From assembly GCA_043228905.1 (NCBI GenBank), contig JBHGNT010000016.1, positions 14,570,001 to 14,634,000 on the forward strand: DNA of 64,000 bases, written 5' to 3'. Below are positions 1 to 64,000 of the stretch, one piece after another. Origin of the DNA: Azolla caroliniana. Lineage: Eukaryota; Plantae; Polypodiophyta. Both the position numbers and the translations under genes were made by a program. The notes beneath the pieces were generated by a model. The model did not search any database, was not told the origin of the DNA, and worked only from the letters and a program-made list of their open reading frames with translations. Position 1 is the first letter of the stretch. Each line of letters opens with the position of its first letter.

Positions 1-2088
1 AACCGAATATCTTGACATGAGATAGATCCGGTTTTTTCCCATAGAACTTTTCACAGGGGGTAACTTCGTGCACTCCTGATGTTGTGCAACAATTCCTCAT
101 ATAAACGGCCATATTCGCCGCTTTGGCCCAATATGACTTTGGCAGATGTTTCTTATTCATCATTGCCCTTGCCAACTCAAGTATGTGCCGATTCTTGCGT
201 TTGGCTACTCCGTTCTGCTGAGGTGTGTGTCGGTAGGTTATCTCCCGCCGAATTCCTTCTTGTCGAAGGTATGTTGTAAAGGTGTCGGAGAAGGACTCCT
301 TGCCGCCATCCGATCGAAGACATCGGTCATGCCGACCAGTTGCCTTTTCAACTTCATTTTTGAACCTTTGGAAATGTCCGAACACTTCACTCTTCTGCTG
401 CATAGGGTAGATCGAGGTATGTCTTGAGAAGTCGTCGATGAACGTTACGTAGTACCGGCAACCACTGAATGTTGCCATCTAGGCTGGTCCCCATACGTCT
501 GAATGTATTACATCTAGGATCCCTTTGCTTGTGTTCCTCTCCTTTGGGAACGATTGTCGCTGTTGTTTGCTGAATTGAGAAGCTTCACATACGCTTGCAA
601 TTTCCTTTTCGGTGAAAGTCGGGAATCCGGTGACAACTCCTTTCGATTACATTCCCTTAAGCTTTTGGAGATTGATGTGGCCTATCCTCTTGTGCCACAA
701 CTCTATGTTGGCATCGGCTCTCTAGCCCTTGGCAGACATTGCCGAGTTCATCCCGTGAGAGTCGAGGATGAACATCAGACCTTCTCTCCGGCCGCGAGTG
801 ATAAATCGACCTTCTTTTTCAATGAAGCAACCTACATTGTTGAAGCAAACTTGCATGCCTTGGTCGACTATCTAGCTATCTGAGACCAAGTTCTTTGTTA
901 TTGTAGGAACATGTAGAACGTTCTTGATGTATGTTTGATTGCCTTCTTCCCCAAATGGGACATTGTTGATATGCTGAATGGGGTGAATTGTGTCATTTCC
1001 AGTTTCCACATAGCCAAGTCGTTTGGTCTTTCGTAGCTCCTTGAACCAATCCTCGTGGGATTTCATGTGGTTCGATGCGCCTAAGTCGACAAACCGTACA
1101 TCTTCTGGTTTGCAGGTGTTGGTTAACTTTGAGGCTGTCATCAAGTGCGCTCTGTGCCTCATCACAAACATTTCACCACAATTGTCGTAGTCAGAGTTGG
1201 AGGCGTAGTTTGTGAGTTGTCGACTTGTGGAGGCTGACTCACTCTTCTTTTTCCGACACTCTGTCTCATAGTGGCCGAATTTACCACAGTATCCACACTA
1301 AGAGAGATTGTTTTGTCGGTTGGGTCCGACCTGATTACTCCCCCTTCTTCCGGATGCTCCGCCTCGTGCGTTCGAGACGTATTGTCGGTAATAGAAGTTG
1401 TGTTCTCGGGGTTGCTCTTGGTTGTGTTGGCCTTGGCCAAATCGGCCTCTTCTTCCTCAACCTTGTCCTCTTCCTCCATCGAAGTTCGAATAGATTATTT
1501 GTCCTTCTTGGACATTGTTTTTTGTTCGAAAATGATTCTCCTCAAGCCACAACATCGATTGGAGACCAAAGAAGGAGGGAGGATTCTCCCTCGCGAGGAC
1601 AGCCGACCGGATGGCCTTGAACCGAGGTTCTAAGCCTCCGAGGCAAATCTGCACCATTTCATCATCGTCAATGCTACATTGATCGACCCAAGGGCATTGC
1701 ACAACTCCTTGATCTTCAAGGTGTAGTTGTCGATTGACATGTCCCTCTATTGTATACCGTTCAACTCTTGACAAAGTTGAAGCTTTCTTGCGGTCGTGTT
1801 GGCCGCGAAAATCTTCTTGAGGTTCCCCCACGCCTCCTTCGGCGTTTTGGCCTCTCGAAGGTGGTCGAGCATGTGATCATGGACGCATGATGCAAGGCAG
1901 TACAACACATGAATCGACACTTGCTCCCAAGCTGGGTAGTCGGCATGTGTTGGGTTGGGTTGATTCTCGTTTGCCCCTTCGACATAACTCCAATAGCCTT
2001 GGCTGACAAGGTATTGGTGCATCTTGTACTCCCAAGATGCAAAGTAAGTGTTTATGTCGAGCTTTTCGGTAGGAAAAGCGCTTCCCAT
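1..2088 (-). pseudogene. Degenerate Ty1/Copia gag-protease-integrase, running off the window start
   Basis: Gag start MGSAFPTEKLD..ASWEYKMHQYL; CX2CX4HX4C-like knuckle; protease FVDLGASNHM; GAG-pre-integrase (LWHKRIGH) and rve (HSDVWG) read on the minus strand; several stops and frameshifts. Confidence 0.9.
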
Positions 2089-2236
2089 TTGTTGTTCATG
2101 TTGAGCTTCTTCTTCTTCTTCTTCTTCTTGATGCGAATTGTACAGATGCCTGCTACAATGATCAGTCAATTCTTGTCAAACACAGAATCGGGCACAACAC
2201 ACGCAGAGACGATGGGCTTTGATCAACCAACCACAC

Positions 2237-2248
2237 GCTCTGATACCA
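2237..2248 (-). promoter_or_regulatory. PBS complementary to tRNA-iMet
   Basis: gctctgatacca is the reverse complement of TGGTATCAGAGC and abuts the LTR end. Confidence 0.9.
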
Positions 2249-2571
2249 TGTAAACAATCGAATAGATTTTGTGCAGTGGAGAGAGAGAGAGAGAGTGCTC
2301 ACTATTACAGAAAAAAAAGAGAACCGTATTACAAAGGAAGCAAGAAGTACCAACAGTTACAAAGAGAGGGAGAAGGTACTTATGTAGTCACCTTCTCTTA
2401 CTAAAACCGCTTCTTGGGAAAGAGGTCGTGTCTTAATTACTTAAAGAATATGTGTCATAGGACATTAACTTCTATGACACACTAGTTACTATACAAGGAG
2501 GTGGGTGTTCACACACTTGAGTGTCCTAGAGTGTGTTCCCACTCATGAGAAGTTGAGTTTGATTCTCAACA
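2249..2571 (-). mobile_element. 5' LTR of the first Copia
   Basis: TG...CA bounded (minus strand TGTTGAG...TTTACA), directly upstream of the PBS; outer boundary inferred from the TGTTG start. Confidence 0.7.
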
Positions 2572-2599
2572 TTTAGTATGTGTTGAAGTTGTCGATGCT

Positions 2600-4000
2600 T
2601 GTTTTTCTCTTTCATCTATGGTACCCTCCATTTCTCCTACTATGTTAATTGTTAATTCCAACCCACTTTCTTCACTTGCCATATCTTTGTGATCCATGTT
2701 TGCTTGTTCCTCTATGTCAGTGTTGTCTAAAATTATGTAGGGCTCCCTTTCACTTCGCTTCTTGAAAGTCTTCACCCGTTTCCCGACTATAGGAATTCGT
2801 TGTACTGTTCCATCCAGCTCACATAATCGGTAAGTTCCATTGTTGAATACCTTTTGAACTTCGTATGGTCGAAACCACCTTTAAGCGAATTTCCATATCG
2901 AACAGTGTTGATGATCCAAATTGTTGTCGTAGTCTATCACCCAATTTTCTTCTTCGATCTTCTGTGGTCGTAGGCAGTGCTTTTTTCCGAATCGATGGTT
3001 GCTCGGGAATCGCACTTCCTGTTGTCATCGTACTGCATCCGCAACGTCCTCTAGTCTTCCTTCTAGTTGTCGTATCTGAACCGCTAGCAATTCTTCTCGA
3101 CTCATCTCTTCCTTCCATGGTAGCACCGTCCATGTCTCAATTGTGGTTTCCGTAGGCATTACTAGTGCTTCCCCGGTCATAAGTTCTCCTGGCATGTAAC
3201 TACTGGTCACAGAACTATGCATTGTGCGATCCACCCATAGAGCATATGGAAGCATTTGCGGCCAGATCTTCATCCTTCTGTCGCATGCTTTTGCCAGTGC
3301 TTTTTCAATTGGACTATGTCCTCACTCAATGTTCCCGTTGACTATGTCGTGGTTAGTGTCAACCATACTCCATGTTTAGCGAAGAAAGCCCTAGCTTTAT
3401 CGGACTCAAGTTATCCTCGATCCACAATTACTTGTCCTACACACATGTACCTATAGAACACTTCTTCCAAGAGAAATTGGCATACTGTAGAACATGTTTT
3501 CCTCCGTAGTGCCCAACCTTCTACTTGGTTCGCTAGATCCTCCCGAGCTAGCACCAAGTACTTCTTTTGTCCGATCCCGGGGAGCATGGCCATGATGTCG
3601 ACCATCCATTTGAAGTTGATTGTCGGTTAGAATGTCGGATGTAGTTCATCCTGGTGTTGAACTCCGGAGTAGATTTGACATTTCCCCCAGATTTCTATGT
3701 ACTTTGCTACGTCCTTGTACATATTTTTCCACTAATATTTTTGCTTGATCTTTGCAAATATTGCTTACATTCTCTGATGTCCAGCCCAATACGATTCATG
3801 AAATTCAAATATTATTTGTTTATGTTGTTCCTTTGTGCCAACTACCCGTAGTGGTATACCATTTTATCTTTGTGGCTCCCTCCAAATTAATCCATTGTTG
3901 AGGAAGAACTTTTGGACTTGTTGTTTCTTTTTCCAGATCTTGGCTCTCTTTTCTTTATTATCCGATGATTTCTCAATCTCTTGTAGCGTTCTTCTGATCA
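2600..4000 (-). pseudogene. Degenerate Ty3/Gypsy integrase fragment
   Basis: ORF pieces VDIMAM..KKYLVLAREDLANQVEG..GQVIVDRG (D..D core) and WPQMLPYALWVDRT..TSSYMPGELMTG; H2C2-like region upstream. Confidence 0.75.
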
Positions 4001-4514
4001 ACACGCTTTCTCCTTCGTATTCGGTCGCATCATCCATGCACCATCACTTCTCATCTAAATACTCCTCATGTAGTTGACATAAGGCGTATATGCTATTGTA
4101 ATCTACGGGGCACTCCCATCCCGTAACTTCCCAGATGTCATTTGTTGTGCTCCAGATTTTGTCAGAGTCGATTTTTATTAAGATTTCTAGCACTTCTAGT
4201 AAGAAAGATTCCTTCGCTCTAGATGTCTCACCTAGATGTATTCCTACGGTTGTTGCGTAATTGCATTTTGCCATTATCTCCTCCTCCAACAAGAGCAGGA
4301 ACAAAGGAACAGAAGTGGTGCTGACAATAGTTTCGGACCCTCCACAAGCAGGGGGAGTCAAGGCAGCGACGGATCGTTAGTATTGTGGCCAAAAGGGGCA
4401 TAGAGAGAGAGAGTGTTGGAGAAAGCAGGTTGATTAAAAAAAGAACAGATCGTGCCAAGATGATGTAGCTAGGCGTCACAGATTGCACTTTGGCAAGGAA
4501 AGGCTGTGACAAAT

Positions 4515-5923
4515 TGTTGTGCGAGCAAGCTCAACATGATCTGGATTGACTGAATAAGCCAAGAGTTGGATTGGTGTTCGGAATGAAGAGCTGGATTAGT
4601 GTCCAGATCTGAGTGCAACTGGTAGGCCATTAGAGGCCTACAATCCTAGCCTAGTACGTAGGCATATTTTCAGTAGTCACTGTCAGTCGCTCATTCGAGC
4701 ATTGAAGTACTCGTCAGTACTTCTGTCAGTCCTTTTAAGGACTTGTATAAGAGTGCTCTTTGAGCACGTTGTATGTACAAAGTATTGAGTTTCTTTTGAA
4801 TTAAGGTTTTGTTGTTTGCTCTCTCTGTCTCTCTCTCACCAACTCTTCATATTCCATTCCATGTGTTTTCTGTTGCTATCCAGTCGAGCCGGTTTAGGTT
4901 TGTTTAGTTTTTGCATATTCATCTTTACATGGTAATGGAGTGCGAGGGTTAGAACATCCTCTACCGCCAACAAGAGCCTTCAACACAAACAAAAACCTAA
5001 CACCCAGTAAGAACAGACAAGAAGAGAAATGGACAAAGGTATGGGAAGCTCGACAGAAACAACTATGCATCTTGGACATACAAGTTGCACTAATACTTGT
5101 TGGGACATGGATATTGGAGTTATGTCGAACGAGTAAATGATGCAGCACCGGATTCGACACAGGGTTTTCCAGCATGGCAACAATCGACAAGTTGAGTTCT
5201 CTACTGCTTTGCATCCAGTGTCAGTGATCAGCTATTGAGCTACATCAAGGATGCCAAGATACCAAAGAAGATTTTCGCCACGAGCACCACAACCAGAAAG
5301 TATCAGCTCAGGCAAGAGCTAAGCAACGTCCAACAATGAGGCATGTCAGTGGCATATTATACCACTCGGATCAAAGACATCTACGACTCTCTCGCCTCCA
5401 TCAATGTAACCATTGAGGAGGAAGAAATGGTGCAGGTATATCTTAGAGGATTGGTGTAGAAGTTTAGATCATTCCGGACGACGGTTTGCACGAGGGAGAA
5501 TATTCCGTCACTCTTCGAGTTGCAATTGATGCTTCTCATTGAAGAGAACCACGCAAGTGCGATGACGAGTATGCACACGGACAACAAGATGTTGTACACA
5601 GAGGAAGATAGACCCCATGGTTGGACGAGGTGGGTCAACACGCAATGGAGGTGGATGACAGGAGCAAAACCGAAGGCATAATTGAAATGCCGACAACAAT
5701 TCTAGACCCTCTAGAAACAAGGGGGAGTCAAGCGGTGCTGGAAACCAGCAACCCAAGCTTGACACGGAATGTTGGTATTGTGGCAAGAAAGTGTTGTAAG
5801 CGCAACGATTCAGACAAATCCGGATCTGGCAAGGACGAACACGGAAATCGGTAGCAGTTGCACTACGTTGAAGGAATGGAAAGGATCCAGAACCGGAAAG
5901 ACCAAAAAAAGGGTCAACCTTTG
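4515..5923 (+). mobile_element. Truncated Copia: 5' LTR (4515-4929), decayed PBS (4930), gag remnant
   Basis: TGTTG...TTTACA then TGGTAATGGAG; gag homologous to the element at 1-2088 (LDRNNYASWTYKL..YLVGHGYWSYVE). Confidence 0.7.
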
Positions 5924-7165
5924 TGTTGAGTGGACAAGCTCAATGGGATTTGGATCAGTTGAGTAAGCAAGGGCCGGATCGGTATCCGGAGCGGAGAACT
6001 AGATAGGTACCCAGATAGATCGATATCTGGAACCTTGAGCCGGACTGTACTCCGAGATAGTGAGAACCGGTAGGCCATTGGAGCCTATGGTCCTAGCCTA
6101 GTACATAGGCATATGTCTTGGAGTCAGTGTCAGTCACTCGTATGAGCATTGAAGTACATGTCAGTACTTATGTCAGTCCTTTAAGGACTTGTATAAAAGT
6201 GTTCAAAGAGCACCTTGTATGTATAGAGTTGTTGGGAAACATGTCCCTCCGGATGGGAAGAGAAGTACCGTGTTGGCGAGTATGTCAATCGAGGCCAAAA
6301 CTGAAATCGAAATCGTAATCGAAAACCAAAATCGTTTCAGAAGACTATAATTGTATATAGTCTAAAATACCCTTGTGGGCTATACTTGTAAATAGCCAGT
6401 AAGCTGCTTTTGTTTATAAGCAACTAGGGCAAACTTTATAGAAAAGAGTGTAGTTGATCATTATTGTAAAGTTGGGACGAGGTAGTTGTCTTTGTAATCG
6501 TGAGAGAGAGAGAGAGAGAGAGTGAGAGTGTAACTCTGTAGTCGTTTGTTAGATGAAGCAGAACTCGAGGTCGTTGCCTCCGAGTTCCGTATATGTACTT
6601 CCTCTCTACTATAGTGATTTGTTTTTCTCGGCGTTGGTGGACCCCCGTGGTTTTTCCCATTTCGGGTTTTCCATGTAAAACATCGATGTCTTTGTGTCTT
6701 CATGTTTTTCTATCTGCGTACTAGTTCTAGATTTCTGCACACGAATACGAATGTGAAACTAGTTGGGGTCGGTCGATTCCTACAAAACTGTTATTATTTT
6801 GAATTGAGTTCATGCTCTTCTGCTCTCTTTGTCTCTCCCGTGTACCGTGTATTCTTAAGTTTCCATTAAACCTTCATTTTTGTTTTACTGTTGTTATCTG
6901 GCCGAGCCGGTTTATCTGCTTCTGCATATTAACTTTTACATGGTATCAGAGCGTGAGGGTTGAGAACCTCTGCTGCCGAAAATTGCTCGAAACGGACAAA
7001 CCCTAATCACCGGTAAGGAACAAAAGGAAGATATGGACTAAAGCAGGGTGAGGTCGCTTCCCACAGAAAACCTCGACCGGAGCAACTATGTGTCCTGCTC
7101 GTATAAAATGCACTAGTACCTGCTGGGGCATGAATATTGGAGCTATGTGGAAGGAGCAAATGTAG
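5924..7165 (+). mobile_element. Truncated Copia: 5' LTR (5924-6940, interrupted), PBS-Met 6941-6952, start of gag
   Basis: LTR homologous to 4515-4929; TGGTATCAGAGC; gag FPTENLDRSNYVSCSYKMH..YWSYVEGAN broken at 7166. Confidence 0.75.
6230..6784 (+). mobile_element. Probable solo LTR inserted in the 5924 LTR
   Basis: TGTTGGG...CTACA; the host LTR sequence resumes after it; related to the minus-strand LTR starting at 57679; TSD is degenerate. Confidence 0.55.
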
Positions 7166-8822
7166 TGTTGGGGAACAAGTCCATCTAAGTGGGATTTGGA
7201 TGAGAACCAGACGAGACGGATCAGATGAGCCGAAGGAAGGAACCGGATCAAATGGATCCAGAAGGAGTTCGCCCGAACCTGGTATGAGCCAACAAATAGG
7301 AACATATTAGTAAATAGTCCAAAAGTTATATAAGTATAAACATAACTAGGGCAACATTGTTATGAGTAGTTATCATCATTATTGTTGTACAGAGTGAGAG
7401 AGAGAGAGAAACTAAATCAGTTTCTGCTATAACCGCCTGAAGGCGAAGATACAGAGCTCGAGGTCGTTGCCTCTGAGTCTTATTTTGTTGTGCCCCTCCT
7501 CTATAGTGATCTTGTTCGGAGTTAGAGAATTCCCGTGGTTTTCCCCGATTAGGGTTTCCACGTTAATATCATGTGTCGACCCATTTCGACTTTAAGTACA
7601 TTAATCTTTATTTCTGTTCTATTTCTTCCACTGTGATTGAGACTTGGTTGTGGCCAAGCACTATTTACGACAATCTGGTATCAGAGCGAAGTTCTAAACT
7701 TCAAGCAAAGAAAGAAGATGGAAGAGTCATTAGGTAGCATGTTCAAGCTCACCGGCTCCACCTACCCAGTCTGGAAGTCGAAGATGAGGGACATATTAGT
7801 GGTAAAAGATCTCTGGCTGCCGGTACAGTTTGGGGACAAAATACCAGACAAGATGGATGCCACGACCTGAGAAGTAATGCAGATGAAGATGACGGCATAC
7901 ATTCGATGCTTCATCGACATGAGCCTATACAATAACTTTAATGAAGAGAACCAAGCCAATGAGCTTTGGGAGAAGATTTTGGAAAGGAGAGGAATGTTGG
8001 CAATCATGACAACTGAAGAAGAGTTGTTGCTGCACCGAGGAGAGTGAGCTGCATCTTGTTAGCGACGAAATGACGTGGGTGGTCGACTTTGGCGCGTTGT
8101 TCCATCTAACCCCCGAACAGAAGTGTTTCTCATCTTACAAAGCCGGAGATCACGATTGTGTCTGGATGGGGAATGAAGGTGCGTGCTGAATTGTTGGCAT
8201 AGGAGATGTGTTGGTGATGACGTCAACGGGGTGCAAGTTGTTGAAAGATTTCTTACGCGTTCTAGAGGTTCAGTTGAACCTGATATCGGCCGGTCGGCTA
8301 GATGATGAAGGTTACATGGGTAGCATCTGCAATGGAGTCACGAAGTTCAACAAAGGAAGCCTTATCGTGGACCGAGCTCGGAAGATCAACATGTTGTCGT
8401 GAAGATTCACAGCCATAGTGAGAAAACCGGGGCTATTAGGAATATCAGCGGGGTGCGGTGTGAGCACTCCCCCTTGTATAAACATGTAAGATAATGGGAT
8501 ACCTTTATGGCGCCTGTTAGCTCGGTTGAGAGCTCGTACGTCCTAGGGGGTTTCACTTCTGCGTTGTCTCCTGTGCAAGACCCCACTCGGCACGACGAGC
8601 TCGCAAGCTCCTTGACCTATGGCTTGGCAACTGACCGCTGCTGTAACCTAATCTACCTCAGTCTGGCTCAAATCTGGAGTTGTATCTCACTCTTGTATAT
8701 ATATATATATATCTGTGTGTGTGTGTGTGTGAGGTTCTATGCATTTGTGTCGATGTCAGTGTCTTTGGAGATCTTTCTTTCCGTTTCTCTACATAAGTAG
8801 TGTGTTGAGTCTGTGTTGCACG

Positions 8823-8881
<59 letters not shown>

Positions 8882-9025
8882 CTCTGTTCGGTAGCCTTCG
8901 GTACACATCCGGAATCGCCCCGGTCTATGCCACAGTCAGCGCAACCGGGAACAAAGAGAGTCAGTCTCCCAATATAATATCTCTCTCATCCGAGACCCCC
9001 ATGGTCCTGCCTCTTTTCAACACGT

Positions 9026-9675
9026 TGTCGTGAAGAAAACCGTCCCTTAGCGCAATCGGTGCATAGTGCGCATGAACCGGCTCTTCACGCGTGCGTGCCC
9101 TTTAATGTATATAATAGAGAATTAGGTACAAAGGTATATCCTAGGTAGTTAGATTCGGTAGGTAGGAAGTTAATGAGGGAAACGGCTCCCTTCTTGAAGC
9201 TATAAAAGAGAGGGAGACGCGGGGAGAGGGGATCGCGCATTGAGGAGGATGAAGTGCTGTCGGACCGAAACCGAACGCTTCTCCTCTGTTCGTTCTCCAT
9301 CGCTCTTCTCTGTAGGTTTTCGGGAGGCTCGCGCTGCTTCGAGGAACGCCCGTGTGCTTCCGGCAGCACCTCCATCCTATCCACTTTTCGTGCGCAGACG
9401 AGGAGGCATCAACATCTGTTCGCCGGCCTGTTCGGTTGTAACTGCTTGCGTGCTCTGTTGTTTATTTGTCATTGGTTAATATACAAACATTCGTGTCTCT
9501 CTGTCTCTGTGTCCATTCGTGTCTTCCGCGTTGACGGGTCGTGTTCCTGTGTTTCTTTGCTCATACGTAACCGGGCGTCTCTCTCTTTCTCTTTCCCCTT
9601 CTACCACCTGCTCTTCGGTTCAAGACCCCGGTGGTCCCGCCTCGTTTCTCCACGCACGCGCGTAGTAACGCGACA
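9026..9675 (+). mobile_element. Solo LTR E of the TGTCG..CGACA clade, inside the 5' LTR of D
   Basis: TSD ACGT on both sides; TATAAAA at 9201; U5 end resembles that of A/B (AGACCCC..GGTCCCGCC..CACGCACGCGCGTA). Confidence 0.9.
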
Positions 9676-9703
9676 ACGTACTCGCGGATTACCGCGACAT
9701 ATT

Positions 9704-9721
9704 TGGTGAACCCGACGTGAA
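9704..9721 (+). promoter_or_regulatory. PBS complementary to tRNA-Trp(CCA), element D
   Basis: TGGTGAACCCGACGTGAA matches the recalled 3' end of plant cytosolic tRNA-Trp (...TTCACGTCGGGTTCA-CCA); 4 nt after the LTR. Confidence 0.8.
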
Positions 9722-10071
9722 AGGACGACAAGGGAGGATGGAGTTGGAAGACGAAGACTTCGTAGAGATGGTGGCCGAAGTGGTGATGGAGTTCGGATGA
9801 GTGACGATGAGACAAGAAGTGGCGCATCAAGCTATTGAGCGAGTGGTCGAAAGAGTGGACAGAGTCACATTCTACTTGGAAGCCTACAACGCAGAAATGG
9901 AGGTGCGAGGCGTAGATGAGGCATTGAGGCTAGAGTTCTTCTGTCGGGTTGTCGCCGTCCATATGCACACGGAGAGTAAAGGAGCTCTGAGAAGCTCATA
10001 GTTCGTGGGAGGCCTTTGAAGAGGCGCTCCTGCAAGCATACGGAGGACGGCCGAAGAGCCGGGGACAGTGC

Positions 10072-10854
10072 TGTCGCGGAATTCCGCGGGGGTCTTGGAC
10101 TAGGGAGTAGAGGGGGAATGGGAGCTTAACCTTCGACCTTTGAGCTCAAGAGGAAAGGAGAAAGAATAAGAGGTTAGGATGGTAGAGAAAATAGAGACAA
10201 GATACATCAACAAACTATATTAAGAATCCACTATACGATTACAACCATGGCCGCGTAAGCCAAATCAAAATCCTAGAGGAAACCCTAACCGAATAGGTAA
10301 AGAAGAAGAAGAAGAAGAAGAAGAAGAAAAAGAATGAAACCCTAAAACGAGATCCTAAAACCCCAAACCCTAAAACGAAATAGGGATCATTAAAACCCTA
10401 ATGGTCTACCCCGAAACAACAAAATGGCGACTCCCCAATGAAAACCCCAAATGTGGAAGCCCCTCCTCACTCGAAATAGGCGACCCCTTCACAAGAGACC
10501 CCTCACTCCCTTTTATAGTAGTAAGGGGTGAGGCATATTACAAAAGGAGAGGTCAAATCCCCTTCTTTCAATCGGGAATATTTTTCCTTGATGTTAAATC
10601 GATGGGCCTTTAACTCTCTCCTCTCACATTCACACTCAATGCCCACTACTCCCTACACCCATTCTTCATGTACTTTCCTCTAGTCTACAAACTGCACATC
10701 ACATTTACACCCCACACTTTACTTTTCCTTCTTACATTTTTCTATTTACTCCTATGTTACAATTTTCCCATATATATATGTGCAATGTTGCACATCTCGT
10801 TTTCTTCGTTCCGCTCGAGTTTTCTTCGTTCCATGGCCGAAAATCCTGACGATA
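10072..10854 (-). mobile_element. Solo LTR F in the gag of D
   Basis: TGTCGCGG left end and GACGATA (decayed GACA) right end; flanks GTGC/GCAC are both derivable from GCGC; D gag resumes afterwards; contains AAACCCTA telo-boxes and (GAA)n. Confidence 0.75.
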
Positions 10855-12070
10855 GCACGATTTCGACCAGTGGGTTGCATCGGCGAAGACCCACCGGGGC
10901 GCAACGAAGGCATTCCAGGAGTTCAGGCGGCGCTTTACTCGGCTCCCAGAGCGGGAACAAAGACTGGTAGGGGTGGACAAAGTCCTGTTGTTTGTTAGGT
11001 TGATCATCCAAGCGGAATGGGAGGCTGTCGGAATTGAGCTCGAAGACGATGACGGAGCGAATTACCTTACTAAGGACCGGTCGGAAGGCGAAGACGATGA
11101 GGAGCGGTCTGCCAAAGGGCAAGGGAAGATAACGCGTGATGACGCATCATCACAACAAGAAGGACTGGGGAAGCTCGATGTCGAGGCCCTAGTTTGGGAA
11201 GCGTATGAGGCTATGAACACGATGGTCGAAGAGGAGGAGAGATCTGACACGCGGTCGAAGTTCAGAGACTCGAAGCTAGTTGGCCTTCTGGATAAGACGG
11301 ATGTGGCCCATGCAGAGGCCGGAGGACGGTACGACGGGAGAGGGTGTGGAGCAAGAAGCTCTCTCGACTTGTGGAGAAAGACCGGCCGAGGAGGTCAGAT
11401 TCAAACAGATAAGGATCGTAGGTTCGGAACGAGACCAACAATTTTGGGCACGATAGGCCGAAACTCCGGACATTGGAGAAGTAAAGATGGATGCGCGATT
11501 AAAGATGGATGCGGTGAAGAGCCCTCCACACCAATTCTGGAGACTTCAGCAGTCGAGCCCGAGTGCTGTCATGATATGGCAAGACTCGAACCCATGACCT
11601 TATGCTACATGGGTCAAGCGCTTGACCATTAGATTATACGTTGTAATACGTAAAATATTATTTTCATTTATGTTTTATTATTGAAAATTGATGTATATTC
11701 CAGATTTCTCTGGAACATTATAGAAACTTCAGGAGTATTCCTTAGAACACTATAAAAGGAGGCACAAGGCATTATTTCGAACCAAATCGGTTCAACGCTA
11801 GTCTTAAGCCTCCTAGTTACTGTACATTTTCTTCACATAATATATATCTTTTCTTATCATCACTCTCTCTCTCTCTCGATCTCTCTCTCCCTCCCTCTCC
11901 CTCCCTCTTTCCTTCTCTCGAGAGTTCTTCACCTCTCTTAGTACTAATACTTCTTTTAGTACTAAGTCCTTCTCTGTCTTAGTACTGTTCATGACAGTTT
12001 GAACCGATTTGCCCCACCTTCTGTCTCTCTCATTTCCTACTAATCTCTTATTCCTCTTTTCTTTCATCCC

Positions 12071-13222
12071 ATGGCCACTGTTAGCGCTGAAGAATATCAA
12101 TCTGTTTTCTCGGAATTTCAATGCTTGAAAGAGAAGTTCCATGCTTTGGAACAAGAAAACCAACGGTTGCTGGGGGATCTTCAGCGAATCTCCTTAGAAA
12201 AGCAGCAAACGCAACAACAACATGGGGAACTTGCGTTACACGTGCAACAACTCGAAGCAACCATCATAGCGATGCAACAACAAGGGCCCGGAACACAAGG
12301 GATTCATAAAGAACCCAAGATTGGCCTTCCCACGAAGTTCGATGGAACGCGATCGCAGTTTAGAGGGTTCCTTAACCAGGTACGATTAGTTATTCAAATG
12401 CATCCTTCCCGGTATCCCATCGATGCATCACGAGTGGGTTTAGTAGGCACTTTGTTAAGTGGCTCAGCGTTGGCATGGTTCGCTCCACTATTAGAAAAGG
12501 AATCTCCATTACTCAACAATTTTGAAGAGTTTCTAGGTGAGTTTAAAGCATGTTTCGAAGATACTGACAGCATCAGGACCGCAATCAATAAAATTCGGCG
12601 ATTACGCCAAGGTGACCGTCCAGCCTCCGCATACGTTGCAGATTTTCGCCTACTCGCCGTTGATATCCCTTGGGATGATCAAGCGTTGATGGAGCAATTC
12701 CGTTATGGTTTACGCAACGATGTCAAGGATTTACTCTTGACCTTCCCCGAAGAGCCAAAGTCCTTAACAGAAGCAATCAGTCGCGTGGTGAGATGTGACA
12801 ACCGCCTCTTTGAGCGACGTTCGGAACGACAGCTACAGATGCCGAGGGCAAGATCAGAGCCCACCTACGCCTCAGTGGTAACAAGACCTTTTCCGAGGGA
12901 GTCATATAATGTGCCTCCAGCGAATACTCCGACTCCGATGGAGATTGACACTACACGTTGTCGAGGGCCATTATCCGAAGAAGAAAAGCAGTGATGCCGT
13001 ACAAATCGACTATGTCTTTACTGCGGTGGACCAGGACATATTGCAATAAATTGCCCCCATAGGCCAAGAAGACAGGTAAACCAAATAGTCGTTAGTTCTA
13101 ATTGTACTAAACTTGAGCCTATTTCAGTAGGGATATCTGATAGTCCTAATAGTACTAATAGCCCAGATCTAGCGAACAAATTTGATGTCCTTAGTCAGTT
13201 AGAAGAAGAGTTAAACGACTAA
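12071..13222 (+). pseudogene. gag: Chromovirus gag (one in-frame TGA at 12992-12994, then a CCHC knuckle)
   Basis: KFDGTRSQFRGFL, LRQGDRPASAYVADF, TPMEID; CLYCGGPGHIAINC after the stop. Confidence 0.9.
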
Positions 13223-13248
13223 GTCTAGCCAAAATAGGAGCCGTTTGG

Positions 13249-15165
13249 TTGGACAGCCCTAGATCTGTGCAGCCCATTAGTGGTTCCATTCCCTCTAAGC
13301 AAGTTAGTGATGTGTTCGTAGCCCAAGTAATAGTTAGTACTAAAAGTACCCCTCCAATACATGTCCTAGCACTCCTAGATTCTGGAGCTAACTCTTGCTT
13401 TATGGATAAGAAATTTGCTCAAGCTCATAAGATATCCCTAAGAAAACTCCAGTGTCCAGCCTCTGTAGTAGTCATTGATGGATGTCCCATTGCTTCCGAA
13501 AATATCATAGAAGAGTCAGAGCTCATTAATATTGTCCTAGATAACTTAGCATGTGAATTTAATATTATTAGTATCCCAGAACATCCCATAGTTTTAGGAT
13601 TACCGTGGTTCGAGTTACATAACCCAGACATAGATTGGAGAACAAGAGAAATCCGGTGTCGACAAACCCAAGGGTCAACTCAGAAGATGGCAACCATTTC
13701 GCTACGTCAGTTGCGTAAAGAAGGGCACAAGGAGGAAATGTTCCTCTTTGCAATATCAGTAAACCCCTCCAACACCACTAAAGAAGAATGCAACGTTCAA
13801 CTTCCCGAGAAGTATCGTCATTACGCCGATGTGTTTGATAAAATACAAGCCAACACACTTCCTCATCATCGACCGTACGATTGCCCCATCGATTTACAAC
13901 TGGGAAAAGAGCCGCCATGGGGACCGATCTACAATTTGTCACCAACCGAGCTGGAAGTCCTTCGGGCCTATATAGAGGAGAATTTGGAAAATGGTTTCAT
14001 CCGGCATTCGAAATCTCCAGCGGGCGCACCCATTTTCTTCATCAAGAAAAAGGATGGATTGCTTCGTCTCGTTGTAGATTACCGTGGCCTGAATAAGGTT
14101 ACAATTAGGAATAGGTATGCTCTTCCCCTTATCTCACGTCTTTTAGAATGGATCAATGATGCCAGGTTCTTCACGAAGATTGACTTACGGGGAGCATATA
14201 ACCTCGTACGGATCCGACCACGAGACGAATGGAAGACCGCGTTTCGCACCAGATATGGGCACTTCGAGTATACGGTCATGCCGTTCGGCCTCACTAATGC
14301 ACCGGCAGTCTTCCAGCACATGGCTAATGATATATTCCGAGATCTTTTGGATGATTGTTTGATCATCTCTTTGGATGATCTACTGGTTTATTCAAAGACC
14401 CAAGAAGAACATGATTCTCATGTACTATTAGTACTAAAACGACTTCGAGAACATGGTCTGTATGCAAAGCTGGAAAAATGTAGTTTCAGATGCAACCAAG
14501 TGGAATTTCTCGGCTACATCATTTCGTCAGAAGGCATCTCCATGGACCCAGCTAAGGTCAAAACGGTGGTAGAATGGCAGACTCCGTGTTCGGTGCGGGA
14601 TGTGCAATGCTTCCTAGGCTTTGCCAATTTTTACCGGAAGTTCATACAAGATTACTCAAAGATCATTCTACCTCTCACACAACTTACCAGGAAGGGACAA
14701 CCATTCATCTGGTCTGAAGAAACGGATGTGGCTTTCGAGAGTCTTAAAAAGGCATTTACCTCGCCTCCAATTCTAGCTCATGTCGATCCGGAAAAACCAT
14801 TCATTATCGAAGCTGACGCATCGGATTTTGCATTGGGGAACATTCTATCACAACAGGGGAATGATGAGAAGCTACATCCTGTGCCTTTTCACTCACACAA
14901 GTTTGACGCCGCCGAAATCAACTACGAAATTCATGATAAGGAGCTATTGGCAATAGTGGATTCTTTTATGCAATGGAGGCATTTTCTGGAGGGATCCTCT
15001 CATCCGGTCACCGTATTTAGTGACCACAAGAACCTTGCCTACTTTCAGGATGCTCGTGTGTTGAATCGATGTCAAGCTCGGTGGGCCCACTTCCTCATGC
15101 GTTTTGACTTCAAAATTACATATCGTCCGGGGAAGCACCAAGGGAAGGCAGATGCATTATCACGG
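13249..15165 (+). pseudogene. pol: Chromovirus pol, part 1: aspartic protease, RT, RNase H (cut by the B insertion)
   Basis: LLDSGA; LRLVVDYRGLN; MPFGLTNAPAVFQ; catalytic motif reads SLDD (YLDD expected); ADASDFA, KELLAI, DHKNL, KADALSR. Confidence 0.95.
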
Positions 15166-15295
15166 TGTCACGTTGTTACGCGCGTGCGTGGAGAAAGGCG
15201 GGACCACGAGGGTCTTGGAAGAGAGAGTGATGGAGCGTAGGGAGTCGTGCTTCACTGTTTCTGGGGCATCCCAGAAACACACCGGAAGCAACCGA

Positions 15296-15341
<46 letters not shown>

Positions 15342-16167
15342 TTGTCGTGAAGAATTTCGGCCATAGGCGAAAACCGGGAAACATTGTCTACATCGGCGGG
15401 GTGCAGCGTGTGTACGCACCCATGTACATTTGGTGTGAATATCGAGGGCGCCTTTATGGCGCCGAAGAGTAGTCAAGTCGGGACAGATGATCCCATGAAA
15501 GTCGGGATTTGTCCCACATTGTAACGCGTCCCTCCCCTTGTTCTATAAAAGGGAGGGAACGCCCTTTGTAAAAGGGTTGCCCATTTTTGCATTTAGAGGG
15601 TATACCAGTAGGTTTAGGGTTAGGTTTCTTCTACTACTTCTTCTTTCCCTTCGTGTTCGCTTAGGGTTTGCTTCAGCTCATCTCCTGCGCAAGACCCCGC
15701 TCGGCGCGACGAGCCCGTGAGCTCCCCGATGGTGGCTTGGCAGCAGACGACTACTGTAACCTACTTCAGCCTGGCTCGAAGCCGGGAGTGTATTCTCCTT
15801 ATATATATATACATATACGTTTGCGTCTGTCTGCGTATATTGGTGTCTTGTTGGTGTCGGGTAATCCACTCCTTCCCTGCGTTTCCTGTACATAAGGGCG
15901 TGAGTCGGGTCGGGCTGTGTGTGCGTGTGCGTGCGTGGGTGAGCGTGAGTCGGTGTTAAGCATGCTCACTCTCTCTCACTCTCTCTCACTCTCTCTCCCT
16001 TCGGTTGCTTCCGGTGTGTTTCTGAGATGCCCCAGAGGCCGTGAAGCACGACTTCCTACGCTCCGTCGCTCCCTAGTCCAAGACCCCCATGGTCTCGCCT
16101 TTCTCCACGCACGCGCGTAACAACGCGACATATTTGGTGAACCCGACGTGAAAGGCGGCAAGGGAGG

Positions 16168-17103
16168 ATGGAGTTGGAAGACGACGACCTTGCGGAGATG
16201 GTGGCCGAAGTGGTGTTGGAGTCGGCACGAGTGGTGATGAGGCGAGAAGCAGCGCAACAAGCGGTTGGGCGAGTGGTCGAAAGAGTCGGCCGTTTCAACG
16301 GGGACAAAGGCCCATCTTACTTGGAAGCCTACAACGCGGAAATGGAGGAGCGTGGCGTAGACTAGGCGTTGAGGCTGGAGTTCTTCTGCCGGGTCATAGC
16401 TGTCCGGATGCATGCGGAAGTAAAGGAGCTCCGTGAGGCTCATAGTTCGTGGGAGGCCTTCGAAGAGGCGCTCCTGAAAGCATACGGAGGATGGCGGAAG
16501 AGCCGGGGATGGCACCACTTCGACCAGTGGGTAGCATCGGCAAAGACTCACCGGGGTGCAACGAAGGCGTTCCGGGAGTTCGAGCGATGACTTGCTCAGC
16601 TCCCAGAGCGGGAACAAGGTTTGGTGGGGGCGGACAAAGTCCTTTTGTTCGTCAGGTCGATCAACCGAGCGGAACAGGAAGCCATCGGGATTGAGCTCGA
16701 AGACGATGATGGAGCGAATGGGCTTACGGAGGACTGGTCGAAGGTCGGAAAGGTGTGCCAAAGGCTAGACAAAGAGCGAGCCGAGAAGGCCAAGAGGAAG
16801 GTACGCGACGGCGTGCCATCACAGCGGGAAGAGGCCAAACGGCAAAGAGAGTCGGCAAGGGTCGGCGTTGGGGCCAGGATTGCGGAGGCGTACACAGCGC
16901 TCAAAGCGATGCTCGAGGAAGAGGGAGGATCGAGGCCAGAAGCCGAGACCAAGGAGACGGACCTGCCCCACGCGACGACGGAAGATTGGTACGACGGTAC
17001 CACGGGAGAGGGTGCGGAACGAAACGCCCTCTCGACTTGCCGAAATAGAACGGCCAAGGACGAGGCTGAGATACCGATCGCGGAACCGGAACGTTGGGAC
17101 TAG
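16168..17103 (+). pseudogene. Gag-like ORF of A (with stop and frameshift)
   Basis: GRFNGDKGPSYLEAYNAEMEERGVD*ALRLEFFCRV...SWEAFEEALLKAYG resembles a retrotransposon capsid N-terminal region; homologous text in D (9738) and B. Confidence 0.6.
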
Positions 17104-17875
17104 CGGTTTCGGGCGTGTCAGCCGGAGATCTCGGTCATTGGAGAAGCAAGCCCAGACGGGGCTTGCGTGATCGGTAAGAAGACGACCGCCGACCACGGAG
17201 AGCCGGTGGCTACGGACAAGGGCGAAGAACGGACAGGCGATTCTTTGTGTCTTCCCACACTTACTCCCGAGACGATGGCAGTCGGGCCCGAGTGCCCACG
17301 TAAGTCCCAAGCGGAGGAAGGCGGTGGCGATAGACCAAGAATCACCGGCGAGACGATACGAGGAAGGAGCGGACGAAAGCCCACGGACCCGATTCCGGAG
17401 AAATCGGCAATTTGGCCCGTATGCCCGTGTAAGACCGAAGAGATGGATAACAATACCGAGGAGTCCTGGCACGATGCCAGCGAAGACGGATGGGAAGAGG
17501 CCTGCGAGGAGGTCGAGGACGGACACGGCACGAGAGGATCAGCATTCCGATACGGGTGGAGCGTAATCCGGTCGTGGATCGTTCGATCGGGGCCGGAGTC
17601 GACATGAAAATGCCGATACGGAAGGGGGTGCGGGACGAGCTGCCCTCTTTTACATGGGGAGAAAGACCGACCGGGCGAAGGTCGAGATTACGGACGAGAA
17701 CTGGGTGGAGCGGACTCCCGGATAACCATTCCAGGAGGGAGGAAGAGAACAGGCGTACGAAGAGGCCGAGGACACGGTACATCGGTACCACGGGAGAGGG
17801 TGCGGAGTAAACCGCCCTCTCGGCATGAGGAAAAGGACGACCCAGGAGAGGGTCGGGAAGAGAAATCGGGGAGGC

Positions 17876-18235
17876 CTACGGAGGATCCTTCACACCGGTT
17901 CTAGAGACTTCGACAGTCAGCAACGCGGTCGACGTAAGACCAAGATACTGACGGTGGCGGCGAGGTGACGAAGGCAAGGGCTACGGAAGGGAGGTCTACG
18001 GAGGATCCTTCACACCGGTTCTAGAGACTTCGGCAATCGGCAACGCGGTCGACGTAAGACCAAGATACTGACGGTGGCGGCGAGGTGACGAAGGCAAGGG
18101 CTACGGAAGGGCGGTCTACGGAGGATCCTTCACACCGGTTCTAGAGACTTCGGCAGTCGGCAATGCGGTCGACGTAAGACCAAGATACTGACGGTGGTGG
18201 CGAGGTGACAAAAACAATGGGCATAAGGAAGTCCG
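17876..18235 (+). repeat. Three tandem 120-bp units in A
   Basis: CTACGGAGGATCCTTCACACCGGTTCTAGAGACTTCG... starts at 17876, 17996 and 18116. Confidence 0.95.
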
Positions 18236-21200
18236 GTCCTACGGGATCCCCACACTGAACCGGAGACTCCAGCAGTTTGACCAACGTGGCAACATGAGAC
18301 CGAGAGAGAAGGTTGGTGACGGCGGGAAACGGGACCCGGCTATGCGGAAGGCACAAGGAGAGTCCGGGAGGGACTCAAACAAAAGACACCCGACTTTCGG
18401 CAAGCATAGAAACGGAGTCGGGTCCTATGGGACCCTCACATTGATCCGGAGACTTCGGTAGTTCGGCCAACGTGGCAACGTGAGACCGAGGGAGAAGGAC
18501 GGTGGCGGCAGGGAACGGGACCCGACAACACGAGGTTCGGAAGGAGCCGGTGGGGGCAAACACGGAGAGGTGTGTCGGGCCGGAAAGGCACACCTAGAAC
18601 AGAACAAGATTCTCGCAAATGGCCATCGCGGGCCGGATCAAAGTGTGACTACGGGACGATGTTCGGCGCAGGCGGGGCCGAACGAAGGAAGTGGAAGACG
18701 GCACAAGGGAGGTGCCGGGAACAAGGTGACAAGTGCCTAGTGGACTGCACAGGGTCGAAGTCAGGATGGCAAGAGAGGCCGGAGGAGGATCCTCCACACT
18801 CGCTTCGTAGATCTCGGTAGCTCCGTCGAAATAACGAAGACTGACACGGCAAGCCGGGGTGACATGCTGGTGGGGGCGAGGGGACGACGGCAAGCGGAAG
18901 ACTCAGGACCTGTTGTAGTAGCACGAAGGCGGGAAGGGCCAAGCGGGCTACTACGGGGTGTTCCTCGGATGCAAAGGACACCGGTATGCACGATCTGGCC
19001 GGAAAGGGGCCGACGAGGCGTGCAATAAACCGGAGTGCGACATAGGCAGTGCCAAACAACGGGCGAGAGTACATGGCACACGGAGGTGCCGAAGCGGAAA
19101 GGCGAGCACGGAGAACGTCGGAAAGGGATCCTCCACACCGTTCCGGAGACCATGGCGGTTCGAGCCGGCGCGGCGATGTAAGACCATGGAGAAGGAAGGT
19201 GGCGGCGGAAGGACGAAGGCGACGCGAAACACCATCGGGACATCACGATTCGACAACGGAGGCCAAGCGGGCTGCCACGGGCATTCCTCTAGCGGAGGAC
19301 ATCGGGCATACGGCGGGAAGCGGGGCGTTCCTACGGCCGAACAAGGGCGAACGGAAGAGCGCTTGCTACGGATATCGCGGCAGAGGACCCATCGACGGGT
19401 CGAACGAGCCTACGGGAAGGCGAGCGTGAAGGAAGACTCAAAGCCACCGGATCAAAACAGCAGCGAGCCGAGATGCGGATCATGGGAGACCGGTTTCTCG
19501 CCGGCCGAAATCTCTCACCATTCAGCCAGATTTGGCACGTACCGGTGGACGTGCAGTTAGGTGGGGGCGGATGTCGAGAAGAATTTCGGCCATAGGCAAA
19601 AACTGGGAAACATTGTCTACATCGGCGGGGTGCAACGTGTGTACGCACCCATGTACATTTGGTGTGAATATCGAGGGCACCTTTATGGCGCGAAGAGTAG
19701 TAAAGTCAGGACAAACGATCCCATGAAAGTCGGGATTTGTCCCACATTGTAACGCGTCCCTCCCCTTGTTCTATAAAAGGGAGGGAACGCCCTTTGTAAA
19801 AGGGTTGCCCATTTTTGCATTTAGAGGGTATACCGGTAGGTTTAGGGTTAGGTTTCTTCTACTTCTTCTTCTTTCCCTTCGTGTTCGCTTAGGGTTTGCT
19901 TTAGCTCATCTCCTACGCAAGACCCCGCTCGGCGCGACGAGCCCGTGAGCTCCCCGATGGCGGCTTGGCAGCAGATGACTACTGTAACCTACCTCAGCTT
20001 GGCTCGAAGCCGGGAGTGTATTCTCCTTATATATATATACATATACGTTTGCGTTTGTCTGTGTATATTGGCGTCTTGTTGGTGTCGGGTGCTCCACTCC
20101 TTCCTTGTGTTTCCTGTACATAAGGGCGTGAGTCGGGTCGGGCTGTGTGTGCGTGTGTGTGCGTGGGTGAGCGTGAGTCGGTGTTAAGCACGCTCTCTCT
20201 CTCTCACTCTCTCTCCCTTTGGTTGCTTCCGGTGTGTTTCTGAGATGCCCCAGAGGCCGTGAAGCACGACTTCCTACGCTCCGTCGCTCCCTAGTCCAAG
20301 ACCCCCGTGGTCCCGCCTTTCTCCATGCACGCGCGTAACAACGCGACAACGTTCTTAACACCGACTCACGCACACACACACACACGCACACGCAGCTGAA
20401 CCCGACTCATGCCTTATGTGCAGAAAACGCAGGAGAGGATAAGCACCCGACGCCAACAACGACGCGAATATACACTGAAAAACATAAACGTATATGTATG
20501 TATATATATGAAGAATACATTCCCGGCTTCGAGCCGGACTGAGGTAGGTTACAGTAGTCGTCTACTGCCAAGCCACTGTCGGGGAGCTCATGGGCTCGTC
20601 GCGCCGAGCGGGGTCTTGCGCAGGAGATGAGCTGCAACAAACCCTAAACGAATACGCAGGAAATGAGCTGTAGCCCGCTTGGCCCTTCCCGTCTTCGTGC
20701 TGCTGCAATAGGTCCTGAGTCTTCCGCTTGCCGTCGTCCCCTCGCCCCCACCAGCTGCTCATCCCGGCTTGCCGTATTAGTCTTCGTTACTTCGACGAAG
20801 CTACCAGGATCTACGAAGCGAGTGTGGAGGATCCTCCTTCGGCCTCTCTTGCCATCCCCTGACTCCGACCCTGTGCAGTCCACTAGGCACTTGTCATGTC
20901 GTTCCCGGCACCTCCCTTGTGCCGTCTTCCGCTTCCTTTGTTCGGCACCACCCGTGCCGAACACCGTCCCATAGTCACGCTTCGATCCGGCCCGCGATGG
21001 CCACTTGCGAGACTCTTGTTCTGTCCAAAGTGTGCCTTTCCGGCCTGACACACCTCTCCGTGTTTGCCCTTACCGGCTCCTTCCGAAACCTCGTGTCGTC
21101 GGATCCCGTTCCCTGCCGCCACCGTCCTTCTCCCTCGGTCTCACGTTGCCACGTTGGCCGAACTGCCGGAGTCTCCGGAACCGGTGTGAGGGTCCCATAG

Positions 21201-24200
21201 GACTGGACTCCGTTTCTATGCTTGCCGAAACTAGGGTGTCTTTTGTTTGAGTCCCTCCCGGACTCTCCTTGTGTCTTCCGCGTAGCCGGGTCCCGTTTCC
21301 CGCCGCCACCAACCTTCTCTCTCGGTGTCATGTTGCCACATTGGCCGAACTGCCGGAGTTTGGTTAACTGTGGGGATCCCGTAGGACCGGACTTCCTTAC
21401 ACCCATTGTGTTCGTTACCTCGCCGCCACCGTCAGGATCTTGGTCTTACGTCGGCCACGTTGCCGACTGCCGAAGTCTCTAGAACCGGTGTGAAGGATCC
21501 TCCGTAGACCTTCCATCCGTAGCCCTTGCCTTCGTCACCTCGCCGCCACCGTCAGTATCTTGGTCTTACGTCGGCTGCGTTGCCGACCGCCGAAGTCTCT
21601 AGAACCGGTGTGAAGGATCCTCTGCAGGCCGCCTCGCCTTCTTGACCCTGTCTCGGGTCGTCCTTTTTCGCATTGCCGACGTACCGTGTCCTCGGCCTCT
21701 TCGTAGGCCTGCTCTCTTCCTCCCTCCCGGAATGGTCACCCGGGAGTCCGCTCCGCCACCGATCTCTCTTGTAGGACTCACGCCAGCACTCGGGCCTACA
21801 GCCGGATCGGTGTAAGCAATCCCATAGGACCGGCTTTCATTCTCGTTCTTAACCTCGACCTTCGCCCGGTCCGTCTTTCTCCCCATGTAAAAGAGGGCGG
21901 CTCGTCCCGCACCCCCTCCCGTATCGGCACCTTTATGCCGAGTCCGGCCACGATCGAACGGCCCACGACCGGATCACGCTCCACCCGTATCGGAATGCCG
22001 ATCTCCACGTGTCGTGTCCATCCTCAGCCTTCCCGCAGGTCGTCTCCCATCCGTCTTCGCTGGCATTGTGCCAGGACTCCTCGGTACCGCCATCCATCTC
22101 CTCGGTCTTATATGGGCATACGGGCCCGAATGCCGAGTTCTCCGGAATTGGGTCCGTGGGCTTTTGTCCGCTCCTTCCCCGTATCGTCTCGCCGATGATT
22201 CTTGGCCTTTCGCCGCTGCCTTCCTCCGCTTGGGACTCACGTGGGCACTCGGGCCTGACCGCCATCGTCTCGGGAGTAAGTGTGGGAAGACACAAAGAAT
22301 CGCCTGTCCGTTTTACGCCCCTGTCCGTAGCCACTAGCTCTCCGTGGTCGGCGGTCGTCTTCTTACCGACCGCGCAAGCCCCGTCTGGGCTTGTTTCTCC
22401 AATGATCGGGATCTCGGGCTGACACGCCCGAAACCGCTGGTCCCAACGTTCCGGTTCCGCGATCGGTATCTCGGCCTCGTCCTTGGCCATTCTATCTCCA
22501 CAAATCGAGAGGGCGTTTTCTTCCGCACCCTCTCCCGTGGTACCGTGATACCGATCTTCCGCCGTCGCGTGGGGCAAGTCCGTCTCCTTGGTCTCGGCTT
22601 CCGGCCTTGATCTTCCCTCTTCCTCGAGCATCGCTTTGAGAGCTGCGTACGCCTCCGCAATCCTGGCCCCAACGCCGATCCTTGCCAACTCCCTTTTCCG
22701 TTCGGCCTCTTCCTGCTATTATGGCACGCCATCGCGTACCTTCCTCTTAGCCTTCTCGGCTCGCTCGTTGTCTAGCCGTTGGCACACCCTTCCGACCTTC
22801 GCCCAGTCCTCCGTAAGCCTTCAAGAGCGCCTCTTCGAAGGCCTCCCACGAACTATGAGCCTCACGGAGCTCCTTCACTTCCGCATGCTTCCGGACAGCT
22901 ACGACCCGACGGAAGAACTCTAGCCTCAACGCCTCGTCTATGCCACGATCCTCCATTTCCGCGTTGTAGGCTTCTAGGTAAGATGGGACTTTGTTCCGCT
23001 GAAACGGCCGACTCTTTCGACCACTCGCTCAACCGCTTGTTGCGCTGCTTCTCGCCTCATCACCACTCGTGCCGACTCCAACACCACTTCGGCCACCATC
23101 TCCGCAAGGTCGTCGTCTTCCGACTCCATCCTCCCTTGCCGCGTTTCACGTCGGGTTCACCAAATATGTTGCGTTGTTATGCGCGTGCGTGGAGAAAGGC
23201 GGGACCACGCGGGTCTTGGACAAGAGAGTGATGGAGCGTAGGGAGTCGTGCTTCACTGTTTCTGGGGCATCCCAGAAACACACCGGAAGCAACCGAAGGG
23301 GGAGAGAGAGAGAGAGAGAGAGAGCGTGCTTAACACCGACTCACGCACACACACACACACGCACGCACATGCAGCTCAACCCGACTCACGCCTTATGTAC
23401 AGAAAACGCAGGAGAGGGTAAGCACTCGACGCCAACAACGACGCGAATATATACAGACAAACATAAACGTATATGTATGTATATATATGAAGAATACATT
23501 CCCGGCTTCGAGCCGGACTGAGGTAGGTTACAGTAGTCGTCTGCTGCCAAGCCGCCGTTGGGGAGCTCACGGGCTCGTCGAGCCGAGCGGGGTCTTGCGC
23601 AGGAGATGAGCTGCAGCAAACCCTAAACGAATACGAAGGAGAAGAAGCTAACCCTAAACCTAACGGTATACCCTCTAATGCAAAATGGGCAACCCTTCCA
23701 CAAAGGGCGATCCCTTCCTTTTATAGAACAAGGAGAGGGATGCGTTACAATGTGGGACAAATTGTTACCCGGACCCGGACAGTCAGTTTTACCGAACAAG
23801 TGGGAAAGCGTCGAAAACGGAGTCGGTTCAGATCGACTGTTCGGATCAATGACTCAGCAGTGAACAAAGAGAACTAAGTTAGTTAGATAATTTTGTAATT
23901 CTTGATAGTAAGTAGGAATAGTTCTTGATGAGAAAAGACCTTCGGTATACCTATAAAAGGGAACCGAAGGCATTGTAAGAAAGGTCGTTTTATTTAGTAA
24001 TATAAGTTTAAGTTAGGAATATCCTGTACGGATTCTGTGTTCTTTCTATTGTCTATGTTGTTAAGTGCAAGCTTCCTAATTTATAACTAAGTAACGATCA
24101 CGGTAATTACCGATTAATATAGTATAATTCCGTTCGTAAAACACAATTCCTTGTTAGAACGTTGAGTAGCAACGTTCACTCTTCTGTATCGGTAGTAGTT

Positions 24201-24230
24201 AGTAATTAGCCGATTAACACAAAAGAATTT

Positions 24231-24243
24231 TGGCACGCCCGGT
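24231..24243 (+). promoter_or_regulatory. PBS complementary to tRNA-Arg (probably the TCT isoacceptor), element C
   Basis: TGGCACGCCCGGT matches the recalled tRNA-Arg 3' end (...CCCACCGGGCGTG-CCA); lies 11 nt after the LTR. Confidence 0.7.
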
Positions 24244-24278
24244 TACATCTGCAATTAAGCAGAGAACAAATCGAATGG

Positions 24279-25967
24279 ATGTCGTATGAAGAGAAGACAC
24301 CGGTCAGTTGTAAGCGCCCTCGTACAAGGTCAGTTACGAAGGCAGTGCAGCAAGCGTTCATTGCGGAAGAACAGCCGGAATCAAGCACAAAGTGGTCGAA
24401 ACTTCCTGACTTATCCGATCAATTACCTTCAGACGAAAAACAGACGGAAGAGGTATCGTTTTACGACATTTGGGACGATATGCCTTATACTTATTCTAAG
24501 TTCCAGGAAGGATCAGATGCGGAAGCACATGTTAGGGATTTCTTAACGACATGGGAGATTAACCATAGAGCTCAGCGATTGTCGGCAGATGCCGAAGATA
24601 AGTCAAAAATCGCTGAGTTCGTCTTATCATTAGACGGATATTCTGCCAATTGGTTTGCGCAGAACGGTCTTCAAGGATTTCCATCCTTTGAAGTGTTAAC
24701 TAGTAAATTTTTACAATTATTTCATCAACAAATTCCGCAGAAGGATTTGATTGCGCAATTTTATGCGTTATATCAAGAAAAAAATGAAATAGTATCTCAG
24801 TTTGTGATACGATTTCAGAACTTACAGCTTCAGATTTCAAGGCCGATTCCGGATAATGAATTAAAAGAAGTCTTTCTGGAAGCTGTAAAAGAACCATTAA
24901 GGACGACATTGAAAGTGTTCGATTTTCGAAATCAGACTATCGAACAAGTAATTGATAAAGCAATAGAAATGGGTCGACCACCGGTCAATGTTCAGAGTAT
25001 GGACATGTCGGCATTACACCGTACATTACCGACAATAGAGGAGTTACAATTTCGACAAGCAGTTCAATGCACCACTTGTTTAAATACGGGGCATTCGGCA
25101 ATTGAATGTACGTTAAGAACACATTGTACAATATGTCATTCAAAATTACATTCAGTAGAACAATGTGAATATAATTTGCTTAATAAGACTACGGCGTCAG
25201 TACGACAAATTTTTACTGACAATGGTTACCAAAATAACACTAATCTGTTCAATGGTTATCAAAATAATAATTTTTCACAAAATCAGCAAAATGTACAACA
25301 AAATCCGGTTCTACAGCCAAATCAGATCTTTTCACAACAAAATATGCAACCCACTCAAGTGACTCAAGCATTTCAACCAGGTTTTGCTCAATCCAACCCA
25401 CCATTCGTACAGAATCCGAATCAATATTTTCAACAAAATAATCAAAGTTTCCAACAAGGTAACCCACCATTTCAAGGGTTTCAACAGAACTGTCCGAATG
25501 TGCAACCGAATTCTACATTTCAACCAAATCCGGCATTTCAACCGGGTAATATGACCTTTCAACATAATACTCAAACCGTTCCACAAAATAATCAAATGTT
25601 TCAACAGAATAATTTTCCGCCAAATCAGGAGTTCGGGATAACACAAAATGTAGCACAACCAAATGATAATACTGAACAATTTAGGCAGAATCGGTATAAA
25701 AACAAGAGATTTTACAAACCAAAAGCTACACGTCAATACCAACAAAACCCGAGTGGTAATGAAGAGCAGCAATTTAATAACGGCCAATTTGCACATGGAG
25801 AGACCAGTGCAACATTTGTACCCACTTGTTATATTTGTCGACAACTAGGCCATTATGCTAATCAATGTCTGGTTAAAGGAAAGGGTCCAGCAGTTAATAT
25901 GGTAATACCGGAAGTTCAGCAAGTAACGACACGCAGCAAAAGCAAACAATCAGAGTGGGAAATTTAG
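24279..25967 (+). CDS. gag: Gag of C: capsid-like region, three CCHC knuckles, Q/N-rich tract
   Basis: LYQEKNEIVSQFVIRF (major-homology-region-like); CTTCLNTGHSAIEC, CTICHSKLHSVEQC, CYICRQLGHYANQC. Confidence 0.85.
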   Translation: MSYEEKTPVSCKRPRTRSVTKAVQQAFIAEEQPESSTKWSKLPDLSDQLPSDEKQTEEVSFYDIWDDMPYTYSKFQEGSDAEAHVRDFLTTWEINHRAQRLSADAEDKSKIAEFVLSLDGYSANWFAQNGLQGFPSFEVLTSKFLQLFHQQIPQKDLIAQFYALYQEKNEIVSQFVIRFQNLQLQISRPIPDNELKEVFLEAVKEPLRTTLKVFDFRNQTIEQVIDKAIEMGRPPVNVQSMDMSALHRTLPTIEELQFRQAVQCTTCLNTGHSAIECTLRTHCTICHSKLHSVEQCEYNLLNKTTASVRQIFTDNGYQNNTNLFNGYQNNNFSQNQQNVQQNPVLQPNQIFSQQNMQPTQVTQAFQPGFAQSNPPFVQNPNQYFQQNNQSFQQGNPPFQGFQQNCPNVQPNSTFQPNPAFQPGNMTFQHNTQTVPQNNQMFQQNNFPPNQEFGITQNVAQPNDNTEQFRQNRYKNKRFYKPKATRQYQQNPSGNEEQQFNNGQFAHGETSATFVPTCYICRQLGHYANQCLVKGKGPAVNMVIPEVQQVTTRSKSKQSEWEI

Positions 25968-27014
25968 GAAGAAGTTCGGAAGGCGGCAAAAGAATGGGTT
26001 GACGAAGCAAATCAAAGTAATGTGAATCGAATGTTACAAGACAATAACATTGACCAGAACATCGCTGTACAACAGTCATTGGGGAATAAGGAACAGGAAG
26101 AAACTTGGAAACTGTTGGCTGATTGCCAAGTGTCATTGCCACTTACGGGCTTACTTAAGTTAGTACCAAGGTTTACAGAAAAAGTGGCAGCATTAATTGC
26201 ATATAAAGGTTCCGAACAAATAGCAGTACACTACAATCAGCCAAGTAATAACCCTTCGATCATGGATGAACAGAATCCGTCGATCAAGGTAATACTTTAC
26301 GGGCAAGAAATCGGAAATGTGATTATAGATGGAGGCTCGGGAGTTAATGTAATTAACAAAGCTACATGTGAAAAACTGGGAATCACGGAATGGGAAGCAT
26401 GTCCGTTTTGGTTACGAATGGCAGAATCGACAAATAAAACAATTCAAACAATTTTAAAGAAGATAGTGAATGAAAATCGTACTGATTGGGATCAAAAGTT
26501 AAATAGTGCATTATGGGCATATCGTACTTCGTACAAAACATCCATTAAATCAACACCTTTCCGAATGGCATTCGGACTTGAAGCCGTTATGCCGATCGAA
26601 TTTCAAATTCCGACACTTCGTATCCAAGCGACGAATAAGTTAAATGAAATAGAATCGGAGCAGATACGCAAAGAGGCTTTATTAGTATTAGAAGAAGAAC
26701 GGATTCAATCAATGTCAGCACTAGAACACAAGCAGAGACAAATCAAGGCATTCGTAAATCGACATCGAAGGAAATCAGAAGAGCAATTCGAAATTGGGAA
26801 ACCGGTATTGGTATTCCAGACGAGAATGGGACTTATGCCTGGGAAACTCCGGTATAGATGGACAGGTCCAGTATGGATAATTAATAGTAAAAATGGTACG
26901 TATCAGCTGGGATCATTAACCGGAGAGGTTTTACCGAAATGGGTAAATGGATTCCGGCTTAAACCGTATTTGGGAGATATGCCGGTAAATCCGTTTATCC
27001 AAACGGAAGAGTAA
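25968..27014 (+). pseudogene. In-frame protease/integrase C-terminal fusion (RT, RNase H and IN N-terminus deleted)
   Basis: IIDGGSGVNVI protease motif joined at LRMA|ESTNK to DWDQKLNSALWAYRT..TPFRMAFG..RWTGPV..NGFRLKPY; same frame as gag. Confidence 0.9.
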
Positions 27015-27442
27015 AAAAAAGAAAAAAAAAAAGAAAAAAAGAAAAAAAAAGAAGCTAACTAACTAACTCACTCAATAGTTCTTGTCAAATGCAGAAATAC
27101 AATCTTGCCATAACAGTCTAAATCGACTATAAATAGAAAGAGGAATTGCATGATTATTAGTAAGTAGTACAACCACTACACGTAGAGTTAATACTAATTA
27201 ATTCCTACATTAATAGCAATTACTATTCTTTAGTCATAATGCATAAGTTAATATCTTTAAAGCATATTTCTGTATCTTCTGTGTCGCCAAAACAACAGAA
27301 ACGAGTGCAGATATCGAAACAGTCTGAGCCTTCGTGCCCTAGTTCGCCCAAACTCTGTTTTTCTGATTTTCATCGCTACAGAAGCTGTGCAGATCTCCAA
27401 CCGTCATCGACAAGTGATTCAGAACAAGCAAACACAGAAGTC

Positions 27443-29911
27443 ATGCCGATTCCTGTGTCTGAAGAACTGCGATTGTGGCTTCATGAGAGAAACTTACAAG
27501 GTTTCATCAAAGTAGCAGAAGCGGAACCTCATCCGCAGGCGGAAGAATTGGTACAACAAATAGACATCACCAAGGTCACCACAAAGAAAATACGAAATGC
27601 ATTACAGATGCCAAGAGGAGGCTTTGAGGCAGTTAAAAAACCTTCATCAGAAGCACTCCAATCGTATTTCGGGGAATACTCACCCTCGGCAAAAGCATAT
27701 CAGACTTATGGAGGTCGGGATGAGTTTTTCCATGAAGTGGCTAGATTTTTATTAGAGGTGGGATTTGTCAGTCCTCGTTTTTATTGTATGCCGAAAAAAA
27801 GGGCTGGGTTTATCATAGCCGCATACGAAAAAGAGGATTTCAACTGGCCACTATTGTCGGGGGAAGCTCTGAGAGAGCAGCTACAAGGGGTAAAAACAGG
27901 AAAACCAATGAAGCAAATTTTTGGTCGTTGGCTATCGGTATTGTTTCCGATTCAAGAATCAGAAACTCCTGTTCAGTCAAGAAGACCACCGATAGTACAA
28001 GCACCGCGAAGACACCGACATGTAGTACATGAAGAATGGATAGAGGAAGAATCGGCACATGCCGATAATATACAATCGAATATGCCTCAGTCGGAACCAC
28101 CAAGACCAGAGAATTCCGAAAACAGGCAACCAGCAGCCGAACAAGAAACAGTTGACAATTTGATAAACAAGCAACAGCCGACAGAAAATCGACAACAAGC
28201 AGAGAAGATGCGACAAAGGACAAGGATTAAACAAAAGGCTAATCGGCAATTCCAACCAGAAAACAGTGAGGGGTTAGCACCGAAAAGGCAACGCACAAAG
28301 GAAAATTCGAATACGCCTGTAGTAGCAGAAGTAATAAAACCAGGGAATGAGAGCGTTTCGACACAACCTCAACAAGGACAATCTTCAAAAGTAGCAATTC
28401 GGGAAGCACATGGGTACTTGGATATTCCACCAGCAGCACATGAATTAGCTGCCATTTTACAGTTCGGAACTTCATACGAACTGATTGAATGGTTGGCTAA
28501 AAGACTGACAGAAGTATCAGAACGGCTGGCTCAAGAACATAATGACCGAATAATGATACAGAAAGCCTTACGAGGAGTGTTGGAACCTCAAGAAAAAGGA
28601 GAGATAGAGAAAATCGGCCGGAAAAGAAATGCACAGAATAGAGGAGAGGCTATTGAAATGCCACCATTACATGAAGCACTGGTCGAAATTCATAAAGAAT
28701 ATGAAACGGCACGCAAAGCAGCCAGTGATATGGCTGAAAGATACAAAAGTGTATCAGCATCGGCGGAGGTGCTGAAACATCAGTTTTGTAACATACAGGC
28801 AGAAAATAAAGAACTAAAAGAAAGTCTAAACAAATGGGAAACGCAGGCACGACCTATGGCGTCGGAGTCAGAATGGCAGCAGAAATTGGAGGACGCTGAA
28901 AAAGCACGTCAAGCAGAAACAACAAGGGCCAACAATGCTGTATTTCGAACTACAGAATTAGAAAAACAAATAGAAACCATTCAGAATGGTCAATACAAAG
29001 TTCTCGAAGAAAAAAATCAATTAATAAACGAATTACAGAAAAATCTAGAAGAAGCTAAGACGGCCAATCATACATATACCGAACAAATTGAAGAATTCGA
29101 AAGGTATATAGTGTCACAGGAAAGTCAATTGACAGAAAAAGAGCGGAGTCTTGAAGAAGTCAACAGAAGAATTACGGAACAGCAGGAGGAATGGAGCAAA
29201 GAGAAATCGGCATTTGAACAACAACTGGACGAAATTCGGAAGATATCGGAACAAAGACGGCTGGACATATATGTAGTCGAATCCAAACTAATGCGAGCTG
29301 AAAGTGAAAACTGAGCCACTATTACGGATTTACGGAAAGAGTTGCAAACCGCCCAATACGTCGCAAGCATCACTAGGGACAAAGTGCAGCACATCATAGG
29401 GAAACATCGAAACCTAGCAAAGAAAATGATCGATGAATCCCTTGCGCAAGGATGGAAGTTATGGACGGCACAAGCGGCGGAATTACAGTTATTGCGTGCC
29501 GACAAAAATAACCGTCAGGTCCAAGGTGCAGGTTTTTTTAAAATGGCACAAAAGGATATTGACAATATCCAAGAGGATATCATGAAAGATATGGACGAAA
29601 TTGCGGCATTTTACAGAGAAGAAATTCAACGGATTATGCAAGAATTCGACAAAAATGATATAGGCACTTCCGTCCAGTTGGATAAAATCGAAGCCGAAAG
29701 AACCAGCAAGACTCCTGGTCTTCAAGCTCCCGGAAGAAGTGAACCAGAGCAGCCAACCGAATCACAACATTCAAAACCTGCTCCGAATGACGACTGTGAC
29801 ACAGATGAAGATGAAGATGAAGAGAAAGGTATAGATGGAATACATCCAAGGCTAGAAGAGCCTTCGATTTTTGATATTCTGAACGATTCGGATGAAGAGC
29901 TACAGGAATAG
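27443..29911 (+). CDS. Extra 3' ORF of C (env-position ORF, ~822 codons with one in-frame TGA at 29312-29314), long coiled coil
   Basis: The 691-aa and 189-aa ORFs are in the same frame; probable start MPIPVSEE inferred from the homologue at 52179; E/K/Q-rich heptad-like C-half; acidic tail. Confidence 0.75.
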
Positions 29912-30595
29912 GCGTGGGTTCGCTGGACAAGGTCCTGGCCCACGGACGTGCCAAGTGTTACCCGGACCCGGACAGTCAGTTTTACCGAACAAGTGGGAAA
30001 GCGTCGAAAACGGAGTCGGTTCGGATCGACTGTTCGGATCAATGACTCAGCAGTGAACAAAGAGAACTAAGTTAGTTAGATAATTTTGTAATTCTTGATA
30101 GTAAGTAGGAATAGTTCTTGATGAGAAAAGACCTTCGGTATACCTATAAAAGGGAACCGAAGGCATTGTAAGAAAGGTCGTTTTATTTAGTAATATAAGT
30201 TTAAGTTAGGAATATCCTGTACGGATTCTGTGTTCTTTCTATTGTCTATGTTGTTAAGTGCAAGCTTCCTAATTTATAACTAAGTAACGATCACGGTAAT
30301 TACCGATTAATATAGTATAATTCCGTTCGTAAAACACAATTCCTTGTTAGAACGTTGAGTAGCAACGTTCACTCTTCTGTATCGGTAGTAGTTAGTAATT
30401 AGCCGATTAACACAAATCCCGACTTTCATGGGATCGTCTGTCCCGACTTGACTACTCTTCGGCGCCATAAAGGCGCCCTCGATATTCACACTAAATGTAC
30501 ATGGGTGCGTACACACGCTGCACCCCGCCAATGTAGCTAATGTTTTCTGGTTTTCGCCTCTGGCCGAAATTCTTCACGATTCTTCACGACAACGG

Positions 30596-32222
30596 CGTTC
30601 GTATCTAGCACCCCGTCCCGGCGAGCCAGCTTTTGATAACCAAAAACAAGTCATTTTGGGACCGGCACGACTACAAGCAACACAGATCTTTGACATACCC
30701 ATGGATTCCCGCGTTATCGATACCATACGCGAAGACTTGAAGACAGATGCGTTCGCCCAAGCTATACTAGCACAAATTGATCCCTCTTGAGTGTCAGGTT
30801 CACAGTCGCAACCACCAGGTATGGACTATCGGCAATTCAAATACCATGATGGATTACTCTTCTTTAAAGAACTTTTGTATGTTCCTAATGGTTCTTGCCG
30901 CCTTCAAGTAGTACAAAACTATCATGACACATATACAGCTGGGCATTTTGGTAGTACTAAAACACTACATTTAGTACAACGATCATTCTGGTGGCCCTAT
31001 ATGCGACAATTTGTCGAGGATTTTGTTCGGACTTGTGATACATGCTGCAGAGCGAAAATGCCAAGGCATCATCCATATGGTTTATTAGAACCATTACCAA
31101 TTCCAAGCAAGCTGTGGCAGTCCATTGCTCTAGTCTTCATCACAGATCTTCCAGTCTCTAAGGGGTTCAATGCGATTCTAACGGTGGTCGATCGATATAC
31201 GAAGATGACTCATTTCTTGCCATGTACTAAGGAGATCTCTAGTGAAGACACTGCCGAAATTGTCATGCGTGAAGTATGTCGGCATCATGGACTTCCCGAT
31301 AGTATCATCAGCGACTGTGGACCCCAGTTCGTGTCAAAATTCTGGAAGCACCTTTTTAACATGCTCAAGGTTAGTTGTAACCTCTCCTCCGGCTACCACC
31401 CACAAACCGATGGCCAAGCCAAACGAACCAATCAAACGCTGGTGCAGTATCTGCGGTGCTTTCTCAGCTATCATCAGGATGACTGGGCAGATATTCTCCA
31501 CTTCGCCGAATTTGCCTATAATAACTCTATCCACGCATCCACGAAAGTTACGCCATTTTATGCTTATATGGGATGTCACCCCCGGTGGTGTGTACTTGAA
31601 ACCCCAGAGGTGACCACAAATCCTTGCGTAGAGGATTGTTTGGAGAGGTTACTCAAGATACAAGCGGATTTGTCTACTCATCTCCAACAAGCTCAACAAA
31701 CACACAAGGTTTATGCGGATCGTCATCGACTCCCATCTAGTTTTAACATTGGAGATTGGGTATGGCTACTCCGACGACACATCAAGACTACTCGCCCATG
31801 CGAGAAGTTGGATTATCGGTGATTAGGTCCTTTCCGTATTATAGGAAAGATTAATGATGTCGCTTTTCATCTTGATCTACCTCCACAACTTCGGATACAT
31901 CCGGTGTTTCATAGTTCTCTCCTCGAACCCTATCAAGAGAGCACCATCCCAGGCCGTATTACACAGCCTCCACCCCCGATCGAGCTTGAAGATGGACCTG
32001 AGTACGAGGTTGCCGCCATCCTTGATTCCAAGTTTGTTCGCAACAAGCTCTACTATCTAGTCGATTGGCTAGGATATAGTCCCAACAAGCGTACTTGGGA
32101 ACCGATAGAGAATGTCACCAATACTCGTGCTCTTCTTGAAGACTTCCATCGTCAATATCCAGACAAACCGGGTCCTCAATCCAAAACGACTCGTTACACT
32201 CATCGTTTTAAAGGGGGGATAG
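30596..32222 (+). pseudogene. pol: Chromovirus pol, part 2: integrase, GPF motif, chromodomain
   Basis: H..GHFG..CDTC zinc finger; FITDLP, IISDCGPQF, HPQTDGQ; LGPFRI; EYEVAAILDSK..YYLVDWLGY..TWEP; stops present. Confidence 0.95.
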
Positions 32223-35200
32223 TGTCATGATATGGCAAAACTCGAACCCATGACCTTATGCTACATGGGTCAAGCTCTTGACCATTAATTTATACATTGT
32301 AATACGTAGAATATTATTTTCATTTATGTTTTATTATAGAAAATTGATGTATATTCCAGATTTCTCTGGAACATTCTAGAAACTTCAGGAGTATTCCTTA
32401 GAACACTATAAAAGGAGGCACAAGGCATTTTTCGAACCAAATCGGTTCAACGCCAGTCTTAAGACTCCTAGTTACTGTACATTTTCTTCACATAATATAT
32501 ATCTTTTCTTATCATCACTCTCTCTCTCTCTCTCGATCTCTCTCTCCCTCCCTCTCACTCACTCTTTCCTTCTCTCGAGAGTTCTTCCCCTCTCTTAGTA
32601 CTAATACTTCTTTTAGTACTAAGTCCTTCTCTGTCTTAGTACTGTTCCTGACAGGTGCCGATGTGAGACCGGAGAGATGGAAGGTGGCAGTGAGGAGTCA
32701 TGGCCCAATGCCAACGAAGATGGTTTGGAGATGGCCTGTGGGGAGGCCAAGGACGGAACCGTGGAGGAGAAAAATATAGAAACGAGAGGCGGTGCTGAAG
32801 GGGGCGGAGTCGGAAGTCGGCCCGATTGTGAGATGATCCTGTCGGCATTCCGATTCAGATGGAGCACGATCCGGGCATGGATCGTTTGTCCAAAACAGGG
32901 CCAAAGAGCGAGCGAAGAAACAAAGACCGGTCCTATGGGTCACCTCACACCGGGCTACAGACTTCGACGGCCGGCATTGGGAGCCGACGTAAGACCAAGA
33001 TACTGACGGTGGCAGCAAGAGAATGGGATGCTACAATCCAGAGAGTTATGGATGGACCCGGACAAGAACCGGGGGGGAGCGGACTTCCGGATAACCGATC
33101 CGGAAGGAGAAGGAAGCAAGCCTACGGAGAGGCCGGGAACACGATACGGAGGTACCACAGGAGAGGGTGTGGGGCGAGCCATCCTCTCGACTTGCGGAAA
33201 AGGGACGGCCATGGAGAAGCCCGAGAACTACAAAGTGATGAGCACCACCTTGAGAGTGTGCGGAAGTTTCGAGATGCGGTTGCTCGAAACATTGAGCGAG
33301 GAGGAGGTAAGCGTAATCGAGGCTTGCGTAATCGGGGATGGGGTAGCCACGGACGACGGCATCCAGGATAAAGGTGGCGATGGACATGACAAGCTGTGGT
33401 TCCGAGACCGTGCCCGCACTGGGCTAGAGATTTTGGTGGTCGGCATCGAGAGCCGACGTAAGACCAAGATACCGACAGTGGTGGTGAGGGGACGAGGACA
33501 TCGGTTGCGGAAGGCAAGTGGGGTCCTCAGAGGGGACCGAAAGAGCAGAAAGGAGATGAAGGCCGGCGAAGCGGCCACAGATCGGAACCGGACCTTATCG
33601 GCAGGGTCAGAAGGACGAAGATCAGACACGCTTGGTGCACGAGACGATGGCTTAACATTTCGGAGCCTGAGGAGTATCCTCCACGCCAGACTAGAGACTT
33701 TGGCGGTCGGCAGTGGGAGCCGACGTAAGACCAAGAGAGTTACGGTGGTGGCGAGGAGACGAAGGCGGTAGCAGCAGAGGCACCGAGGAACCAAGGTGTC
33801 GCAGAGATCGGCGGAGGCCAGGTGGGCCAAAAAGGGTGAGGGTGATCCTTCGTAGGTACCAACAGGAAGCTACCAAAGACACCCAAGCGGAGAACGGTGT
33901 GTCAAGCTGGAAAGGGTGCACTCGAAAGCAGAACGAGAGATGTGCGTGTGGTTGTCGAGGGCCAAGGTGAAGGCACAGGAGAGTGCCAGTGTTTGGCGCA
34001 GGCGATCCCGAATGAGGAACGAGGAAGACGACACACAGAGGCTCCGAGACGACACAACGGGCGGAAAGGAATGCGAAGGTCGGTGGCCGGAGAACGATCC
34101 TCCACACCGGGCTAGAGACTTCAGCAGTCGTCAACGGGAGCCGACATAAGACCTAGAGACTGAAGGTGGCGGCGAGTGGACAAAGGCAGTAGCAGTAGAG
34201 GCACCAAGCAACCAAGGCGTTGCGAGGCCAATGGAGGCCAGGAAAGCCAAAACAAGCGAGGGTGATCCTTCGCGGGTGGCAACACAGGAAGCTACCAAGG
34301 ACACCCAAGATACGGCGTAGAAGTGCGGATGGGCGATCCTACGGCGATCCTCACACCGATCCGAAGACTCCGGCGGTTGGCCCGAGCGCCGACGTGAGAC
34401 CTAGAGAGAAGGAAGGTGGCGGTAGGTGAACGGGATCTAGTAGAAGGGCCGAAAAGGAGCTGAAGAAGCTATCAGGCCAGCGATGCGGCCATGAACTGGA
34501 TAGGGTCCTAGTCGGCAAGGTCAGAAGGATGAAGGAGGACGTGTGCACGTAACACAGGTCAGTTACGAAGAAATTTTCGAAGCGGAAGAAGGATCCACCA
34601 CACTTGTACTGGAGACCCTCGGCAGCTCAGTCGGGGTGGTGACGAGTGTTGTGGCAAGCGTAAGCCCGAGGTGATAAGCAAGTGGGGGCGAGGGGACGAA
34701 GGCAATGACGGATGACGACGTCGGGCCCAACCAACGCGACGCGGAGATGACGTGCCATGCAGGCCAAAGGACAAGGGTGATCCTGTCCTAGAAAGCTACT
34801 AAGGACACCCAAGCGGAGAACGGTGTGACGAGCCGAAAAGGGCACACCCGGACGAGAATCGGAAGCCATGCGTGTGGCCACTGAGGGTCAAGGTACGAGC
34901 ACGGGGAGAGACCAGACTTCAGCACAGGCAATGCCGAGCAAATGATTAGAGCGGACTAAGCCTCTCATGAGGTAAAGTCAAGGGCTACACGGCACACGGA
35001 TGTGCCAGGACGAGAGTACTGGCGCGAAATGGATTGTGCGTGGTGGTGGCCTCAAGAGAAGAAGGCCCGAGAAGGATCTTCCACATGGGACTAGAGACTT
35101 CGGCAATCAGCAGTGGGAGCCGACGTAAGATTGAGATACTGACGGTGGCGGTGAGGGTCAAAGGCAATAGCGAATAATGACACCGAACGAGTAATCAAGG

Positions 35201-37129
35201 CATTGTGAAGATCGACAGAGGCCAAGCGGACCACTACGGGGTGTTCCTCGGACGCGGAGAACACTGGTTATATGACGTAACAAGGGGCATGCATACGGTC
35301 GGTTGAGGGCCGCGGGACGAGCACGTGTACGAAAGGAGATCGCGACAAACAGCCTATCGGCAGGTCAAACGAGCCTATGAAGAGGCAAGCGCGAGGACGG
35401 AATTGGAGCAGACGGTTCAGAACCGGCAGAGGCCAACACGACAATCGGGGATGCGGATTACGGAAGACTGTTTGCTCACTACGACCGGAATCTCTCACAT
35501 TTCATCGGATTTGGCACATATTGGTGGACATGCGGTTTGGTGGGGGAGGATGTCATGGAGATTCACAACCATAGTGAGAAAACCGGGGCTATTGGGAATA
35601 TCGGTGGGGTGCGGCGTGAGCACTCCCCCTTGTATAAACGTGTAAGATAATGGGGTGCCTTTATGGCGTTGAATAGGAGTTTAGTTGAGAGTCGAGACAG
35701 AGAATCCCATGTAATACGGGATTTGTCCCACATTGTTAGGCACCTCCCTCCTTGTGCTATAAAACGAAGGGAGGGTCCCTTGTAAACGGGTTGCCCATTT
35801 TGAGTGAGGAGGGTATACTACTTAGGTCAAAGGTATGTTAGTTTTCTCTTCTTCTTATTAGGGTTTCAGGTAGGTCTTTTTCTTTGTTGTCGTATGGGTA
35901 GAGTCTTTGTCTGTTTAGGGTTTAGCTCGGTTAAGAGGTCATATGTCCTAGGGGGTTTCGCTTCCGCGCCATCTCTTATGCAAGACCCCTCTCGGCGCGA
36001 CGAGCTCGGGAGCTCCCCGACCGGTGGCTTGGCAGTTGACCATTGTTGTAAGCTAATCTACCTTAGGTGGCTCAAAGCCGGAGTTGTATCTCGCTCTTGT
36101 ATATATATAAATATGTGAGGTTCTGTGCATCTATGTCGGTGTCGGTGTCGGTGTCTTTGGAGTTATTTCTTTCCGTTTCTGTACATAAATAGCGTGTGTT
36201 GAGTAGGTGTTGCGCTCTCTCTCTCTCTCTCTCTCTCTCCTTTGTTCGGTAGCCTTCGGTACACATCTAGAATCGCCCCGGTCTGTGCCACAGCCGGCGC
36301 AGCCGGGAATAGAGAGAGTGAGTCTCCCGGTATCATCTCTCTCTCATCCGAGACCCCCATGGTCCTGCCCCTTTTCGACACATACTCGTTCTACCGCGAC
36401 AATGTTCTACTTGATGCACGCCCGGATATGTTGGGAGGAAGTGAATGTGATATTCGACACTGTTGATGATCTGTGGCACAAAAGGTTATGCCACATGAGC
36501 CAGAAAGGGATGTGAAGACTTGCCGAAGATAACCTCATTCCGGCAGTGAAAGATGTGTAGCTTGAGAAGTGCACCGACAGTTTGGCCGGCAAGGAGAACC
36601 GAACCTCTTTTCGGTCAAGACCACCGACAAGAACGGAAAGAACCACTAGATCTTGTGCATACAGATGTATGTTAGGTGCACGCGAAGTCACATGCTAGGT
36701 CGTAGTACTTTGTGATGTTCATAGATGACCACAACCGAAAGTTGTGGGTCTCACCGTTGAAGACGAAGGACTAGGTATTATCCGTCTTCAAGGAATTCCA
36801 TGTGAGAGTGAAAAGGGAAACCGGACGGAAGCTGAACGCGGTTCGAGCAGACAACAGAGGCGAATATCGGGGGCAGTTCAAGGAGTACTGCCGATCGAAG
36901 GGAATCCAGCTCAAATTTACCGTGCCGAAGGATATAGAACTAAACGGATTAGCCGAAAGGATAAACAAAACCATTATGGGGAGAGTCCGGAGCATGTTGG
37001 CACATGGAAAGTTGCCCAAGATGTTCTGGGTTGAGGCACTAATGACGGTGAGATATGTGATAAACAAATCACCCTCAACACCGTTGGAAGGAGACACACA
37101 CCACAAAGAATATGGACCAGTAAAGACGT

Positions 37130-38103
37130 TGTCGTGAAGATTTTCGGCAACAGTGTGAAAATCGCGTGGGAAAAGGAAAATCGAGAAGGTGTAATGTGCA
37201 CACGTATGAAAGGAGTGATGGTTACATATGTATGTTAGCACGTTAATGTGCACATGTGATGGGTGTTTAGTTTTTCATTACACAATATAAAAATAAGCCT
37301 AGGGCCTATTGGCATACAATGACGTGCAAGTAAGGTTTTGAACCTTACACCTCAAGGATAGGAGGCAATTAACATACCATTAAGGCTATGTTGTTTTCTT
37401 CATTATATTTTTCACATGTAACTACTCGTACATGAGAGCTTGAATGAGGTACATGGTCATCATGCATCATATGTGATGCATTCATGCCAAATGGCAATCA
37501 TGCATCACATGCATTTCATGCATTGTATGCATGTCTTACACCCTCACATGCATCATATGCATGGGGGCATCTATATAAGAAGGAAAGGAAGGGAAAGGAA
37601 ATCAGGTGACATATGGAATTAATAAGATAATAATAAAAGCTTAGTTGTCTCATTGGCAATGTATCTTGTCTCTCAACCTTGAGGTGAAAGGTTCAAACCC
37701 AGGACTTGTATTCCTACCCGTATTTATCTATCTAATTATCTACCTTTAATACTTTCTCGCTTGTGCTAGTCCTTCCGGTCCAGAACACTGACGGTCCAAC
37801 TTCATTGTCTTGCATGATTCCTTCCATCCTCCATCACCACTTGCGGATAGAGGCCGGTGCTTGTCTACGCGCGCACATGTGTGACGTGCTTCGTGACATC
37901 TTTGTGGTGCGGTAAATATTTTCTCTCTCTCCCTCCCTCCTTTTTCCCAGTCAACCCAGACAAGTGTCTTCGACAACAAGAATGACCCAATTGTAAACCT
38001 AAACGACCGATTCCTTACAAGCACAAGTCACCCAATTTATCCTCCTTGGAAAAGACCCCGGAGGTTCCGTTCGACCAACCCGCAGGCACGGATTTCCGTG
38101 ACA
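37130..38103 (+). mobile_element. Solo LTR G of the TGTCG..TGACA clade
   Basis: TSD ACGT (37126-37129 and 38104-38107); the host Copia integrase resumes; TATATAAG near 37572. Confidence 0.9.
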
Positions 38104-38252
38104 ACGTGTCTTACCAACCTCTAAAGGTGTTCGGATGTCTTGCTTATGTGCATGTAGCAAAGAACAAGAGAGAGAAATTGGACCCGAAGTCTCGGCCATG
38201 CATATTCCTTGGATACATCGATGATGATTTCGGATATCAAGTGTGGGACTTG

Positions 38253-41200
38253 TGTTGAGAAGCAAGCTCAACAAAGGTATGTGATGCTTATTGAGAAATA
38301 AGTTATAGTAGCTATTAGCTAATTAGCTACTAGTGGACATAAAGGTGAAACAACTATTTAGCTATGCACAACTATTTAACTACTAACAACTATTTAGCTA
38401 CAGACAGCTAATTAGCTGCATATATAAGTCACTTATATACTTAGGTAAAAAGTAAATGTAGTAAGTAGAAGAGAGTAGTAGTGAGAGTAGTGTAGAGAGT
38501 TGTAAGAATAGAAAGAACAAAAAACAAACGAGAGCAAGTTGAGCTCTGCGTGTAATGAAGTAGAAGCTTTTGGATTGTGCAAAGGTAAGTCTCCTTCCCC
38601 TTCCCTTTTCTGTCTTGAGCACTAAACGATCCAACACATCACGATCCGTTGTGCCCACAAAAGAGCCGTAGCACCTTCGTAACATGGTATCAGAGCTGAG
38701 TTGCTCATAAAGAATATTAGAACAATACAGATCTGAGAAAGGTTGTTTCTTTGTTTGCTGATCTGAATCAGAGAGTTGTTTGTTGAAGTAATTGTAGCAA
38801 AAGACCTAATTTGAAAGAGAAAATGGCTACAGAAAATGGAAGCCAAATAGTCACAAAAAAATAAGATAAAAACAATTTCTCAGCATGGAAATTCAGAATG
38901 ACAAATTTCCTAATGGGAAAAGGATATTAGGATTACATTGAAGGATACCTAGAAGAGGCTCCAAAGATCCTTGAAGAAAATGCAACTGCTGCATAGATTA
39001 TAACATTTAAAGAATGGAATCAAGGGGAAAGAAAGGTATTGCATTGACTCTCACTTAGCATCTCAAATTGGATGCTTGGACACATACAAGATGTTATGCT
39101 TCCAAAAGAAGCTTGGGACAGTTTAGTAAAACTGTTTGTAGTGAACACAAAAGGCTAGAAAGCTTTAGTTGAAGACTGAGCTAAATACCTTGGAAAAAGG
39201 TAAAATGTCAGTGAATGAGTATGCTCTGAAAATAAAGAGCGTATGTGAATCACTTGTTTCTATCGATGTGAAGGAAGAGAATGATGATAAGGTGGAAATA
39301 TGCTTAAGAGGTTTAGGATCTCAATATAAAAGCTTCAAAACATCTATTCTCACAAGGGATAGCATCCCAAGTTTTCCAAATGTGATTTCAATGCTTGTAG
39401 TGGAAGAAAGAAATCATATGGATGATGTAAACAAAGGAAACTCTAAGACTGAGGAGCAAGCCCTCTACAATAGTGTTGGAAGAGGCCGAGGAAGAGGCCA
39501 TGGAAGATTTGGTTCAACTAGAAGCAACAATAGTTATCAAGGAAGAGGACAATAGGTTACAAGTGGAAGAAACAACATCAGAGGTAGGGGGAGCAATCGA
39601 GGAAGAGGTAAGCAAACTTATTTGAATGATGATGGTTTTTGGTATTGTGGAAAACCAAGCCATACACAGGTTGAATGCTATAAAAAGCAAAATGATGAAA
39701 AAAGAGGGAAGAGACAGCAAAATAATTATGCCTCAACTAGTGAAGACTGTGATAAAGACGATGCATTTGTGGTGCAACATGAAACAGCAGCAATGGCTGA
39801 ATGTTCACAGAGATGTAATGAAGAGTTTATGTGGTATGTAGATTCTGGGGCATCTAATCATATGACAGGACATGCAAACTGGTTTGAAAGTCTAAGAGAA
39901 CTAGAGATTCCTAATTATGTATAGACAGGTGATAATACCACTCACCAAATAGAGCATGTTGGAGATATCCCATTGTGGGAAGAAAAAGGGAAAACAAAAT
40001 ATATGCTGAATGTTATGCATGTGCGAAACCTTGCAAAAAATTTGATTTCTATTGGACAAATAGTGGAGCAAGGAATGCAAGTTAAGTTTAAGCAAAGTGG
40101 ATGCTTTATAGAGAAACGGGGAAAGCTTATTGCAAAAGGAAAACATCAAGGAAGAATGTTTGTGTTAGATGTGGATATGCCTAAAAAGATTACAGTCATA
40201 TTTGCAGAAGGAATGAGTGTAATCTCAGATGTGGAAATGTGGCATAAAAGAATTGGTCACATAAGTATGCAAACCTTGAAAAATATGTTGAGGAAAAATG
40301 CAGTGGCTGGACTGCCTAAGTTGAAAGACTGTAAGATAAGCAAAATATGTGAAGCGAAACAGGTTGCCTTTCCCTCATGAAAGACATGTGAGCAAAAATT
40401 TGTTGGATTTTCTACATACAGATATATGGGGACCAACAAAAAATGCATCAATTAGTGGATGTAAGTTTTATGTAACATTCATTGATGATTGCTCAAGGAA
40501 AACATGGGTTTACTTCATGAAAGAAAAAAATGAAGTTTAAATGCATGGTAGAAAAGCAGGTTGGAACTAGAATAAAATGCCTAAGATCTGATGGAGGAGG
40601 AGAATACTTCTCAAATGAGTTTTCTGATTTTCTATGTAATCAAGGAATAAGGAGACAGTTTACATGTAGATATACTCCACAGCAAAATGGAGTTGCTGAG
40701 AGAAAAAACAAAACTCTGGTGAACATAGCAAGAGCCATGATGACAAAAATATATATGCCATTGTATTACTGGGAAGAAGCTGTAAACACAGCAAATTATA
40801 TTCTAAATAGATGTATAACATCTGGAATGCATGAAGTAACTCCTGAAGAATGTTTCTATGGCAGGAAGCCTAGTTTAGAACACTTAAAAGTGTTTGGATG
40901 CCTTGCCTATGTTCATGTACCTACTGAAGTAAGAAGTAAGCTTGATCCAAAAGCTGAAAAATGTGTTTTTGTTGGATATTCAGAGGAACAAAAAGGGTAT
41001 AGATGCTATAACCCTTTCACAAAAAAGATTGTGGTAAGCCGTGATTTAATATTTTATGAGTTGGGCAGCTGGTACAGCCAAAAACAAAATGTAGAAACTG
41101 ATGAAGACTGTAAAAATGAAGACAGAGAAAAATTTGAAAATGGAAGAGATTGCCATGGAGATGGAAACAATGTTGGACAACAAAGTTCCACATCAATGGA

Positions 41201-43577
41201 ATGTATTGGACCATCTAGAAGCTCAGGTAGTAAATTTGAATCTAATGCATGGAGTGGAAAAAATGCAAGACACAAAAAATATGATGATAGAAAGGGGAAA
41301 CAGAATATGCAAGAATATGAAATGCTTGATGATGGGTCTAGAAACATGGAAGATGTAGATTCCAATACATCATTGGATGATGAGCTTGGTATAGGAGCCT
41401 TGAAAATCCCTAGTATGGAAAAAGCAATGAAAGATGCACATCAGAAACTCAGAAGATTAGATAGAGAGAAAAATATTGTTGAAAGATTTGGTTATGACAC
41501 ATGGCTATGCATTATGCATACATGTCTAAAGTGGTACACATCCCTAATCCAAATAGTTTTGATGAAGCAAAATCTAATAAGAAATGGGTGAATGCAATGC
41601 AAGAAGAAATAGATGCATTGGCTGAAAACAGAACATGGGATTTGGTGAAGTTACAGAAAGGAAAAAATGTTGTAGGTTGCAAATGGGTCTACAAAACAAA
41701 GCATGATTCCAATGGAAATGTTAGTAGACATCAAGCAAGACTTGTGGCAAAGGGATATGCCCAGATGCATGGAAATGATTATGATGAAACATTTGCACTG
41801 GTGGCAAAAATGGCAACCTTGAGAACACTACTTGTTGTGAGTGCAACCAAAAGATGGTTTCTGCACCATATGGATGTAAAAAATGTCATTTTACATGGTA
41901 ACTTGGAAGAGGAAGTATACATGTGTCAACCACTAGGTTTTGAAGATAAGAAGCATCCAAAATATGTATGTAGGCTGAAAAAGGCTCTCTATGGACTGAA
42001 ATAGGCACCGAGAGCATGGCATAAAGAACTTTCAGAATCTCTGAAAAAAATTTCCTTCAAAATGTCAAAAGCTGATCCATCATTATATGTAAAGAAGATA
42101 AATGATTGCATTGTTGTGATTTTGATTTATGTAGATGATTTAATCATTGGAGGTAATTCCATGGATGAAATAAGCAAGCTGAAAAAAAATCTTGAAATGC
42201 AATTTCATATGAAGGATTTGGGAGAGCTGAGATACTTTCTTGGCATTGAGATGATCAGATCTGAAAGTGGTATATATATGTTGCAAAAACAATATGCGAC
42301 AACTATGTTGAAGAAGTATGGTATGCTTGGATGCAAACCTATTGGTGTACCACTAGATAAGAACTACAAATTGAGGGTTGATTTGGGAGCCAAAATAGAA
42401 GATGTAAACATGTACAGGTCTATGGTGGGTACCCTCATATCTTTGACCATAACAAGACCTAATTGGAGTTATGATGTGGATTAGTTAGCCAGTTTATGCA
42501 ACAACCAACAAAGCCACATTTGGACTGCATTAGAAGAATCTTGAGGTATGTAAAAGCTACTCAGAACTATGGATTGTTTTACAGGGCTGATTTGGACATA
42601 AAGCTGGAAGGATATACAGATGTTGATTGGGCTGGAAGCCAAACTGACAGAAGATCCACAAGTCGATATATTTTTACATTGGGAAGTGCAACTATTTCAT
42701 GGGGTAGCAAGAAACAAGCTACTGTTGCATTATCAAGTACTGAAGTTGAATATAAAGGAGCTGCAATAGCCACCTGTGAAGAGGTATGGATCAGAAGATT
42801 GCTTTCTGATTTGGGAGAGTATATAGATGGTGTAGTCACAATTTGGTGTGACAATATGAGCAGCATTCAAGTGGCAAAAAACCCAGTGTTCCATGCAAGA
42901 ACAAAGCACATTGAATTGCATTATCACTTTGTTAGAGAAAAAGTGATTGATAAAGAAGCGGATTTGTTGTATATAAGTATAAACCAGCAAGTTCCTGATA
43001 TTCTTACGAAGGGATTGAGCATGGAAAAACATACACAGTTTATAGACATGATGGGAGTTATAACCATCGGCATGGTAGTTGAAAAGCATGAAGAAAAGAA
43101 GATTGAAGATGATCCCAAGAAAGGATAAGTTGAGCTTGAGGGGGAGTGTTGAGAAGCAAGCTCAACAAAGGTATGTGATGCTTATTGAGAAATAAGCTAT
43201 AGTAGCTATTAGCTAATTAGCTACTATTGGACATAAAGGTGAAATAGCTTTTAGCTATGCACAACTATTTAGCTACTGAAAGCTAATTAGCTAATGGCAG
43301 CTAATTAGCTGCATATATAAGTCACTTATATACTTAGGTAAAAAGTAAGTGTAGTAAGTAGAAGAGAGTAATAGTGAGAGTAGTGTAGAGAGTTGTAAGA
43401 ACAGAAAGAACAAAAAACAAACGAGAGCGAGTTGAGCTCTGCATGTAATGAAGTAGAAGCTTTTGGATTGTGCAAAGGTAAGTCTCCTTCCCCTTCCCTT
43501 TTCTGTCTTGAGCACTAAACGATCCAGCACATCACGATCCGTTGTGCACACTGAAGAGCCGTAGTGCCTTCGTAACA
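38253..43577 (+). mobile_element. Full-length but degenerate Ty1/Copia; LTRs 38253-38684 and 43147-43577
   Basis: TSD ACTTG; PBS TGGTATCAGAGC 38685-38696; PPT TTGAGGGGGAG; LTRs clearly diverged (about 20 differences by eye). Confidence 0.97.
38823..43128 (+). pseudogene. Copia gag-PR-IN-RT-RH with multiple stops and frameshifts
   Basis: VDSGASNHM, HTDIWGP, RSDGGGEY, QNGVAERKN, ARLVAKGY, YVDDL, YTDVDWAG, RTKHIELHYHFVRE. Confidence 0.97.
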
Positions 43578-43949
43578 ACTTGGTCGACAGGAAGGTCTTC
43601 TGGAGTAGAGACATAGTCTTCATGGAAGACAAGACCATAGCCGACTAGGAATCAGAGAATAGAATAGTATCCTCTAGATCGATTAACAGAGAACGATTGC
43701 AAGAGGCAAGGACCCATCCGGTCAGAAGCCGGATGTTAGCTGAAAACCACAGAGAATTGTCTAGATCCAAACAAAGAACCGAAACGACCGAAGAAGAACT
43801 GGACACCAGAACCAGAGAAGACCCTGAATTGAATTCAGATGAAGAATAGACGGAGGAACCAATTGTCGGAACTCAAGGATGGAGATATCCTCTCAGAGAG
43901 AGAAGAGCCCCTGGAGATTTCTGGATACAGAGCATATATTGCTGACCGA

Positions 43950-44600
43950 CGAAGGGGAGCAATCAAGCTCGAAGTGCCACAAGCACTATGGTCAGGCAAA
44001 CAACCGACCTACGAAAGGCTTCGAATTTTTGGATGTGAAGCTTACACATTCATCCCTAGGGAGAAGAGGACCAAGTTTGCACCCCATGCAACAAAGTGCA
44101 TCTTTCTCGGTTATGGAACCGATGGGGATTTCAGCTATCAGGTATGGGACCCAGAGAATCGGAAATTGATCCAAAGTGGTGACGTAGTTTTCAATGAAGA
44201 CTCTATCCTCTCTGAACGGCACCAACAAAAAATAGTGGGCAAAATGGTCTCTTTCGAAATCGACAGAGAAGTCGTAGAAAGACCGACCCACCTGGACGAA
44301 GCGAAGATTCGACAAACAGTTAAACTCGACCAAGCCGACAATACACCTGTCGACTCCGAATCGGTAGGAGGTTCATGAGTCGAACTTGAAAACAAAGCCA
44401 TCAAAGACAAAGCTGAATCGACAAGAGTCAAAAAAGGCAAAGTCGACAAGATGTGAGTCGGAAACAGAGTTGACCTGACCGAGACACCCAAGGCCAAAAG
44501 GAAAAACAGATCCGAGTCATCTAAGTGTCTCCATCCCGAACAAGGGGAAAATGCGGTGACATCGCCGAAATCCTATCACAAGGGCGAGTCATCCAAAAGG
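43950..44600 (+). pseudogene. Copia integrase C-terminal (SH3-like) fragment of another family
   Basis: LWSGKQPTYERLRIFGCEAY..KCIFLGYG..VWDPENRKLIQSGDVVFNE; boundaries approximate. Confidence 0.75.
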
Positions 44601-46054
44601 ACTCCTAACATAAGTGGTTCAACAAATGTTAGTCAACCGATAGAGACGATCGAAGGTAATTGTGTTGATGGTAATTGAACCTTGCAAATGCCATTCACTT
44701 CACAAATTTTGTAGGGGAGTTCTCAAAATGAAGAAGAGGAGAGCATTGTGGATACCTTGATAACTATGTGATATGTTCAAATTGATATATTAATGTTTAC
44801 ATCTAAGTTTGGCAATTTTGACAATTTATGAATATCGTCTACATTTTAGGAGTTATGAATTTATCAAAATTGTTTATGAATATTGTATGCATTTCTTGAG
44901 TTGTGAATTTATGGATGCTTGTGAGCACTAAATTTATAGATGATGGCATTAAGGATTACAATGTTACCTCTTATACTTAAAACATTTTCAAGTCTAACAA
45001 TAGATGTAACTTCCACTTCTGGAACCTACATCTGCTCAAGATGGTGAAACCATTAATATTAACTTGTGCCTTGAGTTAACCATTGTGATTTTCTTTAAGT
45101 TAACTACATTTCCTATCTGCAAACAATCAACGTTTAAAAATTTATTGAGAAACTATTCAATTTTAGAAATTATCATTTTGAAACTTGTTAAATCTCAAAA
45201 AAATAGCAAATTTACATGCTATTTAAAACATGTGATATTGGTGTATCAAGTATTTGAAAATTGCCTAAAATCGCAAGATTATAAAAGGAATTTATAACTG
45301 GAATGCACGATCCTTCCACTTGTGAATGCGAATGTGTTGGAGGGGAGGGAGCCCTAGATCTCCTTGATTCGGCCAATATAATCGGCCACAAATAGATCTT
45401 TCTACTAGACGTTGCTGAGCTCCTGTCTGACCTGCATCTTTCTGGTTGTTGTGGTAGCGGCAAAAAATCCGTTTGAGATTCGCCCACAGATCTTTTGGCA
45501 TTTTGGCGTCCCAGATGTAGCTCAAAAGTTGGTCCCTCACACAAGACACGTAGTAAATCACCCTGCTTGCCGCTTACTCCTAGGTCGGAATGTTTGTGTG
45601 TGTCGAATATGGGGTTGCATCGTTTGCTCCTTCGACGTAACCCTAGTATCCATGTTCCTGTTGTCGGAAGGAAAGGGGTTCGTCTGTGTATCGTCTTTCT
45701 CTTTTCGTGTCAGCTGCTAAGGATTCTCAACCCTTGCGCTCTGATACCATGTAAAAAGATATGCGTGGAAGTATTATGCGAAACACAAAGTACACAGTTA
45801 GTTATCTGAAACCACAACAGTTAGGTATACGCAAAGATATAGTGGGAGAGACAGAGTGAATAGACAAGAAAACTTTCTATTACAAAAATGACTCTATACA
45901 TGAATGTGTTCAGAGGGTACTTTTTAAATATAGGCCCGGACAGAGGACTGATAAGTTCTAAGGGCTTGTCGGCTCCCCACTGATCTTCCTCCGATCTGGC
46001 TCTCGGCTTCTTCAGCTAATCCCGGCCTAAACAATTTGCCTTCGTTCGATCCGG

Positions 46055-47739
46055 TGTCGTGAAAATCCGTCACTATGTGCGGATCGTGAGGCGGAATCGC
46101 CGGGGTTATGGACGGGAAGGAAATAGGGCTCACACACACAACACAAGGAAGGCTTACACAAACAAGGCACGAGTATTCGAACGTGTTTGTGAAAAGGACA
46201 AGTGCATGGGCAAGCCCGAATCAACCCCTAGTCACAAGGCGAACAAATGCACATGAGGAAGGCTTACACACGGACACACAAGGAAAAGGCTTACTTACAC
46301 ACACGAGAGATAGAGTTTCGAATGCCTTTGTGAAAAGAGAGGTGCATGGGCAAGCACGAACGCTCCCTTGTTACAAGACACGCAAACACACAAGCAAGGT
46401 TTACACACGGGAGACACAATTTCGAACGCCTTTGTGAAAGGAGAGGTGCATGGGCAAGCCCGAACGCTCCCTTGCCATAAGTCGCACGAACACACAAGAA
46501 AGGTTTACACACGAGAGACACAATTTCGAACGCCTTTGTGAAAGGAGAGGTGCATGGGCAAGCCCGAACGCTCCCTTGCCATAAGTCGCACGAACACACA
46601 AGCAAGGTTTACACACGAGAGACACAATTTCGAACGCCTTTGTGAAAGGAGAGGTGCATGGGCAAGCCCGAACGCTCCCTTGCCACAAGTCGCACGAACA
46701 CACAAGAAAGATTTACACTAACACGCAAGACACAATTTTGAACACCTTTGTGAAAGGAGAGGTGCATGGGCAAGCCCGAACGCTCCCTTGCCACAAGTCG
46801 CACGAACACACAAGCAAGATTTACACTAACATGCAAGACACGTAAGTTTGAATGCCTTTGTGAAAGGAGAGGTGCATGGGCAAGCTTGAAACGCTCCCTT
46901 GTCACAAGACACACAAACAAATAAGCACAAACGACGATAACATATAAGACACATAGGTTTGAATGCCTTTGTGAAAGGAGAAGTGCATGGGCAAGCTCGA
47001 AACGCTCCCTTGTCACAAGACACACAAACAAATAAGCACAAATGACGATAACAAATCAGCACAATCAAGATTTACACATAAGACAAGTAGATGAAAGAAA
47101 ACATTAGTTTATATCAATATAATAGATTCTTTTATAATATAAGAATCATGTTACAATGGGTTGGATGCGAATATGAAGGATTGTTTATAAAGGAATGGGG
47201 GAAGAGAGGTGGAGGAAAGAAGAGAGTGGAGTATAGAAGGAGTTTCTTTGTTGATGATGCCTCTCGATGTTGTTGATCCTTCTTCTTCCACTTTCCAATT
47301 GAGTAGATCTTCCGCGTTCCTTCTCCCTCCCCCCCCCCTTTCTACACTAGAATAGGCTCTTATTTATAGGTTTAGGATTGCTTGCCTTTTCCCCCTAAAA
47401 AAAAGCTTGTCTATATGAGTCAACTTTTCTTTTCCTCACTATTTCTGTTTTCTAGCATCAAATTTCACATGCAAGATATTCTTCGAAAGCTCTTTAGGTT
47501 AGCTTTGTTATGCATCTTTTCTTTTCTAATTTGGACATTTGACGAGGAAATTATGAGCCTTTTACTCGACCTTGCTCCTCATATCCACGACTAGCTTTTC
47601 TTTTCCCACCTTTTTCTCTAATTTTGTCTACTTTCGAAAACCTCTTCTAACTTTTTATCCTTTCATTTATTACTATAGTTGACTTAAGAAAATTAGTTTA
47701 TTTAGACCACAATTTTATTCTCTCATAAACATCACGACA
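46055..47739 (-). mobile_element. Solo LTR H (TGTCGTGA..TCACGACA), 1.7 kb
   Basis: 8-bp terminal inverted repeat; flanks CCGG/CCAG; the host LTR resumes after it; minus-strand TATAAATA near 47368. Confidence 0.8.
46135..47070. repeat. ~104-bp tandem array, about 8-9 units, inside H
   Basis: CGAACGCCTTTGTGAAAGGAGAGGTGCATGGGCAAGCCCGAACGCTCCCTTG recurs with a 104-bp period in the core; outer units are longer and more diverged. Confidence 0.95.
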
Positions 47740-48031
47740 CCAGCTTCCAGCTTCTTCAATTGATCAAGACCATGTTAACCTTGTCACTCAACACGATGGT
47801 GCTCGGCCTTTGGTCACTCGACATCTCAAGCTTGAGGAGGATGGAAGCTGAAAAACGAAAACTGAAAGTCGTGGAGGAAGCGGTGGAAGCTGGATAAGAG
47901 CCGACACGAACCGAAAGCCGAAAAGAGACGAAAACTAGACAAGGGACGACAAGAGCCATAGTCGACAATTGGTAAAGCCGAAGCCGACCGAAAGCTAAAA
48001 GTCAGACACCACACTTGAGATTGAAGGGGCG

Positions 48032-48521
48032 TGTTGAGATATCAAGCTCAACTAGGTTCGGTCATTTTGTCAATCATGTAATTTAGTAGTTACATAGATA
48101 GATAGATATAGTTGGTATGTTGACTAAGTCTTAAATAAGTTTTGTACTTAAACTTAAGTGGGATACATTCTAGATTACACCATAGTACCTATATTTTCTT
48201 CCCACATGTGTACCCTTGCACATGAGATGTATATATACCGCATTGTGGGTATTTTTTTAACTTGATGTGTTTTAATATAAGAAATAGTTCTTAAGCTACA
48301 CTCTTGTTAGTCATCCCCCATTTTAATCGTTCATAAGTGTAATTCCTATCTCCCATTTTAACTTCCTCTCTCTCACACACACACATCCACACACATATCA
48401 TTTAGTCTTCCATTATTTGATCACATATGTGATTAACTACTCACATGAATAAATATTAATTATCCCATAGTTAATTACCTAATTATTAATACCTATCTTC
48501 ATATCTAGTTTTTTATCAACA
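48032..48521 (+). mobile_element. Copia-type 3' LTR preceded by a PPT
   Basis: TTGAAGGGGCG then TGTTGA...TCAACA. Confidence 0.6.
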
Positions 48522-49222
48522 CTTTGCTCCGATATATTTAAGGATTATAAGTTGTCCATGTATATAACGAAGTAGCTCTTGTCAAATATTATATCTGTAT
48601 GTCTCATTAGTGTAAGCCTTTTAATTAAGTTGTGACTCTAGGTTATGGAAATGATGTGTGTTACGAGAGACGCTCGAAAATGCATGGAGAGATGAACATT
48701 GAAATGTGGAAATTGGTATGATACTTAGATGCGGGAGGATCCGTTGGTATGTTGATGAGAATGCCTCGGAAGGTCATGCCATAGATACTTCGTCTAGGGA
48801 CTTGCAAGCAACCGTTTCCCGGTTTGTAAATCTACAAGATCAAATCAACGCAATCACAAATGGGTGTAGTGAGTGATGCGTTGCGAGTTACAACCATATA
48901 ACCTTGTTTAATGGACATGTTCTCCTTTAGTAATATAATCTAATTTGTTGTAGTGCTTAAAACGTTCCACTTTAAATAATTATGCTCAGAGACCTAGAAA
49001 AGAAAGATATATTAATGTCTTCTAAGACCAAAATTGGCCAAGAGAGAGAGAGGGGGGGTATTAATTATTAGTTGGAGGATGACCATAAAAAAGCTTAGGA
49101 GGCGGATGACAAAAAGGTTTTTGGCAGTTGGGCTGGCTTTGACTGGCCAAGGCCGCAGGACAATTATCACAGACACAACTATGAGTATCTAATTACGAGA
49201 GGGTTGGGGTGTCCTAGGCTAC

Positions 49223-50269
49223 CTAGGCGTATGCATCGAATGCCCAGGAGTAGATGACCGCGCCTTCCACAAGGCCCCCAGTGGAGGCGGAGATGCCCAC
49301 ATAAATGGACTCGCCGCCACCGAATATGGCGGAGAGGTCGTAGTTAGAGAGCAGGAGGGGCGGGCGAGACGTGGGGACCTTGGAGCACACACTCTTACTC
49401 TGACTACAGTTGTCCAGCCACACGCGGATCTCATGATCATTGGATGCATCATACTCGATCCACGCCCGGAATACATAATCACCGTACAAGTAGAATGGTG
49501 ATTCCGAGTCGGATGTATCCACCGTGGCGATCGATTCCTGCACACACAAACCAATATATTATTAAGTGCATTGGGGGGCATAAACCAAATATATTAAGAT
49601 TAGCTTATCCCGAACAATGTAGAATGCAATTAGAATAATGGATTGGGTATTTGATTGTAGAGCCTTTTGAAATGATCATGCCTAACGACAACTACTACTA
49701 CTAATACTTACGACAGTGTTGATGTTGATGCCGACATGGGATGCGCTCGGATCGTAGCTGTTCCGGTACGTGTCGAACTCGACTGCGAAGAACCGGTCGG
49801 TCGAAGTAGAAGAAGAAGGATCATCTATGCCTAGGAACTCGCCCTGGCTGCCCGCTGGTACCGCTGCAGTCGGCGCCAAGAAGAAAGCCAATCCGTCGGC
49901 GGCACCACCATAGGAAGCATGACTTGTGACCAACTGAAATGTAAACTGCGTTTGGAATCGAGCGCCGGAGGCCGACCATCCAAGCGCGCCCAACTTCAAC
50001 GGTTTCTTATACACAACCCGGCCGATGAGGCTAGTGAGGTCGGCAGTAGTAATGCGCGTGTCAGGTGTGAGCCAGATCGCAGACGCGCCTTTGGATCGTG
50101 CGGCATTCCCCTGGAGGAGGAAGCCATCGGTTTTGGCAAGAGAGCGGTATTTGAAGCTAAGGCCCGGGGCTGCGTGAATGCTAGTGCCGATGCCGATGAG
50201 GGTGGAGTGGAGGAGAAGCAAAGCGAAGATCGAAAGAAGGCGGTGGTTCTGGAAGATCATCATCGCCAT
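49223..50269 (-). CDS. Secreted legume-type (L-type) lectin, 290 aa, two exons (50269-49712 and 49537-49223)
   Basis: Hydrophobic signal peptide; GRVVY, FQTQFTF, ADGLAFF, GEFLG, AVEFDTYRN..DP..SHVGININ; GTAAGT...TGCAG 174-bp phase-0 intron; exon 2 has WIEYD, YVGISASTG, IYSWAF. Confidence 0.93.
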
Positions 50270-50391
50270 TGAGCAAATAGCAAGCAATGGAGTGTAGTGT
50301 AGTGTAGTGTGTGTATGTATTGTTGGTTATGTGTCTCGGTAGAGTTATGGAAGGAAGAGTAGTAGATGTCTTCTTCTTCTTCTTCGGCTTC

Positions 50392-50399
50392 TTTTTATA
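50392..50399 (-). promoter_or_regulatory. Probable TATA box of the lectin gene
   Basis: TATAAAAA on the minus strand about 125 bp upstream of the ATG. Confidence 0.6.
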
Positions 50400-51182
50400 A
50401 GCACACAAAATGAGATCATACAACGTGCGCTCAAACCACGTTGCTCTTATGTATGTACTTTGTTTTGCCCCACATGCCCGTAGGTTTGTTGCTCCATTCC
50501 ATTGGAAAAGAACACCTTTTCAGCACTTCTTCTCTTGTCTAAAGTCGGATCGTGAGTGACTCCGAGACTTGGAAAAACAACTTTCCTTGGCTCTGGGAAC
50601 TAAAAGAATTCTGAGTGCGTGTCGCGAAGGGACATGATCGTCAACTCGTGTGTAAAGCCATGCTTTAATAAGGAGAAAGAAAGGGGAAACTCACTTGAGA
50701 TAGTTTTAAGACATAAAACGTGCAGTCTAGTGGATAGGATATAAGAACATTGTAAACACAAATACGAAAATTGGAAAATTTCTAGAATCTCACAACCCAT
50801 GTTGTTTTTATACATGCTAACCACATGGCATATATGGAGGCGGAGCATCCGCACCAAGTTATGGTCTTAAGTGCCTCTCTTCATGATATTTCACCCCGCC
50901 TTTTAAGTGTGTTATTCTCCAAAAACATCAATAGTTTACATATGCAACATTGTTCATTTACTAGAGTTTCAATATAACTTAAGCAAAGAAGTTGCTCATT
51001 TCTACTCGTGAGAACTTTGAAATATGTGATTAGTTATGCCAAGTTGTAGCTACATACTATTTCAACATTTATAAAACATTGTTTGAATTTTCCCCCCCTC
51101 TATCTGCAATTCAACAATGAAAGAATAATTTCTTCTTGCTTCATCACCCAAGACACAACTCTTTATAGGTACTCCTTACTAG

Positions 51183-51774
51183 TGTTGGGCAAAGTCCTAG
51201 GAATAGTCTCAACGTTCCGGTTACATTGGGACTTTTACTGGCCAATGTGGGCGACAACCAGAATTGATTCCGGCCAGGCTTTCTGGCCAACTAGAATCTA
51301 GCCGGTTCATATTTTTTGAACCGGCTATTTATATAGTTTGTGTAAAAATAAAGGTAGAAAAAAATACTTTTCCCCATTTCCCCCTCATTTTTTTTGTTTC
51401 AATTTCCCTCTCTTTCTGTTTTTTCTCTCTATGCATGTGTCTATATGCATTTTTCTTGCTCGCTGATCATTGCTCCTTCCTCATTGATCATTGCTCTTGA
51501 GTCCCTCCTCACTGATCGTTGCTCCTTCCTCGTTGATCCTTCCTTGCGGCTCAAGGTGGGCGTCTTGTAGTTGTTGCTTCTCTAGAAGAGCTCAAGTTGG
51601 TCGTCTTGGAGTCTCTTGTTGTATTCCTTTCATATCATAGTGATTTAGCTTGGAGTCCCTCTTAAGGTTTTCCACGTTAACATCCTGTGCCGCTTTGTCT
51701 CTATGTGTGCAATATTCAGATTTTCCATCCTGTGCTTGAATCTCGGGTGAGGCTGAGACCCATTTTTCTCATCA
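51183..51774 (+). mobile_element. Possible old solo LTR
   Basis: TGTTG...CATCA; TATA-like TATTTATA; TTTCCACGTTAA motif shared with the LTR at 7166; no TSD. Confidence 0.4.
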
Positions 51775-52178
51775 AAGAGGCTATTATTGTAAATATCGTA
51801 TAGTACTATTATTTAGTATTTTTAATCATGAAAATAATAATAATAAATAAATAAAGCTGAAAACTTTTCTTGCCATATATACTTCTTGGCACTACCACTT
51901 TTAAAACTATATATAGAAGCAAACACCATCATTAAAAATCATTTATAGCAAGTGGCTCTCGAAGACACCATTAAAACAAAAGATTCTATTCTTAAAAGAT
52001 GTTTTTATCTCGAGACAAGGGCCACCTCTTCACCAATACAAAATCCTCTTCTTCTCATTTCCCTGACATAGAAAAGCTAAAAGAAGCACAAAACATAGCA
52101 CATAGAACACATAGAGAACTCAAATTTTCCCACTCTTACGCAAAAAACAATACTCTCACATCAGAAGAAGAAAAAGAG

Positions 52179-53210
52179 ATGTCGATTGAAGTATTTGAGC
52201 ATTTGAGAGCCTAGCTACAGACAAATAGCTTGGGAGGGTTCTTATGAGTAGTAGATGCCCATCCTCATGTGCAGGCCATGGAGGTTGCTACACAAATTAA
52301 TGTCGACAAACTTACAAACAACCAAATCCTGAATCTAGAAAATGATGGAGCCACTGATATGGATGTAGTGGAGAAGCAGATACTCGACTCTTATTTTGGG
52401 GAATACTTGTCGTTGACCAAAGCATACAGGACTCAGGGAGTTCTTGATCTTTTTCCTCAGAGAAGTGGCCAAATTCTTGTAAGAGGTTGCTTGCATGAAC
52501 CCAAAGACTTATTGTATGCTGAAAAACAAGGCGGGGTTTATTATAGCAACATCCAAAGGGAATAAAATCTACTAGCAGTTCATCACAACAACAGCCCTTC
52601 AAGCACATTTGATGGCCATTACGAGAGGGGGAAAGTCATGATTCCGGACATTGCACAATGGCTGACCCTATTTTGCCCCATGTCGTTGCCCATACAGAGA
52701 AGTAAGGACCTAGAGAAGAAAGGGGCAGTCGTTCCAATGATTGTTGAAACAATCGGCAAGAAGACAATTGTTACCAGGGCCACATGTGGAGTGGCAAGAA
52801 CCACAAGCAATAGAGAGCCAACCAACCACAAGGGTCGAGGTAGAAAAATTGAAGCAAAAACTTCAACACTAAATGATATACACAACAAGAATCGAGTCGA
52901 CAAGGACAAGACCCGACTCTGACCCAACAACCCCATCCTCCCCAAGAGACAAGTCGGTTGACTTCACATGAAGTCGGCAGAACACGAAAGTCGACATACA
53001 ACACAAATGGTTGATCAAGATTTGACCATGAGAACAGAATCAGAGGCCAAATCGAACCAAGCAAAGAAGAAGTATAGAAAATTAATGAAGAAGCAACAAA
53101 CTAATCAAGAAGAAGTCACGACCACCACACACGCGTGGGAAGTTGAATATCTGACTACACTAACACGCGCCAAAGAAAAAGGAAAGTCCTCAACAACAAC
53201 TGCATAGGAT
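52179..53210 (+). pseudogene. Degenerate homologue of the extra ORF of C
   Basis: MSIEVFEHLRA*LQTNSLGGFL*VVDAHPHVQA..DSYFGEYLSLTKAYRTQG aligns with MPIPVSEELRLWLHERNLQGFIKVAEAEPHPQA..QSYFGEYSPSAKAYQTYG. Confidence 0.8.
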
Positions 53211-53279
53211 GTTTTGACAATGCTAGATATCCTACGAGCAACCCATGAATTTAAAGAGCTGACACACCTAGATCTACCT

Positions 53280-55005
53280 CATAGAGAAGAAGAGTGATGT
53301 CTTTAATTGTTTCCAGAACTTAAAGAGCTTGGTGGAATGCGAAACATAGAGGAAGATCAAGTGTTTGCAGTTGGATGGTGGAAAAGAATATTTTTCCAGT
53401 TAGTTCAACTATTATCTACAACAGATAGGAATTTAGCGTGAATTCAGTTGTACATATACACCAGAGTAGAACGACGTAGCCGAAAGAAGGAACCGATCAA
53501 TCATGGAAGCGGCACGGGCAATGCTGGAAGAAGTGGTTTAGATGATAGTATACATCCAGAATCAGATTGGAGAAAAGTGTTGAATATGGGTTTCCAATGG
53601 ACGTATTCACATTGTCTCCTTTTGAACACATTAGACTTAGTCTATTTATGTAAACAGTGAGAAGGGCAGTTGCCCTAAGTTAGTCACTATATAAACTGAT
53701 TTTGTAATCTAGTTACGGGTTGGTTGCTCATTTTGTAAAAGTTGTAATAAACTCCGTTGACATTGTGCCTACTTGTCTCTTACTCTCTCTCTTGCGTACT
53801 AGTTGTTTTATTTTCTGTCTTTGCTGCCATCAAAGCTATGATCTTGCATCCATTTACAATCTTATCTTAGAAGAGTGTTGATCTTGTTCCACATTAGAAG
53901 ACGACGTTCCCAACAAAAAGGTGCCAACACATGAGCTGTATTTTGCATGCAAGCCGAATTTGAAGCACCTAAGGGTATTCGATAACATTCCATATGTGCA
54001 TGTGCCAGATGAGAAGTGGAAGAAGCTGGACACCAAGGTAGAAAAGTATATATTGGTTGACTACTGGCATGAGCAAAAAGGCTACACGTGTTACAATCCC
54101 CGGATGAAGCAAGTGCGAGTGAGTTGCGACGTCGTCTTCGACGAATCAAAGTCTTGGTATTCCCTTCCATCTCCAACTCCCAATGACCCCATACCGATTA
54201 CTAAGGATGAGGCCAGTGAGGCCGAGATGATTCGGGAAGAAGAAGAGGAAGATGTTGGCACTCTAGAAGAGAGTCCAATTTCATTCCGGCTAAGTGGCCC
54301 AAATGAAGAGCTAGTTGGTATGACCAGATGAATGAAGAGTCGGTAGCAGTGAAGACTTGGTTGTGCACTCCCCATGCAAGGAACTGAGGAGAGGGTACAC
54401 ACACGAGAAAGGGAAGATGAAGATGCCGGAGTACGGCGGCATAGACAGAGGTGCATCAGCTCATGGATAATCTGACACCAACCAAAGCGAAGACGGACCT
54501 CAAGAGTGGAGGTCGGATGCGGCCAAAAGGGCCTTGAAATCGGAAAATGAGAAGTTACGCTAATCCACTCGCCAAAATACCCCGATGATCTAGTACATAT
54601 ACAATGAATACATGGTGCAACATTATGCGTAGATGACAAAAGTGGCAGAAGTCCACGAGCCGGAGAGCTATGCGGAGGCATCGTAGGATGCCAGATGGCG
54701 ATCAATCATGGAGGAAGAAATGCAGGCACTAGTTGCCAACAAGACATGGGATTTGTTTGACCCTCCCCGACATTGCAAACCGATCAGATGTAAATGAGTA
54801 TACAAAGTGAAGTATAACGTTGACAGGGTCAACCGATACAAGGCCCGATTACAGGCCAAGGGATGCACGCAGACCCACGACATGGACTATGAGGAGACCT
54901 TTGCACCGGTGGCGAATATGGTGATAGTCTGTGTGGTGTTGACGATAGCAGCAACAAGCGGGTGGGATCTCCACCATATTGATGTTAAGAACGCGTTCCT
55001 TCTGG
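53280..55005 (+). pseudogene. Degenerate Copia integrase-RT fragment
   Basis: KPNLKHLRVF..VHVPDEK..KLD..SCDVVFDE; YKARLQAKG..DYEETFAPV..IDVKNAFL. Confidence 0.85.
53578..53915 (+). mobile_element. Solo LTR related to the 62697 LTR
   Basis: TGTTG..CAACA with TSD AAAAG on both sides. Confidence 0.85.
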
Positions 55006-57320
55006 TGGATATGGTGTTCATTATGTATGTCGAAGTATGTGAGGACCTATAGATTATGTGCACAGAAAACAATATAGGGAGTATGGTAGAGGAAAAATGA
55101 TGGAAACGTAGACACAGTTCAAGCTCTAATGGAAGCTCTCGTTATTCTGTAACTCTTACACTCATAAAGACTCGAGATACCATAAGTTATCATTATAGTG
55201 TTAGGTTAGAGCTTATATACTATGCCCTAACTATTTGGGCGTGTTCACACTAAGATACAAAGTGGAAGGAGTCAACCTTTTATGCCAACAAACTCCCCCG
55301 TAAAAGGACTACTCTTTCCTATGTATACAAGTGATTTGGGGTTATCTCCCCCATAAAACTAGACTATAAAATTAATCTAAATTTATGTTCCATGTCAATT
55401 AGCATATAGCCACGCCGGCAAAGGTAAAGTCGATGTCCAATGTGGTTCAGCTAGTCTCAAGATTCGGCTGATTTGAGTCGGTCAAATTGTCTTTCAATCG
55501 AATCAGTCCAATTGTCGAAGTTGGCTTGTATCCTATTCTCAATTTCAGCCTTGTGTCGATTGTTTGTTGTCCGCTCGTCCTTGCTCTTGTGCTCCTCGTT
55601 GGATCCTTGATTTGTATCCAAGTTCGTTCACCGCCCAATCGTTCCTTTCCAATCAGTATCCTCGCTCAGTAATGTTTCTTCAGTCCCTTGTGTTTCCACA
55701 ATTGTGGGCTTCACTTCTCTAGCGAGTCTGTTCGGGTCAGTTTTTTACTTTTGCTCCTTGTTTGGCTACCTTCTACTCGGTCGCTTGTTGTAGTCCCATC
55801 TTTGTCCTTAGTGCTCCGAAGCGTTGATCTGGGAGTGGCTTTGTCAGGCAATCGGCGATGTTCACCTCGGTGTCGATCTTCCAAACGTCGAGCTTCTTCT
55901 CTGTTTTGAGCTCCCGGATATGATGAAATCATAACCCAATATGTTTCTTCTTCGCGTGATAGACTAGGTTTCGAATGAGGTGTATTGCACTTTGTGAGTC
56001 GCAATAGATGGTCAGCGCTTGATGGTCGATTCGACTTGTAACTAAGAAGTTAGCTAACAATTGGTGCAGCCAGATTACTTCCTTTACTGCTTCTGATGTT
56101 GCTATGTACTTGGCCTCTGTGGTAAATAGGGTTTAGGGAACCTCGATGATATGGCACCGCCGCCATATGTAAAAACATAACCTGATGTCGACTTCTTATT
56201 GTCTGTATTTCTGGCATAGTCAGAGTTAGTATAACCTTCGACTTTGGTCGGGTTTGCCGATCCGAAAGTCGGTTGTGCATCTCCAGTCCCTCTTAGGTAC
56301 CTAAAGATGTGCTTGACGGCCTCCCAATGCTTCCGTCCTAGGTTTGACATGTACCGGCTGACGACCCCTATGCCATATGCTAGGTTGGGTCGGGTCGCCA
56401 CCATCGTATACATGATATTCCTATGGCGGATGCATAGGGTTATCTTTCCATTGAGCTCTCTCTCTTCATCAATCAAAGGAGAGTCTTTGTCCGATAGTCG
56501 AATTGACATCGGAAGCAGTGTTGGTGTTGGCTTCACATTCTCCTTGTTGAAGCGCTTCAACACTTTGCAGATGTAGTCGGACTGGGAGAGTCGGAGAGTC
56601 TGTCCGATTTCGCTCTATCCTCATACCCAATATGTTTCGGGCTTGTCCGAGTTCCTTCATCACAAACTTGTCGTGAAGGCTTCGTTTTAGCTTTCCGATT
56701 TCGGCTTGATAAATCTGAGACTCGTCAACATATAAGATCAGATAGATCCAGACTCATCGGCCAATTGTAGAGTGTATAAACATGGGTCAGAGTCGGACTA
56801 ACAATAACCAAGCTGCCTGATGTAGGAGTCGAACTTCTGGTACCACATCCTCGGCTCTTGTTTTAAGCCATAGAGGCTTTTCTTCAATTGGCATATGAGG
56901 TTACCTTCCTACCCCGTCATCGTGAATCTTGCCGATTGAGACATGTAGATGTCTTCTTCTAGTTCTTCGTGTAGGAATGTAGTCTTGACGTCCATCTACT
57001 CAAGCTTTAGGTCTTATGTCGCCACGATTCCAAGTAAGAGCCGGAGGGTGTTCATCTTGATTACTGGCGATTATATATCATCGTAGTCGACCCTATGTTC
57101 TTGTTTGAACCCTTTGGCAACGAGCCGAACTTTGTATTTGGGTTTTCTAAGTCAGATACATATTTGTATCTAAAAACCCATTTGCAAAGCAGTAGCTTCC
57201 TTCCTACTGGTAGTTCGACCAACTTCCATGTAATGTTCTGATGAATCGAGTCCATCTCGGATCTCGTGGCTTGCAGACATGTATCGGCATTCGGTGCAGC
57301 TATGGCTTCTTCGTATGTGC
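55005..57320 (-). mobile_element. 3' part of a Copia: RT/RH remnant, PPT and 3' LTR starting at 55290
   Basis: TWKLVELP..CKWVF, MKELGQA..ILGMRI, TRPNLAY, WEAVKHIFRYL; TTACGGGGGAGTT then TGTTGG on the minus strand. Confidence 0.85.
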
Positions 57321-57329
57321 GACCTAGAG

Positions 57330-57679
57330 ATCTTCATCTGAACAGATGGCTATGGAGTAGTTACACAGAATCTCTTACTCTCTCACTCTCTAGTTATAGA
57401 GGCAACGACCTCGTCAGTAACTATATCTATACAACTATTCTAATGATTCACCTTCTTCTCTACTATAAACTTTGCCCTAGTTATATTTATGCTTATACAA
57501 CTTTCTGGCTATTTATAGATATAATCCACATGGGGAACATTTAGACTATTTACAAATATAGTCTCCCGAATCAGTTATATAATCGATTTTCAATTTCTGC
57601 CTCAATTGAATTTCCCATTGGTTCCATCCGATTCGGCTCGTACTCTTCTTCCCATCCGAAGAGACCTGTTTTCCCAACA
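57330..57679 (-). mobile_element. LTR fragment related to 6230-6784
   Basis: Minus-strand start TGTTGGGAAAACAGG..CGGATGGGAAGA. Confidence 0.55.
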
Positions 57680-58279
57680 CGCACCCAAGAAATAGGAAGC
57701 ATTCAGGTCGATATAAATACAGAGTGATCGGAAGAGTAAAGGGGGAGATAATATTATTAGGCAAGAAGTGAAAGAGAGAGGGAGAGTGAGTGATATACCA
57801 ACAATCGATCGGTACTTGTATCTGTATGTATTTATAATCAAATATTCTTTCGTGTGGGGTAATCCTATGTGCTTAACGTGTAATCTAAGTATATGGTTTG
57901 TGTGTAATCGCGAGCCTGAAATCAGGTGTAGCCAATTGGGCAAGAGATCTGTTACTACGTTCCCTAAGAAGTTCTAAAGAGTTGCCTGCATCTCAGACAA
58001 ACTCGGAGATTCACCGAGAATGTTATCTAGGAATCCCTTGGGGCAGAGTTATCTCCCCTAACTCTCGTATCCAACTAAGTGTATAGCTGACAGGTCCCTT
58101 CCTTCCTACCACAATCACCTTGGTCCGATTACTCGGAAGTGGTAACCAAGAGTGTGTTCCTCTAGAAAAGGGGCAACAAAGTATTAGCCTTACCCTTGCC
58201 GAAGACATCTTCGAATTCCAGGTACTTTGAATTCCCAACAAAAACCTTTGTAGAGAGATGGTCGATATTTGGTGAGATT

Positions 58280-58590
58280 TTGAATCTTGGTTGGTACCAA
58301 CAAGAAAGTTGGGTGCGGGTTCTTGTTAGGAATCATTGATGGCTTGTTTTCTCCTTGATCAATTTCAGAATTATGAAATCCAAACGAAGCACAACCAATG
58401 ACAACTTGAATTGACTCAGTTTTTCTTAAACTTATATCTCCAAATGCAATAGGGCGACCGTCAATGATCACAACAGTTGTGAGACAAGGGAGGTTGCTTA
58501 ATAGGAGTTTCTAGATTAAGGAAAATTCTCAATCCATAAAACAAGAGTTGGCTCCTGAATCTAGGAGGGCAAAGGCAAGAACTCGATGTT
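58280..58590 (-). pseudogene. Chromovirus protease remnant
   Basis: ALLDSGANSCFMD..VIIDGRPIA, as in the ORF at 13249. Confidence 0.75.
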
Positions 58591-59554
58591 AAGCAAGCTA
58601 GTTGTATGGGGGTACATGTAAACAACACAATGTGAAGACAATTTGAATGTTATATTTAGTGTTTGTTAACTTTGCTTCATAATTCCTTAATAATTAGTAT
58701 TACTTGTAGCATTATCATTGTCTACTCGTCACTTATTTTGTTGATACACAATCTCTTTAACTTTGGTATTTCTTATCTCTCTCACAAACATATTCACATA
58801 AGCTAAATCACTTACCTCCAAAAACACCATGAACATGACATTGAGCCACAAGTGGGCCCAATAGTTGCACTTCTTGACCCTATCTTCCTCATTTTCCTAT
58901 GTACAAATGATCCTTCACTAAATTGTCACAACCTTATTTACAATACAAATTCTTCAACTACATCTATGACACTTAAAAACATCCCACATATACAATTGTT
59001 GCAAAATATTCTTCATTGTTTTGAATGGCATGCCCAAGATTTTATTAGGTCTAGGTTCATGGGTATATTGTGTCATATAACAATATCATTACAAATCTAG
59101 TGACACATATTGAGTGGTATTCCCTTTCAAATTTGAAGGCGTTGCAAATGTTTCTTTGATTTAAAAGATATATCATAAATTTAGTTTGGTAAATGCTATG
59201 ATAATAGTTCCTCCACTAACCAATTATCTCAAAATTTGAAAGAGTTGCAAATGTTTCTTTGGCTTGCAGATATGTATGAGTACAACTTTATTTAGGTACA
59301 TGATATAATAACATTTCCCATGACAGGAGTCCTGTTTATTCCATTATTTGGAACAATCTCAACAACCAAGGGTTGAGATGCTTAGTAACACTCCGATCTA
59401 CATGGTTCTTGAGTTACTTGGTGCATATCCCAATAAGCCATTTACTGTGGACATGGATGTTAGTACACACGCAATTCAAAGTTAGTTAAGTTTTTATAAT
59501 GGCACTAAAGATGATTAGTAAAACTAGAGAAATGCTATCTATGCATGTCCCTCA

Positions 59555-61510
59555 TGATGGGGGGAAGACAACTAAAAAGCCGTAAATTGGCCTAAAGGCC
59601 GATTAAGGGTCGGTTGGTCGGATTCAGCCGAGAGGCTGATTAAGCGTCGGCTGGTCAGATTCGACCGAAAGGCCGAATGAGGGCCGACTGGTCGGAATCG
59701 GCCGAGGGGCCGAATGAGAGTCGGCTGAGAGTTCAAATATATATATATATATATATATAAGTTAGGGTGATGAATAATAATGTGTGTGTGTGTGTAAGAG
59801 ATACCATAGAGACAAGAGCAGAGAGAGCGTGAGTGAGGTAGAAAAGAGAAAAAGAGACCTGAAACAACATGAGTTGCGCGAGAGACAACATGCTTAGACA
59901 CTGCGAAGAAGTGTTGAGTTAGTTCGTGCGAACAAGACAAAGAGAAGACGGGAAGACAACAAGTGTAGGCACAGTCTTATGGAACTTGCCCAAACCCTAG
60001 AAGTGGTTTCAAACATCAATCTATTGCATCTACCCCTGAACAAGAAGTTGAAAGCTCTGTAATCTGTTTTGTTTTATACTCTTCATTCATAGTGAAATTT
60101 TTTTGGGTAGAGTGCCCGTGGTTTTTTTCGTGATCTGGGATTTTCCACATAACTCGTGTGTAGTTTGATTTGTGTTTATGTCTCAGAATAATCTACTGTT
60201 TATCTCTTATTGTAAATCCATCAAACTGATATCAAAGCATTAGGTCCTAGATGGAAGGAAGTGTGAGTGGTTTTCCAAGAATGATAGTCCTAAACTCCCA
60301 CAACTATGCTAACTGGAAGATCAAGATGGAGGATCTTCTTATAGTTAGAGACGTAACTGAGCCGATAGATAAGAAGGATATACCAACGGGGGTATCAGAG
60401 TCTGAGTGGAAAACCCTAAACAGAAAGGTTGTGGCTACCATCAGACAATGTGTAGACGTGAGCATCCTTCAACATGTAGCAAACGATACAAATGTCCATG
60501 ACTTGTGGCATAAGCTCTATGCCCTGTATGAAAGGAAAAATGCTCTAAACTAAGCTTCCCTTATAAGAAAAATAGTGAGGCTAATGGACATAGATGGTGA
60601 TAGGATTGTGGTGCACATTAGTACTTTCATGGGACTAGTAAATCAGCTAGCATCAACGAAGTTCCCATTAGATGATGTTATGCAAGCCCTGTTACTACTA
60701 CGTACTCTACCGGACAGTTGGGAGAACCTAGTAGTGTCACTTAGTGCTTCTTGTCAAGAAGAGAACCTACCTTTACAAGTAGTAAAGACAAACATTCTGA
60801 AAGAAGAGACAAGAAAAAAAGATAAAAGTGCCTTGTCTCAATTGAAAGCAAATGTAGCACAAAACCTTGGTAGAGGAAGAAGGAAACATAGAAGTCCTCG
60901 AAATAGAGACAAGTCTCATGCTAGGTCAAAGTCCAGAGGAAGACTCACGTGTTTCTAGTGTGGGAAACCTTGTCATTTCCAAAAGAATTGTCAACACCGT
61001 AAGAAGGACAAAGTGATTATTGATGATGTTGAACCCAAAAAAAATTCTGATGAGAAAAATAATTCAGCCATTGCAATCAATGTTGAGTACTCTTGCAAAT
61101 GTTGAGTACTCTTGGGTAGTTGATTCTGGTGCATCATTTCACCTAACTCCCAAAAGAGAATCAACTAACTCCCAAAAGAGAAGAGTTGTTATTCATTTGT
61201 GAACAAGCTAGTCTGAATCTTGCAAATGTTGAGTACTCTTGGGTAGTTGATTCTAGTGCATCATTTCACCTAACTCCCAAAAGAGAATGCTTTAGAATCT
61301 CATCTTACATAGCCGATGACTATGGCTATGTAAAGATGGGAAATTACGGTGAATCCAAGTTTGTGGGTATAGGAAATGTGTGTTTGTTAACGTCTACTGG
61401 CTATAGGTTACTATTAAAGGATGTATGCCACGTTCTGGATGTCAGATTGAATCCGATATTGGCTAAACAGCTAGATGATGAAGGCTACATTGGAAGCTTT
61501 CGTAAAATAA
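59555..61510 (+). mobile_element. Truncated Copia: LTR 59555-60223, decayed PBS at 60227, gag-protease remnant from 60251
   Basis: TGATG..CATCA; TGATATCAAAGC; NYANWKIKMEDLL, LPDSWENL, WVVDSGASFH. Confidence 0.85.
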
Positions 61511-61515
61511 AATAG

Positions 61516-62696
61516 TGATGACTCCTTCCACTTTGAATCCTTAGTGTGAACACATTCTATAGTTAGGGCTAGAGTATATAAGGTCAAGCCTAACATTGTA
61601 AACAAATGTCTTGGAGTGAAAAGAGTTACAGAGAAGAGAATAAGAGAAAACTTCCATTGAAGCTTAATCTGTGTCTATATTCTACCTTCCTTCTTCTTCT
61701 TGTTGCATGTCTGTGTTGTTTGCTATACATATCTTACCTTGCAAGTCCTTATCATATTCCTCATCTAACATATATCAACAAGTGGTATCAAAGTGACCTT
61801 GCTGTCTAGTGACGAAGAATAGAAAAAAAGTTAAGAAGAGAAGTCATCCAGGTGAGAGGAAAAGACAATATCAACAACATCTACTTCCAGTGAATGAATG
61901 GTGACACAGTCTGACACGAGTGTCAAAATCCAGAAGTTCGACAGGAAGAACTTCGCCCTCTGGAAGGAAAGGATGCAGGATGTCCTCATCATCCGATGAT
62001 AGATTGAAGCCATTCGGCATAACACCAAGCCAGCTTCATTGTCTGCAAAAGAATGGTGATCTATGGACGAAATAGTCAGATTAACCATTCGAATGCACCT
62101 GGCCAAAAATGTCTATTTCAACATGGAAAAGGAGACGATTGCATTCTCTTTGTGGGAGAAACTATAGGTGGTGTACGATTGCATCCAATGATAGATTGAA
62201 GCCATTCGGCATAACATCAAGCCAATTTCATTGTCTGCAAAAGAATGGCGATCTATGGACGAAATAGTCTAATTGACCATTCGAATGCACCTGGCTGAAA
62301 AATGTCTATTTCAGTAGGGCAAAGGAGACGATTGCATTCTCTTTGTGGGAGAAACTATAGGTGGTGTACGAGAAGAAATCCTCCTCATCAAAGTTGATAC
62401 TGATTCAATTTTTTTAACATGAATATGAGAGAGACGGATCCAGCAACCTCCCACATCAACACCTTTAGTTGGATATTATCTGAACTCTACTCCTAAGGGA
62501 TTAACTTCAAAGAAGAAGTTAAAGTGTGTGCCCTCCTTTCGAGCTTGCCGGCGAGTTGGGAGGTATTCTGCATGACTTTTGCCAACTGCTGTTTGAATCT
62601 AAATCTAAATGAGATGATCGAACATGTCCTAATCGAGGACATTTGGCGAAAATCGATGGGACGCACCATCGATGAGTCAACAAAAGCCCACCATTC
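61516..62696 (+). mobile_element. Truncated Copia: LTR to 61780, PBS at 61783, gag remnant with an internal ~190-bp duplication
   Basis: LTR homologous to the 55290 LTR; TGGTATCAAAG; KFDRKNFALWKERMQD, LLSSLPASWE. Confidence 0.8.
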
Positions 62697-64000
62697 TGTC
62701 GAATACGGGTCTCTAATGGATGTATTCACACCTGTCACTTTTGTACACACTAGGTTTAGGCTATTTATGTAAATAGTGAGAAGGGCAGTTGACCTAAGTT
62801 AGTCAGTATATAAACTGACTTTGTAACCTAGTTTTGTAGTTGTTGAAAATATAGTTCATCTTGTGCCTAACGTCCCTCTCTCTGGCGTTCTAGTTGCATA
62901 TTATTCTATGTTTTCTGTTGCCATCAAACTACCTTGCTTTTATCGGTCTATGATCTTCTCTTCAGAAGAGTGTTGATTTGTTTCGCACTAGATGGCACAT
63001 TCACAACATCTAGTATCAGAGCTTGGTGCTCTCGATTCTGCTACCGCCGTTTATCTAGTTTCCATAAGCAACTCTTCTTCTGTACACCATGAAGATCTCG
63101 GTTGGAAACTCTCTACAAGATCGTTCTCGCAAAGAGAAACACCAGCAATATTTGCACTCCACTGCTCTAAATCACCATTGAACTAAGCCAATCGACTACA
63201 CTTCACTCCTGTGATTGTAGCCGCTCGGAGTGAGTTTTCACTTCACAAGCTCTGCCTTAGTCGTACTACATTGGATTAGACAACAATCGAACAGATCACC
63301 TGATGCCAATCACTCGCCTATCATAATCACTCATAGTAGTTTGGGCCCCAGGAACAACCCCCTTTCGTGCTTCATTCAGCTAGACAACACTCAGAAAGAT
63401 TAGTTGAATATGTTCCCCTCATTGTCGCAGTCACCTGAAGCAGAATCGGCCTGGATAACTAGCACACAATCTGTGATCGATCATCTCGAAAATCGACTGT
63501 CAAAAACGAATCATCAAACTCAGGTCCAACTCGACTAGGCTAGTCAGCCGTAGTCACTCGGATCGATCTCGAAAATTCCGGTTCATCGCAATGCCTCCAA
63601 GCACATCGACGTTCGATATCACTTTCTTCGGGACTGCATCATTTCAGGAAAAATCAGGCTCAGGAAGATACCTACAGCCGACAATGTCGCAGATGGGATG
63701 ACCAAGTGTCTTTCGGTGGATCGATTTTGATCTCTTCGACACCTGATGGGCATAACAAAGAATCAGCCCGATTAAGTCGGACACTCGAGATGTTTTCAAA
63801 CAATCAACTTCAACAGTTCAAAGTTCGGTCAGTCTCTTCGACCTCAACTAGTCCAGTCTTTTGTTTCTTGAAGTTTGCCGACTTGAACGAAATTTCGATT
63901 TGTTAGAAAACCTTGTATTAATCTATATTGTACACTTATTTCAATACTAAAGACTTCGGATGTATACGCCCATTACGGGGGAGTGTCGAATACGGGTCTC
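62697..64000 (+). mobile_element. Miniature Copia derivative: LTR 62697-63008, ~1-kb interior, 3' LTR starting at 63984
   Basis: Decayed PBS TAGTATCAGAGC; RNase H tail SKHIDVRYHFLRD..DNVADGMTK; PPT TACGGGGGAG; first 17 bp of the two LTRs identical. Confidence 0.85.

What the first reader, a model, noticed from the sequence alone, without database searches (positions are those of the whole stretch)
8391..47743. Seven insertions with TGTCR..YGACA termini make 4-bp TSDs centred on CpG
Seen TSDs: ATGT/ATGT (8395), ACGT (9026), GTGC/GCAC (10072), ACGG (15166), ACGT (15343), ACGT (37130), CCGG/CCAG (46055). Five show N-CG-N directly on at least one side, and the other two are what methyl-C deamination of GCGC and ACGT would give. 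The other LTR elements here with readable TSDs have 5-bp ones without this bias (ACTTG, CAAAT, AAAAG, RGTGC). Inference: the integrase cuts symmetrically around a CpG, possibly a methylated one, which would steer insertions into other transposons; all seven lie inside other TEs. Sequence-biased 4-bp targets are known for some insect gypsy elements, but I do not know this pattern for a plant clade.
Basis: partly seen in the sequence, partly recalled or inferred. Interest (0 to 1): 0.78.

Follow-up and report, generated by a model that had tools for sequence, protein, structure and literature searches.

The report
Plant jumping genes insert at CpG
These plant jumping genes insert almost only in the middle of a CG dinucleotide and duplicate four bases, a habit already recorded for the moss Phygy lineage they likely belong to; whether they sense DNA methylation is untested.

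Summary
All seven 4-bp duplications are in the window as stated, each centred on CG or its decay products TG/CA (chance about 1e-5). The rule holds elsewhere: of 85 distinct 3' junctions of the same LTR type in metagenome contigs, 75 have central CG, 10 TG/CA and none anything else (background CG 3.9%). The motif is V-CG-B, best ACGT. The pattern is already known in plants: REXdb lists Phygy of Physcomitrium patens as 4-bp NCGN with a tRNA-Trp primer site. The window's elements are solo LTRs and pol-less derivatives. Their likely autonomous partner shares the LTR tip and primer site, has Gag homologous to a P. patens protein, and its relatives lack chromodomain and aRH, so these are likely Phygy-like; no tree with REXdb references could be built. 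The title's termini rule fails: a Tcn1 element here has TGTCA..TGACA ends and a 5-bp duplication. A generic flexible-step preference is excluded (TA 0 of 85). Methyl-CpG sensing and steering into transposons are untested. The scan noted NCGN duplications before, in a fungal window (unreviewed).

The parts
8395..36401 (+). Element A: pol-less (non-autonomous) Phygy-like LTR element inserted in a copia pol; TSD ATGT/ATGT; LTRs 8395-9699 (interrupted by B) and 35551-36401, 88% identical; hosts B, K and D
9704..9721 (+). Primer-binding site of A, 4 nt after the LTR; its complement is an 18-nt CCA-ended plant small RNA ('miR894'); identity as the tRNA-Trp 3' end is recalled
9026..9675 (+). Element B: solo LTR (650 bp) of the family whose full copies carry Gag-protease-pol; inserted 20 bp from the end of A's 5' LTR; TSD ACGT/ACGT; empty site in A's 3' LTR reads ACAT
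10072..10854 (-). Element K: solo LTR related to the C-type LTRs, in A's gag; TSD GTGC/GCAC (GCGC with one decay on each side)
15166..30591 (-). Element E: non-autonomous, same family as C, inserted in the RNase H of the Tcn1 element; TSD ACGG/ACGG; PBS 23162-23145; 3' LTR partly deleted
15343..20348 (+). Element C: non-autonomous; LTRs 15343-16130 and 19572-20348, 96% identical; PBS 16135-16152; TSD ACGT/ACGT; inserted in E's 3' LTR
16168..16806 (+). Broken Gag-like N-terminal domain of C (two stops), homologous to DUF4100-type Gag of P. patens A9U5C3 (27%, E 3e-13), Adiantum and Riccia
37130..38103 (.). Element G: solo LTR of a related family in a copia integrase; TSD ACGT/ACGT
46055..47739 (-). 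Element H: 1.7-kb solo LTR with an internal ~104-111-bp tandem repeat; a relative in L092 is followed by the same PBS; TSD CCGG/CCAG
11567..32653 (+). Control D: Tcn1-type chromovirus (chromodomain-like C-terminus, 13-nt self-priming complement), TGTCA..TGACA termini, 5-bp TSD AGTGC/GGTGC
23763..30412 (+). Control F: young pol-deleted gypsy with long extra ORFs, LTRs 99.8% identical, 5-bp TSD CAAAT
38253..43577 (+). Control I: copia, 5-bp TSD ACTTG
53578..53915 (+). Control: solo LTR with 5-bp TSD AAAAG

Best explanation
The seven insertions are solo LTRs and pol-less derivatives of what is likely a Phygy-type Ty3/gypsy lineage, and its integrase likely joins the two CA ends four bases apart across a V-CG-B target, reading the CG sequence itself. 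Shown: 4-bp TSDs, the V-CG-B rule, shared LTR tips and PBS, and a Gag-protease-pol partner whose relatives lack chromodomain and aRH. Inferred: the partner mobilises A, C, E and kin in trans; the target is kinked at the central step as in the 4-bp foamy-virus intasome; base contacts narrow the generic YR centre to CG; and TG/CA centres are mostly decay of methyl-C after insertion. A candidate determinant (inferred only) is the short acidic D-R-G-E/D-L start of the core alpha-2 helix, at the place of PFV Ala188.
For: 85 distinct 3' junctions: centre CG 75, TG 6, CA 4; position 1 A55 C18 G10 T2; position 4 T47 C18 G18 A2; positions 5-20 near background. Unfiltered, 100 of 100 non-PBS matches are CG (88), TG or CA. 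Loose ends at the LTR end in the best-matching runs start ACGT (29 contigs, X3) and CCGT (18, X4). TSD decay 10/85 against LTR CpG controls 8/85 and 14/75. L044 has the same LTR tip and PBS, then Gag-protease matching P. patens A9U5C3 (E 6e-27) and Riccia (E 2e-49), and a pol start matching P0216 (48%, E 7e-32). 120 pol relatives show no precomputed chromo or aRH domain; a rescan of 7 at E 0.1 found no chromo and only one sub-cut-off RVT_3 hit overlapping the ordinary RNase H. REXdb Phygy: 4 bp (100%) NCGN, tRNA-Trp 81%. PFV consensus VYRB with a bent central YR; PFV integrase is the best solved match of the partner-type integrase (E 6e-20). DRG[ED]L in 90 of 103 aligned relatives.
Against: No tree with REXdb Phygy sequences (file too large), so membership rests on Gag homology, features and elimination; A9U5C3 is not labelled Phygy in any call. 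tRNA-Trp identity of the PBS is recalled. No autonomous copy is in the window and the partner is pieced together from separate contigs (L044, L048, L111, P0216). Of 5 metagenome solo-LTR candidates with both ends, only L106 has matching TSDs (ACGG/ACGG); L040, L078, L082 and L090 do not, which I read as chimeric short-read assembly or recombination but did not show. A has ATGT on both sides, which may mean a TG site was accepted. Most loci come from one series of assemblies of the same or a related host, so this is not a multi-species test. Ala188 contacts bases outside the TSD, so the DRGEL lead need not explain the central CG.
Confidence: 0.7

Rival explanations
1. The integrase requires or strongly prefers methylated CpG (5mC read directly or through its effect on bending), which would steer the family into silenced transposon DNA.
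For: TSD CpGs decay, so these sites are or were methylated. Six of seven window insertions are in TEs, and at least 41 of 85 flanks are repeats. Phygy-into-Tcn1 is the commonest repeated nested pair in P. patens (PMC6911290, passages). A 1992 paper title on CpG methylation affecting retroviral integration in vitro was seen only in a reference list.
Against: Decay shows methylation after insertion, not at insertion. No methyl-reader or chromodomain in pol. Flank CpG O/E 0.87 equals the window's 0.86, and there is no baseline for TE share. TG, which carries a 5-methyl like 5mC, is no commoner than decay predicts (weak). ZAM integrase binds CGCGCg directly in vitro (PMC2527525, abstract), in a fly with little CpG methylation (recalled).
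Confidence: 0.17
2. Same sequence-reading mechanism, but the elements belong to a sister clade of Phygy (for example Selgy, TatI or an unnamed DUF4100-Gag clade of seed-free plants), not to Phygy proper.
For: TatI also has 4-bp TSDs and a tRNA-Trp PBS, and Selgy has 4-bp TSDs. The RT clade found here includes Riccia and Adiantum proteins and no named P. patens pol. Phygy was defined as species-specific.
Against: TatI has aRH between protease and RT; none is seen in full Gag-pol relatives. Selgy uses tRNA-Ala and averages 5 kb, and no NCGN is listed for either. Gag matches a P. patens protein, while the window's Tcn1 Gag has no hit to it.
Confidence: 0.1
3. Only the generic preference of 4-bp intasomes for a flexible pyrimidine-purine step, or chance and ascertainment, produces the pattern.
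For: All retroviruses enrich YR at the centre, most strongly those with 4-bp TSDs, and avoid T at the first position as seen here (PMC4422553, passages).
Against: Under a YR-only rule the expected counts of 85 are CG 14, TG 24, CA 24, TA 22.5; observed 75, 6, 4, 0. The search pattern stops at the LTR end and cannot bias the flank.
Confidence: 0.03

Closest known systems
Phygy, non-chromovirus Ty3/gypsy of Physcomitrium patens (Neumann et al. 2019, PMC6317226; passages and supplementary files 1 and 3 read; files with element list and sequences too large to read)
   Same: 4-bp TSD with NCGN preference; tRNA-type PBS (Trp, recalled for this sequence); no chromodomain, no aRH; Gag homologous to a P. 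patens protein; nests into Tcn1 (PMC6911290, passages).
   Different: Another host (a seed-free land plant, not identified). The window holds only solo LTRs and pol-less derivatives with a long Gag-fused low-complexity ORF. The motif is resolved here as V-CG-B with ACGT best. Phylogenetic membership is not tested.
Prototype foamy virus intasome (Serrao et al. 2015, PMC4422553; abstract and passages)
   Same: 4-bp stagger; VYRB duplication; T avoided at the first and A at the last position; best PDB sequence match of the partner-type integrase.
   Different: PFV accepts any YR step weakly; here the centre is nearly always CG. The Ala188 position is Glu/Asp with a one-residue deletion.
Ginger1 DNA transposons (Bao et al. 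2010, PMC2836005; abstract and passages)
   Same: Gypsy-like integrase, TGTNR termini, 4-bp TSD centred on CG (CCGG 75%, CCGT/ACGG 24%).
   Different: Cut-and-paste DNA transposons of animals with TIRs; prefer CCGG rather than ACGT.
ZAM subgroup errantiviruses of Drosophila (PMC2527525 abstract; PMC5408687 passages)
   Same: Gypsy integrase with intrinsic sequence-specific choice of a C/G palindrome.
   Different: Target CGCG(Cg), centred on GC rather than CG; env-bearing insect lineage.
TatI and Selgy of Selaginella (PMC6317226)
   Same: 4-bp TSD; TatI has a tRNA-Trp PBS.
   Different: TatI carries aRH; Selgy uses tRNA-Ala; no NCGN listed for either.

Membership tests
Phygy | Clusters with REXdb Phygy in RT-RH-INT trees | not testable with these tools
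   REXdb fasta too large to read. My RT tree shows one clade (100/100) with Riccia and Adiantum, apart from Tcn1-like and Athila/Tat-like RTs, but holds no Phygy reference.
Phygy | 4-bp TSD, NCGN | tested here: met
   7 of 7 in the window; 85 of 85 junctions CG or decay.
Phygy | PBS complementary to tRNA-Trp | tested here: inconclusive
   18-nt PBS in A, C, E and relatives; complement is a CCA-ended small RNA mapped to gypsy elements. No call names it tRNA-Trp: ARAGORN found no tRNA in 31 viral loci. The Trp label is recalled.
Phygy | No chromodomain | tested here: met
   No chromo domain among 120 pol relatives or in 7 rescanned; short tail after GPY in 88 of 89. Tested on the partner's relatives, as the window copies lack pol.
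Phygy | No aRH, no extra ORFs; polyprotein spans the internal part; about 8.6 kb | tested here: inconclusive
   No aRH. No complete autonomous copy was retrieved; contigs of the closest pol cluster reach 8.3 kb. Window copies are pol-less.
Phygy | Gag related to P. patens non-Tcn1 gypsy Gag | tested here: met
   C Gag vs A9U5C3 27%, E 3e-13; L044 E 6e-27; Tcn1 Gag no hit. That A9U5C3 is a Phygy product is inferred by elimination.
TatI | aRH between protease and RT | tested here: not met
   Full Gag-pol relatives P0235, P0237 and P0283 have none there (definition).
Selgy | tRNA-Ala PBS, about 5 kb | tested here: inconclusive
   PBS identity is recalled as Trp, not Ala; no Selgy reference to compare.
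Tcn1 chromovirus | Chromodomain, self-priming, 5-bp TSD | tested here: not met
   The seven have 4-bp TSDs and, where an internal part exists, a tRNA-type PBS; these Tcn1 features are met only by control D.

The most novel reading that the evidence does not exclude
A DUF4100-Gag gypsy lineage spanning mosses, liverworts and ferns has an integrase that, without any accessory reader domain, recognises methylated CpG in the intasome itself, so it homes to silenced transposon DNA; each insertion duplicates the target, so copies stack in each other's TSDs and LTR tips.
Probability: 0.15. Interest if true: 0.75.

Novelty: new member of a known kind. Interest (0 to 1): 0.27.

Why it matters
The target rule itself is in print for Phygy, but only as one sentence and one table cell among the papers searched (two papers hold 'NCGN' and 'retrotransposon', one of them unrelated). 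This locus adds a near-absolute V-CG-B logo, non-autonomous derivatives and a lineage that reaches Riccia and Adiantum by protein homology. A plant integrase with strict CpG choice is a ready test case for how intasomes read sequence and whether any reads 5mC, and P. patens has met1 mutants (recalled) to test it. LTR finders set to 5-bp TSDs would miss these elements.

Tried and rejected
No whole genome is held, so no genome-wide mining. Viral-contig scans gave nothing useful: LTR-start pattern 0 hits; Gag alignment 1 weak phage hit, rejected; Gag-protease and pol queries no relatives. So TSDs of Riccia, Adiantum or fungal relatives were not seen. The PBS pattern hit 31 viral loci, none with a tRNA. 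Look-ups of 10 pol clusters named no organism, and no P. patens pol was among the 120 listed hits. The lectin gene at 49685-50326 has close hits only in unnamed metagenome assemblies, so the host is not identified. A link to fungal Ylt1-like elements was looked for in two papers and could not be tested. Rows dropped before the count of 85: 16 followed by the PBS (5' LTRs); 8 whose upstream was unlike the window LTRs (6 CG, 2 CA); 7 duplicates. A T excess at flank positions 6-7 (p 0.015 and 0.043 uncorrected) was not kept. The first laying of contigs did not resolve flanks. Rejected: the termini rule (control D) and the generic YR rule (TA 0 of 85). No structure or complex was predicted.
Full report
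Observation. The window is a stack of nested LTR retrotransposons. Four bases give the best left-right match in each. Empty sites agree. A's other LTR reads ACAT once where B sits. Public contigs lacking K are 783 + 4 bases shorter. A homologous copia has ACA (Thr) where A's site has ATG, and both are one deamination from ACG (ancestry inferred). With local backgrounds the chance of seven CG/TG/CA centres is 8.6e-6. The four 5-bp controls are real. One of them, D, has TGTCA..TGACA ends, a chromodomain-like tail and a 13-nt self-priming complement: a Tcn1-type chromovirus. So the termini in the title do not define the class.

Test outside the window. No genome is held. I scanned metagenome contigs for the 20-nt LTR 3' tip shared by B and C and got 116 loci. 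Sixteen continue into the PBS; of the other 100, 88 have CG, 6 TG and 6 CA as the 2nd-3rd bases, with no filter. After dropping 8 with unlike upstream sequence and 7 duplicates, 85 remain: CG 75, TG 6, CA 4, against a flank CG frequency of 3.9% (P about 1e-93). Position 1 is A55 C18 G10 T2 and position 4 T47 C18 G18 A2, a palindromic V-CG-B with ACGT in 31; positions 5-20 are close to background. Among 15 distinct 5' junctions picked by eye, 10 are CG, 4 TG/CA and 1 CT. In the runs that best hold the window's DNA, loose ends at the LTR tip begin ACGT (29 contigs) and CCGT (18). Limits: most loci come from one series of assemblies of the same or a related plant (B-type LTRs 78-90% identical). 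Only 1 of 5 solo-LTR candidates with both ends has matching TSDs, likely through collapsed assembly, so these data test the target motif and not TSD length.

Decay. TG/CA centres (10 of 85) are as frequent as decay of an LTR CpG next to the search pattern (8 of 85; Fisher p 0.80) and less than at a second one (14 of 75). This fits a target that is CG at insertion and decays later. It says nothing on methylation at the time of insertion. A, the oldest (LTRs 88% identical), has ATGT on both sides, so an occasional TG target is not excluded.

What the elements are. A, C and E have the same PBS four bases after the LTR, a broken Gag-like frame and no pol; B, G, K and H are solo LTRs, and an H relative carries the same PBS. 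The PBS complement is the CCA-ended small RNA called miR894, mapped to gypsy elements (PMC5846777, passages); that it is the tRNA-Trp 3' end is recalled. A profile of the Gag domain finds DUF4100-type Gag-protease proteins of Physcomitrium patens (A9U5C3), Riccia sorocarpa and Adiantum nelumboides. Contig L044 has the B-type LTR tip, the PBS, Gag-protease and the start of a pol that continues in L048 and P0216: the likely autonomous partner. Its 120 listed pol relatives are RT-RH-INT with no chromodomain or aRH, and their RTs form one clade with Riccia and Adiantum, apart from Tcn1-like and Athila/Tat-like RTs. The host is a seed-free land plant by inference (Tcn1 plus this lineage; lectin without close named relatives); it is not identified.

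Comparison with what is known. Neumann et al. [quoted passage not shown] Jedlicka et al. 2019 report GC-rich centres in 4-bp TSDs and Phygy-into-Tcn1 nesting (PMC6911290, passages); E in D is such a pair. Phygy-labelled elements are reported in a liverwort (PMC12885004, passages). TatI is excluded by the missing aRH. Formal membership needs REXdb sequences, which could not be read; those unread supplements also hold the per-element TSDs and may already show the V-CG-B detail. Ginger1 transposons make CCGG/CCGT TSDs (PMC2836005, reached through an earlier scan note) and ZAM integrase binds CGCGCg directly (PMC2527525, abstract). Searches for a description of mechanism or methylation dependence (listings, with passages of some papers) found none, in an open-access library only.

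Mechanism. The foamy-virus intasome cuts 4 bp apart, unstacks a central YR step and has the consensus VYRB (PMC4422553, passages); PFV integrase is the best solved match to the partner-type integrase. The V..B rule here is thus the generic 4-bp geometry (inferred). Flexibility alone fails: it predicts about 14 CG, 24 TG, 24 CA and 22 TA, against 75, 6, 4 and 0. So base readout of CG, or of methyl-CG, is needed. I favour plain sequence readout: no reader domain is present, flanks have ordinary CpG content (O/E 0.87 against 0.86 for the window), and precedents exist. The motif at the PFV Ala188 position is DRG[ED]L in 90 of 103 relatives, one residue shorter than PFV or Tcn1; Ala188 touches bases outside the TSD, so this is only a lead. 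Steering into TEs is unproven: 41 of 85 flanks hit a small TE/repeat library, with no control, and the window is almost all TE.

Verdict. A real and very strong target rule, already recorded for Phygy; this is a likely new member in another host, with a sharper logo and non-autonomous families. Interest 0.27. The open, interesting part is methyl-CpG sensing (about 15%).

Noticed in passing
L061 (LTR end, ACGT, next LTR start) and L092:2692-2733: Two elements separated by exactly one ACGT: a second copy inserted in the first one's TSD. L067, L101 and L108 look like insertions into the CpG-rich LTR tip. Duplication of the target may create self-renewing hot spots; not tested against expectation.
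   Followed up: partly
window 9704-9721, 16135-16152, 23145-23162: The PBS complement equals 'miR894' sequences (first reported in moss); in E the match extends to the GTTTC-starting variants. The annotated miRNA may be a tRNA 3' fragment or an antisense read of this PBS.
   Followed up: partly
window 16168-19500, 32655-35550; L074: The pol-less families keep a Gag N-terminal domain fused to a long acidic, repeat-rich frame, open for over 1400 aa in L074/P0008 with no Pfam hit; possibly a retained Gag of a non-autonomous family.
   Followed up: partly
window 23763-30412: Very young gypsy (LTRs 99.8% identical) with Gag, protease joined to the integrase C-terminal part (RT/RH missing), and a 716-aa coiled-coil extra ORF; no clear PPT or canonical PBS seen.
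   Followed up: no
window 46127-47063: Tandem repeats of about 104-111 bp inside the H solo LTR.
   Followed up: no
window 49219-50326 (-): Legume-lectin-domain gene, the only host-like gene noticed; closest hits are unnamed metagenome proteins (80-88%).
   Followed up: partly
L092:1848-1867; window 9700-9703: Spacer between LTR and PBS is 4 nt in A/B/C/E types and 8 nt in the H type, longer than the usual 2 nt (recalled), implying longer overhangs for 3' processing.
   Followed up: no
L111: Tandem structure integrase-LTR-PBS-gag of the autonomous family (shared LTR or assembly collapse).
   Followed up: no

Follow-up and report, generated by a model that had tools for sequence, protein, structure and literature searches.

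A tRNA-Arg-derived site stands in place of the polypurine tract in a plant Ty3/gypsy retrotransposon lineage

Structure of element C and its surroundings

In the window analysed here, a stretch of 64,000 nucleotides (64 kb) of Azolla caroliniana DNA, we have identified a defective Ty3/gypsy copy, element C (23763–30412, plus strand), that has no polypurine tract (PPT) at its 3′ LTR. The element is flanked by a perfect target-site duplication (TSD), CAAAT, at 23758–23762 and 30413–30417, the junction agreeing with contigs of the empty site, and is bounded by LTRs of 457 bp that begin with TG and end with CA (23763–24219 and 29956–30412) and differ by one mismatch (456/457 identity). The preliminary description had recognized these near-identical ends and had taken them as a sign of recent transposition, which stands for the insertion itself but does not extend to the timing of the internal deletion. 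The insertion can also be read with a shorter TSD and a longer LTR; this reading was rejected because a survey of plant LTR retrotransposons reports TSDs of 4–6 bp only (PMC6317226), and the LTR of the relative L151 ends at the same ACA.

The 5′ LTR is followed by a spacer of 11 nt (24220–24230) and by a primer-binding site (PBS) of 13 nt (24231–24243) complementary to residues 64–76 of tRNA-Arg(UCU). The PBS thus begins 11 nt after the LTR and not 1–3 nt after it, which had been overlooked, as had the premature stop of gag, the deletion in pol and the internal stop of the extra ORF. Among relatives the spacer measures 2, 5, 9 or 11 nt and always begins with CA, and such variable spacers imply that integrase would trim long overhangs of variable length.

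The gag gene (24279–25967; Retrotrans_gag and zf-CCHC domains) carries its premature stop at the end and is 97% identical to the corresponding part of P0014, the protein of an autonomous relative. It is followed by a protease fused in frame to the integrase C-terminus (25968–27014); the RT, RNase H and most of the integrase are absent, amounting to about 920 codons by comparison with P0014. An A-rich tract (27013–27054) lies 3′ of pol and is found in the same place in three of the five relatives examined, all three belonging to family C, to which it is confined. It is a possible internal priming site, yet at 2.9 kb from the LTR it is too distant to set the LTR end. An extra ORF in the sense orientation (27239–29911) has an internal stop at 29312–29314 and its stop codon at 29909–29911; in relatives it encodes about 890 aa, the N-terminal domain being conserved and the C-terminus long and coiled-coil-like. 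It matches no Pfam family, and in the ESM Atlas it gave only leads below 0.9, to DUF1985 and the plant mobile domain.

The DNA to the right of element C matches 15345–15512 in inverted orientation, so that the element is nested among further repeats. Another Ty3/gypsy element is represented by its gag, protease, RT and RNase H at 12044–15240; the window also contains a separate integrase fragment at 30791–31822, a tandem repeat with units of 104–111 bp at 46193–47028, and a broken Ty1/copia element at 38254–43584. The latter has an ordinary PPT at about 43139–43147 and a PBS that we take, from its motif, to be of the common tRNA-Met type.

A copy of the tRNA-Arg 3′ end beside the 3′ LTR

The 44 nt between the extra ORF and the 3′ LTR (29912–29955) are not purine-rich, with 24 purines in all and 11 in the last 20 nt. 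As had been described, they consist of a T-stem, TTCG, an inserted hairpin and a strand ending in CCA-AG. Their interval 29914–29953 is a copy of residues 49–76 of tRNA-Arg(UCU) with one C missing and a hairpin of 16 nt inserted in the T-loop. Residues 49–57, the 5′ strand of the T-stem with the T-loop TTCG, are reproduced identically (9/9) at 29914–29922; the hairpin at 29923–29938, composed of 2 bp, a bulged T on the 3′ side, 4 bp and an AAN loop, replaces residues 58–60; residues 61–76 follow at 29939–29953, lacking one C of 65/66, with A for G68 and with the CCA end. Two bases (29954–29955), which we predict to be an overhang trimmed by integrase, separate the CCA from the LTR starting at 29956. 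The earlier finding that 29943–29954 is the reverse complement of 24230–24241 at 11 of 12 positions was borne out.

A tRNA matching the site, tRNA-Arg(UCU) with the same 3′ end, was looked for and found in element-borne copies and other records; the reference used here was read from L151, an element-borne copy in the same assembly series as the family, and L153, another record, both of them ARAGORN calls rather than a proven host gene. When 45-mers of the window were sampled on both strands at a step of 15, none of 8528 bound residues 49–76 as well as the minus copy of the site did (−43.0 kcal/mol, against a mean of −16.0 with sd 5.2), and only 0.06 occurrences of the 15-nt 3′ motif with up to two mismatches are expected from shuffles. 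Moreover, on minus DNA the site qualifies by its sequence as a second PBS, if a PBS is taken as at least 10 nt complementary to a tRNA 3′ end and 0–5 nt from an LTR end: its predicted pairing with the tRNA comprises 15 bp, includes a single bulge and a single wobble, and lies 2 nt away from the LTR. Pairing of the tRNA with the minus copy gains 17–25 kcal/mol versus 3–9 for the tRNA with the sense RNA, as calculated with RNA–RNA parameters and an unmodified tRNA. The G68 change of family C leaves a G-T wobble in the duplex with the tRNA, but in the duplex with the PBS it creates an A-C mismatch; it is a single event of a kind that cytosine decay also produces.

The site is not itself a tRNA gene. 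ARAGORN called no tRNA gene in the 64-kb window, the 3′ site included, and Rfam returned no tRNA there, only weak unrelated matches; just residues 49–76 are present, outside the LTR, with no cloverleaf or A and B boxes within the LTR. Nor is it a PPT, a usual feature beside the 3′ LTR of Ty3/gypsy elements rather than a phylogenetic criterion: the last 15 nt before the LTR hold at most 60% purines in 69 of 69 matches, and the copia element of the same window, serving as an internal control, has its ordinary PPT touching its 3′ LTR.

Conservation among loci and families

Metagenome contigs were scanned with a pattern that held the tRNA-like letters exact, such that their invariance among the main-scan matches is built in, and that allowed a loop of 3–30 bases and 0–1 extra base. 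The scan returned 90 matches at 88 loci and, with L178 dropped from the counts as lying on the same contig as L177, 21 tRNA-type and 67 hairpin-type matches (66 loci) were separated without intermediates. The extra C is present in all 21 true-tRNA matches and missing in all 67 hairpin-type sites. In the latter, the insert is 16 nt long in 62 and 17 nt in 5, and CCA, 2 nt and TG follow one another in 64 (two sites have a 5-nt spacer and one an altered LTR start); neither these traits nor the missing C had been imposed by the pattern. The sites are distributed over 9 LTR clusters among 52 matches with enough downstream DNA, and over 6 upstream clusters among 68 matches with enough upstream DNA, L178 being included in both. 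The 66 loci represent a diversity of families and not a breadth of hosts, since all come from one assembly series.

Sibling and autonomous copies were also inspected for a PPT, and both siblings and integrase-bearing relatives carry the same 3′ segment without one; the integrase end, the extra ORF and the site follow in this order at L154, L163, L210, L221 and L229. In addition, a non-coding family without any frame above 133 codons in its 2523-nt unit has kept LTR, PBS and site. This tandem LTR family (L177, which provides the unit, L164, L167, L207 and L211) has a 10-nt tRNA-Arg PBS, and most of its copies have a purine run of 9–14 nt about 80 nt before the LTR. L174 has a gag-like stretch (2500–3400, counted in the orientation of the motif) that precedes the 3′ site by less than 1 kb, which suggests a gag-only deletion derivative.

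In public sequencing runs, contigs from four coded organisms cover the site and the summed depth rises over it. In three runs, 29–48 contigs per run (48 in run X9) join the site at 29913 from unrelated upstream DNA. The single contig of run X8 that crosses the ORF end proceeds through the hairpin without difference; it is the sole conservation test in these runs that the motif did not filter, and a limited one, and the run difference table omits known differences, so that absent rows were not counted as conservation. Four copies found without the motif filter differ at 7 of 96 tRNA-like positions, and a TTTG variant of the T-loop part is seen in 9 and 13 contigs in the loose-end consensus lines. 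In viral contigs, the exact 20-nt motif had no match, a loose pattern had 30, one of them inside an ARAGORN-called tRNA-Arg, and a search with P0014 found no relatives. A loose pattern of 18–19 bases gave at least 120 matches in prokaryote genomes (about 230 estimated), which were set aside, being judged by their titles as chance or unrelated tRNA.

Hairpin fold and covariation

The fold derived from 20 distinct copies consists of the 5-bp tRNA T-stem, a TTCG bulge, 2 bp, a bulged T, 4 bp and the AAN loop. Changes on both sides were observed at four of the six pairs of the upper hairpin, and 97.3% of the pairing cells are filled by pairs versus 83.4% in shuffles (0/500) and 31–48% in slid controls, a covariation that stems from about three family types and therefore from few independent events. 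Among the filtered matches the lower stem could not covary, its sequence having been set by the search pattern; in four unfiltered copies no covariation of this stem was found. The fold of the segment is no more stable than that of shuffles (z −0.42 as RNA, −0.86 as DNA), and the minus DNA of the site folds on itself.

A58, which we take to be the methylated, non-pairing tRNA base at which RT normally stops, is kept in 55 of the 67 sites and replaced in 12, and this replacement weakens the reading of the site as a three-dimensional mimic of the T-loop. Families of the ACG type keep A58, G59 and U60, and their additional 13 nt fall precisely between A58 and G59.

Autonomous relative and classification

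P0014 (1830 aa) has all the expected Pfam domains except the protease, whose motif was read directly, and at its C-terminus it agrees with the integrase end found in the window, so that integrase comes last. Inspection by eye shows that it keeps the FLDD motif of RT and the four acidic residues of RNase H. TG...CA LTRs, a TSD and a PBS in element C, together with the order gag-protease-RT-RNase H-integrase in P0014, place the lineage in Ty3/gypsy. The nearest named matches of P0014 are fern (Adiantum) and angiosperm proteins. In a quick tree calculated from 48 rows of RT-RNase H sequence, without curated Athila, Phygy and Selgy references, the lineage forms a clade of its own outside a 35-row clade of mostly named angiosperm matches (support 100), and apart from one row with an additional RNase H. 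The 35-row clade is presumably Athila-like, going by its protease motif. The PBS of our lineage matches tRNA-Arg(UCU) and not the tRNA-Asp of Athila; the additional RNase H domain that marks Tat is lacking, with neither PF13456 nor PF00075 among the precomputed domains of P0014–P0019, and no chromodomain was detected on P0014 or in the window at 25968–27011. Judged from these features, the lineage is a non-chromovirus one with an Athila-like layout, not a proven Athila.

Read-through copies and the origin of the site

At L151, L169, L183 and L189 the PBS is lengthened by a part of the tRNA or by the whole of it, with the CCA, an indication that RT copied on into its primer. L151, L169 and L189 are short non-autonomous elements, the first two also having variant 3′ sites. 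At L183 (1–2055, minus strand), LTR-like units stand in tandem with nothing between them but a spacer of 5 nt and a complete tRNA-Arg(UCU), CCA included, in antisense, and ARAGORN calls three tRNA genes in this array, whose units are probably read-through products. Copies of this type would inflate counts of tRNA-Arg genes and might be transcribed.

Read on the minus strand, the 3′ site resembles an LTR-end/PBS junction lengthened by tRNA read-through, and the two loci with a 5-nt 3′ spacer resemble in it the PBS spacer of L169 and L183. Probably, the 3′ site arose from such a junction, lengthened by read-through copying and then inverted; an inversion by way of the terminal inverted repeat of the LTR is a plausible origin.

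Priming of the plus strand

Its position, its conservation, its covariation and the absence of a PPT show that a conserved tRNA-Arg-derived site has replaced the PPT in this lineage. Since the plus-strand primer sets the left end of the LTR, the primer probably ends at the CCA. The preliminary description had proposed that host tRNA-Arg anneals to minus-strand DNA at this site and primes the plus strand; we infer the same, as the best reading among those weighed, and regard it as having about an even chance of being correct. The broader proposition, that a whole plant Ty3/gypsy lineage dispenses with the PPT and has both strands primed by host tRNA-Arg, the second time at an inverted PBS that loops out the methylated A58, seems to us equally balanced between true and false.

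According to the host-tRNA reading, tRNA-Arg would prime the minus strand at the ordinary PBS; after strand transfer, RT would copy the 3′ segment and RNase H would clear the RNA, leaving minus DNA that presents a PBS two bases from the LTR end. Residues 61–76 of a tRNA would then pair with this DNA with one bulged C, residues 49–57 would pair beyond the extruded hairpin, and residues 58–60 would loop out at a three-way junction. Extension of the tRNA CCA end by RT would yield plus DNA beginning with the 2 nt before TG; RNase H would remove the tRNA and integrase would trim the 2 nt. We counted in favour of this reading the conserved traits of the 67 sites, the covariation of the hairpin, the contigs of runs X8 and X9, the difference of 17–25 versus 3–9 kcal/mol, the insert between A58 and G59, the non-coding family, the read-through copies, the RT and RNase H motifs kept by P0014 and the ordinary PPT of the copia element. 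Counted against it were the element's own RNA, which is a perfect partner for the 40-nt site and must be removed first, and also the self-folding of the minus DNA, the TTTG variant, the differences in the four unfiltered copies, the pattern-selected letters, the simplified energy parameters, the few covariation events, the single G68 event and the origin of all 66 loci in one assembly series.

Alternatively, the element's own RNA, folded like a tRNA, would resist RNase H, be cut after the CCA and prime in cis as a structured, non-purine equivalent of the PPT. This is possible, if on the whole unlikely. It requires no second tRNA and follows the usual logic of a surviving fragment of genomic RNA, as described for Ty3 (PMC5371799). 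The position of the site fits it equally well, and the compensatory changes keep the hairpin even at the cost of tRNA identity at 58–60. However, such a fragment always pairs with its own DNA copy regardless of sequence, so that nothing would hold the letters left unpaired in the hairpin, TTCG and GCCA, to their tRNA-like state, and that they do stay tRNA-like counts for a host tRNA over a cis fragment. Furthermore, compared with shuffles the fold gains no stability (z −0.42, +0.58, −1.91), and the lower stem shows no covariation in the four unfiltered copies, the filtered ones being unable to show any.

Another reading, which we consider improbable, gives the site the main task of joining the two ends of the genomic RNA, through pairing either with the PBS or with the 5′ strand that the primer tRNA has freed; this would aid packaging or minus-strand transfer, and plus-strand priming there would be a by-product. 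There is an 11-bp match to the PBS, the missing C creates a 10-bp match to tRNA residues 1–10 (−21.7 kcal/mol, two families), and the PBS of Ty3 is split between both RNA ends (PMC5371799). Yet family C has a central mismatch in both duplexes, the TTCG part pairs with neither PBS nor tRNA in the sense orientation, and the CCA placed 2 nt before the LTR in 64 of the 67 sites is left unexplained, a primer being still required there. Pairing between site and PBS had been suggested before; the 11/12 complementarity supports it, but it is the weaker alternative and contains the A-C mismatch in family C. This change, a wobble in the host-tRNA reading and a mismatch in the PBS-pairing model, speaks for the former.

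Priming could also start at an ordinary purine tract upstream, with integrase trimming an overhang of 40–110 nt that includes the tRNA-like segment, which we judge very unlikely. In most loci the 120 nt preceding the LTR contain a purine run, which reaches 14 nt in the non-coding family; several subfamilies have G-rich DNA just before the site in the loose-end consensus lines, and trimming of as many as 11 nt is already implied at the right end. Nonetheless, the longest run varies between loci, being 3–14 nt long and 37–112 nt away, the tRNA identity is left unexplained, and we know of no case in which an overhang of 40–110 nt is trimmed. Finally, a functionless relic of an old inversion is scarcely credible. 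The lineage does produce tRNA copies by read-through at its LTR ends, but conservation of the site among LTR clusters that fail to align with one another, its covariation and its retention by a non-coding family largely refute the idea.

Comparison with known systems

Element C belongs to a known kind of element; its way of priming would be new whichever of the two leading readings applies. To our knowledge, LTR retrotransposons and retroviruses are generally regarded as priming their plus strand from a PPT, the known exceptions concerning the minus strand. A successful lineage of multiple families without a PPT at the LTR shows that this rule can be broken, and whether the primer is a host tRNA or a tRNA-like fragment of the genome, it would be a primer of a new type. 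The system offers a direct way of testing which features RT and RNase H require when a plus-strand primer is selected. Annotation tools that reward a PPT are suggested to undercount such elements, and the ends of this lineage may be read in the wrong orientation. A literature search that included ferns found, in the text accessible to it, no description of tRNA-primed or PPT-less plus strands, most subscription papers, Repbase and supplements lying outside its scope.

With the Athila/OTA non-chromoviruses (PMC6317226) and FIDEL (PMC2844528), the lineage shares the order Gag-pro-RT-RH-IN without chromodomain or additional RNase H, a long region between pol and the 3′ LTR, a 5-bp TSD and a long gap between LTR and PBS. 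It differs from them in its tRNA-Arg rather than tRNA-Asp PBS, its 457-bp LTRs, its own RT clade and the lack of the Athila ORF-1 domain. In FIDEL the Asp PBS lies 9 nt after the LTR and a PPT is present (PMC2844528), where our lineage has the tRNA-derived site. Helenus TRIMs are likewise LTR elements with tRNA-derived sequence, but theirs is located within the LTR, where it probably serves as a promoter; they have a PPT, and the author of the study found no part for the sequence in priming (PMC10886601).

Non-standard primers are also known from the self-priming Tf1/sushi, Tcn1 and TAR elements and from half-tRNA-primed copia elements, yet all of these concern the minus-strand primer (PMC6317226, 10.1101/2022.12.06.519325). 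Similarly, the three primer types of the plant LTR survey are all minus-strand ones, with the PPT given as a usual feature (PMC6317226), and the fission-yeast elements keep their PPTs (10.1101/2022.12.06.519325). Ty3, too, has a tRNA-primed minus strand, extended contacts with the tRNA T-arm and sequence related to a tRNA close to its genomic 3′ end, but it begins plus-strand synthesis at a PPT of 12 nt (PMC5371799). The 3′ half of the Ty3 PBS is, in the RNA, complementary to the tRNA and lies in U3 (PMC5371799), whereas the copy in the RNA of element C is identical to the tRNA and occupies the place of the PPT.
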